Source of the DNA: Phyllobates terribilis
Lineage: Eukaryota
Direction: 5' to 3'
Assembly: GCF_046119375.1 (NCBI RefSeq)
Contig: NW_027362765.1
Coordinates: 184,202,001 to 184,266,000 of the forward strand
DNA length: 64,000 nt
Part shown: positions 1-64,000 of the stretch, one piece after another
How positions within the stretch are numbered: position 1 is the first letter of the stretch
Layout of the letters: each line of letters begins with the position of its first letter
Made by a program: the position numbers and the translations under genes
The notes under the pieces: generated by a model
Told to the model about the DNA's origin: nothing
Databases searched by the model: none
What the model saw: only the letters and a program-made list of their open reading frames with translations

Positions 1-1098
1 ACACACTGACCAGAGCAATTACACTCCTGTCAGTGTGAGCAAACTGCTGGGGAGAACAGTCAGATGGATTATCTTCATGGCAAAAAGGTGAGTATTATGG
101 TGGTTTATTATTTTTTATCTTTTACAGGTGATAAGGGCATCGGGGTTTAGGCACTAAGGTGAGTATTATGGTGTTTTATTTTTATTGCAATATTTATTTC
201 AACTTTTTTTTTTTACTTGGAGCACAGGCATCGGCTGATGAACACTCCCATCAGCAGCGCCTACTCTCGCTGTTATCAGCAACAGCAGGCGTAGGCTGAT
301 GGGAGTAGTAAGATTTTTACAGCCGGTCACAGTCACAGCTGTGGGCTTACGCTGTCATCTCACAGGGTGAGCTTGTAGCGCTCTGACTGGCGGTAACGGT
401 TTTACTGCTGTTCAGAGCCTGTGTTTCCTGCCTTATCACACAGATAACAGCTTGACGGATGTTCGGGCCCCCAATTATATTAATGGGGTCCTGGTTCGAG
501 TTCAAGTTCTGGTACCGTTCTGGTACCAGAACCAAACTTTTTATAGATGTTCAGCTGAACCCGTCGGACCTAAACATCAGCCTAAGTGTCCATTTACATG
601 AGAAGATAATAGTTTAAACGATGAACGATATGATCACAACTCAGGACTAGCAAGCAATGTCAGACAAGTGTTTAAACAGGATCAGAATCATGAATGAAAT
701 GGTCGAATAGCGATCATTATATCGTACATCGAGAATCATGGACTGTGTTTACACAGACATAATCTGAAGTGTATTTGTTTTTAACTTTAAAATCCTATAA
801 TTGATACTACTTATTTTGAATACATGAATTACAGAAATATTATACAAACATTTCCATGGAAAATTTAATCAAATTTTTAGAGAAGCGAAAACATTTTTGA
901 CAATCACAAATATATATTTGTTCCAATGCTCCAACTGCTACTGATCAATTGCTTTGGAACACAATTAAACACTTAAAACCATATCTATTTAGGACTTTAG
1001 TTTATAAATTCCAACCTGTTTTCATATTCCTTAATAGCTCATTGTGCTGTTAGGTTGTTCACAAGCGAAAGATCACTGGTTCTAATCGAGGAGCAGCC

Positions 1099-3125
1099 AT
1101 GAAGAAGGTTACCAAAGAAGAGAGAAACAGCACCATCCCGCTCATCAATAGCAGTCTCTCGGCCAAGAAAATTGCCAAACTGCATCATGTGAGAGCCATA
1201 ACAGTTGGAAGAATACAAAATGAAGTCCATCCATCTATCAAAAGCCAAGAGGTGGACTTCCAGGCAAAATATTGGAGTCAACAAGTCGGCTCATCACAAG
1301 GTCTATCAGTTCTGGCGCAACAAACATGGCAATGGAGTTGGCTCGTATGCTCTGTAATAGTGAGATTACAGATGACCGTGCGATGCACGTTACACAAGTC
1401 TCGAATGGTGGCCTGAAAAAAGGTGAAGAAGCCTCGATTTCAATATTGTCATAAGAAGCATTGGCTCAATATTGCAAAAAAGTATGAAAAGTGGACAGTA
1501 GAAGACTGTAAACAGGTGATTTGGAATGATGAGACAAGTCAATAGACTAGGCTCTGATGGGTTCAAATGCATCTGGAAGAAACAAGGGAAAAAGGGGCTA
1601 ACGGATTGAGAAATTGAAGGAACTGTCAAATTCAATGGAGGAGGCCTGATGATATGGAGTTGTTTCACAACCAAAGGCGTTGGATGCTTGACCAAGATCG
1701 ATGTTGGTCTCAATGCTGAGCTATATGTGAGTATCCTACAAGATGAGTTTTTGTTCACTGAAGTACTATGTGTATGAAAAAGATGACATAGTGTTCCAGC
1801 AGGACAATGACCCGAAGCATACTGTTACGGGTCAGGGTGGTGGAACCTCTGTGCCGTGGTGCAAGGAGGAACCCAGAGGGGCGTAGCTAAGTATCAACTC
1901 AGACCGACCCTGGTCGTACGGCGGCTAACGACTCCGCGACCAAGGGAGGGACCGAGCAGAGGGACCAGGTGCTACTCTGGGGACGACCTTGTAAGAGAGC
2001 AGGTGGCTCCCAGGGGTCAGATGACTGGGACTGACCGGTATAGCGGATGGGCACAGCAAGCAGGCAGAAGTCTCTGGGTTAGCTGACAGGTGGTCACGGC
2101 ACGTGACGGCAGAGCAGGCAGAAGTCTCTAGGTTAGCAGACAGGTGGTCACGACAAGTGACGGCAGGAGCCTCCAGGTAGGCTATCAGGTGGTCACGGCA
2201 AGTGACGGCAAGAGCCTCCAGGCAGGCTATCAGGTGGTCACGGCAAGTGACGGCCAAGCAGGCTGATGTCTCTTGGTTAGCAGGCAGGTGGTCACGGCAA
2301 GTGACGGCAGAGCCTCCAGATAGGCTAGCAGGTAACAGGCAGGTAACAGGCGAGTGCTCCCAGGTGAGCAGGCTAGCAGGCACGGCAGGTAGCAGGCAGG
2401 TAACTGGCAGGTGCTTCCTGGTAAGCAGGCGGGCTTGCCCATAGACAGACTGGCGGGTTGAAGGGAAGACAGACTGTCGGGCTGGAGAGTAGTCAGGCTG
2501 GCGGACTGGAACAGTAGTCAGGCTGGCAACTGGACAACTGGACCTGAGGGCTGAAGCAGAGGTAAGAATACTTGTGCAACAACTATTGCTCGGGCACCTC
2601 CAATTTGGAGGAGGTGCCTTATATATGGGAGGTCCTCTGGCAATTGGCCGGGGACTCCTTAGGACGGCGCGCGCTGCCCCTTTAAGAGAGAGGGAGCGCG
2701 CGCGCTCCCTAAGCACAGTGCCCGGGAAGCTGCGCGCGCCGGCCGCAGCAGGAAGAGGAGCGCAGGAGGACGCCACGCGGGGAGCAGGGAAGTGAGAGGG
2801 ATGGCGTCTCTGCCTGGCAGGGGGCAGAGACGCCGATGCTACACATACATTGAGATTGGCGAAGAAATGGTTCAATGGCAATGAAATAGAGGTTCTGTAT
2901 TGGCCCTCACAGCTCCGAGACCTCAACCCAATCGAATATTTGTGGATACAGTTGAAGAAAAAGCTGTATACATGCCCAAGTGAGTCGACCAATATGCACC
3001 AACTTTGGGAATGGGTAGAAGAGACTGGGGTTCAGATTTCGGTCGAGACATGCTTGAATCTGATTGAGAGCATGCCCAGAAGGATTCAGGCAGTGTTGAA
3101 AGCCAAAGGTGGATTTTCAAAATAA
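1099..3125 (+). pseudogene. Tc1-like DD34E transposase, frameshifted and interrupted by a solo LTR
   Basis: Fragments across frames: MKKVTKEERNST (HTH start), [26 protein letters not shown] then (after the LTR) LRLAKKWF...DLNPIEYLW. There are 34 residues between the second D and the E, and the C-terminus is MPRRIQAVLKAKGG. TIRs were not located. Confidence 0.9.
1823..2843. mobile_element. Solo LTR (Gypsy-like) inserted in the Tc1 transposase
   Basis: Begins TGTTACG and ends GCTACA (TG...CA). 5-bp TSD CATAC at 1818-1822 and 2844-2848. Removing it restores the [15 protein letters not shown] frame. It has internal GCAGGTGGTCACGGCAAGTGACGG tandem repeats at ~2085-2440. Confidence 0.88.
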
Positions 3126-3764
3126 TAAAAGTTGAAATTTAGTTTTTAGGAGCAAAACAGTAGCAATGCTGTGACATGACAAGAATCTGCATAACTTATA
3201 ATATGCTAAATAGTTGCAAGTCAAATTTATGTATGAGATAGCCAGGATGATTGTTTATAAAATGACTGTAGTCTTGCTTTCGAAGCTGTCGTGGATAGTA
3301 TAGAGTCCATTTTAGGATATGATCAGATATCAAAGTCAAACATTAGAATGAAGTCAGTTTGAGGCTAAATACCCTGTCTGAGAACTGATTTTGATAAGTG
3401 ACTTTGATATGTGACTTTGACAATTGATTTTGATAAGTGACTTTTACAACTGTAATAATAATAATAATAAAAAAAAGTCACTGTTCGCTGATGGGACTTG
3501 AACCCAAAACGCTAAACTCAGTTGAAGAAATCTAGACAATCTATTTGGTTATGTGATTTTCAGTGTAAACCTGTCTGAAACTCATTGGGACTTTCACAAA
3601 TACCTCCTCCAAGCCAAATTCAAATGATGTGTGATTTTGACATGTGAGTCTGATATGTGACTTTCTTCAAACATCAGAATCAGAATCACAATTACTTTTA
3701 CTCACCCTGAGTATTTTCTTGGTTGATCTCATAAGACAAGAAAAGCTTCTAGTTACTATCACTT

Positions 3765-3835
3765 GACCCGATGGCTAAATGGTAAATCATCAGCCTCTGA
3801 AACTTCAGCGTCTGGGTTCAAATCCAAATAGAAGT
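3765..3835 (+). pseudogene. Degenerate tRNA-Gln(CTG)-like sequence
   Basis: TGGCTAAATGGTAA (A-box/D-loop), CTCTGAA anticodon loop and GGTTCAAATCC (B-box). The acceptor stem is not intact. A second copy lies on the minus strand at ~22945-23015. Confidence 0.55.
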
Positions 3836-3886
3836 AGAAATATATTTTTTGTTAATTATGACTAGTTAGCACGCTAACTATGAGGA

Positions 3887-4221
3887 TTTACTTTTAATAT
3901 CTGCCATTCTGATTGTCATCCTGACGTGTTAAGAGTTTCAGACACGCTGTCTATTTGCATGGTAAATTACATAGCCAAAGTAAATTGGGAGGCACTAATT
4001 TACTACATATCTATTTCCAAGTGACTGTACATTTGCATAATTTCTTAAAGGGGTCTAATGATAAAATTTGTTTATTGTAAATTTTTCCTTCCATCCACCC
4101 AAGAATTGGCTGCAAACTCCCAATTTACTTTGGCTATGTAATTTACCATGCAAATAGACAGCGTGTCTGAAACTCTTAACACTTCAGGATGACAATCAGA
4201 ATGTCAGATACTAAAAGTAAA
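3887..4221. mobile_element. Foldback MITE with ~105-bp inverted arms
   Basis: TTTACTTTTAATATCTG...GTAAATTGGGAG (3887-~3991) is the near-exact reverse complement of CTCCCAATTTAC...CTAAAAGTAAA (~4118-4221). Confidence 0.8.
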
Positions 4222-4786
4222 ACACCACTGTAATCAGTGTCGGACTGGGGGTCTGCGGTCCACAGGAGGAATTGATCCTCGGGGCCCACCCTACAGCTAT
4301 ATGCAAATACCTGTTAGCCGTTTTCCCCGTTATAGTGGAGCGTCGACTATAAAACACAGGAGGCTCCTGCACATCTACTGTGCGCACAGCACAACTGGGA
4401 TGTACAATTACGGTAGTTTACATTACTTCGATGAAAACTAATTATCACCGATTCACAGGTTAGGTAGGTGATATCTTATTGATCGGTGGAATCCAACCGT
4501 TGGAAACCACACTGATCGGAAGAATGGGGAACTTTTATACCTGACAGGGCACTTTTATCCCCATTTTAAAATGCAGCGGCAGGTGGAATGTCTGACCGCA
4601 GCTCCATTCATACTCTTTGGGGGCTTCCAGAAAAAAACAAGGGCAACGTGTGCAGCCACTAAGAGAATGAATGGATCAGTGGCCAAGTTTCACATGAGCT
4701 CCAGTCTAATGGGGGTAAAAGCTCCACAGTCTGCCGATCACACGAGTCCAGCAGTCAGACCCCCACCAATCAATCACTTATTCTTA

Positions 4787-4970
4787 GACCATGTTCACAC
4801 ATTCAGTATTTTACATAACTTATTTGTAGCCAAAATCAGGAGTGGAATGATCAGAGGAAAAGTATAATAGAAATAAGTGCACCACTTCTGTATTTATCAC
4901 CCACTGCTGGTTTTGGCTTACAAATACTGATGTAAAATACTGACGAAATGTTGAACGTGTGAATGTGGCC
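4787..4970. mobile_element. PIF/Harbinger-type MITE
   Basis: Imperfect TIR (GACCATGTTCACAC...GTGTGAATGTGGCC) flanked by TTA on both sides. Its internal sequence resembles the elements at ~35140-35279 and 62989-63201. Confidence 0.7.
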
Positions 4971-5149
4971 TTAGGATAGACGATTACTTGTTTTCACCGG
5001 AGAACCTCTCTAAGTGCATATTTGCTACTGTGTAATAGGCACAAGACAGGGAGGGGTTAGACGTCCAAGCAATTAATCTCTATTAGAAATAAAGAATCTT
5101 CCCATTATTGATATCAGAGAGAACAAGTGACCTCCATACATAACATAAT

Positions 5150-5700
5150 TCACAATACCAAGACCAATAATACCACATACAAGAGAGAAATACTGTTATA
5201 CCATGACCAGGTCACATATTACCACCACATAGTAACCGAATAATACCAAATTCAAGGGACCAATACCACCACACCATGGCCAGACCACATATTACCACCA
5301 CACAGTAACCAAATAATACCACATGCAAGGGACAAATACCATCACACCATGATCGGAACACATATTACCACCATCTAGTAACCGAATAATACCACATACA
5401 AGGGACAAATACCATCATACCATGGCCAGACCACATATTACCACCACATGGTAACCGAATAATACCACATACAAGGGACAAATACCGTCACACCATGATC
5501 AGACCACATATTACCACCACATAGTAACCGAATAATACCACATACAAGGGACAAATACCGCCACACCATGACCAGACCACGTAGTGACTGAATAATACCA
5601 CATACAAGGAACAAATACCACCGCACCATGACCAGACCACACGTTATCATTACATATTCACTGAATAATACTACAATAAGGATCATGAATAAAAAACACA
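5150..5700. repeat. Minisatellite, ~73-bp unit, about 7 copies
   Basis: Recurrent ACCACCACATAGTAACCGAATAATACCACATACAAGGGACAAATACC at 5221, 5294, 5367 and onward. Confidence 0.9.
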
Positions 5701-5759
5701 ATGCTAATAATACAAATATTACCACTGGTGACATTATACACAGTAGCTCTGTACATAGT

Positions 5760-6010
5760 ATGCAATGTACTGTATAGTGTCAGTGTACAGGTACTACAGT
5801 GATCACCAGTGACATTATACACACGAGCTCTGTATATATAGTGTATAGTGTACAGGTAATACAGTGATCACCAGTGACATTATACACAGGAGCTCTGTAT
5901 ATAGCATACAAGTAATACAGTGATTACCAATGACATTATACACAGGAGCTCTGTATATAGTATATAGTGTCAGTGTACAGATAAGACACTGACTCACCAG
6001 TGACGTCTCT
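5760..6010. repeat. Degenerate ~60-bp tandem repeat, about 4 copies
   Basis: Recurrent CAGTGATCACCAGTGACATTATACACAGGAGCTCTGTATATAG. Confidence 0.8.
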
Positions 6011-6339
6011 AGTTGGATTCCTTCATCTTCGCTTTTCTTCTTCATCCGGCACAGACTGCCATCACTTCTTTCATCCAGGACTTGTCGCTGCAGAAAATAA
6101 CACACAGTTATCAATAGCTGATCACTTCTAGAGCACATTTCACACTTATTCCCTGATTTCTAACCTACAGCAGATGAAGAAAAAAAGAGACATAGTGCCA
6201 CCCTGCACAGTAACAGGACCTCCCTTTTGTTACTCCCCCATGGAGAACTGTATCCTCAAAAGTAAATTATAGTACAGCAATAATGTCCCCACTTGCCACC
6301 ATAAACTGATACCTCATTCTGGCCCCCATACTTTAATTG

Positions 6340-7113
6340 TCACCCATCCTGGCCCCCTTTATTTAATAATATTCCCCATCCTAGGCTCCCATGTATCTCT
6401 CCCACCCATCCTGGGCCTGTATGTATTTCCCCCACCCATCCTGGGCCTGTATGTATCTCCCCACCCATCCTGGGCCTGTATCTATCTCCCTCACCCATCC
6501 TGGGCCTGTATGTATCTACCCCACCCATCCTGGGCCTGTATGTATCTCCCCCACCCATCCTGGGCCTGTATGTATCCCCCCACCAATCCTGGGCCTGTAT
6601 GTATCTCTCCCACCCATCTTGGGTCTGTATGTATCTCCCTCACCCATCCTGGGCCTGTATGTATCCCCCCCACTCATCCTGGGCCTGTATGTATCCCCCA
6701 CCCATCCTGGGCCTGTATGTATCATCCACCCATCCTGGGCCTGTATGTATCACCCCCCCATCATGGGCCCTATGTAGCATCCTCTCCCCCCCATCATGGG
6801 CCCCTATGTAGCATCCTCTTCCCCCCATCATGGGCCCCTATGTAGCATCCTCTCCCCCCCATCATGGGCCCCTATGTCGCATCCTCTCCCCCCCATCATG
6901 GGGCCCTATGTAGCATCCTCTCCCCCCCATCATGGGACCATATATAGCATCCTCCCCCCACCATCATGGGCCCCTTATGTAGCATCCTCTTCCTCCCCAT
7001 ATCATGGGCCCCTATGTAGCATCCTCTCCCCTATCATGGGCGCCTATGTAGCATCCCCCCTCCCATCATGGGCCCCTATGTAGCACCCCCCCAATCATGG
7101 GGCCCTATGTAGC
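6340..7113. repeat. Two adjoining ~30-33-bp minisatellites; the second resumes after the LTR at 8411
   Basis: CCCACCCATCCTGGGCCTGTATGTATCTCC units grade into CCCCCCATCATGGGCCCCTATGTAGCATCCTCT units. The repetitive ORFs here are artefacts. Confidence 0.92.
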
Positions 7114-8410
7114 TGACGCGCCCCCTGGGCCTGTGCTGTGCTGGGGATACCCGGAGCCGGATCGCTGGGGGTTGTAGTCTCCGTGGCGCTGACCCGGTCC
7201 GTGCCCAGGGTGGTCAAACCAGTGGCAGTCTTAGGTAATAACAATGTCCGACTACGCCACCCGTGGATTGCGGTCAGTGGGGACCGCCGCTGCGCTGCAG
7301 ACCGCTGAGGCTGATGTTGTATGCGCAGCCAAGTATGGAATAACTCCCCACGGGAGAAGTATTGCCTCAGGGCAGCTAGTATGGAAGATGGTGGGGGTGA
7401 TGGTGTGAGCGTCCCAGTCCTAATGGTGCTGGTGCGGCGATGAAACACAGAGACTTGTAATTGCAGTTTCCAATGCTTTACTCACAGTTGTTATTCGTGT
7501 CAATCCTGCAGGCGATGACTGCCCAAGCCGTGCTGCGTCCACCAGGCAAGGGACTCGACCAACTCCCAGGCAATTCCAGAGCGTGGCACAGGGCTCCCTT
7601 CCTTTCCTTTCTCTGGCCGTCCCCACCAGTGACCCACCTTTGTCCAGCTCCCTCGGACCTTCTGTTGGTGAAACCTATCTCCGGTTTCCCTGACCCTATG
7701 CGGTATGCTTTCCTGGTGAATGTAGTGGGGGGTCGCACCAAGATGTGGTGACGACCTCCGGTCTTTGGCTGAGGAATCTGTTGCCTCCACCAATTTGGGT
7801 TCCGGTACCCTGCTCTGCCAACCCTTCACCCGCAGTCTCCTGGGTCCTTAGGGTTCCCTCTGTCCTCGTGTCTCTGGGCCTTTCTCTGTGTTCCTGTTCT
7901 TTGTTTCCTTTCTTACTTTCCTTTCTGTTCTTTCTTCTCTCTCTCTCTCAGGCTCCGGCCTCCTGACAAGGCCTGCCCGTGGAGCAGAGCCCATGCAGCA
8001 GCTCTGCTCCCTGTCAGCCCTCTCTGGCTGAACTCCTCTCTTCTGCTCCTCCTGACTGAACTGACCACTGTCCTAAGATGGTGCCCACCTTATATACCTC
8101 CTTCTAACACCCGAGCCCAGGTGACTAGCAACCAATGGGCTCCTACCTATGCCCAGAGACCCACCCCTATCTGCTCCTACACCACTGGGTGTACTTTCCC
8201 CTCCCCACTCCAGCCAGGGACAGATTCTGTCGTGCCTGCACTCCTGTCTCGTGGGAGCACCGTTGAACTATCCCTCGGAAATGGGGTGTGTGTGGTGCAT
8301 GCAGCCTACCGAGTCCTGGTCCACACTCCATCCTTACCCGGGAGTGGAATATCACACCTCTGGTTTGAGGTGCAATACCCCTGTAGCAGCCGAGCCCTCG
8401 GGGTGCTACA
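7114..8410 (-). mobile_element. Solo LTR (1297 bp), same family as 47460-48670 and 50764-51970
   Basis: TG...CA ends and 4-bp TSD TAGC at 7110-7113 and 8411-8414 inside a minisatellite unit. On the minus strand there is a TATA-like TATATAAGGTGGGCACCATC. Blocks are shared with the LTR in the hAT cargo. Confidence 0.88.
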
Positions 8411-9219
8411 TAGCATCCTCCCCCCACCATCATGGGTCCCTAATCGCTGACCGATCAGAGGCTGCGCGCTGACAGCAGCCCGGAGGCCGGATGCCAATTC
8501 ACATCACTGCTATGCGCTGTGCACTGACGTCAGCACCCGGCGCATAGCAGTGATGCTCAATGTCCACCGGCCTATCAGAGGCCGACCGCTGACGCGCGTG
8601 GCTTTGATTGACCGGCGCCCTTCCTTTGAACGTCACTGCTATGCGCCGTCTGTGCACAGCGCATAGCAGAGAACAGATGTTCCTGGTGGCGGCGTCGGCC
8701 TCTGATAGGCCCATGGTCAGAAAGATCACGGTTACTGGTGGGCCCCCACTATATCAGTCACAGGGGCCCACCGAGGACCCAAGGCCCACCGGGGGATCTC
8801 CTGGTGTCCTGGCGGGCCAGTCCAACACTGTATACAGATAGAAAATTGTCTTTTTTCATTTCAGAATGAAAAATGGATAATTGTCCATACGCTTCTCTGA
8901 GCTAGGTCTAAAGTGAATATAGGTGAGGGCTACATGGCACATGTGTTGCATGACACTGAGATCACAGTGACGCTCTCCAACATGGTATCTAATGATTTCT
9001 TATGGTGTGGCATTGCAACCTTGACCTCCTAGAATTGCAACACAGAGTTGCAATTATTTCCAAATGTGTTGGATTTTCTGTCACTAATTGCAATTCACAT
9101 GTGATTCACTTTTCATAGACTTCAATGCAGTGGTGTCACATACAGCAGGCTCACACAGTGAGATGGATTCTTCAAACCCAAGGTCCAGGAGGGCATATGG
9201 GCTACGGGCATCAGTACAG

Positions 9220-10290
9220 CAGCCAGATTGGAGTGCAGGAAACCGCAGCCATGCAGCGTTCAGGAAACCACAGTCGGGCAGAAGATGTCACGAAACCGCA
9301 GGCAGAAGATGACAGGAAGCCGCAGACAAAATGGTGGAGTTCAGGAAACCGCAGGCAGGCGGAGGATGTCAGGAAACCGTAGGCAGGCAGAGTGAAGGAA
9401 ACCGCAGGCAGAGTGTAGGAAACCGCAGGCAGGCAGAGTGCAGGAAACCGGAGGCAGGCGGAAGATGTCAGGAGACCACAGGCAGGCAGAGTGCAGGAAA
9501 CCGCAGGCAGGCAGAATGCAGGAAACCGCAGGCTGCGGAAGATGTCAGGAAACTGCAGGCAGACAGAAGATGTCAGGAAGTGGCAGACAAACAGTTGGAT
9601 TGCAGGAAACCGCAGGCATAGTGGAGGAAACTGCAGGCGGGGGGAAGAGGTCAGGAAACCGCAGACAAACAGGTGGAGTGCAGGAAACCGCAGGGAAGCA
9701 GGTGGAGTGCAGGAAACCGCAGGCAAGCCGGTGGAGTGCAGGAAACCGCAGGCAGACAGAGGATGTCAGGAAACCATAGACAAGCAGGTGGAATGCAGGA
9801 AACGGCGGGCAGATAGCAGATAACACTCCAGAGTAATGAGAAAGTTTGCAAACAAGGAAGCCTCACACAGCCAGGAAGACATCTTGAAAACTGCAGGCGG
9901 ATACAGAGAAGAGGTCCAGGAGACCCAGGAAAAGGTAGCCGAAAGAACTCCAGAGTCACTAGAAAGTCTAAATACCTTGGAAGCTAAAGACAGCCAGGAA
10001 GACGTCCTGGAAACTGCAGGCAGGTTGATACTGGATACCGCAGTCAAGTAGATAGTAATACTGGAAACTGCAGCAGGTAGGTAACTGGAACTGGAAACCG
10101 TAAACAGCCAGGAAGGCATCCTGGAAACCGCAGGCATGTTGTTACTGGAAACCACAAGCAAGTAGGTAACTACTGGAAACCGCAGGGAAGTAGGTGTGGT
10201 CCTCCACAGACAGGTAGGTAGCAATGTTACTGGAAACTGCAAACAAGTAACTCAGTGACTGGAAACCACAGACAATCAGGAGATGTCCTG
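9220..10290 (+). repeat. Purine-rich GCAGGAAACCGCAGGC tandem repeat with coding-like periodicity
   Basis: Dozens of (T)GCAGGAAACCGCAG motifs that translate as VQETAG/LETAG repeats with scattered stops. Confidence 0.8.
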
Positions 10291-11214
10291 ATGACTGTGG
10301 ACTGGAATTGTGCACAGCAAACTAAGAGAGTTACTACAAGTCTTAGATAAAAGAGAAAAAAGGTTTTGGTACCGTGTCAGCCAGTTGAAAAAAGATTGAT
10401 TGTTCTCAATGTTAGAAACAAAATCATAACTACAAGATTATTATATTGTTTCTCCCATTGAGAACAATCAATCTATCTACAAGTCTTAGAGCAATACCAA
10501 GACACAGGTGTGCGTCTTGGGAGCCTTTATATAGACCTTGGAAATACAACACATGGATCATGCCGAGCTACTTGCAAAGCCTAAAGTGGAGCACCAGAAA
10601 ATCAAACAGACCGGGGCATGTGTGCAACAAGGTGCATAACTAGAGTACGATGGACCCCAGTGCAAGATTGGACTGGCCCCACCTGCATGTTGGTCAAATG
10701 TATGGACCCTTCTAAATCCTATAAGGACATACATATTGCCCCCTCTTATGTAATAATGTCTCTCATTCTGGTATATATGTCCCCCATCCTGGGCCTATCC
10801 TGGTAAATATGTCCCCCATCCTGGTATATATTTGTAGCTACCTACAGATGTCACCTAGGCACACTTCCTGGGCTGTCCAGGTCACAGCTGTGGAGAAAAT
10901 CGGTGCCATTTTTTTAAGCCCACATCTATGCTTCAAGCTACACTTTCTTCCTGTCTCCATTCACACTGCTCAGTGCAAGTGGTGACAGGAGGCGCAGGGA
11001 CGTGACGAACGCTGAGCAGAGGTCCTGGATGACATAAGTATCGGTGGTGGTGAGTGGTGTCCGGCAGCCTGAGATTAGCGGTACAAAACTAGAGTGCTGA
11101 TCACCGCTCTCAGCCGCTGTCACTGCAGTGTTCAGAGCACAGCAGAGATATCATCACACTGACTCAGCCGTGTATCTAATGCCCATCATGTGATACAGTC
11201 CAGAGCCGTATATC

Positions 11215-12310
11215 TAATGTTCATTGGATGAATGGAGCGAGGGATCACACATTACACTACTGCTTCCATAGAATTGGATGGAGCCGGGGGATCACACATT
11301 ACACCACTGCTAACATAGAAGTGGATGGAGTGTGGGGGGGGGTCACACATTACACCACTGCTCCCTTAGAAGTGGACGGAGCGGTAGGGTCACACATTGC
11401 ACCACTGTTCCCATAGAATTGGATGGAGCAGGGGGTCACACATTATACTACTGCTCCCATAGAAGTGGATGGAGCGGAATCAAAGATTACACCACTGCTC
11501 CCATAGAAGTGGACAGAGTGGGTTCACACATTACATCACTGATCTCACAGAAGAGGATGAAGCGGTGTCACACATTACATCACTGCTGCCATAGAAGTGG
11601 ATGGAGTGGGGGGGTCACAAATTACACTACTTCTCCCATAGAAGTGGACGGAGTGGGTCACACAATATACCACTGTGCCTATAGAAGTGAACAGAGTGAG
11701 AGTGGTATCACACATTACAGCACTGCTCCCATAGAAGCGGATGGAACGGTGGTCACACAGTATACCATTGTTCCCATGGAAATGCATGGAGCAGAGGGGT
11801 CACACATTACACTACTGCCCCCATAGAGGTGCATCGAGCATGGGTCATACATTACACCACTGCTGCCATAGATGTGGATAGAGTGGGGTTCACACATTAC
11901 ACTACTGCTCCCATAAAAATGGATGGAGTGGGGTCACACATTACGCTACTGCTCCCATAAAAATGGATGGAGAAAGGTCACACATCACACTACTGCTCCC
12001 ATAGAAGTGGATGGAGCAGTGTCACAAATTATACCACTGCTCCCATAGAGGTGGATTGAGCGGTGTCACACATTACATCACTGCTCCCATAGAAGTGGAT
12101 GGCTCGGTGTCACAGATTACACCACTCCTCCAATAGAAGTGGATGGAGCAGTGTCACACATTACACCACTGCTCCCATAGAAGTGGACAGTGCGGGGGTC
12201 ACACATTATATCACTATTCCCTTAAAAGTGGACAGAGCGGTATCAGACATTACAGCACAGCTCTCTTAGAAGTGGATGGAGCGGGGGTCATACATTACAC
12301 TACTGCTCCC
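11215..12310. repeat. Minisatellite, ~46-bp unit, more than 20 copies
   Basis: CACACATTACACCACTGCTCCCATAGAAGTGGATGGAGCGGGGGT repeated. Confidence 0.92.
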
Positions 12311-14199
12311 ATTTGCAACACCCAGAAGGGAAGGAGACTTCACACACATGAGCAGATTCCGCCTACTTTTACTGCAGTCACAATATGAGCTAGCAGTAGG
12401 TTTTCATTGCAAATTTCAGCAGCTGCTCCCCCTAATGTTTACAAGTGGAAAATATCAAAACTTTTTAAATTACTTTTCATATTTTACTCTAATGAAAACA
12501 AATATTAATATTGAAAAAAAAAACTGATTACAAGTTTATATGTTTTCAATTGTTGAAAAAAAAAATTTGATGGCACATTCATTTTTATAAATTGGGCCCC
12601 AAATGTACTGATATGATATTTAATGAAATTGAAATCCCTTTGCATGTAATAGCAAAACTGTGCCCTCAGATTATCTCCACAGCTTCATATTATAAGCAGA
12701 ATTACAACACGCACATATGAAATACACTGAAGAGAAATAAGAGCATCCTGTCCCTTTTAATTCAGTGTGTTACATGACACTGGTAAGCAGCCAATAGGAT
12801 CGCTGGATTTGAATTTGAAAAAGCAAACTGTCAATCATCTTCAGTCTGTTACAGGACAGTGAGCGGTGAAGATGGATGTCGGTGAGTTCTCCCATCCCAT
12901 CATCTGATGTCACTGATTTCAAAATAGGAGGGAATACAACGGCTGTTGTCACCTGCCACTAGGGGGTGCTATCAGCATAAAATATACCTGCTGATGAACT
13001 GTACTCCTTCTAGTGGCTGCAGGAAAGCAGAATTGTATGATTAGGTCACACAGGACACTCTGCTGCCAGTATTATTTATTTAGGGATTTTTGTTGCCTCT
13101 TTTGTTAATGGGATGAGTGTGCTGGCACTGATAATGGGGGTTAGGCTTTATATGCTGTTAATGAGGCCAATTTAGCTGTCATTTTTAGGAGGTTATCTGT
13201 ACTTACGGGCATGAAGAACGTAGACATACATGTATTTCATATATCGTTATTTACAGGGCACCAGTACAATCCAGTGCACCATGTGTTTTGCATGTGGCAT
13301 TACTGATACTGGTGTCTCTGCTATGAGGAGACTGTACAAGCAGCCAGTAAAGGCTGTGCTCCATGCGGACATATTGCCTACATGTATGAATGTAATGGGG
13401 GTCCGATACCCGGGTGAATGTTCACTATGAATATGTGTAGAAAGCTGCTGTGTTTGTGTCTTTATCAGATCTGTGACTAAATCTTTTTTGATTCACAGCT
13501 TTTACTATGACTTCTACAGAAGAGGATAGATACAGGATGGCAGCGAAGCGCAGATCTCTGGGGGTCAGCAGCTTTATTATAACCGGACCCTCGTCCGTCT
13601 TATTCTCCATCACTGATGAGTGATAAGTGCCCACTCATCGGATTCTGTTTTCTTTAGGACGTCTACCTCAGCCAGGAATGAATGTGTCTTCGGACTTGAA
13701 TACTTCTCATGTGAGATTATTTTTTAAATAAAAAGAATTTTTCAGATAATCTGAAAATATTGTTCCATTTCTTTAATCCAGCATTGATAATCCAGAACAT
13801 CTATTAGTTCAGTGTAGAATTGCAACACAATGTAGATTGAGCAGAAATTCAGTTAGAAAATAGTTTTCAATAGTAAATTGTATGCTTTCTATGCCGGGAA
13901 TAATTCAGAATCCAGGTCACATTGATGTTGGATTAAATAAATGTATCTGTAATTTACAGATTTGATGCCTCTGGACATTGTATGATTGATCCTAATATCT
14001 GCTTGTGTTTTCTTTATATCTTGTCCCAGAACAAAAGAAGAAAGAGATCAACAACTTCTGATTTTCTGCACCAGATTCCTGCCATCAACGATCTTCAACA
14101 TGGAGGTCACTGATCATACCGCAGATTATGTTCTGTCCATAGATGTAAAGGAACATTTCAATGGACAATTGACTGAATCTATTCTTTTCTTAGCGCCTC

Positions 14200-14661
14200 A
14201 TGCCAACCAACCGTGAAGCTCAGAAGAAATACCTGCCATTTTCTTTGGATGAAAAAAAACCTCAGCCAACATCAATGATGCCAGAAGAGTCAAAAGAAGA
14301 GGAGATGAAGGAGGCAATGAAGTATTGGGAGGTAGAAGAAATGGAAGTAGATGAGGCAGAAGACACCAAGAGGAAAGAAGAAGATAAAGCAGAAGACACC
14401 AAGGCGAAAGAAGAAAATAAGGCAGAAGACACCAAGGGGAAAAAAGATGAGAAAAAATCAGAAGCAAAAGAAGAAAAGAACAGCAACTGGGCCAGAAGAG
14501 TTGAGAACCAACCGGCAGGAAGACACAAGATCCGCCAGCAGTCCATCCTCAAATACGTCAATACCAAACTCAGAGGAAGGAGGAACATCATCTGGACCAT
14601 CCTCCTCAAACCAAATGAGACGTTGATGGACTCTATGGAGCCAACATTCCAGCTGTATTAA
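14200..14661 (+). other. Glu/Lys-rich low-complexity ORF (153 aa) of unknown status
   Basis: The ORF contains KAEDTK x3 repeats. It is overlapped by an upstream frame that starts at a splice-acceptor-like TCTTTATATCTTGTCCCAG (~14027). No family is recognised. Confidence 0.3.
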
Positions 14662-14865
14662 CATCAACAGCTTCAAATCTAATAATAATAAAAAAATAGA
14701 CATAACAAAGTAATTATTAGATTGAAAAGCTTAAACATGTTGTAAAATCATTATAAAGACTTTATAATATTAAGAGCAGCAATAGAGTATGTGATCTAAT
14801 AATAGCTGTAACTATAAGATTAATTGTATAATAATGGTAGAGACATAAAAATAACATCAGCTGGT

Positions 14866-15996
14866 TTGATCCAGGGTTCTAGGACTGATCGCCTTTTCCC
14901 GGGGTCAAGAAGGAATTTTTCCCCTGAGACACCAATTGGCTGAATGTGTCCAGGGGTTTTTGCCTTCTTCTGGATCAACAGCGTTAGGAATAAGGACCTA
15001 GGTAATAGTAAGATTATAGTAGCATTAGCACTAGTGGAATAGTAGTCTAATATAGTATAAAGTGTAATATTAGTGGTCTTAAAACAGTAATAATTTCACT
15101 AGTAAAGGAATAATAAAATTATGCTATCATATTAAAAATAAAATATTAATAATATTTATTAACATTTGAATAGGTATTAGGAAATTTCATCCAGGGTTCT
15201 AGGACTGATCGCCTTTTCCCGGGGTTAAGAAGGAATTTTTCCACCGTGACACAAATTGGCCGAATGTGTCCGGGGGTTTTTGCCTTCTTCTGGATCAACA
15301 TCTTTAGGAATTAGGATTGATATTTTAGTAAAATAACTATACAAATGTTAGCAACAATGGCAATAATAAAATAGCAATAATCCAAAGATATCTAGAATAA
15401 AATATTAAGAGTAGAATATTAATAATAAAATAGTAATAATATCAGTAAAATAGCAGGAAACTAAAAATAACATAAATAATAGTAATAATAGAAAAACAAC
15501 TGTAAGGTAATGATTATGATAATTAGTTCTTAATTTATAGTTATTAGGCTTTTTGATCCAGGGTTCTAGGACTAATCGCCTTTTCCCGGGGTCAAGAAGG
15601 AATTTTTCCCCTGTGACATAAATTGGCCGAATGTGTCTAGGGTTTTTTTTTTTGCCTTCTTCTGGACCTATAGCATTAGGACTAGGATCTAATTAATAGT
15701 AAATAGAGAAATAATAGAAATATTAGTAACAGTAATCATAATATTAGTAACAGTAAGTTAAAAAATAGAAATAAATATGAAAAAAATAGTGATAGTAATA
15801 AAATAGCAATATAAATTATAATAGTATAGCATTATTAGAAATAGTATAATAATAGGTTAGTACATTATTAGGCATCAGCAGGTTTGATCCAGGGTTCTAG
15901 GACTGATCGCCTTTTCCCGGGATCAAGAAGGAATTTTTTCCCTTGACACAAATTGGCTTAATGTGTCGAGGGGCTTTTGCCTTCTTCTGGATCAAC
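14866..15996 (+). repeat. Four copies of a ~115-bp self-complementary core separated by 205-250-bp dissimilar AT-rich spacers
   Basis: Core TGATCCAGGGTTCTAGGACTGATCGCC...GCCTTCTTCTGGATCA at ~14866, 15186, 15553 and 15884. From memory it resembles the hairpin domain of amphibian CR1 3' UTRs. Confidence 0.85.
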
Positions 15997-16719
15997 AGCT
16001 TTAATCCTAGGGATTCCATAGTACTAATAGCAATAATAAGTATAACAATATTGTAATAGTAATGAACAGATTGTGAGGATAATAATGAGAATAATTAGTT
16101 AACATTAGTTATGTTAGTGTAGGGTCCCATCTGATGAGGTCGCCTTGTCGTTGGCAGATGGGCTTGCACAATTTGATCAAAATGTGCACTAAGAACCTCA
16201 AATTTATACGTTTAATAAATAAGGAAGTAATAAAATACACAATATTATAAATATAACTTTGTGTCGCCTCCTTTATTTTCCTGTAATAAAGAAAATCAGA
16301 AAATCCAGCACATTTGCAGACATTTGTATCTCTGTGTCGTAATCGTTGTAGGTAAAAATCGCACTGCGACACCATAAGAAATTGTTAGATTCTATCTTGC
16401 AATGAGGCGCACAATGTTAACATCACCTGACACATGCTGTCCTGTAACTCAAGCATAAAATGTATTACTAGTGGCCAATCAACCAATAATAGTGAGCTAT
16501 GGAAATGATTAGTGCAATTGCACTCAACTGAACTTTTTCTGATGATGGCCTCCCTTTAAAGAGTAACATTTATTTATTTATTTCATGAATCAATAATACA
16601 CATGAAAATAAGAAGCTTTGTAATATATTTTATTAGAGAGATCTGCTTCGCTCTTCTCCAATGAAGGAGTAGAACCATCTCAAGGAGGATCACAAGGAAA
16701 TGGACTGCATGTGACTTAA

Positions 16720-16949
16720 ATATGAGTGTCTGAGCAAAGGGTCTGAATACTTATGACCATGTTTTTTTTCAGTTTTTCTTTTTTAATACATTTGCAAAAA
16801 TTTCTACATTTCTGTTTTTTTTCAGTCAAGATGGGGTGCAGAGTGTACATTAATGAGAAAAAAATGAACTTTTTAGAATTTACCAAATGGCTGCAATGAA
16901 ACAAAGAGTGAAAAATTTAAAGGGGTCTGAATACTTTCCGTACCCACTG
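16720..16949 (+). mobile_element. Isolated right terminal IR/DR of a Tc1 element
   Basis: Two GGTCTGAATACTT direct repeats; ends ...GTACCCACTG followed by TA. Confidence 0.65.
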
Positions 16950-17171
16950 TATACCAGAATGGGGTCCAGGATAAGAGACATATATACCAGGTTGGGGGAT
17001 ATACATACCAGGATGGGGCCCAGGAGGAGGGACATATACCAAGATGGGGCCCAGGATAAGGGACATATACCAGGACGGATGATATATATACCAGGATGGA
17101 GTCCAGGATAAGGGACATATATACAAGGATGGGGCTCAGGATAAGGGACATATATACCAGGATGGAGGATA
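16950..17171. repeat. Short minisatellite (GGGACATATATACCAGGATGGGG units)
   Basis: Repeated units; similar motif in the reverse orientation at ~10730-10830. Confidence 0.75.
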
Positions 17172-17173
17172 TA

Positions 17174-17866
17174 CAGTGAAGGAAATAATTATTTGATCCC
17201 TTGCTGTTTTTGTAAGTTTGCCCACTGACAAAGACATGAACAGTCTATAATTTTAAGGGTAGGTTAATTTTAACATTGAGGGATAGAATATAAAAAAAAA
17301 TCAAGAAAATCACACTGTATAAATTAGATACATTTATTTGCATTTTGCAGTGAGAAATAAGTATTTGATCCCCTACAAACCATTATGAGCTCTGGCTCCT
17401 ACAGACCAGTTAGACGCTCCTAATCAACTCGTTACCTGCATTAAAGACAGCTGTCTTACATAGTCACCTGTATAAAAGATTCCTGTCCACAGACTCAATT
17501 AATCAGTCAGACTCTAACCTTTACAACATGGGCAAGACCAAAGAGTTTTCTAAGGATGTCAGGGACAAGATCATAGACCTGCACAAAGCTGGAATGGGCT
17601 ACAAAACCATAAGTAAGACGCTGGGTGACAAGGAGACAAATGTGGGTGCAATAGTAAGAAAATGGAGCATCATGCAAAGTCTCACCTCGTGCGGTATCCT
17701 TGATCATGAGGAAGGTGAGAGATCTGCCTAAAACTACACGGGGGGAACTTGTTAATGATCTCAAGGCAGCTGGGACCACAGTCACCAAGAAAACCATTGG
17801 AAACACATTACGCCTTAAAGGTTTAAAATCCTGCAGTGCCTGCAAGGTCCCCCTGCTCAAGAAGGC
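17174..17866 (+). mobile_element. 5' half of a Tc1 IR/DR element (truncated transposase from 17528)
   Basis: TA|CAGTGAAGGAAATAATTATTTGATCCC with an inner DR copy near 17355. [33 protein letters not shown] continues in another frame as [15 protein letters not shown]...KVPLLKK. Confidence 0.85.
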
Positions 17867-18059
17867 AGAATTAAAAATGGGGATATTAATAGAAATTAAT
17901 ATTAAAATAACAATCAGGAGGATATTAAAATGCATAAGAAAAAGTACCTAAGAAAATGCATAAGAAAAAGGATCTGTGACTCTATGCAACGACTGTGCAG
18001 AGATAAAATAGAATAAAATAAATAATTACATAAAAATCTCAGTAATTTCATTGAGTCCA

Positions 18060-19530
18060 TAGGGTTTAAGGGTGCTGATCCTGTATATCCAATATACTTA
18101 TTTTCTCTTCAAGGTTTCCATAGCGTTTGGGAGATCAAGGGAAATGGATTCAATTGGTGTGATAGAAATGCCTGTGGCATTCTTACCGTGTACCAATGCA
18201 TTTTAATATTCCCCTGATTGTTATTTTAATATTAATTTCTATTAATATCCCCATTTTTAATTCTATATCACAATGTGTCTTATCCTAAATAATCAATATA
18301 CACATGATCTTGGATGCAATTTATCCATTCTTGAAAATTCATTTTTAATTTTTTTTATTTTAAATTATTCCCTGCTTATTGTTTTATTATTCTTGTCCAT
18401 GATTTTGTATTTATGAAAATTATTATCCCTATTTCATTTTTCGTCCACCTTTTTAACTCTTTTTTTTTTGTTAGTTTCCACCCATTAGTCTCACTACGCC
18501 TTCCGCGGCACTTTCTGGCCCCTATTCAATGGCTCATATTGAGTTCAAATCCGGTTTCTCCTGCACTCCAAACTGCAGTCTTTACAACACTTTTTGTCCT
18601 TTTTATTCATTTATAAGTATAGTTCCCTTTTCTGTATCACCTTTCCCTCATCCACCTAGATGGCTCCTCTGCCCTTCTGATGTCCATACACTGCCAAATC
18701 CCAGGTTCTAATCACTTTTTTCCTACACTCCAATTGCTCCACCACAACAATTTGTTTTTTATTTATGTGGTATCATTTATATGTGCATTTCCCCTCTTTC
18801 CTTTGCCCCCTTTCCCACATTTGCCTGGGTGGCTCCCCTGTTAAATATTCACTCACTGGCTTCTATTCACTCCCCTCTCCTGGGTTCTTCTCCCACATTG
18901 CAATCATTCAACTGTTCAAATTTTATCAGTATTAAGGATGGTCCTTTTTTTTCCCCCCAACTTTAATCTATTTGAAATTGCCAGTTGGACGTCCCTCCCC
19001 TTCCTAATTTCCCCATTGGTGTAAGTGTTCCTGTGGGTGTTCCCTATGTAACTGGCATCCATTATGGGCCTTTAAAAACCCATCCATTCTCATGCTGTAC
19101 ACATTTGGTCTTTTTTCTTGAAAAAGACGCCTATACAGGCGTTGAAAAGCATTGTTAATAAAAAGCCTTTTCTTCATCATCATCTCTGAAGAATTGATTT
19201 ACTTCAGCAGCGCAGCCCACTTACGTGTTCATCCAACTGGATCCAATATCTCCTGGAGGATTTATCTTCCAGCCACGGGGCAGCAGCAGCTGTTTTTCTT
19301 CATGCCTACATAGCAGTTGTGCCTGTCACAACTCCATCAGGTGAGGGTAACCAATACTTTCCTACTCTCCCTCCATAGGGTATCACTCTATTGTGCGCTC
19401 TGTTCCCCACATTTAGATCTACATACCTCCATTAGGAGGGCAGACCGGTATAATGCAGCTCCATTTGGCACAATAAAGTTCATTTTACCACTTCATACCA
19501 TGAGGGTAGATTTGGGGTAATTGGTGGTTT
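18060..19530 (-). mobile_element. Heavily degraded L1-like LINE remnants
   Basis: The plus strand is T-rich, and broken minus-strand translations resemble L1 ORF2 segments. No intact motif was found. Confidence 0.35.
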
Positions 19531-21040
19531 AACCATTTTTTAATCTTCTGTAATGGCCTTCAGAGTGCCTTGGGAATACACCAAGCAAGACTAGACCGTG
19601 TTCCCTCTCCAGAATGCCCTTAGGGATATTTCTATCCCGGGGATACACTGCGCCATTCCAGGCTGTGTCCCCTGTCCGGAGATGCTGTTCCAGATTTGGT
19701 CTCCAGGGATACACTACCCCATACCCGTCCGTGTTCCCTCTCCGGAATGTCCTTGGGGATATTTTTACCCCAGGGATACACTGTGCCATACCAGGCCGTG
19801 TTCCCCTTGCCGGAAGTGATGGCTGCTGTTCCATTGCTCCTAATCCTCCAGGAGGGTGAACTGAACAACCTTAGCAGTCCATCTTATGACATCAGACTGG
19901 GAGGATTGACTGGACTTATACTGGTTTTGTTCAGCCTAGCCATGCCTAAGCTACCAAACCCCTAGAAGGATAACCTGGAACCAACTTAGATGCCAGCCAG
20001 TCCAAGTTATGACTCCAGCCCTGAAAACTGGACTTACACAACCTTGACCAACAAGAAGGATAACTGGGATCTAGATGTTAAATGCAGACCAGTCCAATAA
20101 GCTACTGGGATCTAGATGTTAAATGCAGACCAGTCCAATAAGCTATCCAAGTAAAAGGGATTGACTTGAAATCTGTTGGACTCACCAGCTACCTCAGGGC
20201 TGTCAGGGCTGTAATTTATTAAGGCCCCTCCTTGTTGTTTAGTAGAATCACCACAGACTAATGGCCTCATCCAAAAGCCATCCTTATCAATATCAGCAGT
20301 ATTGTTAGTGAAGGGTAGTGAAGCTTTGAGGCAGTAGTGAAAACAGACCTACAAACCCCAAGTCGGCTGGTTAACGGGGCAAAAGCCACGGCACCCAAAG
20401 TTGTATATACCACTGAAAATCACACTACAGAGAAGGCCTCATCAAGTCAAAGAAAATCCTAGACCTAAGGTGACAGGTTATTCCACAACTATGAAGTGAC
20501 TCGAAAACCTTCAGGCAGGCCAAAACACCAGACATGAGGTGGCATCCATAACAGATGAGGTCATACCCTAGGCGACCAGCCCCCCCACACATGACATGAG
20601 GCCCTGCCCAAGTCGGCAGGATCAACACACAAGACATGAGGCCAGACATGAGACGACAGGCCACACACCCAAGATATGAGGCAGCAGGCTAAATACACAA
20701 CCCATGAGGTGGCAGCCATGAAGTAACAGGTTTGATATACAAGCCATGAGGCGGCAACCATGAGGCAAAAGGTTCGATACCTAAACCATGAGGCGGCAGC
20801 CATGAGGCAGCAGGTTCAATACACAAGCCATGAGGTGGCAGACATGAGGCAACAGGTTCAATACATAATGCATGAGGCGACAAGTTAAAAAGAATTGACC
20901 ACAGGATCTGTTAACAAGACAGATTCCTTAGCCAACTAAGCCACAGCTTAACCGAAAAACGCCAGGACACCAAGACATGTGAGAATCACTAGGCCCCAGG
21001 GCTACTGAAACACAATGCCCTAGACCAGACACCAAACATA
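19530..21040 (-). mobile_element. Possible degraded Gypsy gag-region remnant with internal tandem repeats
   Basis: Repeat blocks at 19580-19830 and 20540-20880 (CATGAGGCGGCAGC units) flank broken gag-like reading frames. The assignment is by resemblance only. Confidence 0.3.
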
Positions 21041-21134
21041 GGTAGGTCCTGAAGCATTAAATGTAGATCCTCCCAGACTGATGTTAGAAATTCAGCACCT
21101 GACTGGGCTCCTGTACTCAGTTCTACAATATTGT

Positions 21135-21620
21135 ATGAAGGACTATGGGGGGGTGCATTATATGTATGAAGGACCATAGGGGGGTGCATTATACTGTATG
21201 AAGGACCAAAGGGGGGTGCATTATACTGTATAAAGGACCATAGGGGGGTTCATTATACTGTATGGAGGACCATGGGGAGTGCATTATACTGTATGGAGGA
21301 CCATTGGGAGTGCATTATATGGTATGGAGAACCATGGGGGGTGCATTATATTGTGTAGAGGACCATGGGGAGAGCATTATACAGTATAGAGGACCATTGG
21401 GGTGCATTTAATTGTTTGGAGGACCATGGCGAGTGCATTATATTGTATGGAGGACCATGGGGGTGCATTATATTCTACGGAGGACCATGGACAATGCATT
21501 ATATTCTATGGAGGACCATGAGGAGTGCATTATATTCTATGGAGGACCATGAGGAACGCATTATACTATATGAAAGATTATGGGGGATGCATTATACTAT
21601 GTGGAAGGTTATGTGGGCCA
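21135..21620. repeat. Minisatellite, ~30-bp unit
   Basis: GGAGGACCATGGGGAGTGCATTATACTGTAT repeated. Confidence 0.9.
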
Positions 21621-21684
21621 TTATAATATTTTCTGCTTTGTTGCCCCATGATTACAGGGGTAGTATACATAGTGTTTTGACAGT

Positions 21685-22892
21685 ACAGGGGTAATATACA
21701 TAGTGATGTCACAGTACAGAGGTAATAAACACAGTGATGTTACAGTATCGGGGTAATATACACAGTGATGTCACAGTACAGGGGTAATATACATAGTGAT
21801 GTCACAGTACAGGGGTAATATACATAGTGATGTTACAGTACAGGGGTAATATACATAGTGATTTCACGGTACAGGGGTAATATACATAGTGATTTCACGG
21901 TACAGAGGTAATATACATAGTGATGTCACAGTACAGGGGTAATATACATAATGATGTCACAGTACAGGGGTAATATACACAGTGATGTTACAGTACAGGG
22001 GTAATATACATAGCGATGTCACAGTACAGCGGTAATATACATAGTGATGTCACAGTACAGGGGTAATATACATAGTGATGTCACAGTACAGGGGTAATAT
22101 ACATAGTGATGTCACAGTACAGGGGTAATATGCACAGTGATGTCACAGTACAGAGGTAATATACACAGTGATGTCACAGTACAGGGGTAATATACATAGT
22201 GATGTCACAGTACAGGGGTAATATACATAGTGATGTCACAGTACAGGGGTAATATACACTGTGATGTTACAGTACAGGGGTAATATACATAGTGATTTCA
22301 CAGTACAGAGGTAATATACATAGTGATGTCACAGTACAGGGGTAATATACATAGTGATGTCACAGTACAGGGGTAATATACACAGTGATGTCACAGTACA
22401 GGGGTAGTATACATAGTGATGCCACAGTACAGGTAATATACACTGTAGTTTGTGTGCTAACTAGGCATGATTAAACAAACAAAAAAGTTATACTTCTATT
22501 GGCATTTGAACTGAGACACTGTAGCTTCAGAGGCTGATGCTTTACAGAGGTAATATACACAGTGATGTCACAGTACAGGGGTAATATACACATCAATGTT
22601 ACAGTACAGGGGTAATATACATAGCAATGTCACAGTACAGGTAATATACACAGTGATGTTACAGTACAGGGGTAATATACATAGTGATGTCACAGTACAG
22701 AGGTAATATACACAGTGATGTCACAGTACAGGGGTAATATACATAGTGATGTCACAGTACAGCGGTAATATACATAGTGATGTCACAGTACAGGGGTAAT
22801 ATACACAGTGATGTCACAGTACAGGGGTAATATACACAGTGATGTCACAGTTCAGGGGTAGTATACATAGTGATGTCACAGTACTGGTAATA
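21685..22892. repeat. Homogeneous 31-bp minisatellite, about 35 copies, with one ~110-bp interruption
   Basis: CAGTACAGGGGTAATATACATAGTGATGTCA repeated, interrupted at ~22440-22545. Confidence 0.95.
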
Positions 22893-22894
22893 TA

Positions 22895-23530
22895 CACTGT
22901 AGTTTGTGTGCTAACTAGGCATGATTAAACAAACAAAAAAGTTATACTTCTATTGGCATTTGAACTGAGACACTGTAGCTTCAGAGGCTGATGCTTTACC
23001 ATTCAGCCATCGGAACAAGTGATAGTAACTAGTAGCTTTTCTTGTCTTATGAGATGAACCATGAAAATACTCAGGGTGACTAAAAGTCATTGTGATTCTG
23101 ATTCTAATGTTTGAAGAAAGTCACATATCAGACTCACATATCAAAATCACACATCATTTGAATTTGGCTTACTTGAAGTCTGTGCATAAGTCCCAATGAG
23201 TTTCAGACAGGTTTGCACTGAAAATCACATAACCAAATAGAACGCCTAGCCTTCTTTAACTGCGTTTATATCTCAATGGTTAGTGCACTGGCTTCTAGAC
23301 ATAAAGTTTTGGGTTCAAGTCCCATCAGCAAAGAGTGACTTTTTATTATTATTACAGTTGTAAAAGTCATATATAAAAGTCACTTATCAATGTCATATAT
23401 GAAAGTCACTTATCAATGTCATATATCAAAATCACTTATCAAAATCATTTCTCAGACAGGGTATTTAGCCTCAAACTGACATCATTCTGATGTTTGACTT
23501 TGATATCTGATCATGTCCTAAAATGAACAC
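22895..23530 (-). mobile_element. Inverted partial copy of the segment downstream of the 1.1-3.1 kb Tc1 transposase, with a probable terminus
   Basis: Reverse-complement similarity to ~3300-3875. It begins TA|CACTGTAGTTTG, a Tc1-like end. Confidence 0.75.
23262..23330 (+). pseudogene. Degenerate tRNA-Arg(TCT)-like sequence
   Basis: CAATGGTTAGTGCACTGGCTTCTAGACATAAAGTTTTGGGTTCAAGTCCCATCAG tracks the vertebrate tRNA-Arg-TCT pattern CAATGGATAGCGCATTGGACTTCTA...GGGTTCGAGTCCCACCAG as recalled. Only the T-arm survives in the copy at ~3480-3515. Confidence 0.6.
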
Positions 23531-23999
23531 TGTAGGATAGTGAGATATGAAGTCTGAATGTCAAAAGTTCAAAACATTGTGACCCTTTTGTTTGTCAGTG
23601 TACGTGTATAAATACTGGCAGCGCAGATGAGACTTCAGATGTGTAAACATGTCAGCAATCGCCCAATGAACAAGAAAAGCGCTGCTTATTCATTGGATGA
23701 TTGGATTGTTTAAGTCAAAACAAAAATGATTATTCTAGGCAGCACATCGCCCTGTGCAAACTTCAGATGTGCTGCTGATAACATGATTCTGTATGGGGAC
23801 AGATTGATTTGCTAGTGGTTGTTCTGTCATTGTTCCTCAACCTGTTTAAAGAAGCTGGTAAACCAGCGAAGAACGACTTCAATATTGTCAATCACACTTA
23901 TTTAACGGCCTGAACTCAACGCATCTAAATGCAACCTAAATATTTGAGTGTGAAGGTGCAATATGTTAGCATTCAGGTCCCCAGTTTAAACTTTTGCTC

Positions 24000-24319
24000 A
24001 GGTCCCCACTTTGTCTAAAACCAGCCTTAATGCCAATAATGCAGTGTACATTTAACACATTTAATGTTTTCCTACATTGTATTGCATGCAGTGTGCAGCT
24101 ACACTCTTCGGCATGAATTCAATCAAGTATCAGGAAATTGTAGGAGAAAATATGCCTTTCGTAAGGAAGCAGCTTAGATATATTTTGACTTTCCTACAGG
24201 ACAATGACCCAAGAATATCCCAAAGTCCACAGAAACTTGCCTCCAGAAGAAATCCTGGAAGATTCTGGAGAAGTCGTCACAGTCGCTTTACTTAAGCCCC
24301 ATAGAAAATCTTTGATGGG
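24000..24319 (+). mobile_element. Degraded Tc1 transposase fragment
   Basis: KYQEIVGEN...FLQDNDPR followed by remnants of LSPIENL. Confidence 0.55.
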
Positions 24320-25140
24320 TGTCACGCAAGGTGTGGGAAAGACTTAGTGCAACACAAAGGGAAAAGGGAAAGAGAGCCCAGACTCTAGGGAAAGGGGGGA
24401 AGTGGAGACCTCCTAGGTTGATCTAGCGTTTGTCTCCCCTAACGTCCATGTATTGGCTCTTCACCAATCGCTGCACATGTGCCTCACCCTGTCTTTCCCT
24501 GGCATATGGCTAAGGCTAGGGAAGGGAGGAGATGAGCACTAGTCGATCTCCACTAAACACTATAGACAGCAAGGGTAAACAAACAGGGGGAAATAGCTTA
24601 GCTTTAGACGACTCCAGACAAATGCGCATAGGTCCTCAAGCTCCAGAGAGGAATAAGTACTTCTCTAGCTAAAACTTTCACAAGTAGTAATGAATATCGC
24701 TGGCACCTCCCTCTGAAACACAGCAGGTATTTATACACCCAGGCAGGGTATTAATTAGCCAGAGAAAGGTAGCCGCTGGGTCTTAGAGAAAGCCTCTAAG
24801 AAGATGTCTGTAATGCCAAACGTAGAGATCTCCTGCAACCAACTCCAGGGCGACTGTCTGTCACTTCTGACACACCCATGACAGTACTCCCCCTCTACGA
24901 GTGGCCTCCGGACACTCAGGACCGGGTTTCTCAGGATAAGAGGTGTGGAATGAGCGAACCAACTTAGGAGCATTCACCTCTGATGCTGAAACCCACATTC
25001 TCTCCTTTGGACCATAGCCTTTCCAGTGCACCAAGTATTGTAGAGAACGACGTTGGAGATGAGAATCTACAATCCTCGTAATCTGGAACTCCAGATTACC
25101 CTCAACCATTACTGGGGGCGGTGGTAGAGGTGAGGGCCTT
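24320..25140 (-). mobile_element. 3' end of a chromovirus-type Gypsy retrotransposon: chromodomain, PPT and 3' LTR (24320-24883)
   Basis: Minus-strand ORF ...FQITRIVDSHLQRRSLQYLVHWKGYGPKERMWV... (chromodomain), purine tract AGAGGGGGAGTAC adjoining the LTR, and LTR ends TG...CA. Confidence 0.88.
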
Positions 25141-25289
25141 TCAGTGTTTTCCATTCCCCCATTTTTTTGGAGATTTTCCCTTGTCTAATTTTAATGCGTC
25201 TTTTATTTTTGAACTGAATAAATAAAATTTTAATTTTGTTATCTTGTCAGAATCTCTTCTTGTCTGGCGGTTATGTGCCGCGACAGACC

Positions 25290-28200
25290 TCTTTTGTGTT
25301 ATTATAGTTTGGAAGCTGTCTGACCTCATGGTTTTGGACTACATTTGAATTAATTGGTTTTCGAGGAGTATCTGGGATAGGTGGTAATGTTACTGAAAGC
25401 TCTACTGAACAATCACCGGCTTGTCCTATCCAAAGACAACAGACAACTTCTGTTACTGCACGGGCTACTCGACTCCCTTTCTTTGGCAGCCGCACATTGG
25501 TACTCCTTGTAAATGAGGGCCAGAAAGAGCATGTGCGCCAGTGGTTGGCTTGAGGTGGCAGTCCTCAGTCCTCAGAGGTGGCACCCCAATTACCCTTGTT
25601 TCCCCCCCGTGTCACAACTGTTAGAACCCTCCTGTTTGTTTTTTCCATCTTGTGTTTTGCGATCACGTGACCATCTGCCTTTATATTCCAGCTCCGCCCT
25701 TTTGGCTATGCTGGACTTCAGTGTTGTTTTGACTCTTTCTCTAGCCAGGTGCTTTCGTGCCTTTCTCTGTCAGTTCGCTTGGTCCTTCTGGGACCTCTAG
25801 TACCTTTTTGTCAGTTTGTCTTTTTGTGTTCTGCAACAACTTCTCTGTTTAGGAAGTGTCCCATTTTTGTCCCAGTCCTTAGTTCTTTTAGGGACCCCTC
25901 CCCTTTGCTATAGGTCTTCGTTCAGACTAGCCGAGGACTAAGGTGGGTCTGTTCGCTAGGAACAGTCAGCCCCCTACATCGTAGGGATTCAGCTTAGTCT
26001 TACTGTAGGGACAGCTTTTCCCTATCTTTCCTTAGTACTTGTTGCAGATCATAACAACAACTCTCCAACTGGCCAACTGACTATGGGGAACCACAGATGG
26101 GCGAGTCTGCAGAGCTGATCACACATTCTATTCCATGGGCATCAGAGGTCTGCTACAAAGATTCCCAGACTCAAGAGAAGGAAAACATTTCAGTTGGATC
26201 TGGGGCCGGACGAAGTAGGGTCTGAGCAGAATCCAGACCCTCGTCACCAGACATTAACTCCCAGGTGTGGAGGTGATCCTGATGAGACTGAGATACCTGA
26301 ACCACCTACGGACTGTATTGTGCTGTCAGGGTAGGAAGAGGAGGAGGGTGACTCTCAGGGTGAGGAGCTGGAGAACAGGGAGGATGACTATAAAGTTGTA
26401 GATCTCACTTGGTGTGAACCCAGAGGCACGCAGCTAAGTAGCTCAGCAGAGGAGGTGGAGAAGGAGGAAGACAAGGAGGTTACTTTGTGGATTCCCACAC
26501 AGACACAGAGTGATGCAACCACGACAAGCACTGGATCCTCAGCCACAACTCTGGCTGTGGCCAGCAGCACTCGCGGGTCTGCAGTCCGCAGGGGTGGCAA
26601 GGGTTTCCTAGCCTGGGCCTTTTTTGAGACAGCAAAGGATGACCCAACTCACGTTATCTGCCAACTTTGTAAAAACTCACTCAGTAGAGGCAAAAATTGC
26701 AATAATTTGATTACTACATGAATGGCCTGGCACATGTGCGATCAACATACATTAGTCTGGGAATCTCACTGGCTAAAATGCGGACTAACGGGCCTTTCCA
26801 ACCACCAGCTGCCCCATCAACCGCATTTGCTGCTTCTTCCTCCTTCATCACTGTGGCTACTGTTCTCACATAGCTCTCCAGCCACAGAACCTGCACTTGT
26901 TACGGAAATGGACATGCCTGCTGTTTTTGACACTGAGCACACCACATCTTTCTCAATCCACCATAACATCTCCACCTGCACCTCACTCACAGTCCAACAG
27001 TTTGTCATGTTCACCCTACTCCACCCTCTGTCAGCACAGCAACCAGTCCTCGGTCCTGCAGTTGTGGTCATGTAAAAGATTGTTTCCTCCTACACATGCC
27101 AAGGGTAAGAAACACACGCTTGTAGACAATCTTAAGAGTGGTTTTCACCAAGACAGCAGTGAGTCATACAGTGTGCATTACAGTTGTAGACTTCCAACCC
27201 CGGGAACGTCGAGTCGTCAACGCAAAAACATTAGCAGCAGTGTAAGTGGCAGAAGCAATTTCTTTGAGTCGTTTCACACATTTTTTAGACCAGCCCGTGC
27301 ACCAGCAGAACAGAGTACAAGTCTGACACATAGTGAACGACTGGAGAGGATTGTGCAGGAGTATCTTGAGCTCAATATCAATGCCATCAGGTGGGGTTTG
27401 GACCCTTTTGCACTTTGGTCTTCAAAAATAGAAGAGTGGCCTGAACTCGCCTGTCACGCCTTGGAGGTGTTGTCATGCCCGGCAGCCAGCATTCTCTCAG
27501 AACGTGTCTTCAGTGCTGCTGGGGGTGTCCTGACGGATAAGCACATCCGGCTGTACCCTGAAAGTGTAGACCTTCTAACTTTTATCAAGATAAACAAGTC
27601 ATGGTTCTCCAGTGACTCTTCCACCCCAGTCGCAGACTGGGCAGACAAGGCGATAGTGTAGTTTTTTGTGTGCTGCATTGATCTTGCGTTATTGCAGTTT
27701 GTGACACCTTTATCGTAGTTTTGGTGCCTCCTTTTGCTACTGCTGCTGATGTTACTAACAAGTTTTTGAAATGTGGAGACTCCAAGTTGGGTATCCATCT
27801 GGTGGGTGGCCTGTAGTGGAAGGGGTGTCAGAGCCCCATTATACTATTTCTACTCTGGGGAAATTGATGCCACTTTAGTGGTGTCAACCCCTAATTTTTG
27901 GAAATGTTTGGACTCCAAGTTGGGTATCCTTCATGTGTGTTGCCTGTAGCAGTAGGGCTCCCAGACCGGCAGGCCTGCATTTACTTTCAGTCAACTACCT
28001 GTGTTACTATCCTTAAATTTTTCGAACAATAGTAGTCTACGGAACTGATATTTGTGCCACCTAAGTGTGCCTGAGCAGAAAACCAGTTTGAGCTGTTTCA
28101 TGAGGTATCAGGGCTCCCAGCACAGCAGGCCTACACTGGGTCCTCACCCACCTCTTAATTTGAACTTAAATTCAAAGCTGTAAATGCTGGCCCAGACCTT

Positions 28201-28678
28201 GTCTCATACATGGCCCATGCCTGACTGCTGCTGTGCCATTATAAAATTTCTACTGTGAGTCAATTGATACCACTATTCCTGGTGTCTGCCCCTAATTTTT
28301 GGAAATGTTTGGATTCCAATTTGGGTCTCCGTCATGTGTGTTGCCTGAATTTGGCAGGGCTCTTAGAGCACTGGGCCTACACCTGTCACTCATCCACCTG
28401 TTACTGATCAATGTTTAAGCTAGAAATGCTGTTCCAAGCCCTGTCCCATGCATCCATGCTGCACAATTATACTCTTTTTACTCTGGGTCAATTGATGCCC
28501 CTTTTCCTGGTGTCTGTCCCTAATTTGAGCTGTTTTGGCAGATTTTGGGCCCCCCTGAAGGTGTTGTATATGCATTTGGTTTTGCCTTCCATTCAATTCA
28601 ATGGGATTCGGATATGTTTGGCAAACATCGGGAAGTTTGCCAATCAGAACCGAACCTTGAAAGGTTCGCTCATCTCTA
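25290..28678 (+). mobile_element. Internally deleted hAT element related to the 39-60 kb family; left end missing
   Basis: zf-BED remnant AWAFFETAKDDPTHVICQLC and dimerisation domain WPELACHALEVLSCPAASILSERVFSAAGG. Sequence jumps from KRLFPPTHAK directly to LVDNL, so the DDE core is absent. Right end ...GGTTCGCTCATCTCTA at 28678. Confidence 0.88.
25619..26056. mobile_element. Solo LTR (438 bp) inserted in the hAT N-terminal coding region
   Basis: TGTTAG...ATAACA ends and 5-bp TSD ACAAC at 25614-25618 and 26057-26061. hAT homology resumes on both sides. Confidence 0.8.
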
Positions 28679-28759
28679 GTCATGATGAGATTGAATAATT
28701 CTGAGACTGTAGTAGTCAATTTGTGATGAATTTGTTGAAACCACTTGTTATATTAGTTG

Positions 28760-29026
28760 TAGTGTTGAGCGAGCATGTTCTGTTAACCCTTTCGCTGAGT
28801 ATGCTCGGTGATATGGTTGAATCGCTCCCGTGTGCATGATTTGCGACTGACAGTTTTATTACATGTGAGGAATGTCTATTTCTTACACATTCCTCACATG
28901 TAATAAAGCTGTCAAACAGTTGCAAATCATGCACATGGGAGCGATTCAAACATATCACTGAGCAGCTGTAACTACTCGGTGCTCGGCCGGAGCATACTCG
29001 GAATAGAACATACTCGCTCAATACTA
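28760..29026. mobile_element. hAT MITE (267 bp)
   Basis: TIR TAGTGTTGAGCGAGCATGTTCT / AGAACATACTCGCTCAATACTA. Perfect 8-bp TSD ATTAGTTG at 28752-28759 and 29027-29034. Confidence 0.92.
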
Positions 29027-29751
29027 ATTAGTTGTACTGAGCTATTTAAATTATTTATGTCACAATGAATGCCATAAAAACAAAGCGCAAAAAACAATGA
29101 TGGAATGGCTCTTTTTCACAATTTCACAGCACTTGTTTTTTTTTCCACGTTTTCCTATACATTGTGTGACAAAATGAAAGGTGTAATTCAAACCTACAAC
29201 TGGTCTTATCAGAACACAAGCCCTCATATTTCTATATCGATGGAAAAATAAAAAAAAGTTAGCACAAAAGGAGGAAAGACGAAAAAGCAAAAATTCCCGG
29301 GTACTTAAGGAGCGCAGTAAAACCATATTAACGATGGGAAAGTGTTTCTTAAATATGGTACACATCACTTTTTTCATGTAAAAAAATAGATATTGGGATT
29401 TTCTTGAGTCCTATCTAAATTCATCTGTTTTCTGTTTATTTGGGTGTTTAACCACACATCTCCATATTGTTCCTTTTTTTAGAGGATTAAAAGTGGTTTT
29501 GCTTGAACTCTTATCAGTTGGAAACAAGACAGAACTGTAAAGTGTGCACTTTGCAAATAAGTTTTACATAACTGTCTTATGTGTTTGGAATTTGCATCGT
29601 TATATATGTTATAATCCAGCTTTGCATGGAAATGTTTTGTGGCTGTTACAACAACTGAATCTACATATATAGTATTTCTCATTCTTACTTAAAGGGATTG
29701 GGAGTGATGTCTAAAATAACAAACTGACTTTAACTTCCATGGATTCTACCT

Positions 29752-30003
29752 GGGCAGCATGGTGGCTCAGTGGTTAGCACTGTTGCTTTACAGCACTGGG
29801 GTCCTGGGTTCAAATCCCACCAAGGACAACATCTGCAAGGAGTTTGTGTGTTCTCCCCATGTTTGTGTGGGTTTCCTCCCACACTCCAAAGACATACTGA
29901 TAGGGAATGTAGATTGTGAGCCCCGATGGGGACAGCCATGATAATGTCTGTAAAGTGCTGTGGAATATGTTGGTGCTATATAAATAAAAAGATTATTATT
30001 ATT
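29752..30003 (+). mobile_element. tRNA-derived SINE (V-SINE-like) with an L2-type tail
   Basis: A-box TGGCTCAGTGG, B-box GGTTCAAATCC, central CTGCAAGGAGTTTGTGTGTTCTCCCC...GGGTTTCCTCC, and tail TGTAAAGTGCTG...TATATAAATAAA followed by (ATT)n. Confidence 0.88.
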
Positions 30004-30612
30004 ACCTGTCCTCTGCTGTCACTTGTATTTCATTGGCTGCAGTGGTGGCATCACATTGACAGTGCTGCAGCCTATCACTCAGAAGAGTGGCTCACCTAAT
30101 GTAGACGATATGAGCTCAGTGATTGGCTGCAGTACTGTCATCGTGCATCACTATTTCAGCCAATTATCAAAGACTGGGGCAGCAGCGAAGAGGCAGCATT
30201 GGACCTTAGGTTGTTATTTTGTACTTCACAGGGCCTGAGGGCAAAAAATATGAAATATGAAAAAATTACTTTTTTTTTTTTCAGACCAAGGATATTTATG
30301 ACATACTTTTCTGATCAATGCAGGATACACCACTGGGACCAAAACTTGATAGTAGAATGCAATTCAAATCAACTTTTAAAACCGCTCTCCCATTGGGTAT
30401 CTTCATATTCGGCAAGGCAGTTAAGAGGTAGAACAAACGAAGAATATCTCACCGGCACTGCAAGCTCCAAGTGTCAGCAACTTCACAGGACAGAGGAAAA
30501 TCACAGAATCCATGGATCATCAAACCATCCCCCAATGCAGGCAGCAAGATGCACTGGCAGTGGTGCTCAGTTTACAGAAAGCAATGACTATAATCAGTTT
30601 ACGGAAAGCAAT

Positions 30613-31199
30613 AATCCAAAAAGAGAAAATTAGCACCCAAAACCACATAGGTGCTATTCTTTTATTCCAGAATGAGTAGACAAAGCAGGGTAGACAGAGT
30701 CCCAGTTGGTCAACGCTGTTTCGCCTGAACAAACGCTTTCTCAAGGCCGCATGGGAAAACTATACCTCCATCCAGCGTTAAGTAGCAAGAGAAAAAATAT
30801 CACGTGACATACATATAAATGTACCAACAAATAAGCTCATTATGCAACCAAAACAATAAAAACCTCAAAACATACATCAAAAAGAAAAGGATACTAAACA
30901 CAGCTATATTAGCACAATAAAAATACAGAAAAATCTTTTTTTTTTTCATTTAGACCTAAGGCTGTATAATGAGTTTATTTGTTTGTACATTTATATGTAT
31001 GTCATGTGATTTTTTTCCACTTGCTATTTAACACAGGGTGGGGGTGTAGTTTTCTCATGAGGCCTTGAGAAAGAGTGTGTTCACGCGAAATGATGCTGGC
31101 CGACTGGGACTCTGTCTGCCCTGCTTTGTCTATTCATGCCGGAATAAAAGATTAGCACTTATGTGGTAAGGAGTGCCGCTACTTTTCTCCTTTTGGATT
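30613..31199. repeat. Inverted pair of ~235-bp arms resembling Penelope-like terminal repeats
   Basis: 30613-30849 is the diverged reverse complement of 30960-31199. Each arm carries a CCTTGAGAAAG...CGAAA hammerhead-like variant. Confidence 0.65.
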
Positions 31200-31406
31200 A
31201 TGAGTTTAAGAGGTAGGTAGCTATGGCCACTTGTACGACAATGATTAGTATGTAGATAGGCTGGGGAAAAAATAGCGCAATAGGGCCTTATCTGATAAAC
31301 ATTCAGAATTAAGAATAGCAGATCATGCTCACCTGATCCATAGAATTGCGCGTTTTAGAATGTTGTTCAGCTGCTGAGGATCCACAGTTTGTCAAACCAC
31401 TTGCAA

Positions 31407-31683
31407 TAGAAACCAGGAAGGATTTGTGGACTTGTTCGTGCTGCTGATTATTGAAGACACCAATTTCAGAAAATGAATTAGATATGCGGTTTTATCCGAC
31501 GCGTTTCGAAGCATAATACACTTCTTCCTCAGGAGAAACCATACAGCTCAGTTATTCTTGAAGAAGAAGTGTATTATACTTAAAACTGCTTCTAATAAAA
31601 CCACATGTCTGAGTAATTTTCTGAAATTCGCGTCTTCAATAATCAGCAGCGCGAATAAGTCTACAAATCCTTCCTGGTTTCTA
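31407..31683. repeat. Second inverted pair (~135-bp arms, short loop) of Penelope-like terminal repeats
   Basis: TAGAAACCAGGAAGGATTTGTGGAC... is mirrored by ...GTCTACAAATCCTTCCTGGTTTCTA. Confidence 0.75.
31488..31540 (-). ncRNA. Minimal type I hammerhead ribozyme
   Basis: The minus strand reads GGUUUCUC-CUGAGGA-AGAAG uguauuaug CUUC-GAAAC-GC-GUC-GGAUAAAACC. This gives a CUGANGA box, stem II, a GAAA box, a very short palindromic stem III and a GUC cleavage triplet. Confidence 0.72.
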
Positions 31684-34600
31684 ATGATTCCTAGGGGTAG
31701 ACCTAGGTACAGTACAGATGGATTACAATGTAATCAAAACGGCATCTTTGGGGGCTTACGTATTTTGATCACACTTTATCATAGCTAGGAGTGAAAGACA
31801 AACTAGCTCAAAATGCGTCAGCCTTCATTGATGTCTAGAATTTCTTTGCATCATTGTGCACCAGAGAAGTGTGATATTTTTTTTATACCAAGCACAAGTG
31901 GCACATAGGTTTAAGGAGGTATCTGAAAGGATATGGCTTAGCATATGCACTGAAACCTTTGGGCACCTAAACCACTGCTAAAAGTCAAGTTTTTACTCAC
32001 ACTTTAGTCAAACTGCCTGGCACACCCTGTATATGATTCATGTAAAGACCTCAAGATGGCTTGAAAAAAGCTAATTATAATAAAGGGTGCGTTTAACCAC
32101 TTCTGTAACACTTGTTGTCTAGTTTGCACATCTTGAGATAATGCTGTAAGGGTATTCATGTAATGTCTCATAGAAGCACAGCTGTGAAAACAATTACTTT
32201 ATGGTTATTAAGCCTGATGTATCATGGTGCCTACCTATAAGATGCGTGGGTACAGCTAAGTATATTTTTTGCTTAAGCTTAAATAGAAAAGTGTAATCTA
32301 ATTGCACTTCTGTATATAGAGCCTTCAATTAAGTGTCATCAGTGGTGACGGATATGATGGAGGCAGCTGTGGTATGTGTCAGTCAAGGACCTGTTAGTAA
32401 AGGTTTTATTGCTACATCTATAAAGAGATGAATATGAAGGAAAACTCCTGGATTATGTTCACATGTCCAGTAGTTATCTCCATTTCTGGATCATATTTGG
32501 AACAGCATGGTATAGAGAAGGAGAAGCCGAGCAGAATAATATATAGGTTTGTTGGAAAAGATTCAGTATAACTTGTATTATATTCATTGCAATCCCTCAG
32601 TTAATGTGTATATGAGTCCAGTGGGTGGTCCTAGTAGAGATCAACAGCTGTCTCTGCATGCACAGTCATGCAGGAAAGACTGTCAATCACTGAATAGGAC
32701 CACCCACCGGACTCATATGCATACAAACAGAGGGATTGCAATGAATGAAATGCAAGTTTTGCTGAGACTTTCCCCACAGAAATGTATATGAATCTGATCA
32801 GCTTCTCCTCTCGGTTACATCCTGCCTACACATCAGATACCATTTTCAACATGAACACAAAGTACAAGGTTCACCAGCTCCTGTAGATTGGATATGAAGA
32901 TCCTCAGCATAGAAAGTAAAAAAAAAACCCTGCTTGGCTTAAGATGCAGACAAAGCAAGCAAAGGTTCCATTATATTGCATTATGGGAAAAAACTATGCA
33001 TTTCAGAAAATAGACCTATCCTTAGTCATAGTACATACCATGTACAGTTCTGTGTCTGAAAAGCATCAGTTTTTGCCTTGATGCAATATTCTTAATGTAC
33101 CTGAATCCTTTTACGCTATACTAATAAATTGGCGACGTGTACCATGACTAATGATAGTTCTATATCTAAAATGCGTCGGTTTTTGCCTTGATGCAATATT
33201 TTTATGTACCTGTAACCTTTAAAGCTGTTCTAATAAATTGAAGTTCTTTATCTAAACGGCTGGATACCTTAGTTTGCTTTGTCATGATTTTCAGCATGAC
33301 AGTTTCCTTTTAACACATATTTTGGTTTGTGTCACACATATTTCTTTACTCCTTGTTTCCATATGTGGCCCTTCATGGTTTTTCCACCTTCAGACTGAAT
33401 GTACCATGTGCACATTCAAATAAGAAACAAATTGTGCATCCGTTTTTACTCTGTTTGTAAAGTATCCAGTTTTTTAATACAAACAAATGATAACTGGACA
33501 TGTGAACAGAGCCTTAGCAAAAAAAAAAAAGAAGAAAAAACTAAATGTATTGTATAATGACTCTCAATATTGTTTTAAGTATAACGCAAACATAGATTAA
33601 GGTAATATGATAATGATATTAATTTAATAAATAATAATTATTAGTATTATTATTATTATTAATCTCCCTTTCACCTTCCTACATATAATTTCCAGTATTA
33701 ACTAACCCTTCTTTCTCTGCTTTCTTTTAGTCAGAACCTCATACAGCCATCTCCAAGATTTATTCTGCATTTCCTCCAGAAGCCGACACAGACAGACAGA
33801 AGAAGGCCATTGTGCTAGAACAGTGTATGTGTAACAGAATGAAAGAGTGATCATCAACCCCGGAAGATGTTATAATAAATGTAATGCACTCCTGTGAAAA
33901 ACTAAAGCATTAATATTTCCAAATTCATTTTGAAATAGTAAGGTTTTGGGAGGATGGAGAGGAGGCTTTACACCAAGTTTCTAAATTTTCCCTCCATTAG
34001 GAAAAGTCATTTCATGGGGTTGAAATTTGGGGTCCTTTTTGTGTTTCCTCCCAAAAATGAGGGTTGGGGTGCCAGTAGAGCCACAAAAATGTGGGGCATG
34101 TCTTACTAAAGCATTACACACCAGAATCCATGCTGACTGTGTCCAAAATGCCCCAACCCACCACTTTTACGAGGGAGGGTGTTAAGGATGTTTTTACCCC
34201 TTGGTGGATTTTGACAGGTAATCTGATGATGCAAATTGGTTAGTAGATGTGAGGAGATGAACATAATGTTTGCCTATTTGCATAACATGACATTTTAGGG
34301 GGTACACATGCTCTACCCCTGAAAATGGGGATAAACATTACGATTTCTTGAGAAGCTTCCAGACATTTTGAGCATCTTTGAAAGCATATTGATTCAACCA
34401 AGGTTAGCATTACCGCCCCTTTTTCAACCCTTTGGGGAGGATTTTAGTTTAGGGGTGCATCGGAGGGGTAGTTTTTATCGTAGGCGGTTGAACTTGACAG
34501 GATCACAAATGATATGCAATCGACCATCACTGATGATATTTTCAAAATCCATTAAATTATATATTTAATCGCCATAAGGGCTCCCTAAACAATCTACTAT

Positions 34601-35139
34601 ATACACAATTTTATACATATACAGTGGTCAGAGTTACAAATACAAAAAGCATGGTACATCAAGCATAACAGATCTTAAAGTTAGTTACCAGTAGATGGAA
34701 AGCATGGCTTGGGGGATGGGCAGCCACATGGGGAAGGTATGTGGCCACTGCTTGCCATGCCTGGTTGCTGGACTTCTACACCCCTTGATGTCACCAGCTT
34801 CCCCAGGAAAAGACAATAGGCTTTTGGCTACAGAGACCTTCAAACTCTCTGGGAACTCCCACTCCTGCCCACTCCACCCCTGGCTCAACCCCAAGTCTCC
34901 ACCCCTGTTCCTTCCTAGCTAAGAGACTCCAAGAACTAAAGTGGCCCATACCTCCTTACGGGAAGGTCCCAGGGAACCGGTTCTGGTGTCAACGGACCCG
35001 GCCGGGCCCCTGCTACGTGTGGAAACCAAACTCACTGGTTTTAGGAGGTTCCAAAAGCCTGGGGCGTGTATCTCCTCACCCCTACACGCTAGATTGGGCT
35101 AGGATGCAGTCTGGCATCCGCTATCTCCCCCTGAGCTAG

Positions 35140-35279
35140 AAAGTATTCGATCAGTATTTTTTTTCAGGAGTGGGTGCCAAAACCAGATGAGGAACAATCA
35201 GAGAAAAGGTTTTGGCTCCCACTCCTGCGAAAAAATATTGACCGAATACTGACCAAATACTGATAGTGGGGCCCTGGCC
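35140..35279. mobile_element. Truncated PIF/Harbinger-type MITE
   Basis: Same internal sequence and right end (GATAGTGGGGCCCTGGCC) as 62989-63201. Confidence 0.6.
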
Positions 35280-35827
35280 TTTAAGAAGAATACAGAAAAT
35301 TGGCAGAAGTATTAACAGAAATGTGACTACAGCTTAGTGGGAAGCTGGGAAAGGCCCAAACAGGGGAATAGCTGGGAACAAGGGTGAAACAGAGTTACTG
35401 GTAGTCCTGAGACTGCTGTGGGCTGAAAAAGGTTGCCCTAATACAGTGGCAGATTGCGATTAAATGTGTGTATATATGCATGTAATGTAGGGTGAGTGTA
35501 TTAATATACTCAACTACCGCCACCCTCTCCGAGATCTAGTGTCGTTCTTCTCCTCTTCTCAGTGATGTCATTCGTCTGCAGACTGTCCGAGTCACGCTGT
35601 GCTCTGCGTGACCCAGAAGTGGCTTTTACAATATAAGCCTATAAAGCGTCAGAACAAGGCTCACAGGCTTTCATTGTAAAAGAGATTTACAGCTTACGCA
35701 TAGAGTGAGCCGAATAGTCACAATTACAGTGACATCACTGAGAAGAGGAGCAGAACAGCGCTGGATCCTGGAGAGAGTGTCGGTAGGTGAGTATATTATT
35801 ACAATCACACTACATTATATACATATA

Positions 35828-37457
<1,630 letters not shown>

Positions 37458-38189
37458 TATACATACATTTAATTAAAAAAATATAGATGGTAGTGCTCCT
37501 TTAAGAAGAAATATAAAATGCAGCCATGTATAACCATCTATGTGAAAATTCTGTCAGTGGTATGTGTAACTATCATCCATTCTAATGCAGTTTATGTCTT
37601 TCAAATGTCAACTACCTCAGTAAAAGACTTTTTCTTGTTAACTATAATGGCCTTTCCCGCTCTCTTGTTCGTCCCCTCCACCTCCACCATAATACATCAC
37701 AGGCTGCTGCCACCAGCCTCCAAGGGAGCAGCACCGATGTGAGGGAAGACATTGTCACCACATCACGTATGTCACTGGTGTTTAGGGTTTCCAAATTACA
37801 CTCGACTAAAGGAAACCTTACATAAGGTGCTTGCTGCTTTGGAGGTGGAATTGGGACCCTTTACCTTTTTGGTGCACAGGTTGCACCAATGGTGTGTCCA
37901 CCCTTGGTTTCCCTTTTTCTCTAGAACTCACTACGCCAACTGATCAGGTTCTCCTCCACTTTTGAACTTCAACTTTCTACCCTTTTCTACCCTCATCTAC
38001 TATCTCCTTCCCCTTTCCTTGTAGAGGAAGCAATCACTGGCAGGGTGCTCTCTTCCTCTGTACCAGTCTATTACTTATTAATTAGCACTTGTTTTCTACT
38101 ACATGCAATGTATTGTAAATGATTGTTAGTCAGTGTCTTATGTTTGTAGAATCCAACAGTTTTTCATATGTTTTTTTGAAACACACCCC

Positions 38190-38660
38190 ACAACAAAATA
38201 TTAGACCCATTTCCTCTGCAGCCAATTTTCGATTTTTTTTGCTTCTGCTTTTACGTCCCTTTCTTCCAAGAGCCATAACTTTACTATTTTTCCGTCGACC
38301 TAGCCATGTAAGGCATTTTTTTTGCAGGTTGAGCTGTAATTTTGAATGACACCATTCATTATTCTATAGAATGTAGCTGAAAAAGGGGGAAAAAATCCAT
38401 CTGTGGTGAAATTATAAAAAAAAAAAAGCAATTCCACCAATTTTTTGGGGTTTTGTTTTTACAGCGAACATTCTGTTGTAAAAATTACTCTGAATTATGA
38501 TTTTCCATTTGAGTACAATTACATCAAACGGAGAAAAAAAAAATCAGATTTTTGCAAAAAAGAAAATATTTGTTTGTGTCACCATTTTCCGAGACCTGTA
38601 ACATTTTTATCCGCCATCAATTGAGCTTAGTGAAGGCTTGTTTTTTGTGTGATGAGCTGA
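38190..38660. repeat. Fragment of an abundant AT-rich non-autonomous DNA element; a related piece lies inverted at ~29060-29390
   Basis: Resembles internal blocks of frog piggyBac-like non-autonomous repeats from memory. No termini were seen. Confidence 0.35.
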
Positions 38661-39729
38661 CGGTTTTAACATACTGTAGTTCCCAACCATACCGAATCCA
38701 GAGGGACTGCCCCGATTTGAGGGAACAGTCCCACTATCCCGGCAGGTCAGTGCTGTATCCTGGCTTCCTCCTACATTCTGAGATGTATTCTCTCCAACAT
38801 CTTCATTGCTCTGTAGTTCCTCCACCACGAGGGGCGGGACAGGCAAGTCTCTGCTCTGCATAAATTTACATTAATTAAATAAATAGTTCTTTTTTACTTG
38901 AGATCTGGTCTCATCGGGATTAAAATCCACAACCTGCATCATTGCTGGCAGTAGCAAAAGTTGTGAGCCACTACCTGCACTGACAAAAATGGGAGGATTT
39001 TATGTATGTTAATATACATTGTACACTATGAAATCACAGGCAGATTGTACAGAGATACATCTGTATATAGCAATGCATTTCTATGTACCTGTTTTCTAGA
39101 GGGAAAATTAAAGTTTTTTTTAGTCCTATAAAATTACTAAAAAATAATGAAAAACACTGCACGTCAAAGCCCAGTATCCAGCCGGCGCTTGTGGCCAATG
39201 AAAGCAGAGAAGAGAGGGAAAGCATGCGCTGGATACTGGGCTGTGACATGTGGTGAAACGCCGCCCACAGCCCAGTCAATCGTGGGTGTGCATATGATTG
39301 GGTCATGCCTGGGTGAATCAAATCTGGAAGTTGACGTGACATCAGTGGATGTCAGCAGTAGAGATGAGCGTTGTTCTACTCGAACTGTTCGCCAATCTCA
39401 AATTCGAGCTGTTTTGGGCGGTGTTCGAGCCGGTCGGCGAACACGAACAATTTGAGAAAAATTCGGCTGTTCGAGGTTATGTTCGATAACTGTTCGTGCA
39501 CCAAAATCATAACTGGATTTTTTCTCAGTAATGATGAAAATTAATGTTAATACGCAGTTTGAGTGTACAGCGGGGCGGGGGGAGGGGCAGGGGATGGATC
39601 TCTGCAGGAACAATGAAGATCTCCATTTTTTTTTCTCTTTCCCGCATTTGCAGTGGGGAGGTGCAATCTGTCAGCCTATCAGCAGCGCACACACGGAGCG
39701 AAGTGCTTTTTTTCACACAAGCAAGGGCA

Positions 39730-39775
39730 TGTGTGATTGGCAGTGTATGTCACATGTCCTTGCCCTATAAGACCA
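39730..39775 (+). promoter_or_regulatory. Possible transposase promoter (reverse CCAAT plus TATA-like)
   Basis: GATTGG at ~39735 and CTATAAGA at ~39765, upstream of the array and ORF. An acceptor-like TTTTTTGTGCAAACAACTCCAG lies just before the ATG. Motif-only inference. Confidence 0.3.
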
Positions 39776-40277
39776 AGCCATTTTCCCCGTTGCCACCATT
39801 TTCTCACTGCTGCAGCTGCGTGTTAGACGGCACCGCTGTTGCTGTGTGCGCTATACCTTGTTAATTTCAAGCCAATTTTCGCACAAATATACAGATAGCT
39901 TGGGAGTAGGGAATAGTTGTGATTGCAGTCCTTTTAAGGACTAGGTTACAGCATTTCCTACGACTTTTATCAGGCAGGTCTGTGCTCTTAAATAGATAGA
40001 TTGTGGGAGTAAAGACTAATTGTAATTGGAGTCCTTTTCAGGACTAGGTTACATCAGTTCCTATCAGTTTTTGCCAGGCAGGTCTGTGCCAGTGCTGTGC
40101 AAGTTTTTTTCACAGCATTTGGCTGAATCTAGCAAAGCTAATCCTTTTTGGCCTATTGCAGAGTGTGTTAGTCAGTGGAGTAGCCTATCTGTGTTGCAAG
40201 ATATACCACCTGTGTATAGAATACCAATTTTTTTACTGCACCTAGTGAAGTAAAATCTTTTGGGCATAGCATCATTC

Positions 40278-41442
40278 TATTAGTCCATCTATACTGACCT
40301 CCATCAGGTTGCAAACTGAATATAATTTTTTTCTGCATCTAGCTCTGAAAAAATATTTGGGCTTCTAGCAGTGTGTGGGACTTGGTCTATTAGTCCATCT
40401 ATACTGACCTCCATCAGGTTGCAAATTAAAAATAATTTTTTTCTTCATTTAGCTCTGAAAAAATATTTGGGCTTCTAGCAGTGTGTGGGACTTGTTCTAT
40501 TAGTCCTTCTATACTGACCTCCAGCAGGTTGCAAATTGAATATAATTTTTTTCTGCATCTAGCTCTGAAAAAATATTTGGGCTTCTAGCGGTGTGTGGGA
40601 CTTGGTCTATTAGTCCATCTATACTGACCTCCATCAGGTTGCAAATTAAAAATAATTTTTTTCTGCATCTAGCTCTGAAAAAATATTTGGGCTTCTAGCA
40701 GCGTGTGGGACTTGGTCTATTAGTCCATCTATACTGACCTCCATCAGGTTGCAAATTAAAAATAATTTTTTTCTGCATCTAGCTCTGAAAAAATATTTGG
40801 GCTTCTAGCAGTGTGTGGGACTTGGTCTATTAGTCCATCTATACTGACCTCCATCAGGTTGCAAATTAAAAATAATTTTTTTCTGCATCTAGCTCTGAAA
40901 AAATATTTGGGCTTCTAGCAGTGTGTGGGACTTGGTCTATTAGTCCATCTATACTGACCTCCATCAGGTTGCAAATTGAATAAAAAAATTTTCTGCATCT
41001 AGCTCTGAAAAAATATTTGGGCTTCTAGCGGTGTGTGGGACTTGGTCTATTAGTCCATCTATACTGACCTCCATCAGGTTGCAAATTAAAAATAATTTTT
41101 TTCTGCATCTAGCTCTGAAAAAATATTTGGGCTTCTAGCAGTGTGTGGGACTTGGTCTATTAGTCCATCTATACTGACCTCCATCAGGTTGCAAATTAAA
41201 AATAATTTTTTTCTTCATTTAGCTCTGAAAAAATATTTGGGCTTCTAGCAGTGTGTGGGACTTGTTCTATTAGTCCTTCTATACTGACGTCCAGCAGGTT
41301 GCAAATTGAATATAATTTTTTTCTGCATCTAGCTCTGAAAAAATATTTGGGCTTCTAGCGGTGTGTGGGACTTGGTCTATTAGTCCATCTATACTGACCT
41401 CCATCAGGTTGCAAATTAAAAATAATTTTTTTCTGCATCTAA
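40278..41442. repeat. 110-bp tandem array, ~10.6 copies, in the hAT copy A leader
   Basis: TATTAGTCC(A/T)TCTATACTGAC starts at 40278, 40388, 40498 and so on up to 41378. Confidence 0.95.
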
Positions 41443-41557
41443 CCCAGCCAATAGTTTTGGCCTAATACCACAGTTTGGCCACTCAGCTCTGCTCGGTTAC
41501 CATCCATTGTTTTTTTGTGCAAACAACTCCAGAGTTGTGAATTAGTTAACCACCAAA

Positions 41558-44500
41558 ATGAGTGGAAAAAGGCCTGCTGCTGGTGGAAAGGGGAATAGGC
41601 GTGTTGGGAAGGGGAAAAAAGGTTGTGTCCGTGGGGTAGGTGCAGAAGAAAGACCATCTTCCAGCCAAACTAAAATGTCTACTTCTTTTAGCGGACAATG
41701 TGATAAGATCCCTTTCTTACGGCCACGCCAATCGCTACAAATTCCAGATGAGGCACAAAAACAGCAGGTGCTTCAACGGATATCAAGTGCTCCTTTAAGT
41801 GGGCTCTCCTCCACATCAACTTCAACATCACAAATACTCCAGTCCTCAAAGGTGTCACCCAAATCGCACTTGCTTCCTCACAGCTCCCAAATCTCCAGCT
41901 GCCCGTCTGAGTATGAGGTAGAACAGATGGTTGAGTCTGCAGAGCTGTTTACTCATACTATAGCCTGGGAATCAGAGGTCGACTCCAGCGCTTCTGTGAA
42001 TCCAGACGAGGAAATGATCTGCACTGATGCCCAGAATCTTTATGAGTCGGATCCAGGACCAGACGCAGAAGGTTCTGACCATAATGTAGACCCTCATTCC
42101 CAAACTGTAACTCCTGTTGGTGGAGACAATGAGGAAGACGATGATAAGACTCAAATACCTGATTGGAGCGACAACTTTAGTTTTTTGCCAGGGCAGGAAC
42201 AGGTTGGCTCTGAGGACGACGGGTGTGATAACGCACAGGGTGATGATGATGAGGTCGGAGATCCCACTTACTGTCAACCCACAGTCAGCCAAGAGATGAG
42301 GTCAGCAGAGGAGGTGGAGGAAGATGCTAGTGACGACGAGGTCAGGTTGCGCCTTCCTGGACAGAGACGTAGTACTGGAAGCACGTCAACAACTGCATCC
42401 TCAAACACAACTCTGCCTCTCACCACAAGTCGTGGTGGCTCTTCAGGTCGCATGGGTGCTAAGCCTTGCATAGCCTGGGCATTTTTTCAGATCGATAAAG
42501 ATGACCCAACTCGTGTTATCTGTAACATTTGTCAGCAAAAGCTAAGTAGAGGCCAAAAAATACATAGTTTGAGTACTTCATGCATGAACCGGCACATGGA
42601 CATGAAGCATAAGTTGCAGTGGGAAGCTCAGTGTGCTACAATGCGGCCTAGCCGGCCGAGCCAATCACCGTCTGCCATATCTTGTGCATCCGCGGCCTCT
42701 TCATCCTCTGTGACTGGGGGGACAGCAGTCACACCTGTTTTGGGGCGCAGACCTGCCACCTCTTTACCCGCAACAGCCAGCGTGATTGGCAGGTCATCAT
42801 TTTCTTTGGAGGTGGTAACACCAGCTGGTGTTGAGCGCTGTCCGACATCGATAGCACCACCTTTGGATCAAGGCAACCTAACATGTCCGCCTGCATCTTC
42901 CTCACAGACCGGCAGTTTGCCGGGGACACCCTTATCAACCCCGTCTAAGCACAATAGCCAGCCCTCGGTCCCTCAGATGTGGACAAGTAAAAGACCATTT
43001 CCTCCTAGCCATGAGAAAGCTAAGAGGTTGAATTTCACCATCTGCAAGCTCTTGGCTACAGAAATGCTGCCTTTCCGCCTGGTGGACACAGAGGATTTTC
43101 GAGACCTTATGTCCGTCGCAGTGCCCCAGTACCAGATGCCCAGTCGGCACTACTTCTCAAAGAAAGGTGTGCCTGCGCTCCACCAGCATGTCGCACACAA
43201 CATCACCGCTTCTTTGAGAAACTCTGTGTGTGACAGGGTGCATTTCACCACAGACACTTGGACGAGTAGGCATGGACAGGGGCGTTACATGTCGCTGACT
43301 GGGCACTGGGTAACTATGGTGACAGCAGGACAAGGGGCTGCTGTCCAAGTCTTGCCGTCCCCACGAGTTGTGCGTCAATCCTCTTTATGTCATTTTTCCT
43401 CCACTGCTTCTGCCTCCTCAACCTCCTCTCGGTCTTCCACCTGCACCCAAAGCCTGTCTGGTCATGCCACAAGCTTTCTAACTGCGCAGAAGGGATCCTG
43501 CACACCTCCTTACTATGCTGGCAGTAGGGCTCAACGTCATCAGGCGGTTTTTACATTGAAATGTCTGGGAAATGTGAGTCACACAGCTGAGGAGTTGTGG
43601 TCAGCTCTGGAGAACCAATTTCATGAATGGTTGTCTCCACTGGACCTGAAACCAGGGAAGGCCGTGTGCGACAATGCTGCAAACCTGGGTGCGGCCCTTC
43701 GCCGGGGCAATGTCACACACGTGCCTTGTATGGCTCACGTGTTGAACCTGGTTGTCCAGCAATTTTTAGCCCACTATCCCAGACTAGATGGCCTTCTGCA
43801 GAGGGCACGGTCGCTGTGTGCTCACTTCCGCCGTTCGCATCCCGCAGCTCAGCGACTTACATCTCTACAGAAGTCGTTGGGCCTGCCACTTCACCGGCTA
43901 AAATGCGATGTGCCTACCCGGTGGAATTCAACTCTGCACATGTTGCAGCGACTGTGGCAGCACCGACAAGCCTTGGTGCAATACGTTCTGACGTATAGCC
44001 TGGGCCAACGAGATTCAGAGGTGGGGCAAATAACGCTGGAGGAGTGGTCTCAGATCAGGGACCTATGCACCCTTCTGCACAGTTTTGAAATGGCGACGAA
44101 GATGTTTAGTGCTGACGATGCCATTATCAGCATGACTATTCCGGTGATTTACATGCTGGAGCACATGTTAAACAGAATTCGGAGTCAGGTGGTGGCACAA
44201 GAGGAGGTGGAGGAAGTAGAGGAGGAGGAGTTGTATGCGGAAGGGCTAACATCTGCAAGGTCCAGACGGTCGGCAGCACCAGGGCGGCAGGCATGTGAGG
44301 GTGGGGGAGATGATTTTACCAGGGCGCATGGTAGCAGCCAAACTAGTGAGGAAGGTGCAGGAGCCCAGGAAGAAGTGGAGGACGAACTGATGGAAGACTC
44401 ATCAGATGAGGGAGACCTTGATCACATTTCTGTTGTGCGAGGTTGGGGGGAGAGGACAGAGGAAGGAAGCATGATTGTTACCTCGCCACCAACACAACAG

Positions 44501-45238
44501 GGACTTGGTGCTCCTGGATGCGCAACACACATGAGTGCCTTCTTGCTGCACTACCTGCAACATGACCCTCGAATTGTGAGAATTAGAAATAATCCTGACT
44601 ACTGGGTTGCCACACTGTTAGATCCCCGGTACAAAAGTAAATTTGCAGAAATTATTCCTGCCATAGAAAGGGATGCACGCATGCAGGAGTATCAGCAGAG
44701 ACTGTTGCAGAATCTTACATGTGCTTTTCCACAAAATACCAGTGGTGCACGTAGTGAATCTCACAGTTCCTACTTGCCAACCGTGGGACCGTCAAGTGTT
44801 CAGCACTCAAACCGTAACAGAACCACAGTATCTGCTGGTAACATCAATTTTGCGGAATCATTTCACCACTTTTTTAGCCCATCCTTTGCAAGGCCACAGG
44901 AGACAAGAAGTCTGACACATAGTCAACGCCTAGAGACGATGGTACAGGAGTATCTCCAAGTAAACATTGAAGCCACGACTGTGTCACTGGACCCTTGCTC
45001 TTTTTGGGCTTCCAATCTGGATAAATGGCCGGAGCTAGCCACTTACGCCTTGGAGATCTTGTCATGCCCCGCAGCCAGCGTTCTGTCTGAACGTGTGTTC
45101 AGCGCTGCTGGTGGTGTGCTGACAGATAAGCGCACGCGGCTCTCCACTGATAATGTAGACAGACTCACGTTCATAAAGATGAACAAATCATGGATCCGAA
45201 TCGACTTTTCTACCCCTGTGTCATCCTGGGGAGAGTAA
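41558..45238 (+). CDS. hAT (Ac-family) transposase, 1226 aa, apparently intact
   Basis: Basic N-terminus; zf-BED (AWAFF...CNICQQKL...RHMDMKH); catalytic TTDTWTS and CDNAAN; CxxH (PCMAH); DVPTRWNST; dimerisation domain WPELATYALEILSCPAASVLSERVFS containing the catalytic E. Single uninterrupted ORF. Confidence 0.95.
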   Translation: MSGKRPAAGGKGNRRVGKGKKGCVRGVGAEERPSSSQTKMSTSFSGQCDKIPFLRPRQSLQIPDEAQKQQVLQRISSAPLSGLSSTSTSTSQILQSSKVSPKSHLLPHSSQISSCPSEYEVEQMVESAELFTHTIAWESEVDSSASVNPDEEMICTDAQNLYESDPGPDAEGSDHNVDPHSQTVTPVGGDNEEDDDKTQIPDWSDNFSFLPGQEQVGSEDDGCDNAQGDDDEVGDPTYCQPTVSQEMRSAEEVEEDASDDEVRLRLPGQRRSTGSTSTTASSNTTLPLTTSRGGSSGRMGAKPCIAWAFFQIDKDDPTRVICNICQQKLSRGQKIHSLSTSCMNRHMDMKHKLQWEAQCATMRPSRPSQSPSAISCASAASSSSVTGGTAVTPVLGRRPATSLPATASVIGRSSFSLEVVTPAGVERCPTSIAPPLDQGNLTCPPASSSQTGSLPGTPLSTPSKHNSQPSVPQMWTSKRPFPPSHEKAKRLNFTICKLLATEMLPFRLVDTEDFRDLMSVAVPQYQMPSRHYFSKKGVPALHQHVAHNITASLRNSVCDRVHFTTDTWTSRHGQGRYMSLTGHWVTMVTAGQGAAVQVLPSPRVVRQSSLCHFSSTASASSTSSRSSTCTQSLSGHATSFLTAQKGSCTPPYYAGSRAQRHQAVFTLKCLGNVSHTAEELWSALENQFHEWLSPLDLKPGKAVCDNAANLGAALRRGNVTHVPCMAHVLNLVVQQFLAHYPRLDGLLQRARSLCAHFRRSHPAAQRLTSLQKSLGLPLHRLKCDVPTRWNSTLHMLQRLWQHRQALVQYVLTYSLGQRDSEVGQITLEEWSQIRDLCTLLHSFEMATKMFSADDAIISMTIPVIYMLEHMLNRIRSQVVAQEEVEEVEEEELYAEGLTSARSRRSAAPGRQACEGGGDDFTRAHGSSQTSEEGAGAQEEVEDELMEDSSDEGDLDHISVVRGWGERTEEGSMIVTSPPTQQGLGAPGCATHMSAFLLHYLQHDPRIVRIRNNPDYWVATLLDPRYKSKFAEIIPAIERDARMQEYQQRLLQNLTCAFPQNTSGARSESHSSYLPTVGPSSVQHSNRNRTTVSAGNINFAESFHHFFSPSFARPQETRSLTHSQRLETMVQEYLQVNIEATTVSLDPCSFWASNLDKWPELATYALEILSCPAASVLSERVFSAAGGVLTDKRTRLSTDNVDRLTFIKMNKSWIRIDFSTPVSSWGE

Positions 45239-45442
45239 AAGCTTGATGATTGGTTAAAATCACCCTACCAACCGTTTTAAGCTTTCAAATTACTAATCAT
45301 GTTTATCTGTATCTTGACTGGAAAATAATTTGGGCTTTGTAGCAGTGTGCAGCACTGATCCTATTAGGCCATCTATAATAAGCTTCACCAGATTTAAAAT
45401 TAAAAATAATTTTTAGCTGCATCTAGCCCGGAAAATAATTTT

Positions 45443-47008
45443 GGGGCTCCGAGATGCGCAAGACACATAAGTGCCTTCTTGCTGCACTACCTGCAGCATG
45501 ACCCTCATATTGTCAGAATTCGAAGTAATCATGACTACTGGGTTGCCACACTCTTAGATCCCCCAAACTTTTCGATCAACCTTTTCATTTTAATAAAGAC
45601 CAAAAAAATGGTCATTTTTGAAATTATAAGCATTAGCAGGTTGTTAGAAACTGAAATCAAACAGTTTTCAACTCAAAACTTTATTCTAGGTGATGTTACA
45701 TTTTCACATAGGACCCCTTGTTCGAAAGGAGCTTCTGAACTCTCTCGTCCATTGAATTTGTCAGGTTTTGGATGGTTTCTGCTTCAATTGTTTTGCATGA
45801 GGACAGAATACCCTCCCAGAGCTGTTGCTTAGATGTGAACTGCCTCCCGCCATCATAGACACTCCTTTTAATGATGCTCCAAAGGTTCTGAATGGGGTAG
45901 AGGTCAGGAGAGCATGGGGGTCACACCATAAGTTTGTCCCCTTTTATGCCCATATCAGCCAGAGATGCAGATGTTTTATGTGCAGCATGAGATGGTGCAT
46001 TATCATGCAGAAAAATGATCTTGCTGTGAAATACACGGTTCTTCTTCTTGAACCATGGCAGGAAGTGCTGTTTGAGAAAATCCACATACATTATGGAGTT
46101 CATCTTTAGCGCCTTCAGGGATCCTAAAGGGGCCGACAATCTCTCTCCCCATGATTCCAGCCCAAAACATTACTCCACCTCCTCCTTGTTGGCGCTGTAG
46201 CCGTGTTTGCGTGGGGTGTCCATCAACCAGCCATCCTCCACTCCATTCATCTGGACCATCGAGCGCTGCACGGCACTCATCCGTGAACAAAACAGTTTTG
46301 AAATCAGTCTTCATGTAATGTTTGGCCCACTGGAGCCGTTTCTGCTTGTGTGAAGTGGATAGAGGAGGTCGACAGGATGGCGTATGCACAGCTGCAAACC
46401 TCTGAAGGACCCTGCATCTTGTTGTTCGGGGGACGTTGGAGGCACAAGCAGCTTCAAAAACTTGTCTGCTGCTATGACTAGGCTTTTTTGCCGCTGCTGT
46501 TTCAACCTGACGTAATTGCCTGTAGGAAAGAGTCCTCAATTTGCCCTTATCAGCACGCACACGTGTGTACTGTGAATCAGCTACATACTTCTTGATTGCC
46601 AAGACACTTCATCCTGATCATCGCACAATGTTGATTGTAGTCATGCCTTGACCTAAACACTCCACAATTTGTTGCTTCTCAGCAGCCGACACATCCTTTT
46701 TCTTTCCCATTTTGGCAGAAAATGTAGGCTGCTTAATAATGTGAGAGAGCCTTCTTAAGTAGTCTTGCCTTTCATTGGACACACCTGCCAAACTAATTAG
46801 CACAGGTGTCTGCAATTGCTTACAGTGATATAAAGAGCCCTGACACACATCACCATCAATGAGTTTAACTGACAAACAAACAAATTCTTCCCTTATCACT
46901 CCTAAACACTTTTTGCATAATAATTTGGAACGCGGTGTACATGTGCTTTTCCACAAAACACCAGTGGTTCACGTAGTGAATCTTACAGTTCTAACTTGCC
47001 AACCGTGG
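45443..47008 (+). pseudogene. Second, diverged fragment of the hAT transposase (45443-45563 and 46938-47008) split by the Tc1-like insertion
   Basis: Matches ~44508-44627 (LHYLQHDP...ATLLDP) and ~44716-44787 of the intact ORF. The ~90 bp between them is missing. Confidence 0.85.
45564..46937 (-). mobile_element. Tc1-like DD37E (TRT-type) element remnant, one TIR retained
   Basis: Broken ORF 45696-46710 (MGKKKDVS...VLFTDEC...GGGVMFWAGI...HDNAPSH...PIQNLW). 37 residues lie between the second D and the degenerate E position. End TA|CACCGCGTTCCAAATTATTATGCA. Confidence 0.85.
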
Positions 47009-47009
47009 T

Positions 47010-48835
47010 CTGTATGGAATTGTTCAATAAAGGGCCCAAAATTAAGATAACATAGATGGGAGAGGTCTCTATGAATAGGAATTCCTAAGTATTTGATACC
47101 CTGTGAGGGCCAGGCAAAGGGAAAGTTGGACTGGATGGAATCCTATATGAATTTAGGGAGGGAGACATCGAGGGCCTCAGACTTCGCTGCATTGATTTTA
47201 AAATTTTACCATGTAACAAAGTGATCTATTTCAGCCATAACAGCAGGGATGGATATATGTGATTGAGTGATATATACTAGGACATCATCAGCAAATAGAG
47301 AGCACTTGTACTCGGTGCCTCCCACCTCAATCCACCTAATATTGGGGTTATGGCGAATTGATGAGAGCAGGTGCTCCGTCACTAGGATGTATAAGAGAGG
47401 GGACAGAGGACATCCCTGCCTTGTCCCATTGGTGATTGTGAAAGGTGATGAAAATGTTCTGACGCACCCCCTGGGCCTTGGGACACCCGGAGCCGGACCC
47501 TTTTTGGTGGATGCTGGTGGTTGTAGTCTTCGTGGCGGCGATCCGGTTCCGTGGCTCAGGGCGGTCAAACCAGTGGCGGAACTATTTATGTGGTTTTGAT
47601 GTTTAAATGTCCGACTATGCCACCCGTGGATTGCGGTCAGAGTGAACCGCCGCTACAGGGCAGACCGCTAAGGCTGGTGTTGTGGGTGCAGCAGAGCGTA
47701 GCATAACTCCCCACGGGAGGAGTATAGCCTCAGGGCAGTGTATGCGGAGGATGGGGGTGATGGTGCAGGGCAGCAGCAGTAACGACACGGAGTCAGTGAT
47801 GCAGTTCAGGGCCTTTACTCACAGTTCTTATTATCCAGACCACGTCTGCAGGTAACGGCTGCCCACGTCGTACTGTGCTCACCAGGTGAGGGGCTCAGAC
47901 AACTCCCAGATAACTTTGGAGCGCTTCACAGGACCCCCTTTGTGTGTCCTTTGTCTGGCCTTTCTTACCAACACTTCTGTCCGGCTGCCTCGGGCCTCCT
48001 CTTGGTAAACTTGGCGCCAGTTTCCCTGACCCTATGTGGTGCCTTCCTAGCGGGTGGAGCAAGGGGCTGCGCCACATAAAATGTCAGAGCCTCCGGTTTC
48101 TAGCTGAGGGTCGTTTCCTGCCTCCACTAGTTCGGGGACCGGTCTCCCCCTTTGGCCTGACCCCTCCACGCAGGTGGATTCGGGCGTGCGGTGGCGACTC
48201 GCCCGTCCGCACCCCTGGGATCCCTTCATTCCTCGTTCCTGGAGCCTTCTCCGCTCCTCTTCCTTCCTTCTCCCTCTTGCAGGCCTGGGCCTCTGTTACT
48301 AGGCCCGCCTCCAGAGCAGAGCTCATGCAGAGCCCCTGCTCCCTGCCACTTCTGCTCAGACTTCTCTGCACTGAACTAAGATGGTGCCCACCTTTTATAC
48401 TCCCTTCTCAATGCACCCAGGAACTGCTTCCTCCCTGCTCCTGCACTGCAGGGTTCCCCTTCCTCAGTGTTCCCTCCCCCCACTCCAGCCAGGGACAGGG
48501 ACTGTCGTGCCCATCTCAGGGGCATATTGGTCGCCCTGCCCCACGGCAATGTGGTGTAATGCATGCAGGTGTCGGGTCCTGATCCACACTCCATCCTTAT
48601 CTGAGAGTGAGATATCACACCTCTGGGTGAGGTGCAATACGTCTGTAGCAACCGAGCCCTCGGTGCTACAGTTCCATTTATCTTCAGCCTAGGTGACGTA
48701 TTGTGATACAGGGCCGTGATTTTGGCTATAAAAGGGTCCCCTAGACCCCTACCCCAAGCTTTTTAAGAGAATCATATATGGCGTGCCAGGAGACTCTATG
48801 GAATGCTTTCTCAGCATCCAACGAGAGTATCTACT
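47010..48835 (-). pseudogene. L1-type reverse transcriptase fragment split by a solo LTR
   Basis: LSLDAEKAF...KING|TFSSPFTITNGTRQGCPLSP...LFADD...KINAAKS...KYLGI on the minus strand. Confidence 0.9.
47460..48670 (-). mobile_element. Solo LTR (1211 bp) inside the L1 fragment of copy A
   Basis: TG...CA ends and 4-bp TSD GTTC at 47456-47459 and 48671-48674. Confidence 0.9.
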
Positions 48836-48941
48836 TACAAATTTTTAACTGCATCTAGCCAAGGAAATACTTTGTGCCTAGTAGCAGTGTCTGCTAGTCA
48901 GCGGATTATCCTGGCTGTTAAGCAAGCTACACCACCTGTAG

Positions 48942-49208
48942 TTTGGACACTTAATTTTTTCAAAGGAAATGCTTCGGGACCACGGGATACTTAGTGAAGA
49001 GCATCAGGAGGCACCCCAAGGCATAGGGGCTGGGACTGGCACTAGGATGCCTTGCGGTGGACAGCCGAGCTCGATCCTTATAAAAGCTTTTTAACTGCAG
49101 CAGCTTTAGTGGACGCTACTGGAGCTGGAATTACGCGGCTGCTGGCATGAGACTTGCCCTCCAATAGATCCTTGTAAATGGATTTAAAGTGTATTCATTC
49201 AAATTAGA
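48942..49208 (-). pseudogene. Degenerate 18S rRNA fragment (helix 18 / 530-loop through part of V4) in copy A
   Basis: The reverse complement contains TTGGAGGGCAAGTC..TGCCAGCAGCCGCG-TAATTCCAGCTCCA..GCTGCAGTTAAAAAGC..GATGCTCTT..CTTTGAAAAAATTA, collinear with vertebrate 18S. Confidence 0.9.
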
Positions 49209-50225
49209 GGGACAATTTAAATTAAAAAGCTTAGAGCTGCCTCCACCACAGGGGGGCTCTCTCGACCCACCAGCGGACAGGCACCAGTATTGGGAGAGGG
49301 GGGCTGGCCGTCAGGGTTCACCGCGGCTCTGGCACAAACCCGGCGACACGGAGGTGGCACGGGCAGGAGCGGACTGGCCGTCTCGGCTTCTCACTTTTTG
49401 GATTTTAGAAGGGCATGACATGCCTATATCTGTGTCTCCCCCTCCTTTTACTCCTCCACCTCTTTTCTTTTCGCATGACTATATGTACTTGTCACTTTTC
49501 CATGTGTTAGTTGTGTCTTCTGAGCAGTTTGTCAGCTTTTGGACACCTTTGAAGGTGTTTTCTATGTGTTTCTATGTGTTTTTGTTTGCCTGCCATTGGT
49601 TTTAACGGTGTTCGAAGGTGTTCGACGAACAGTTCGACGAACAGTTCGGCGAACACACGGGTGTTCGACGAACCGAACCGAACTCGAACACTATGGGGGT
49701 GGCTCAACACTAGTCAGCAGTAGTGTTGAGCCACCCCCGTAGTGTTCGAGTTCGGTTCGGTTCGTCGAACACCCGTGTGTTCGCCGAACTGTTCGTCGAA
49801 CTGTTCGTCGAACACCTTCGAACACCGTTAAAACCAATGGCAGGCAAACAAAAACACATAGAAACACATAGAAAACACCTTCAAAGGTGTCCAAAAGCTG
49901 ACAAACTGCTCAGAAGACATAACTAACACATGGAAAAGTGACAAGTACATATAGTCATGCGAAAATAAAAGAGGTGGAGGAGTAAAAGGAGGGGGAGACA
50001 CAGATATAGGCATGTCATGCCCTTCTAAAATCCAAAAAGTGAGAAGCCGACACGGCCAGTCCGCTCCTGCCCGTGCCACCTCCGTGTCGCCGGGTTTGTG
50101 CCAGAGCCGCGGTGAACCCTGACGGCCAGCCCCCCTCTCCCAATACTGGTGCCTGTCCGCTGGTGGGTCGAGCGAGCCCCCCTGTGGTGGAGGCAGCTCT
50201 AAGCTTTTTAATTTAAATTGTCTCT

Positions 50226-50492
50226 CTAATTTGAATGAATACACTTTAAATCCATTTACAAGGATCTATTGGAGGGCAAGTCCCATGCCAGCAGCCGCGG
50301 TAATTCCAGCTCCAGTAGCGTCCACTAAAGCTGCTGCAGTTAAAAAGCTTTTATAAGGATCGAGCTCGGCTGTCCACCGCAAGGCATCCTACTGCCAGTC
50401 CCAGCCCCTATGCCTTGGGGTGCCTCCTGATGCTCTTCACTAAGTATCCCATGGTCCCGAAGCATTTCCTTTGAAAAAATTAAGTGTCTAAA
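50226..50492 (+). pseudogene. Degenerate 18S rRNA fragment in copy B
   Basis: GGATCTATTGGAGGGCAAGTCCCATGCCAGCAGCCGCGGTAATTCCAGCTCCAGTAGCG...CTTTGAAAAAATTAAGTGTC. Confidence 0.9.
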
Positions 50493-50597
50493 CTACAGGT
50501 GGTGCAGCTTGCTTAACAGCCGGGATAATCCGCTGACTAGCAGACACTGCTACTAGGCACAAAGTATTTCCTGGGCTAGATGCAGTTAAAAATTTGT

Positions 50598-52420
50598 AAT
50601 TAGATACTCTCGTTGGATGCTGAGAAAGCATTCCATAGAGTCTCCTGGCACGCCATATATGATTCTCTTAAAAAGCTTGGGGTAGGGGTCTAGGGGACCC
50701 TTTTATAGCCAAAATCACGGCCCTGTATCGCAATACGTCACCTAGGCTGAAGATAAATGGAACTGTAGCACCCTGAGGGCTCGGTTGCTACAGACGTATT
50801 GCACCTCACCCAGAGGTGTGATATCTCACTCTCAGGTAAGGATGGAGTGTGGATCAGGACCCGACACCTGCATGCATTACACCACATTGCCGTGGAGCAG
50901 GGCGACCAATATGCCCCTGAGATGGGCACGACAGTCCCTGGCTGGAGTGGGGGGAGGGAACACTGAGGAAGGGGAACCCTGTAGTGCAGGAGCAGGGAGG
51001 AAGCAGTTCCTGGGTGCATTGAGAAGGGAGTATAAAAGGTGGGCACCATCTTAGTTCAGTGCAGAGAAGTCTGAGCAGAAGTGGCAGGGAGCAGGGGCTC
51101 TGCATGAGCTCTGCTCCGGAGGCGGGCCTAGTAACAGAGGCCCAGGTCTGGAAGAGGGAGAAGGAAGGAAGAGGAGCGGAGAAGGCTCCAGGAACGAGGA
51201 ATGAAGGGATCCCAGGGGTGTGGACGGGCGAGTCGCCACCGCACGCCCGAATCCACCTGCGTGGAGGGGTCAGGCCAAAGGGGGAGACCGGTCCCCGAAC
51301 TAGTGGAGGCAGGAAACGACCCTCAGCTAGAAACCGGAGGCTCTGACATTTTATGTGGCGCAGCCCCTCGCTACACCCGCTAGGAAGGCACCACATAGGG
51401 TCAGGGAAACTGGCGCCAAGTTTACCAAGAGGAGGCCCGAGGCAGCCGGACAGAAGTGTTGGTAAGAAAGGCCAGACAAAGGACACACAAAGGGGGTCCT
51501 GTGAAGTGCTCCAAAGTTATCTGGGAGTTGTCTGAGCCCCTCACCTGGTGAGCACAGTACGACGTGGGCAGCCGTTACCTGCAGACGTGGTCTGGATAAT
51601 AAGAACTGTGAGTAAAGGCCCTGAACTGCATCACTGACTCCGTGTCGTTACTGCTGCTGCCCTGCACCATCACCCCCATCCTCCGCATACACTGCCCTGA
51701 GGCTATACTCCTCCCGTGGGGAGTTATGCTACGCTCTGCTGCACCCACAACACCAGCCTCAGCGGTCTGCCCTGTAGCGGCGGTTCACTCTGACCGCAAT
51801 CCACGGGTGGCGTAGTCGGACATTTAAACATCAAAACCACATAAATAGTTCCGCCACTGGTTTGACCGCCCTGAGCCACGGAACCGGGTCGCCGCCACGA
51901 AGACTACAACCACCAGCATCCACCAAAAAGGGTCCGGCTCCGGGTGTCCCAAGGCCCAGGGGGTGCGTCAGAACATTTTCATCACCTTTCACAATCACCA
52001 ATGGGACAAGGCAGTGATGTCCTCTGTCCCCTCTCTTATACATCCTAGTGACGGAGCACCTGCTCTCATCAATTCGCCATAACCCCAATATTAGGTGGAT
52101 TGAGGTGGGAGGCACCGAGTACAAGTGCTCTCTATTTGCTGATGATGTCCTAGTATATATCACTCAATCACATATATCCATCCATGCTGTTATGGCTGAA
52201 ATAGATCACTTTGTTACATGGTAAAATTTTAAAATCAATGCAGCGAAGTCTGAGGCCCTCGATGTCTCCCTCCCCAAATCCATATAGGATTCCATCCAGT
52301 CCAACTTTCCCTTTGCCTGGCCCTCACAGGGTATCAAATACTTAGGAATTCCTATTCATAGAGACCTCTCCCATCTATGTTATCTTAATTTTGGGCCCTT
52401 TATTGAACAACTCCATACAG
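50598..52420 (+). pseudogene. L1-type RT fragment in copy B, split by a solo LTR
   Basis: Mirror of 47010-48835. Confidence 0.88.
50764..51970 (+). mobile_element. Solo LTR (1207 bp) in copy B
   Basis: TGTAGCACC...GTGCGTCA ends, TSD GAAC at 50760-50763 and 51971-51974, and TATAAAA at ~51031. Confidence 0.9.
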
Positions 52421-52492
52421 ACCACGGTTGGCAAGTTAGAACTGTAAGATTCACTACGTGAACCACTGGTGTTTTGTGGAAAAGCACATGTA

Positions 52493-53866
52493 CACTGCGT
52501 TCCAAATTATTATGCAAAAAGTGTTTAGGAGTGATAAGGGAAGAATTTGTTTGTTTGTCAGTTAAACTCATTGATGGTGATGTGTGTCAGGGCTCTTTAT
52601 ATCACTGTAAGCAATTGCAGACACCTGTGCTAATTAGTTTGGCAGGTGTGTCCAATGAAAGGCAAGACTACTTAAGAAGGCTCTCTCACATTATTAAGCA
52701 GCCTACATTTTCTGCCAAAATGGGAAAGAAAAAGGATGTGTCGGCTGCTGAGAAGCAACAAATTGTGGAGTGTTTAGGTCAAGGCATGACTACAATCAAC
52801 ATTGTGCGATGATCAGGATGAAGTGTCTTGGCAATCAAGAAGTATGTAGCTGATTCACAGTACACACGTGTGCGTGCTGATAAGGGCAAATTGAGGACTC
52901 TTTCCTACAGGCAATTACGTCAGGTTGAAAGAGCAGCGGCAAAAAAGCCTTGTCATAGCAGCAGACAAGTTTTTGAAGCTGCTTGTGCCTCCAACGTCCC
53001 CCGAACAACAAGATGCAGGGTCCTTCAGAGGTTTGCAGCTGTGCATGCGCCATCCTGTCGACCTCCTCTATCCACTTCACACAAGCAGAAACTGCTCCAG
53101 TGGGCCAAACATTACATGAAGACTGATTTCAAAACTGTTTTGTTCACGGATGAGTGCCGTGCAGCGCTCGATGGTCCAGATGGATGGAGTGGAGGATGGC
53201 TGGTTGATGGACACCCCACGCAAACATGGCTACAGCGCCAACAAGGAGGAGGTGGAGTAATGTTTTGGGCTGGAATCATGGGGAGAGAGATTGTCGGCCC
53301 CTTTAGGATCCCTGAAGGCGCTAAAGATGAACTCCATAATGTATGTGGATTTTCTCAAACAGCACTTCCTGCCATGGTTCAAGAAGAAGAACCGTGTATT
53401 TCACAGCAAGATCATTTTTCTGCATGATAATGCACCATCTCATGCTGCACATAAAACATCTGCATCTCTGGCTGATATGGGCATAAAAGGGGACAAACTT
53501 ATGGTGTGACCCCCCATGCTCCCCTGACCTCTACCCCATTCAGAACCTTTGGAGCATCATTAAAAGGAGTGTCTATGATGGCGGGAGGCAGTTCACATCT
53601 AAGCAACAGCTCTGGGAGGGTATTCTGTCCTCATGCAAAACAATTGAAGCAGAAACCATCCAAAACCTGACAAATTCAATGGACGAGAGAGTTCAGAAGC
53701 TCCTTTCGAACAAGGGGTCCTATGTGAAAATGTAACATCACCTAGAATAAAGTTTTGAGTTGAAAACTGTTTGATTTCAGTTTCTAACAACCTGCTAATG
53801 CTTATAATTTCAAAAATGACCATTTTTTTGGTCTTTATTAAAATGAAAAGGTTGATCGAAAAGTTT
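52493..53866 (+). mobile_element. DD37E Tc1-like remnant in copy B
   Basis: Broken ORF 52720-53735 with the same frameshifts as in copy A. Confidence 0.85.
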
Positions 53867-54193
53867 GGGGGATCTAAGAGTGTGGCAACCCAGTAGTCAT
53901 GATTACTTCGAATTCTGACAATATGAGGGTCATGCTGCAGGTAGTGCAGCAAGAAGGCACTTATGTGCCTTGCGCATCTCGGAGCCCCAAAATTATTTTC
54001 CAGGCTAGATGCAGCTAAAAAATATTTTTAATTTTAAATCTGGTGAAGCTTTAGTATAGATGGCCTAATAGGATCAGTGCTGCACACTGCTACAAAGCCC
54101 AAATTATTTTCCAGTCAAGATACAGATAAACATGATTAGTAATTTGAAAGCTTAAAACGGTTGGTAGGGTGATTTTAACCAATCATCAAGCTT

Positions 54194-57100
54194 TTACTCT
54201 CCCCAGGATGACACAGGGGTAGAAAAGTCGTTTCGGATCCATGATTTGTTCATCTTTATGAACGTGAGTCTGTCTACATTATCAGTGGAGAGCCGCGTGC
54301 GCTTATCTGTCAGCACACCACCAGCAGCGCTGAACACACGTTCAGACAGAACGCTGGCTGCGGGACATGACAAGATCTCCAAGGCGTAAGTGGCTAGCTC
54401 CGGCCATTTATCCAGATTGGAAGCCCAAAAAGAGCAAGGGTCCAGTGACACAGTCGTGGCTTCAATGTTTACTTGGAGATACTCCTGTACCATCGTCTCT
54501 AGGCGTTGACTATGTGTCAGACTTCTTGTCTCCTGTGGCCTTGCAAAGGATGGGCTAAAAAAGTGGTGAAATGATTCCGCAAAATTGATGTTACCAGCAG
54601 ATACTGTGGTTCTGTTACGGTTTGAGTGCTGAACACTTGACGGTCCCACGGTTGGCAAGTTGGAACTGTGAGATTCACTACGTGCACCACTGGTATTTTG
54701 TGGAAAAGCACATGTAAGATTCTGCAACAGTCTCTGCTGATACTCCTGCATGCGTGCATCCCTTTCTATGGCAGGAATAATTTCTGCAAATTTACTTTTG
54801 TACCGGGGATCTAACAGTGTGGCAACCCAGTAGTCAGGATTATTTCTAATTTTCACAATTCGAGGGTCATGTTGCAGGTAGTGCAGCAAGAAGGCACTCA
54901 TGTGTGTTGCGCATCCAGGAGCACCAAGTCCCTGTTGTGTTGGTGGCGAGGTAACAATCATGCTTCCTTCCTCTGTCCTCTCCCCCCAACCTCGCACAAC
55001 AGAAATGTGATCAAGGTCTCCCTCATCTGATGAGTCTTCCATCAGTTCGTCCTCCACTTCTTCCTGGGCTCCTGCACCTTCCTCACTAGTTTGGCTGCTA
55101 CCATGCGCCCTGGTAAAACCATCTCCCCCACCCTCACATGCCTGCCGCCTTGGTGCTGCTGACCGTCTGGACCTTGCAGATGTTAGCCCTTCCGCATACA
55201 ACTCCTCCTCCTCTACTTCCTCCACCTCCTCTTGTGCCACCACCTGACTCCGAATTCTGTTTAACATGTGCTCCAGCATGTAAATCACCGGAATAGTCAT
55301 GCTGATAATGGCATCGTCAGCACTAAACATCTTCGTCGCCATTTCAAAACTGTGCAGAAGGGTGCATAGGTCCCTGATCTGAGACCACTCCTCCAGCGTG
55401 ATTTGCCCCACCTCTGAATCTCGTTGGCCCAGGCTATACGTCAGAACGTATTGCACCAGGGCTTGTCGGTGCTGCCACAGTCGCTGCAACATGTGCAGAG
55501 TTGAATTCCACCGGGTAGGCACATCGCATTTTAGCCATACAAGGCACGTGTGTGACATTGCCCCGGCGAAGGGCCGCACCCAGGTTTGCAGCATTGTCGC
55601 ACACGGCCTTCCCTGGTTTCAGGTCCAGTGGAGACAACCATTCATGAAATTGGTTCTCCAGAGCTGACCACAACTCCTCAGCTGTGTGACTCACATTTCC
55701 CAGACATTTCAATGTAAAAACCGCCTGATGACGTTGAGCCCTACTGCCAGCATAGTAAGGAGGTGTGCAGGATCCCTTCTGCGCAGTTAGAAAGCTTGTG
55801 GCATGACCAGACAGGCTTTGGGTGCAGGTGGAAGACCGAGAGGAGGTTGAGGAGGCAGAAGCAGTGGAGGAACTTTGACATAAAGAGGATTGACGCACAA
55901 CTCGTGGGGACGGCAAGACTTGGACAGCAGCCCCTTGTCCTGCTGTCACCATAGTTACCCAGTGCCCAGTCAGCGACATGTAACGCCCCTGTCCATGCCT
56001 ACTCGTCCAAGTGTCTGTGGTGAAATGCACCCTGTCACACACAGAGTTTCTCAAAGAAGCGGTGATGTTATGTGCGACATGCTGGTGGAGCGCAGGCACA
56101 CCTTTCTTTGAGAAGTAGTGCCGACTGGGCATCTGGTACTGGGGCACTGCGACGGACATAAGGTCTCGAAAATCCTCTGTGTCCACCAGGCGGAAAGGCA
56201 GCATTTCTGTAGCCAAGAGCTTGCAGATGGTGAAATTCAACCTCTTAGCTTTCTCATGGCTAGGAGGAAATGGTCTTTTACTTGTCCACATCTGAGGGAC
56301 CGAGGGCTGGCTATTGTGCTTAGACGGGGTTGATAAGGGTGTCCCCGGCAAACTGCCGGTCTGTGAGGAAGATGCAGGCGGACATGTTAGGTTGCCTTGA
56401 TCCAAAGGTGGTGCTATCGATGTCGGACAGCGCTCAACACCAGATGGTGTTACCACCTCCAAAGAAAATGATGACCTGCCAATCACGCTGGCTGTTGCGG
56501 GTAAAGAGGTGGCAGGTCTGCGCCCCAAAACAGGTGTGACTGCTGTCCCCCCAGTCACAGAGGATGAAGAGGCCGCGGATGCACAAGATATGGCAGATGG
56601 TGGTTGGCCCGGCCGGCTAGGCCGCATTGTAGCACACTGAGCTTCCCACTGCAACTTATGCTTCATGTCCATGTGCCGGTTCATGCATGAAGTACTCAAA
56701 CTATGTATTTTTTGGCCTCTACTTAGCTTTTGCTGACAAATGTTACAGATAACACGAGTTGGGTCATCTTTATCGATCTGAAAAAATGCCCAGGCTATGC
56801 AAGGCTTAGCACCCATGCGACCTGAAGAGCCACCACGACTTGTGGTGAGAGGCAGAGTTGTGTTTGAGGATGCAGTTGTTGACGTGCTTCCAGTACTACG
56901 TCTCTGTCCAGGAAGGCGCAACCTGACCTCGTCGTCACTAGCATCTTCCTCCACCTCCTCTGCTGACCTCATCTCTTGGCTGACTGTGGGTTGACAGTAA
57001 GTGGGATCTCCGACCTCATCATCATCACCCTGTGCGTTATCACACCCGTCGTCCTCAGAGCCAACCTGTTCCTGCCCTGACAAAAAACTAAAGTTGTCGC

Positions 57101-57731
57101 TCCAATCAGGTATTTGAGTCTTATCATCGTCTTCCTCATTGTCTCCACCAACAGGAGTTACAGTTTGGGAATGAGGGTCTACATTATGGTCAGAACCTTC
57201 TGCGTCTGGTCCTGGATCCGACTCATAAAGATTCTGGGCATCAGTGCAGATCATTTCCTCGTCTGGATTCACAGAAGCGCTGGAGTCGACCTCTGATTCC
57301 CAGGCTATAGTATGAGTAAACAGCTCTGCAGACTCAACCATCTGTTCTACCTCATACTCAGACGGGCAGCTGGAGATTTGGGAGCTGTGAGGAAGCAAGT
57401 GCGATTTGGGTGACACCTTTGAGGACTGGAGTATTTGTGATGTTGAAGTTGATGTGGAGGAGAGCCCACTTAAAGGAGCACTTGATATCCGTTGAAGCAC
57501 CTGCTGTTTTTGTGCCTCATCTGGAATTTGTAGCGATTGGCGTGGCCGTAAGAAAGGGATCTTATCACATTGTCAGGTAAAAGAAGTAGACAGTTTAGTT
57601 TGGCTGGAAGATGGTCTTTCTTCTGCAGATGTTACTGTTGCTTTAACACCTACCCCACGGACACAACCTTTTTTCCCCTTCCCAACACGCCTATTCCCCT
57701 TTCCACCAGCAGCAGGCCTTTTTCCACTCAT
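54194..57731 (-). pseudogene. Inactivated hAT transposase of copy B
   Basis: ATG at 57731, in-frame TGA at 57573-57575 (GGA in copy A), and a 164-bp frameshifting deletion at the AGCC junction 55533-55536. Confidence 0.92.
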
Positions 57732-57847
57732 TTTGGTGGTTAACTAATTCACAACTCTGGAGTTGTTTGCACAAAAAAACAATGGATGGTAACCGAGCAG
57801 AGCTGAGTGGCCAAACTGTGGTATTAGGCCAAAACTATTGGCTGGGT

Positions 57848-59790
57848 TAGATGCAGAAAAAAATTATTTTGAATTTGCAACCTGATGGAGGTCAGTATAG
57901 ATGGATTAATAGAACAAGACCCACACACAGCTAGAAGCCCAATATTTTTTCAGAGGTAGATGCAGGAAAAAAATATATTCAGTTTGCAACCTGATGGAGG
58001 TCAGTATAGATGGACTAATACAACAAGTCCCACACACAGCTAGAAGCCCAAATATTTTTTCAGAGGTACTGTAGATGCAGATAAAAATTAGTTTTAATTT
58101 GCAACCTGATGGAGGTCAGTATAGATGGACTAATAGAGAAAGTCCGACACACTACTAGAAGGCCAAATATTTTTTCAGAGCTAGATGCAGAAAAAAATTA
58201 TATTCAGTTTGCAACCTGATGGAGGTCAGTATAGATGGATTAATAGAACAAGACCCACACACAGCTAGAAGCCCAATATTTTTTCAGAGGTAGATGCAGA
58301 AAAAAATATATTCAGTTTGCAACCTGATGGAGGTCAGTATAGATGGACTAATACAACAAGTCCCACACACAGCTAGAAGCCCAATATTTTTTCAGAGGTA
58401 GATGCAGAAAAAAATATATTCAGTTTGCAACCTGATGGAGGTCAGTATAGATGGACTAATACAACAAGTCCCACACACAGCTAGAAGCCCAATATTTTTT
58501 CAGAGGTAGATGCAGAAAAAAATATATTCAGTTTGCAACCTGATGGAGGTCTGTATAGATGGATTAATAGAACAAGTCCCACACACAGCTAGAAGCCCAA
58601 TATTTTTTCAGAGGTAGATGCAGAAAAAAATATATTCAGTTTGCAACCTGATGGAGGTCAGTATAGATGGACTAATACAACAAGTCCCACACACAGCTAG
58701 AAGCCCAAATATTTTTTCAGAGGTACTGTAGATGCAGTTAAAAATTAGTTTTAATTTGCAACCTGATGGAGGTCAGTATAGATGGACTAATAGAGAAAGT
58801 CCGACACACTACTAGAAGGCCAAATATTTTTTCAGAGCTAGATGCAGAAAAAAATTATATTCAGTTTGCAACCTGATGGAGGTCAGTATAGATGGACTAA
58901 TAGAGAAAGTCCGACACACTACTAGAAGGCCAAATATTTTTTCAGAGCTAGATGCAGAAAAAAATTATATTCAGTTTGCAACCTGATGGAGGTCAGTATA
59001 GATGGATTAATAGAACAAGACCCACACACAGCTAGAAGCCCAATATTTTTTCAGAGGTAGATGCAGAAAAAAATATATTCAGTTTGCAACCTGATGGAGG
59101 TCAGTATAGATGGACTAATACAACAAGTCCCACACACAGCTAGAAGCCCAATATTTTTTCAGAGGTAGATGCAGAAAAAAATATATTCAGTTTGCAACCT
59201 GATGGAGGTCAGTATAGATGGACTAATACAACAAGTCCCACACACAGCTAGAAGCCCAAATATTTTTTCAGAGGTACTGTAGATGCAGATAAAAATTAGT
59301 TTTAATTTGCAACCTGATGGAGGTCAGTATAGATGGACTAATAGAGAAAGTCCGACACACTACTAGAAGGCCAAATATTTTTTCAGAGCTAGATGCAGAA
59401 AAAAATTATATTCAGTTTGCAACCTGATGGAGGTCAGTATAGATGGACTAATAGAGAAAGTCCGACACACTACTAGAAGGCCAAATATTTTTTCAGAGCT
59501 AGATGCAGAAAAAAATTATATTCAGTTTGCAACCTGATGGAGGTCAGTATAGATGGATTAATAGAACAAGACCCACACACAGCTAGAAGCCCAATATTTT
59601 TTCAGAGGTAGATGCAGAAAAAAATATATTCAGTTTGCAACCTGATGGAGGTCAGTATAGATGGACTAATACAACAAGTCCCACACACAGGTAGAAGCCC
59701 AAATATTTTTTCAGAGGTACTGTAGATGCAGATAAAAATTAGTTTTAATTTGCAACCTGGTGGAGGTTAGTATAGATGGACTAATAGAAT
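57848..59790. repeat. ~110-bp tandem array, about 18 copies, in the copy B leader
   Basis: About 18 GCAACCTG(A/G)TGGAGG cores. Variant units with a GTACTGTAG insertion recur at ~58067, 58722, 59275 and 59717. Confidence 0.93.
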
Positions 59791-61795
59791 GATGCTATGC
59801 CCAAAAGATTTTACTTCACTAGGTGCAGTAAAAAAATTGGTATTCTATACACAGGTGGTATATCTTGCAACACAGATAGGCTACTCCACTGACTAACACA
59901 CTCTGCAATAGGCCAAAAGGATTAGCTTTGCTAGATTCAGCCAAATGCTGTGAAAAAAACTTGCACAGCACTGGCACAGACCTGCCTGGCAAAAACTGAT
60001 AGGAACTGATGTAACCTAGTCCTGAAAAGGACTCCAATTACAATTAGTCTTTACTCCCACAACCTATCTATTTAAGAGCACAGACCTCCCTGATAAAAGT
60101 CGTAGGAAATGCTGTAACCTAATCCTTAAAAGGACTGCAATCACAACTATTCCCTACTCCCAAGCTATCTGTAGATTTGTGCGAAAATTGGCTTGAAATT
60201 AACAAGGTATAGCGCACACAGCAACAGCGGTGCCGTCTAACACGCAGCTGCAGCAGTGAGAAAATGGTGGCGACGGGGAAAATGGCTTGGTCTTATAGGG
60301 CAAGGACATGTGACATACACTGCCAATGACACATGCCCTTGCTTGTGTTAAAAAAAGCACTTCGCTCCGTGTGTGCGCTGCTGATAGGCTGACAGATTGC
60401 ACCTCCCCACTGCAAATGCGGGAAAGAGAAAAAAAAATGGAGATCTTCATTGTTCCTGCAGAGATCCATCCCCTGCCCCTCCCCCCACCCCGCTGTACAC
60501 TCAAACTGCGTATTAATATTAATTTTCATCATTACTGAGAAAAAATCCAGTTATGATTTTGGTGCACGAACAGTTATCGAACATAACCTCGAACAGCCGA
60601 ATTTTTCTCAAATTGTTCGTGTTCGCCGAACGGCTCGAACACCGCCCAAAACAGCTCAAATTTGAGATTGGCGAACAGTTCGAGTAGAACAACGCTCATC
60701 TCTAGTCAGCAGTGGCTGCAACCGGGGTCATGTGATGCAGACTGAGCGAGCAGCAATAGCGCCTCTCACAGGCACATATGGCAGCAGTATGTATTTACAA
60801 AAATATTTATTTGAAAGGTGTAAATCGATGGACGCTTTATACAATGTAGTGGACCCCCTCTTTAACTTTATTGGATGGAGTCGGCCACAGCTTTATTTAA
60901 AATTTTATTTTCCAACCAACTCTTTAACCACAAAACAAGTGAAACGTCCAGAACCCGAAATGGTATGCACCAGCGGACTCCTGGTGGGCAAGTCCGTCTT
61001 CAGTTCCTTTAAGTCTCCAACCAGATAATTTTATTTATTTTACTCACTTATATAGCGCCATTAATTCCACAACGCTTTGGTGACATTATAACCGCCAGCT
61101 GTGACTTGAGTCTCAGAAATTCTAGAAACATAGAAAACAGTATAAGTATCTTGTACAATTACAAGGTAACACATGATAAGGTAGGGAGGGAGGGAAGCTC
61201 CTTCAGCAGGTACCGGTAAAGAAACCAAAAAAATGGGAAGGCGGCATTTTATCCAGGTGGCCACAAGTTCAAATTAGACAAAGGCGGGGGGAGGAGCAGG
61301 GGAGGAATAAGGCACTTAACATAACCACACATTAGGGGAAGACCAGGACAATGTTAAACACGGATGGCACACTGATGTATGCTTTACGTGTTTTAACGGA
61401 CCCATAGACTAATATTGGCCCTTATCATCCACGCTGCTGGTAAAAAACGGACATGACTCCATGTGGTTTACACGAAAACATGGTCCATGTAAAAATACAG
61501 ACATGTGAGCAGCCCCATAGGTTATAATTGTTACGTGTGGGATTCGTGAAAAAAACGAATACCGCACATACAAGAAACACAGACGTGTGAAGGGGGCCTA
61601 AGTGGGTCTATTTCTTTACATGGCACTCATATGTTATACTGAATAAATCAAGATATTTTAAAACTTTTGCTTTCATTTTTTTCATTATTTGCATATCATT
61701 AACATGTCAATCTATCCTGTGATTTCCATAATTACATGACTTTTCCTTCTTGGTGTTATAATTTCAATGTTGAGGAGTGTATATAGATATTTATA

Positions 61796-63608
<1,813 letters not shown>

Positions 63609-64000
63609 TATATCTATATCTACAAGCAATGTGTAGTTCACACTTTTTTTGTGTGTGGGGGGAGAGTTATTAAAGTGACCTTTCAGAGTGAAGAGCTAGC
63701 TATAAATCCAAAGTGCTAATTTAAATTCTGGTGTCATTTATTAGAAATCGACATATACGGTAGTTATTGCTGCTATCATTTTTTATTATAATTAGGCTGG
63801 TTTTACACACTCAACATTCACGGTGTGAGACTGTTGCGTTTGGGTCAGGACATTCCTGCCTGCACACATAGACCAAAAGAGAATATTGAACGAGCAAATG
63901 AGCTCGGTAGCAAAAAAATTCACAATTTTATTATATAGAAATGTAAGATAATAATACAACAATAAGTGTGTGCAATCGGGATAAAAAGATGAGCTGGGTT

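What the first reader, a model, noticed from the sequence alone, without database searches (positions are those of the whole stretch)
39351..60712. Two ~10-kb hAT transposons inserted tail-to-tail into one target site: triplicated TSD and a 21-kb palindrome with an 8-bp loop
Seen: the layout is GTCAGCAG-[copy A, +]-GTCAGCAG-[copy B, -]-GTCAGCAG, with the non-palindromic 8-mer in the same orientation at all three junctions. The outer flanks are not mirror images. Established: hAT elements make 8-bp TSDs, and GTCAGCAG fits the Ac-family nTnnnnAn target pattern. Inference: a second element inserted exactly into the first element's TSD, through same-site re-targeting or local hopping, rather than arising by fold-back duplication. 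A fold-back or assembly chimera would give CTGCTGAC on the right and mirrored flanks. A palindrome with ~10-kb arms and an 8-bp spacer is expected to be unstable, so its persistence is notable.
Basis: partly seen in the sequence, partly recalled or inferred. Interest (0 to 1): 0.92.

Follow-up and report, generated by a model that had tools for sequence, protein, structure and literature searches.

The report
Two hAT transposons sharing one target
Two large, distinguishable copies of one frog hAT transposon sit tail-to-tail in the same 8-base target, giving three copies of the target duplication and a 21-kb imperfect palindrome; this double insertion is a known kind of event in Drosophila P and hobo elements.

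Summary
GTCAGCAG occurs in the + orientation at 39351, 49713 and 60705. Between these sit copy A (39359-49712, +, 10,354 bp) and copy B (49721-60704, -, 10,984 bp). The outer flanks are unrelated to each other.

Both copies are hAT elements. They have TAGAG/TAGTG ends, subterminal GTTCG repeats and a BED plus hAT-dimerisation transposase. A has an intact 1226-aa reading frame. B's is broken by a stop and a 164-bp deletion.

The arms are not identical. Unique sequence differs by 0.85%, there is an in-frame 21-bp indel, and the internal 110-bp satellite arrays share no orthologous monomers. One A/B difference is a variant that splits the whole family in three individuals. So these look like two independent insertions from different family lineages into one 8-bp target. 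They are not a fold-back, an assembly artefact or a sister-chromatid copy.

The geometry is already described: singed-weak P elements, and "double insertion" of P and hobo. This is therefore a new member of a known kind. No age can be derived, so the "persistence" puzzle is unsupported.

Read-level confirmation of the central junction was inconclusive. Unchecked scan notes report a second such dimer in this genome.

The parts
39351..39358 (+). Left copy of the 8-bp target-site duplication, GTCAGCAG
39359..49712 (+). hAT copy A, 10,354 bp; head TAGAGATGAGC..., tail ...GCTCAACACTA; autonomous-looking
39359..39558 (+). Head of A: 11-nt imperfect TIR (9/11 match with the tail) and 8 GTTCG/CGAAC subterminal motifs in the first 200 nt
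40276..41441 (+). 110-bp satellite inside A, 10.6 near-uniform units
41558..45238 (+). Intact 1226-aa transposase ORF of A: zf-BED, hAT dimerisation domain, and Hermes-like TTDTWTS / CDNAANL / CxxH / PTRWNST / SERVFS motifs
45239..49712 (+). Cargo and tail of A: Tc1-like HTH fragment 46003-46602 (-), RT fragment 47206-47568 (-), 18S rRNA fragment 48902-49265 (-), and 12 GTTCG/CGAAC motifs in the last 200 nt
49713..49720 (+). Central copy of the target-site duplication, GTCAGCAG; the 8-bp spacer of the palindrome
49721..60704 (-). hAT copy B, 10,984 bp, same ends as A, defective
54194..57500 (-). Broken transposase gene of B (pieces 55434-57500 and 54194-55594). A 164-bp deletion with junction 55536|55537 and GGCT microhomology removes the CxxH to PTRW region. 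There is a stop at codon 46 and an in-frame 21-bp extra segment near 57648
57848..59789 (-). Satellite of B: 17.6 units in a 115/108/110/110 higher-order pattern (443-bp period); none of these monomer types occurs in A
50168..50532 (+). 18S rRNA fragment in the cargo of B, mirror of 48902-49265
60705..60712 (+). Right copy of the target-site duplication, GTCAGCAG

Best explanation
This is a double insertion. One member of a giant cargo-carrying hAT family of a frog genome integrated at GTCAGCAG and duplicated it. Later a second, distinguishable member of the same family integrated, in the opposite orientation, into exactly the 8-bp copy lying next to the first element's tail. It duplicated that copy again, giving TSD-[A>]-TSD-[<B]-TSD. 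The structure and the difference between the two copies are shown. The order of insertion is unknown, because the geometry is symmetrical. The reason for the exact re-use is inferred. One factor is that the site was already a proven good target (nTnnnnAn). A second is either an attraction of the incoming transpososome to a resident end loaded with transposase, or target-site complementation by the element's terminal bases as proposed for P elements. The result is a convergent pair of transposase genes in a 21-kb imperfect palindrome.
For: Three identical, same-orientation 8-mers lie exactly at the element ends. Both copies end on the same nucleotides. The flanks are unrelated. hAT identity rests on zf-BED and Dimer_Tnp_hAT, the Hermes-aligned catalytic motifs, the TIRs TAGAG/TAGTG with terminal clustering of GTTCG/CGAAC motifs (20 of 25 within the terminal 200 nt), and anuran ZBED4/6-like relatives at 46% identity or less. 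The copies are distinguishable. They differ by 77 substitutions in 9,016 bp, a 164-bp deletion, an in-frame 21-bp indel and a stop in B. Their satellite arrays have no orthologous monomers: the best A-to-B match is 90-95.5%, against 95.7% within A. At 49920 B has T and A has C, and family contigs in three individuals split about 57% C to 43% T. That difference therefore pre-existed in the family. Precedent: P-element pairs in inverted orientation exactly 8 bp apart (singed-weak) and the model predicting them (PMC2577343); double insertion with the TSD kept in the junction for P and for the hAT element hobo (PMC5932611); tail-to-tail P pairs in a natural strain (PMC5534036).
Against: No read or contig was shown to bridge the central junction. 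The element tail is so repetitive that the single read-laying run was uninformative. The run index had only 2 sampled words for the junction; one was held by three runs of sample S3 and by one RNA run, and none by the S1 runs. No empty-site or single-insertion allele was seen. The different-donor inference rests on one polymorphic site plus the satellite arrays, and satellites can turn over fast in place. Other full family copies could not be fetched for a tree.
Confidence: 0.78

Rival explanations
1. Self-adjacent reinsertion. After replication, the element excised from one sister chromatid (or the homologue) and integrated into the duplication beside its own copy on the other chromatid. A and B were identical at birth, and all differences arose later in place.
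For: Both partners are the same 10-kb cargo-carrying form with 99% identical unique sequence. hAT elements hop locally: 15% of Tol2 reintegrations fall on the donor chromosome (PMC2753552), and inverse Ds pairs arose at 1% from a single Ds (PMC3429523). Sister cohesion would place the same preferred target next to the excised element; this last point is inference.
Against: The A/B difference at 49920 is a variant that splits the whole family roughly 57:43 in three individuals. A new mutation would hit that site and that base with a chance of about 0.3%. The satellite arrays are built from different monomer types with no orthologous pairs, and B's types differ from A's by 5-10 changes per 110 bp, against 0.85% in unique sequence. 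The 21-bp indel is in frame.
Confidence: 0.13
2. Assembly artefact: a fold-back read, a haplotype join or a chimera created the palindrome, and only one element is really there.
For: Long palindromes are a known product of long-read library artefacts (my own knowledge). No bridging contig for the centre was shown, and the listed S1 runs held none of the sampled junction words.
Against: An artefactual fold-back gives identical arms, mirrored flanks and a break at a random point. Here the arms differ by 0.85% plus a 164-bp indel, a 21-bp indel and about 630 bp of satellite. The flanks are unrelated. The joint lies exactly at two element ends separated by the exact TSD in direct orientation. An assembler cannot join on an 8-bp overlap. 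One junction-specific word is held by three separate runs of one sample.
Confidence: 0.05
3. A pre-formed inverted dimer transposed here as one unit through its two outer heads, or an in-place fold-back duplication was followed by rearrangement, and the central 8-mer matches by coincidence.
For: The outer ends form 790-nt inverted repeats that are 99% complementary. Unchecked scan notes describe hAT-ended palindromic elements that seem to move as units.
Against: The inner 8-mer would be the relic of another site and would equal the new TSD with a chance of about 1 in 65,536. A fold-back would give CTGCTGAC and mirrored flanks on the right.
Confidence: 0.02

Closest known systems
singed-weak double P element of Drosophila melanogaster (Roiha, Rubin and O'Hare 1988, as cited and modelled in Linheiro and Bergman 2008, PMC2577343)
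   Same: Two TIR transposons that make 8-bp duplications, in inverted orientation in one target and separated by exactly 8 bp. The model predicts re-use of a site that already holds an insertion.
   Different: It belongs to the P superfamily, not hAT, involves roughly 1-kb defective elements (my recollection), and is an insect laboratory allele known to be hypermutable. Here the elements are 10-11 kb in a frog, and no instability data exist.
Double insertion of TEs (McGurk and Barbash 2018, PMC5932611), including the hobo tandem of strain I03 with GTGGGGAC between the TIRs
   Same: The mechanism and the diagnostic are the same: the junction between the two elements holds the target-site duplication. 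hobo is a hAT. Inverted tandems were also seen.
   Different: Those cases are mostly head-to-tail and can expand into arrays. Inverted ones were rare and not analysed. Here the pair is tail-to-tail, and all three TSD copies are read directly in an assembly.
Closely linked inversely oriented Ac/Ds pairs (rice OsRLG5, PMC3429523; maize alternative transposition) and maize double-Ds
   Same: Cis-paired inverted hAT elements produced by short-range transposition. They are substrates for sister-chromatid and single-chromatid transposition, with rearrangements in 35.6% of regenerants.
   Different: Those pairs are separated by host DNA or, in double-Ds, nested one inside the other. They do not share one 8-bp target. 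Rearrangement activity at the present locus is untested.
Mu killer of maize (inverted duplication of MuDR that silences the family; my own knowledge, not checked here)
   Same: An inverted repeat of a transposase-bearing element whose read-through transcript would be a hairpin RNA. A and B have convergent transposase genes.
   Different: No transcript or small-RNA evidence here. Mu killer arose by rearrangement, not by double insertion.

Membership tests
hAT superfamily | 8-bp target-site duplication | tested here: met
   GTCAGCAG, exactly 8 bp, at all three junctions
hAT superfamily | Short imperfect TIRs beginning YARNG, and subterminal short repeats | tested here: met
   TAGAGATGAGC against TAGTGTTGAGC, 9/11 match; GTTCG/CGAAC 8 + 12 of 25 occurrences in the terminal 200 nt
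hAT superfamily | Transposase with BED zinc finger and C-terminal hAT dimerisation domain | tested here: met
   PF02892 at 4.1e-10 and PF05699 at 2.1e-14, both above the curated cut-offs
hAT superfamily | DDE catalytic residues with CxxH and RW motifs, as in Hermes | tested here: met
   phmmer to Hermes 4d1q at 1.9e-19 aligns CDNAANL, CmaH, PTRWNST and SERVFS; TTDTWTS is present in the translation. Identified by motif only; activity not assayed.
Ac-type hAT target preference (nTnnnnAn) | T at position 2 and A at position 7 of the duplication | tested here: met
   G-T-C-A-G-C-A-G by inspection. This is one site only, so it is compatible with the pattern but does not demonstrate it.
Double insertion (McGurk and Barbash) | The junction between the two elements holds a sequence of TSD length equal to the outer duplications | tested here: met
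Double insertion (McGurk and Barbash) | The two partners are separate insertion events (distinguishable copies) | tested here: met
   164-bp and 21-bp indels, different satellite monomer types, and a shared family polymorphism at 49920
Double insertion (McGurk and Barbash) | Empty-site or single-insertion alleles exist at the same locus | not tested
Fold-back duplication or palindromic assembly artefact | Mirror-image flanks, reverse-complemented 8-mer on the far side, identical arms | tested here: not met
Double-Ds type nested pair | One element inserted inside the other | tested here: not met
   Both copies are complete end to end and abut through the TSD.

The most novel reading that the evidence does not exclude
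This hAT family systematically re-targets the duplication beside resident copies, either through transposase oligomers bound to subterminal repeats or through target-site complementation. The resulting inverted dimers would then be the seeds of the many hAT-ended nested-palindrome (foldback-like) elements that unchecked scan notes report in this genome. Each palindrome centre would be a relic 8-bp duplication.
Probability: 0.2. Interest if true: 0.7.

Novelty: new member of a known kind. Interest (0 to 1): 0.42.

Why it matters
This is a clean example, in an assembled vertebrate genome, of same-site double insertion by a hAT element. All three duplications are intact, and one partner still has an intact transposase reading frame with the expected catalytic motifs. 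Such pairs are known in plants to drive deletions, inversions and chromosome breakage. Convergent inverted copies can give hairpin RNA that silences a family. If the event recurs in this genome, as scan notes suggest, it would point to homing by a vertebrate hAT transposase and to a route from ordinary transposons to foldback elements. As a single locus it illustrates a known process and does not change current understanding.

Tried and rejected
1. Read laying on 49650-50160, chosen in advance to avoid the 18S fragments, drew 15-21 thousand contigs per run onto the tail. No listed piece bridged the centre, so the result is inconclusive.

2. A run search with the 60-nt junction sampled only 2 words, which is a weak test.

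3. An exact-protein look-up of the 1226-aa transposase found nothing. The homologue search found nothing above 46% identity. No other family copies could therefore be obtained for a tree or a target-site logo.

4. A metagenome scan for any end-N8-end junction gave 37 hits. All are unrelated microbial hairpins with no similarity to the element.

5. The substitution pattern in the ORF (6 synonymous, 15 non-synonymous) is near neutral. The lower divergence of the ORF (0.6% against about 1.0%, p = 0.03) is too weak to use.

6. Mechanisms that avoid re-targeting were worked through by reasoning and rejected: replication of a flank hairpin, template switching during gap repair, and sister-chromatid transposition of one end. 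Each predicts a reverse-complemented 8-mer, mirrored flanks or no spacer.

7. Roiha et al. 1988 is not held in the library, so it is cited through PMC2577343.

8. Word depth was rejected as a copy-number estimate, because the sums are physically impossible as coverage.
Full report
**Observation.** The 8-mer GTCAGCAG lies on the + strand at 39351-39358, 49713-49720 and 60705-60712. Between the first two sits copy A (39359-49712, 10,354 bp). Between the last two sits copy B (49721-60704, 10,984 bp) in reverse orientation. Both begin TAGAGATGAGCG and end CTCAACACTA. The central junction CTCAACACTA-GTCAGCAG-TAGTGTTGAG is unique in the window, with none expected by chance. Inverted-repeat blocks of 99% complementarity tile the two arms, and the innermost pair is 8 nt apart. 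The 1-kb outer flanks match only themselves.

**What the elements are.** Copy A holds an intact 1226-aa ORF (41558-45238) with a BED zinc finger and the hAT dimerisation domain. It aligns to the Hermes transposase at 1.9e-19 across the CDNAANL, CxxH, PTRWNST and SERVFS motifs, and TTDTWTS lies upstream.
- The ends are an imperfect 11-nt TIR (9/11 match) of the YARNG type.
- GTTCG/CGAAC motifs are concentrated in the terminal 200 nt: 20 of 25 occurrences, where about 1 would be expected for those 400 nt from the element-wide density.
- The 8-mer fits nTnnnnAn.
- The nearest database proteins are anuran "ZBED4/6-like" predictions at 46% identity or less. The genome is therefore a frog's, and the family itself is not in the protein collections.
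- Between the head and the ORF lies a 110-bp satellite.
- Behind the ORF lie 4.5 kb of cargo: a Tc1-like fragment, a reverse-transcriptase fragment and an 18S fragment.
- Both copies carry the same cargo. Unchecked notes of this scan report the same giant family elsewhere in the genome.

**The two copies are not the same.** Outside the satellite they differ by 77 substitutions in 9,016 aligned bases (0.85%; 47 transitions, 20 in CpG context).
- B has a 164-bp deletion with GGCT microhomology that removes the CxxH to PTRW region. It also has a stop at codon 46 and an in-frame 21-bp extra segment.
- The satellite arrays are the most telling. A has ten nearly uniform monomers, 95.7% alike. B has seventeen monomers in a 115/108/110/110 higher-order pattern, and none of those monomer types occurs in A. 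The best match of any A monomer in B is 90-95.5%.
- In the 440 nt of tail that could be compared with reads, the copies differ at four sites. At three of them the letter of A was not reported at 10% or more of contig depth, so B appears to carry the family's majority letter. At 49920 B has T and A has C, while contigs of three individuals split about 57% C to 43% T. A new mutation would coincide with such a family-wide variant about 0.3% of the time, whereas two random family members would differ there about half the time.
- I therefore read A and B as members of different lineages of the family, not as one copy and its in-place duplicate.

**Mechanism.** A staggered 8-bp cut at a target and repair of the gaps duplicate the target in direct orientation on both sides of the insert, whatever the orientation of the insert. 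A second integration into the 8-bp copy beside a resident element therefore gives exactly TSD-A-TSD-B-TSD. I worked through the alternatives: replication of a flank hairpin (the hAT excision intermediate), fold-back template switching, gap repair with a template switch, and one-ended sister-chromatid transposition. Each predicts a reverse-complemented 8-mer, mirrored flanks or no spacer, and none of these is seen. Movement of a pre-formed dimer would need a 1-in-65,536 coincidence. An assembler cannot join on 8 bp, and an artefactual fold-back would have identical arms.

The double insertion is thus shown by its signature. The reason for the exact re-use is inferred. As an order of magnitude, scan notes list roughly ten to twenty giant copies in about 49 Mb read so far. 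Uniform insertion would then give about 1e-5 such dimers in that sample, so even a thousand-fold site preference falls short. This estimate rests on unchecked notes.

Two published ideas could supply the rest. One is complementation of the target motif by the element's own terminal bases, which Linheiro and Bergman proposed for P elements; it predicts inverted pairs exactly 8 bp apart (PMC2577343). The other is tethering through the many BED domains of an oligomeric hAT transposase bound to subterminal repeats (Hermes, PMC10368747, seen in the abstract only).

**Comparison with what is known.** The geometry is that of the singed-weak double P element, as cited in PMC2577343. McGurk and Barbash named the process double insertion. 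They showed the TSD within P-element junctions and an 8-nt motif between tandem hobo elements, hobo being a hAT. They noted that inverted tandems exist but are rarer (PMC5932611). Two tail-to-tail P pairs were found in one natural strain (PMC5534036). Inverse Ds pairs arise at 1% by short-range transposition and then cause rearrangements in 35.6% of regenerated plants (PMC3429523). Tol2 shows local hopping in a vertebrate (PMC2753552). The present locus is therefore a new member of a known kind. What is new is the host (a frog), the size (two 10-11-kb cargo-carrying elements giving a 21-kb palindrome) and the fact that all three duplications can be read intact.

**Persistence.** Long inverted repeats with short spacers stall replication and are counter-selected (PMC3300023). 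Because at least part of the arm divergence predates the dimer, there is no estimate of its age, and it may be recent or even polymorphic. There is also no sign of arm-to-arm homogenisation: differences are spread evenly at 0.6-1.2% per region. The first mismatch lies only 19 nt from the ends. The claimed paradox is therefore not established.

**Reads.** The right flank is present in three samples of the species. The 60-nt junction query gave only two sampled words. One was held by three runs of sample S3 and by an RNA run, and none by the listed S1 runs. This neither confirms nor contradicts the junction.

**Recurrence.** Unchecked notes of this scan describe three related things in the same genome: another tail-to-tail hAT dimer joined through its duplication (s1-238356), a head-to-head pair of 11-kb elements 670 bp apart (s1-218037), and many hAT-ended nested palindromes (for example s1-238367 and s1-217963). 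I could not read those sequences. They motivate the novel reading that dimers of this kind seed foldback-like hAT elements, which I rate at about 0.2.

**Verdict.** The process is known, the example is new, and the interest is moderate.

Noticed in passing
window 40276-41441 and 57848-59789: The 110-bp satellite carried inside the element has evolved separately in the two copies. A has 10 near-uniform monomers. B has 17 monomers in a 443-bp higher-order repeat built of three monomer types absent from A.
   Followed up: yes
window 36000-37284: Tc1/mariner copy with 39-nt inverted ends and a 296-aa ORF (36249-37139) carrying HTH_Tnp_Tc3_2 and DDE_3 domains, 2 kb left of the insertion site.
   Followed up: partly
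window 26058-27661: Relic of a second, distant hAT. It has 66-70% nucleotide identity to parts of copy A's transposase gene, and the ORF 26897-27661 holds a hAT dimerisation domain.
   Followed up: partly
window 7113-8410: About 66% similar to the cargo segment 47459-48670 of copy A. It is probably another copy of the retroelement piece that the hAT carries.
   Followed up: no
window 49721-50160: The last 450 bp of the element draw 15-21 thousand short contigs per run in three individuals, with an almost even C/T split at 49920. The tail is shared by a very large, diverse population of elements.
   Followed up: partly
window 48902-49265 and 50168-50532: Degenerate 18S rRNA fragments (Rfam SSU_rRNA_eukarya, 70 bits) sit about 450 bp inside each tail, as part of the fixed cargo.
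   Followed up: partly
window 41558-45238 and 57500-54194: The two transposase genes are convergent towards the palindrome centre, so a read-through transcript would be self-complementary. No RNA evidence was obtained.
   Followed up: no

Follow-up and report, generated by a model that had tools for sequence, protein, structure and literature searches.

Members of a very high-copy hAT family in Phyllobates terribilis moved as 9–12 kb units carrying transposon and rDNA pieces

The analysed window, a stretch of 64,000 nucleotides of Phyllobates terribilis DNA, contains two hAT copies arranged tail to tail. Copy A occupies positions 39359–49712 of the plus strand (10,354 bp; ends TAGAGATGAGCG ... 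GGCTCAACACTA) and copy B positions 49721–60704 of the minus strand (10,984 bp), with a 164-bp deletion breaking the transposase of the latter. The 8-bp target site GTCAGCAG is found three times on the plus strand: to the left of copy A (39351–39358), between the copies, where it is common to both (49713–49720), and to the right of copy B (60705–60712). From position 41442 to the 3′ end, the alignment of the copies covers 8,101 bases and shows 66 mismatches and 8 indels; the arms of the palindrome are 99% alike. The statement of an earlier note on this DNA that cargo order and junctions are identical in both copies was confirmed. The frameshifts, described there as the same, are mostly common, except for 1-bp indels at 45915 (Tc1) and 49133 (18S) and the deletion in copy B. 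The clean TIRs and separate TSDs attributed to the copies were not borne out: the TIRs are imperfect, with 9 of 12 bases matching, and one 8-mer serves both copies, so their independent mobility is unprovable from the window alone.

The 5′ arm of copy A carries a 110-bp tandem array (40276–41441, plus strand; 10.6 units), whose length differs between copies. Copy A also has an intact hAT transposase frame of 1226 aa (41558–45238, plus strand). The Pfam matches of this transposase are zf-BED (E = 4e-10) and Dimer_Tnp_hAT (E = 2e-14). The D, D, CxxH, W and E motifs, which we take to be the catalytic ones, were located in its sequence. Membership of hAT is indicated by a transposase that combines a BED finger with a DDE core and a dimerisation domain at the C-terminus, by the 8-bp TSDs in the window and in the sampled copies, and by short TIRs starting with TAGAG and TAGTG, in agreement with the YARNG start of hAT TIRs given in PMC3014272.

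The transposase frame is followed by a post-stop region containing a 110-bp-like unit (45239–45440, plus strand); in locus L059, the post-stop repeat is 75% like the 5′ array of copy A and 86–87% like the arrays of sister lineages. It is followed by transposase fragment 1, of sister-hAT origin (45441–45563, plus strand; 89% to the frame of copy A, 90–94% to sister lineages), and fragment 2 (46938–47008, plus strand; 93% and up to 97%, respectively). A broken Tc1 element lies between them (45564–46937, minus strand), one TIR of which adjoins TA at 46938–46939; compared with free copies, about 150 bp including the other TIR are gone. The match of the Tc1-type transposase to Pfam HTH_Tnp_Tc3_2 (E = 1.7e-4) is short of the curated cut-off. 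The next layer is a reverse transcriptase fragment (RVT_1, E = 1.7e-10), presumably of the L1 clade as judged by its motifs, and consisting of two parts (47009–47459 and 48671–48830, both minus strand); in older relatives the element is longer by about 1.4 kb.

The two L1-type parts are separated by a solo LTR of 1.21 kb (47460–48670, minus strand). Its nature is supported by TG...CA ends on the minus strand, a 4-bp GTTC duplication flanking both sides, 6,088 genomic matches to the empty site and the existence of related two-LTR elements. The nearest free relatives seen have 82–89% identity, including a two-LTR pair at 84%. A close free donor was sought among 20 fetched LTR ends without the following G, which comprised 12 mutated cargo copies and 8 free relatives at 67–89%, with none at 95% or more.

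The 3′ portion of the cargo includes a single 113-bp unit (48829–48941, plus strand), a relic of the longer 3′ array of the oldest copies, and an 18S rDNA scrap (48942–49209, minus strand; Rfam 18S rRNA match, 70 bits), which has 84% identity to L226, an 18S copy outside the hAT family. The piece at 49229–49390 (minus strand) matches, at 79%, GC-rich DNA that precedes 18S in L226 on its upstream side, and is likely to be external transcribed spacer. This piece and the two hAT transposase fragments are additions to the cargo previously listed. Only for the rDNA piece could a parent in the host be identified; the rest of the cargo is TE-derived, and no piece of a host protein-coding gene was recognised in it. 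A genome search with an 18S motif gave 802 matches, and 11 of the 12 fetched were older hAT copies, so this number is not an rDNA count.

The resemblance of the arms and their common 8-mer target might be ascribed to local duplication, fold-back or gene conversion within the palindrome. However, in none of six segments do copies A and B pair as reciprocal nearest neighbours, and the tail of copy B diverges by 0.1–0.4% from L061 and L057 (another contig) against 1.4% from copy A. Taken with the 54,609–69,226 copies of each cargo junction across the genome, this comparison rules out an origin within the arms, the probability of which is negligible. As a single 8-mer occurs three times and the copies are not nearest relatives, double insertion is indicated, and the palindrome is likely to have formed when a second copy from another donor landed in the target duplication of the first. 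The arrangement resembles the double insertions of TEs into one target described in bioRxiv 10.1101/158386, with a target duplication at the junction and the help of target-site preference; most analyses in that work left out inverted dimers, the present case being a tail-to-tail palindrome of 21 kb. Genome-wide, 33 tail-to-tail 8-bp dimers were counted.

Junctions were counted on both strands of the 10.6-Gb genome with at most one mismatch, and the reversed control gave 0 matches. The hAT-fragment/Tc1 junction was found 54,609 times, the fragment/L1 junction 69,226 times and the L1/LTR junction 58,834 times, figures comparable with that for the transposase stop (69,993). All 30 fetched LTR-empty sites lay in hAT context, and a free L1 was the origin of none. 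Thirty copies were then selected through their transposase stop. All have the Tc1 junction (three mismatches or fewer) and 28 have the L1 junction, with the LTR present in 25 and the empty site in two; no cargo-free young member was found among them, and the search for a Tc1-free version of fragment 1 gave transposase frames, mostly from sister lineages. Matching TSDs flanked 13 of these copies and were all different (11 exact, two with one mismatch), while four copies had non-matching TSDs, two had swapped ones and 11 were without one end in the fetched DNA. Of a further 14 extended LTR-free copies, 11 had matching TSDs. Contig C1 supplied every fetched copy, in nearly all cases within its first 60 Mb, and the copies were picked by exact match.

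Spread mainly via segmental duplication or ectopic recombination would account for the 3′ flank common to L017 and L019, the TSDs swapped between L021 and L023 and the spacer common to 7 of the 33 dimer sites. Nevertheless, this explanation is very unlikely in view of the matching, different TSDs of 24 of the 44 sampled copies (13/30 and 11/14) and the 3′ flank pattern NTNNNNAN, with T in 49 and A in 46 of 54 flanks. The dispersal and the TSDs show that members of a very high-copy hAT family moved as 9–12 kb units. The proposal in the earlier note that the cargo was mobilised as a unit of about 10 kb thus agrees with both the junction counts and the distinct 8-bp TSDs, and the outcome it had considered contrary, junctions confined to this locus, is refuted.

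The full transposase frame is found in copy A and in 5 of the 30 sampled copies, a share that may be too high, as exact-match picking favours young copies; one of the 14 extended LTR-free copies also has it. The dN/dS between lineages, counted without transition correction, is about 0.5, reaching 0.92 for private changes versus 0.39 for changes common to at least three copies (Fisher p = 0.035). The frame shows the signature of purifying selection between lineages, and by its intact, selected transposase the family appears to be an autonomous hAT; the suggestion that an autonomous lineage has kept its transposase seems to hold. As to expression, RNA run X21 (organism F) yielded two reads only and so lacks the element.

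Nearly all named transposase matches at E < 1e-40 bear frog names. The anuran transposases named "ZBED4-like" and "ZBED6-like" have a BED finger and hAT dimerisation domain, as here, but only 30–50% identity to the present transposase, and no close named relative was among the 7,989 candidates scored. The literature search found no paper on this hAT family, which may be catalogued in Repbase or Dfam.

An autonomous cargo-laden hAT is already known. According to PMC3014272, hobo_AC of Anolis carolinensis is an autonomous hAT of 9–15 kb with transposon cargo and 290 copies. The likeness lies in structure and cargo: both are long autonomous hATs with 8-bp TSDs and TIRs starting with TAG, and in both nested TE fragments are mobilised as a unit. 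What differs here is the scale and the dominance of long forms. In the same source, hobo_AC is outnumbered by short non-autonomous forms and long DNA transposons remain low-copy, whereas about 70,000 long copies stand here among about 102,000 matching 3′ ends. Of 30 sampled 3′ ends, 20 had the cargo described here, two belonged to a long inverted sister lineage, one was ambiguous and seven were alike in the last 200 bp only; the 5′ TIR of the family lay within 1.5 kb in none, so short forms do not outnumber long ones in this sample. The high number of long copies contrasts with the anole pattern, where long DNA transposons are rare and short derivatives win. Moreover, the authors of PMC3014272 prefer capture of genomic blocks as the cargo source, while the LTR here entered by direct insertion into the element, as its empty site indicates.

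The comparison with Pack-type elements in the earlier note is apt for the rDNA piece only. Pack-TIRs (PMC8277862) are TIR elements spreading captured host DNA with distinct TSDs, and the rDNA piece agrees with this description. Unlike them, the present family encodes its own transposase, and most of its cargo is transposon-derived. The pieces captured by Pack-TIRs such as Pack-hAT-N8_XT of the western clawed frog are described there as small (median 224 bp), with only four of the reference-genome cases being multicopy, at a handful of copies.

In the tree of 54 tails, the LTR-bearing copies, 26 in all, group together in a single clade (UFBoot 100) nested inside LTR-free copies, among which support is low; the mean pairwise distance is 1.8% for LTR-bearing and 3.7% for LTR-free tails. 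The tree comparison of members with and without cargo proposed earlier, performed here for the LTR, thus revealed one young LTR-bearing clade. As copies recombine, the whole element is not describable by one tree. Older forms found include Tc1-free copies with a longer L1 and L1-free copies with the 18S scrap. In contigs of organisms B and C, the joint is LTR-free, the L1 continues as it does in the older form, and Tc1 has different flanks; those of organisms A, D and E match the LTR-bearing form.

Judging from these forms, the likely order of assembly is rDNA, L1, Tc1 swap and LTR. The oldest forms would represent the first step, with the rDNA piece and a DIRS-type piece, and an L1 would then have inserted. 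In the third step, which we infer from the end states, recombination or gap repair would have swapped several kilobases of older cargo for a piece of a sister hAT that carried Tc1, and would have truncated the L1; no intermediate was found among the forms seen. Finally, an LTR element would have inserted at GTTC and shrunk to a solo LTR, after which the LTR-bearing lineage probably produced most present copies. The transposase would need the element ends only, and therefore anything landing after the stop codon but before the 3′ end would be copied along. The cargo described in the earlier note as fixed and assembled in an ancestor was indeed pre-assembled and dispersed. Its assembly, however, took at least four steps rather than one event and involved both gains and losses, and the dominant young subfamily is the only one in which it is fixed.

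It is highly probable that the family moved as 9–12 kb units in which the dead Tc1, L1, LTR and rDNA pieces are neutral hitchhikers gathered stepwise, and the cargo looks neutral and dispensable. One observation is not predicted by neutrality: the six fixed foreign layers counted (rDNA, two DIRS pieces, L1, Tc1 and LTR) are all antisense to the transposase (two-sided chance 1 in 32). The LTR-bearing clade is also about tenfold commoner than LTR-empty sites. Both facts would suit selection for the cargo, either through read-through transcripts with antisense Tc1, L1, LTR and DIRS sequence, feeding small RNAs that act on competing elements, or through a regulatory advantage of the LTR that drove the last burst. 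This seems improbable, however, because layers were repeatedly lost or trimmed (DIRS pieces, most of L1, part of the spacer), and the divergence of the Tc1 cargo between lineages, 5–6%, is near the synonymous rate of 3–6%. In addition, later private LTR-element insertions are likewise mostly antisense (6/8), and chance alone can make a young clade dominant. Slightly more doubtful still is a self-spreading antisense trap, in which, every fixed foreign layer being antisense, tens of thousands of copies would, through their read-through RNA, be a source of small RNAs directed at rival transposons; if true, gaining cargo would contribute to the rise of an autonomous hAT of 10 kb to about 6% of a giant genome.

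About 70,000 copies of 9–10 kb give an estimated genome share of about 6%, or roughly 0.6–0.7 Gb. About 0.25 Gb of the family would be annotated as Tc1, LINE, LTR or rRNA, and repeat landscapes would therefore display bursts of elements that had not moved on their own. For the family and the host clade, the dated layers would serve as a clean internal clock. Side effects include rearrangement mediated by copies and 633 insertions of a retroelement family targeting a single base within the carried 18S scrap. A zf-RVT domain was found in this retroelement, with Tx1 as a lead for its label. In PMC4494074, Tx1-clade elements target DNA transposons (Tx1 in Tx1D, Tx1-Mar in Mariner-N4_AMi); here too, a non-LTR element inserts into a DNA transposon at a fixed position, but the target is an 18S scrap carried by a hAT.

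The 21-kb palindrome in the window consists of two copies of a hAT family of about 10 kb, copy A (39359-49712, plus strand) and copy B (49721-60704, minus strand). Copy A encodes an unbroken transposase frame of 1226 amino acids that includes both a BED finger and a hAT dimerisation domain, and the frame of copy B has a 164-bp deletion. The same ordered cargo had been claimed for both copies in the earlier note, and the feature is real, with an identical layer order 3' of the stop. A 110-bp-like unit is followed by a piece of transposase, a Tc1 remnant that has a single TIR, at a TA, and a second transposase fragment. Next is an L1-type reverse transcriptase fragment, which is interrupted by a solo LTR flanked by a GTTC duplication. 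A 113-bp unit, an 18S scrap and a segment that matches the DNA upstream of 18S complete the series. All foreign cargo pieces lie on the minus strand in the plus orientation of copy A. The window also contains an older hAT transposase remnant (26058-27645), 66-71% similar to the frame of A. Further features (7113-8410, 3299-3880 and 22900-23534, 35816-37461 and 61784-63622) are a sequence distantly related to the cargo LTR (66%), other repeats, dispersed or inverted, and minisatellites.

The cargo junctions are found far beyond this locus. Searches of the 10.57-Gb assembly with at most one mismatch, for which control matches were 0, returned 54,609 occurrences of the hAT fragment-Tc1 junction, 69,226 of the fragment-L1 junction, 58,834 of the L1-LTR junction and 69,993 of the transposase stop region. 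The figure for the Tc1 junction is low because 2-3 mismatches are present there in 12 of 30 sampled copies. In a sample made up of the first 30 of the 69,993 stop matches, each taken with 15 kb of sequence (6 of them extended) and drawn, as was the sample of 3' ends described below, from the beginning of a single contig with a bias towards young copies, the Tc1 junction was present in 30/30 and the L1 junction in 28/30; 25 copies had the LTR, two had an empty site and in three the site fell outside the fetched DNA. Matching 8-bp TSDs were found in 13 of these copies (11 exact, two near-exact), all different from one another; the TSDs were swapped in two and non-matching in four, and in 11 one end lay outside the fetched DNA. 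A full transposase frame was retained in 5/30, a proportion that the bias towards young copies may have raised. The junction counts and the different matching TSDs support the earlier proposal that the composite is mobile as a unit. The family 3' end has about 102,000 matches, with this cargo in 20 of 30 sampled ends, and the family 5' TIR was found within 1.5 kb at none of the 30. It is estimated that 70,000 copies of 9-10 kb make up about 6% of the assembly, or 0.6-0.7 Gb, with some 0.25 Gb of the family total being cargo.

A separate TSD for each window copy, as claimed earlier, was not borne out. The 8-mer GTCAGCAG is present three times, to the left of A, at the centre and to the right of B, which indicates that the copies have one common target site. 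Two insertions into a single target site, a situation described for Drosophila elements (10.1101/158386), probably explain this arrangement. Across six segments, A and B are mutual nearest neighbours in none, and the tail of B is 0.1% distant from a locus on another contig (L061) versus 1.4% from A. Tail-to-tail 8-bp dimers occur at 33 sites in the genome, and this cargo is on both sides in 9 of 15 fetched dimers, the window's own included. Seven of the 33 sites have one common spacer and are likely duplicates.

Layers of the cargo are also found in partial states. The LTR-empty site is present 6,088 times in the genome, and all 30 fetched examples lie in hAT context; among 14 extended LTR-free copies, 11 had matching TSDs and one a full frame. 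A tree was built from 54 tails (rows with more than 25% gaps excluded) and rooted on a Tc1-free copy. All 26 LTR-bearing copies form a single clade (UFBoot 100) nested among 25 LTR-free copies, and the three Tc1-free copies, the root included, fall outside. The mean pairwise distance is 1.8% for LTR-bearing versus 3.7% for LTR-free tails. Tc1-free forms hold several kilobases of different cargo; in one of them the L1 extends about 1.4 kb further and a DIRS-type piece is present. In one fetched set 8 of 20 loci have the 18S scrap without nearby L1, and in the oldest copies the scrap is less decayed. Contigs of other organisms, labelled A-E independently of the hAT copies, fall into both states: those of B and C have the LTR-free joint, with L1 continuing as in the older form, those of A, D and E match the LTR-bearing form, and a Tc1 contig of organism B has flanks different from those of the cargo. 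These older forms and contigs support the layer order rDNA, L1, Tc1 swap, LTR. The rDNA scrap would have been present in the earliest forms, and L1 would have been added to an rDNA-bearing hAT. Since sister lineages resemble both transposase fragments and the post-stop repeat more closely than the corresponding sequence of A does, Tc1 probably came in within a piece of a sister hAT copy, through a swap whose mechanism we infer; the LTR would have joined last, in the lineage of the LTR-bearing clade. In the oldest copies (L227-L237) the spacer piece is longer and the 113-bp units form a 3' array; these copies also have some 600 bp of reverse transcriptase, putatively DIRS-type by its motifs, that is lost from the young family.

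The transposase has a dN/dS of about 0.5 between lineages, with 0.26-0.38 for its C-terminal part in most of these comparisons. Among young copies the ratio is 0.92 for private changes versus 0.39 for changes common to at least three copies (Fisher p=0.035), as expected if inserted copies decay while active donors stay functional. The cargo is read as neutral, because Tc1 divergence between LTR-free copies and A (5-6%) is near the synonymous rate (3-6%) and layers have been lost as well as gained. One pattern is not predicted by the neutral reading: every one of the six fixed foreign layers runs antisense to the transposase, but the same holds for six of the eight later LTR-element insertions that could be oriented. 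Stepwise neutral hitchhiking of the cargo is very probable.

Among named proteins, the strongly scoring relatives are nearly all frog 'ZBED4/6-like' proteins (30-50% identity), which makes a frog the likely host. Of the systems described so far, hobo_AC of Anolis (PMC3014272) comes nearest: it is an autonomous hAT of 9-15 kb that likewise holds class 1 and class 2 fragments and boosts the copy number of its passengers. Unlike hobo_AC, with 290 copies and more numerous short forms, the family studied here has an estimated 70,000 long copies. The likeness to Pack-TIRs (PMC8277862) is limited to the rDNA piece. No earlier description of this family was found in the literature searches. The overall interpretation given in the earlier note is supported; cargo-laden hAT elements were already known, and what is notable here is the scale and the readable layered history.

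In a sister lineage (L133/L134, L135/L136, L137/L138, L143/L144, L147/L148) the transposase is inverted relative to the ends and lacks its start; four have matched TSDs. Some of these copies have ends 97-99% similar to those of the young family and a frame of only 91-94% similarity, which suggests an exchange of ends between lineages. A contig of sequencing run X1 joins 44770 to 46993, so that the frame runs straight onto the second transposase fragment, skipping the frame end and Tc1; it is likely a recombinant of the frame with its duplicate piece. The 18S scrap in the hAT cargo is itself an insertion target at one base (49130 region), with 633 exact matches to such insertions in the genome. 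All 20 fetched insertions (L166-L185) lie in hAT context and have T-rich tails, and the single one tested has a zf-RVT domain. Only 1/20 is in an LTR-bearing copy; the base adjoining the target is missing in most LTR-bearing copies, with age as a confounder. On contig C1 (~1.648-1.738 Mb; L021/L022/L206 and L023/L024), a pair of inverted copies separated by about 80 kb has swapped TSDs, GTTGCCAG/CTAGGAAA in one versus CTAGGAAA/GTTGCCAG in the other, the missing TSD having been predicted and then found. This is a signature of inversion through recombination between copies.
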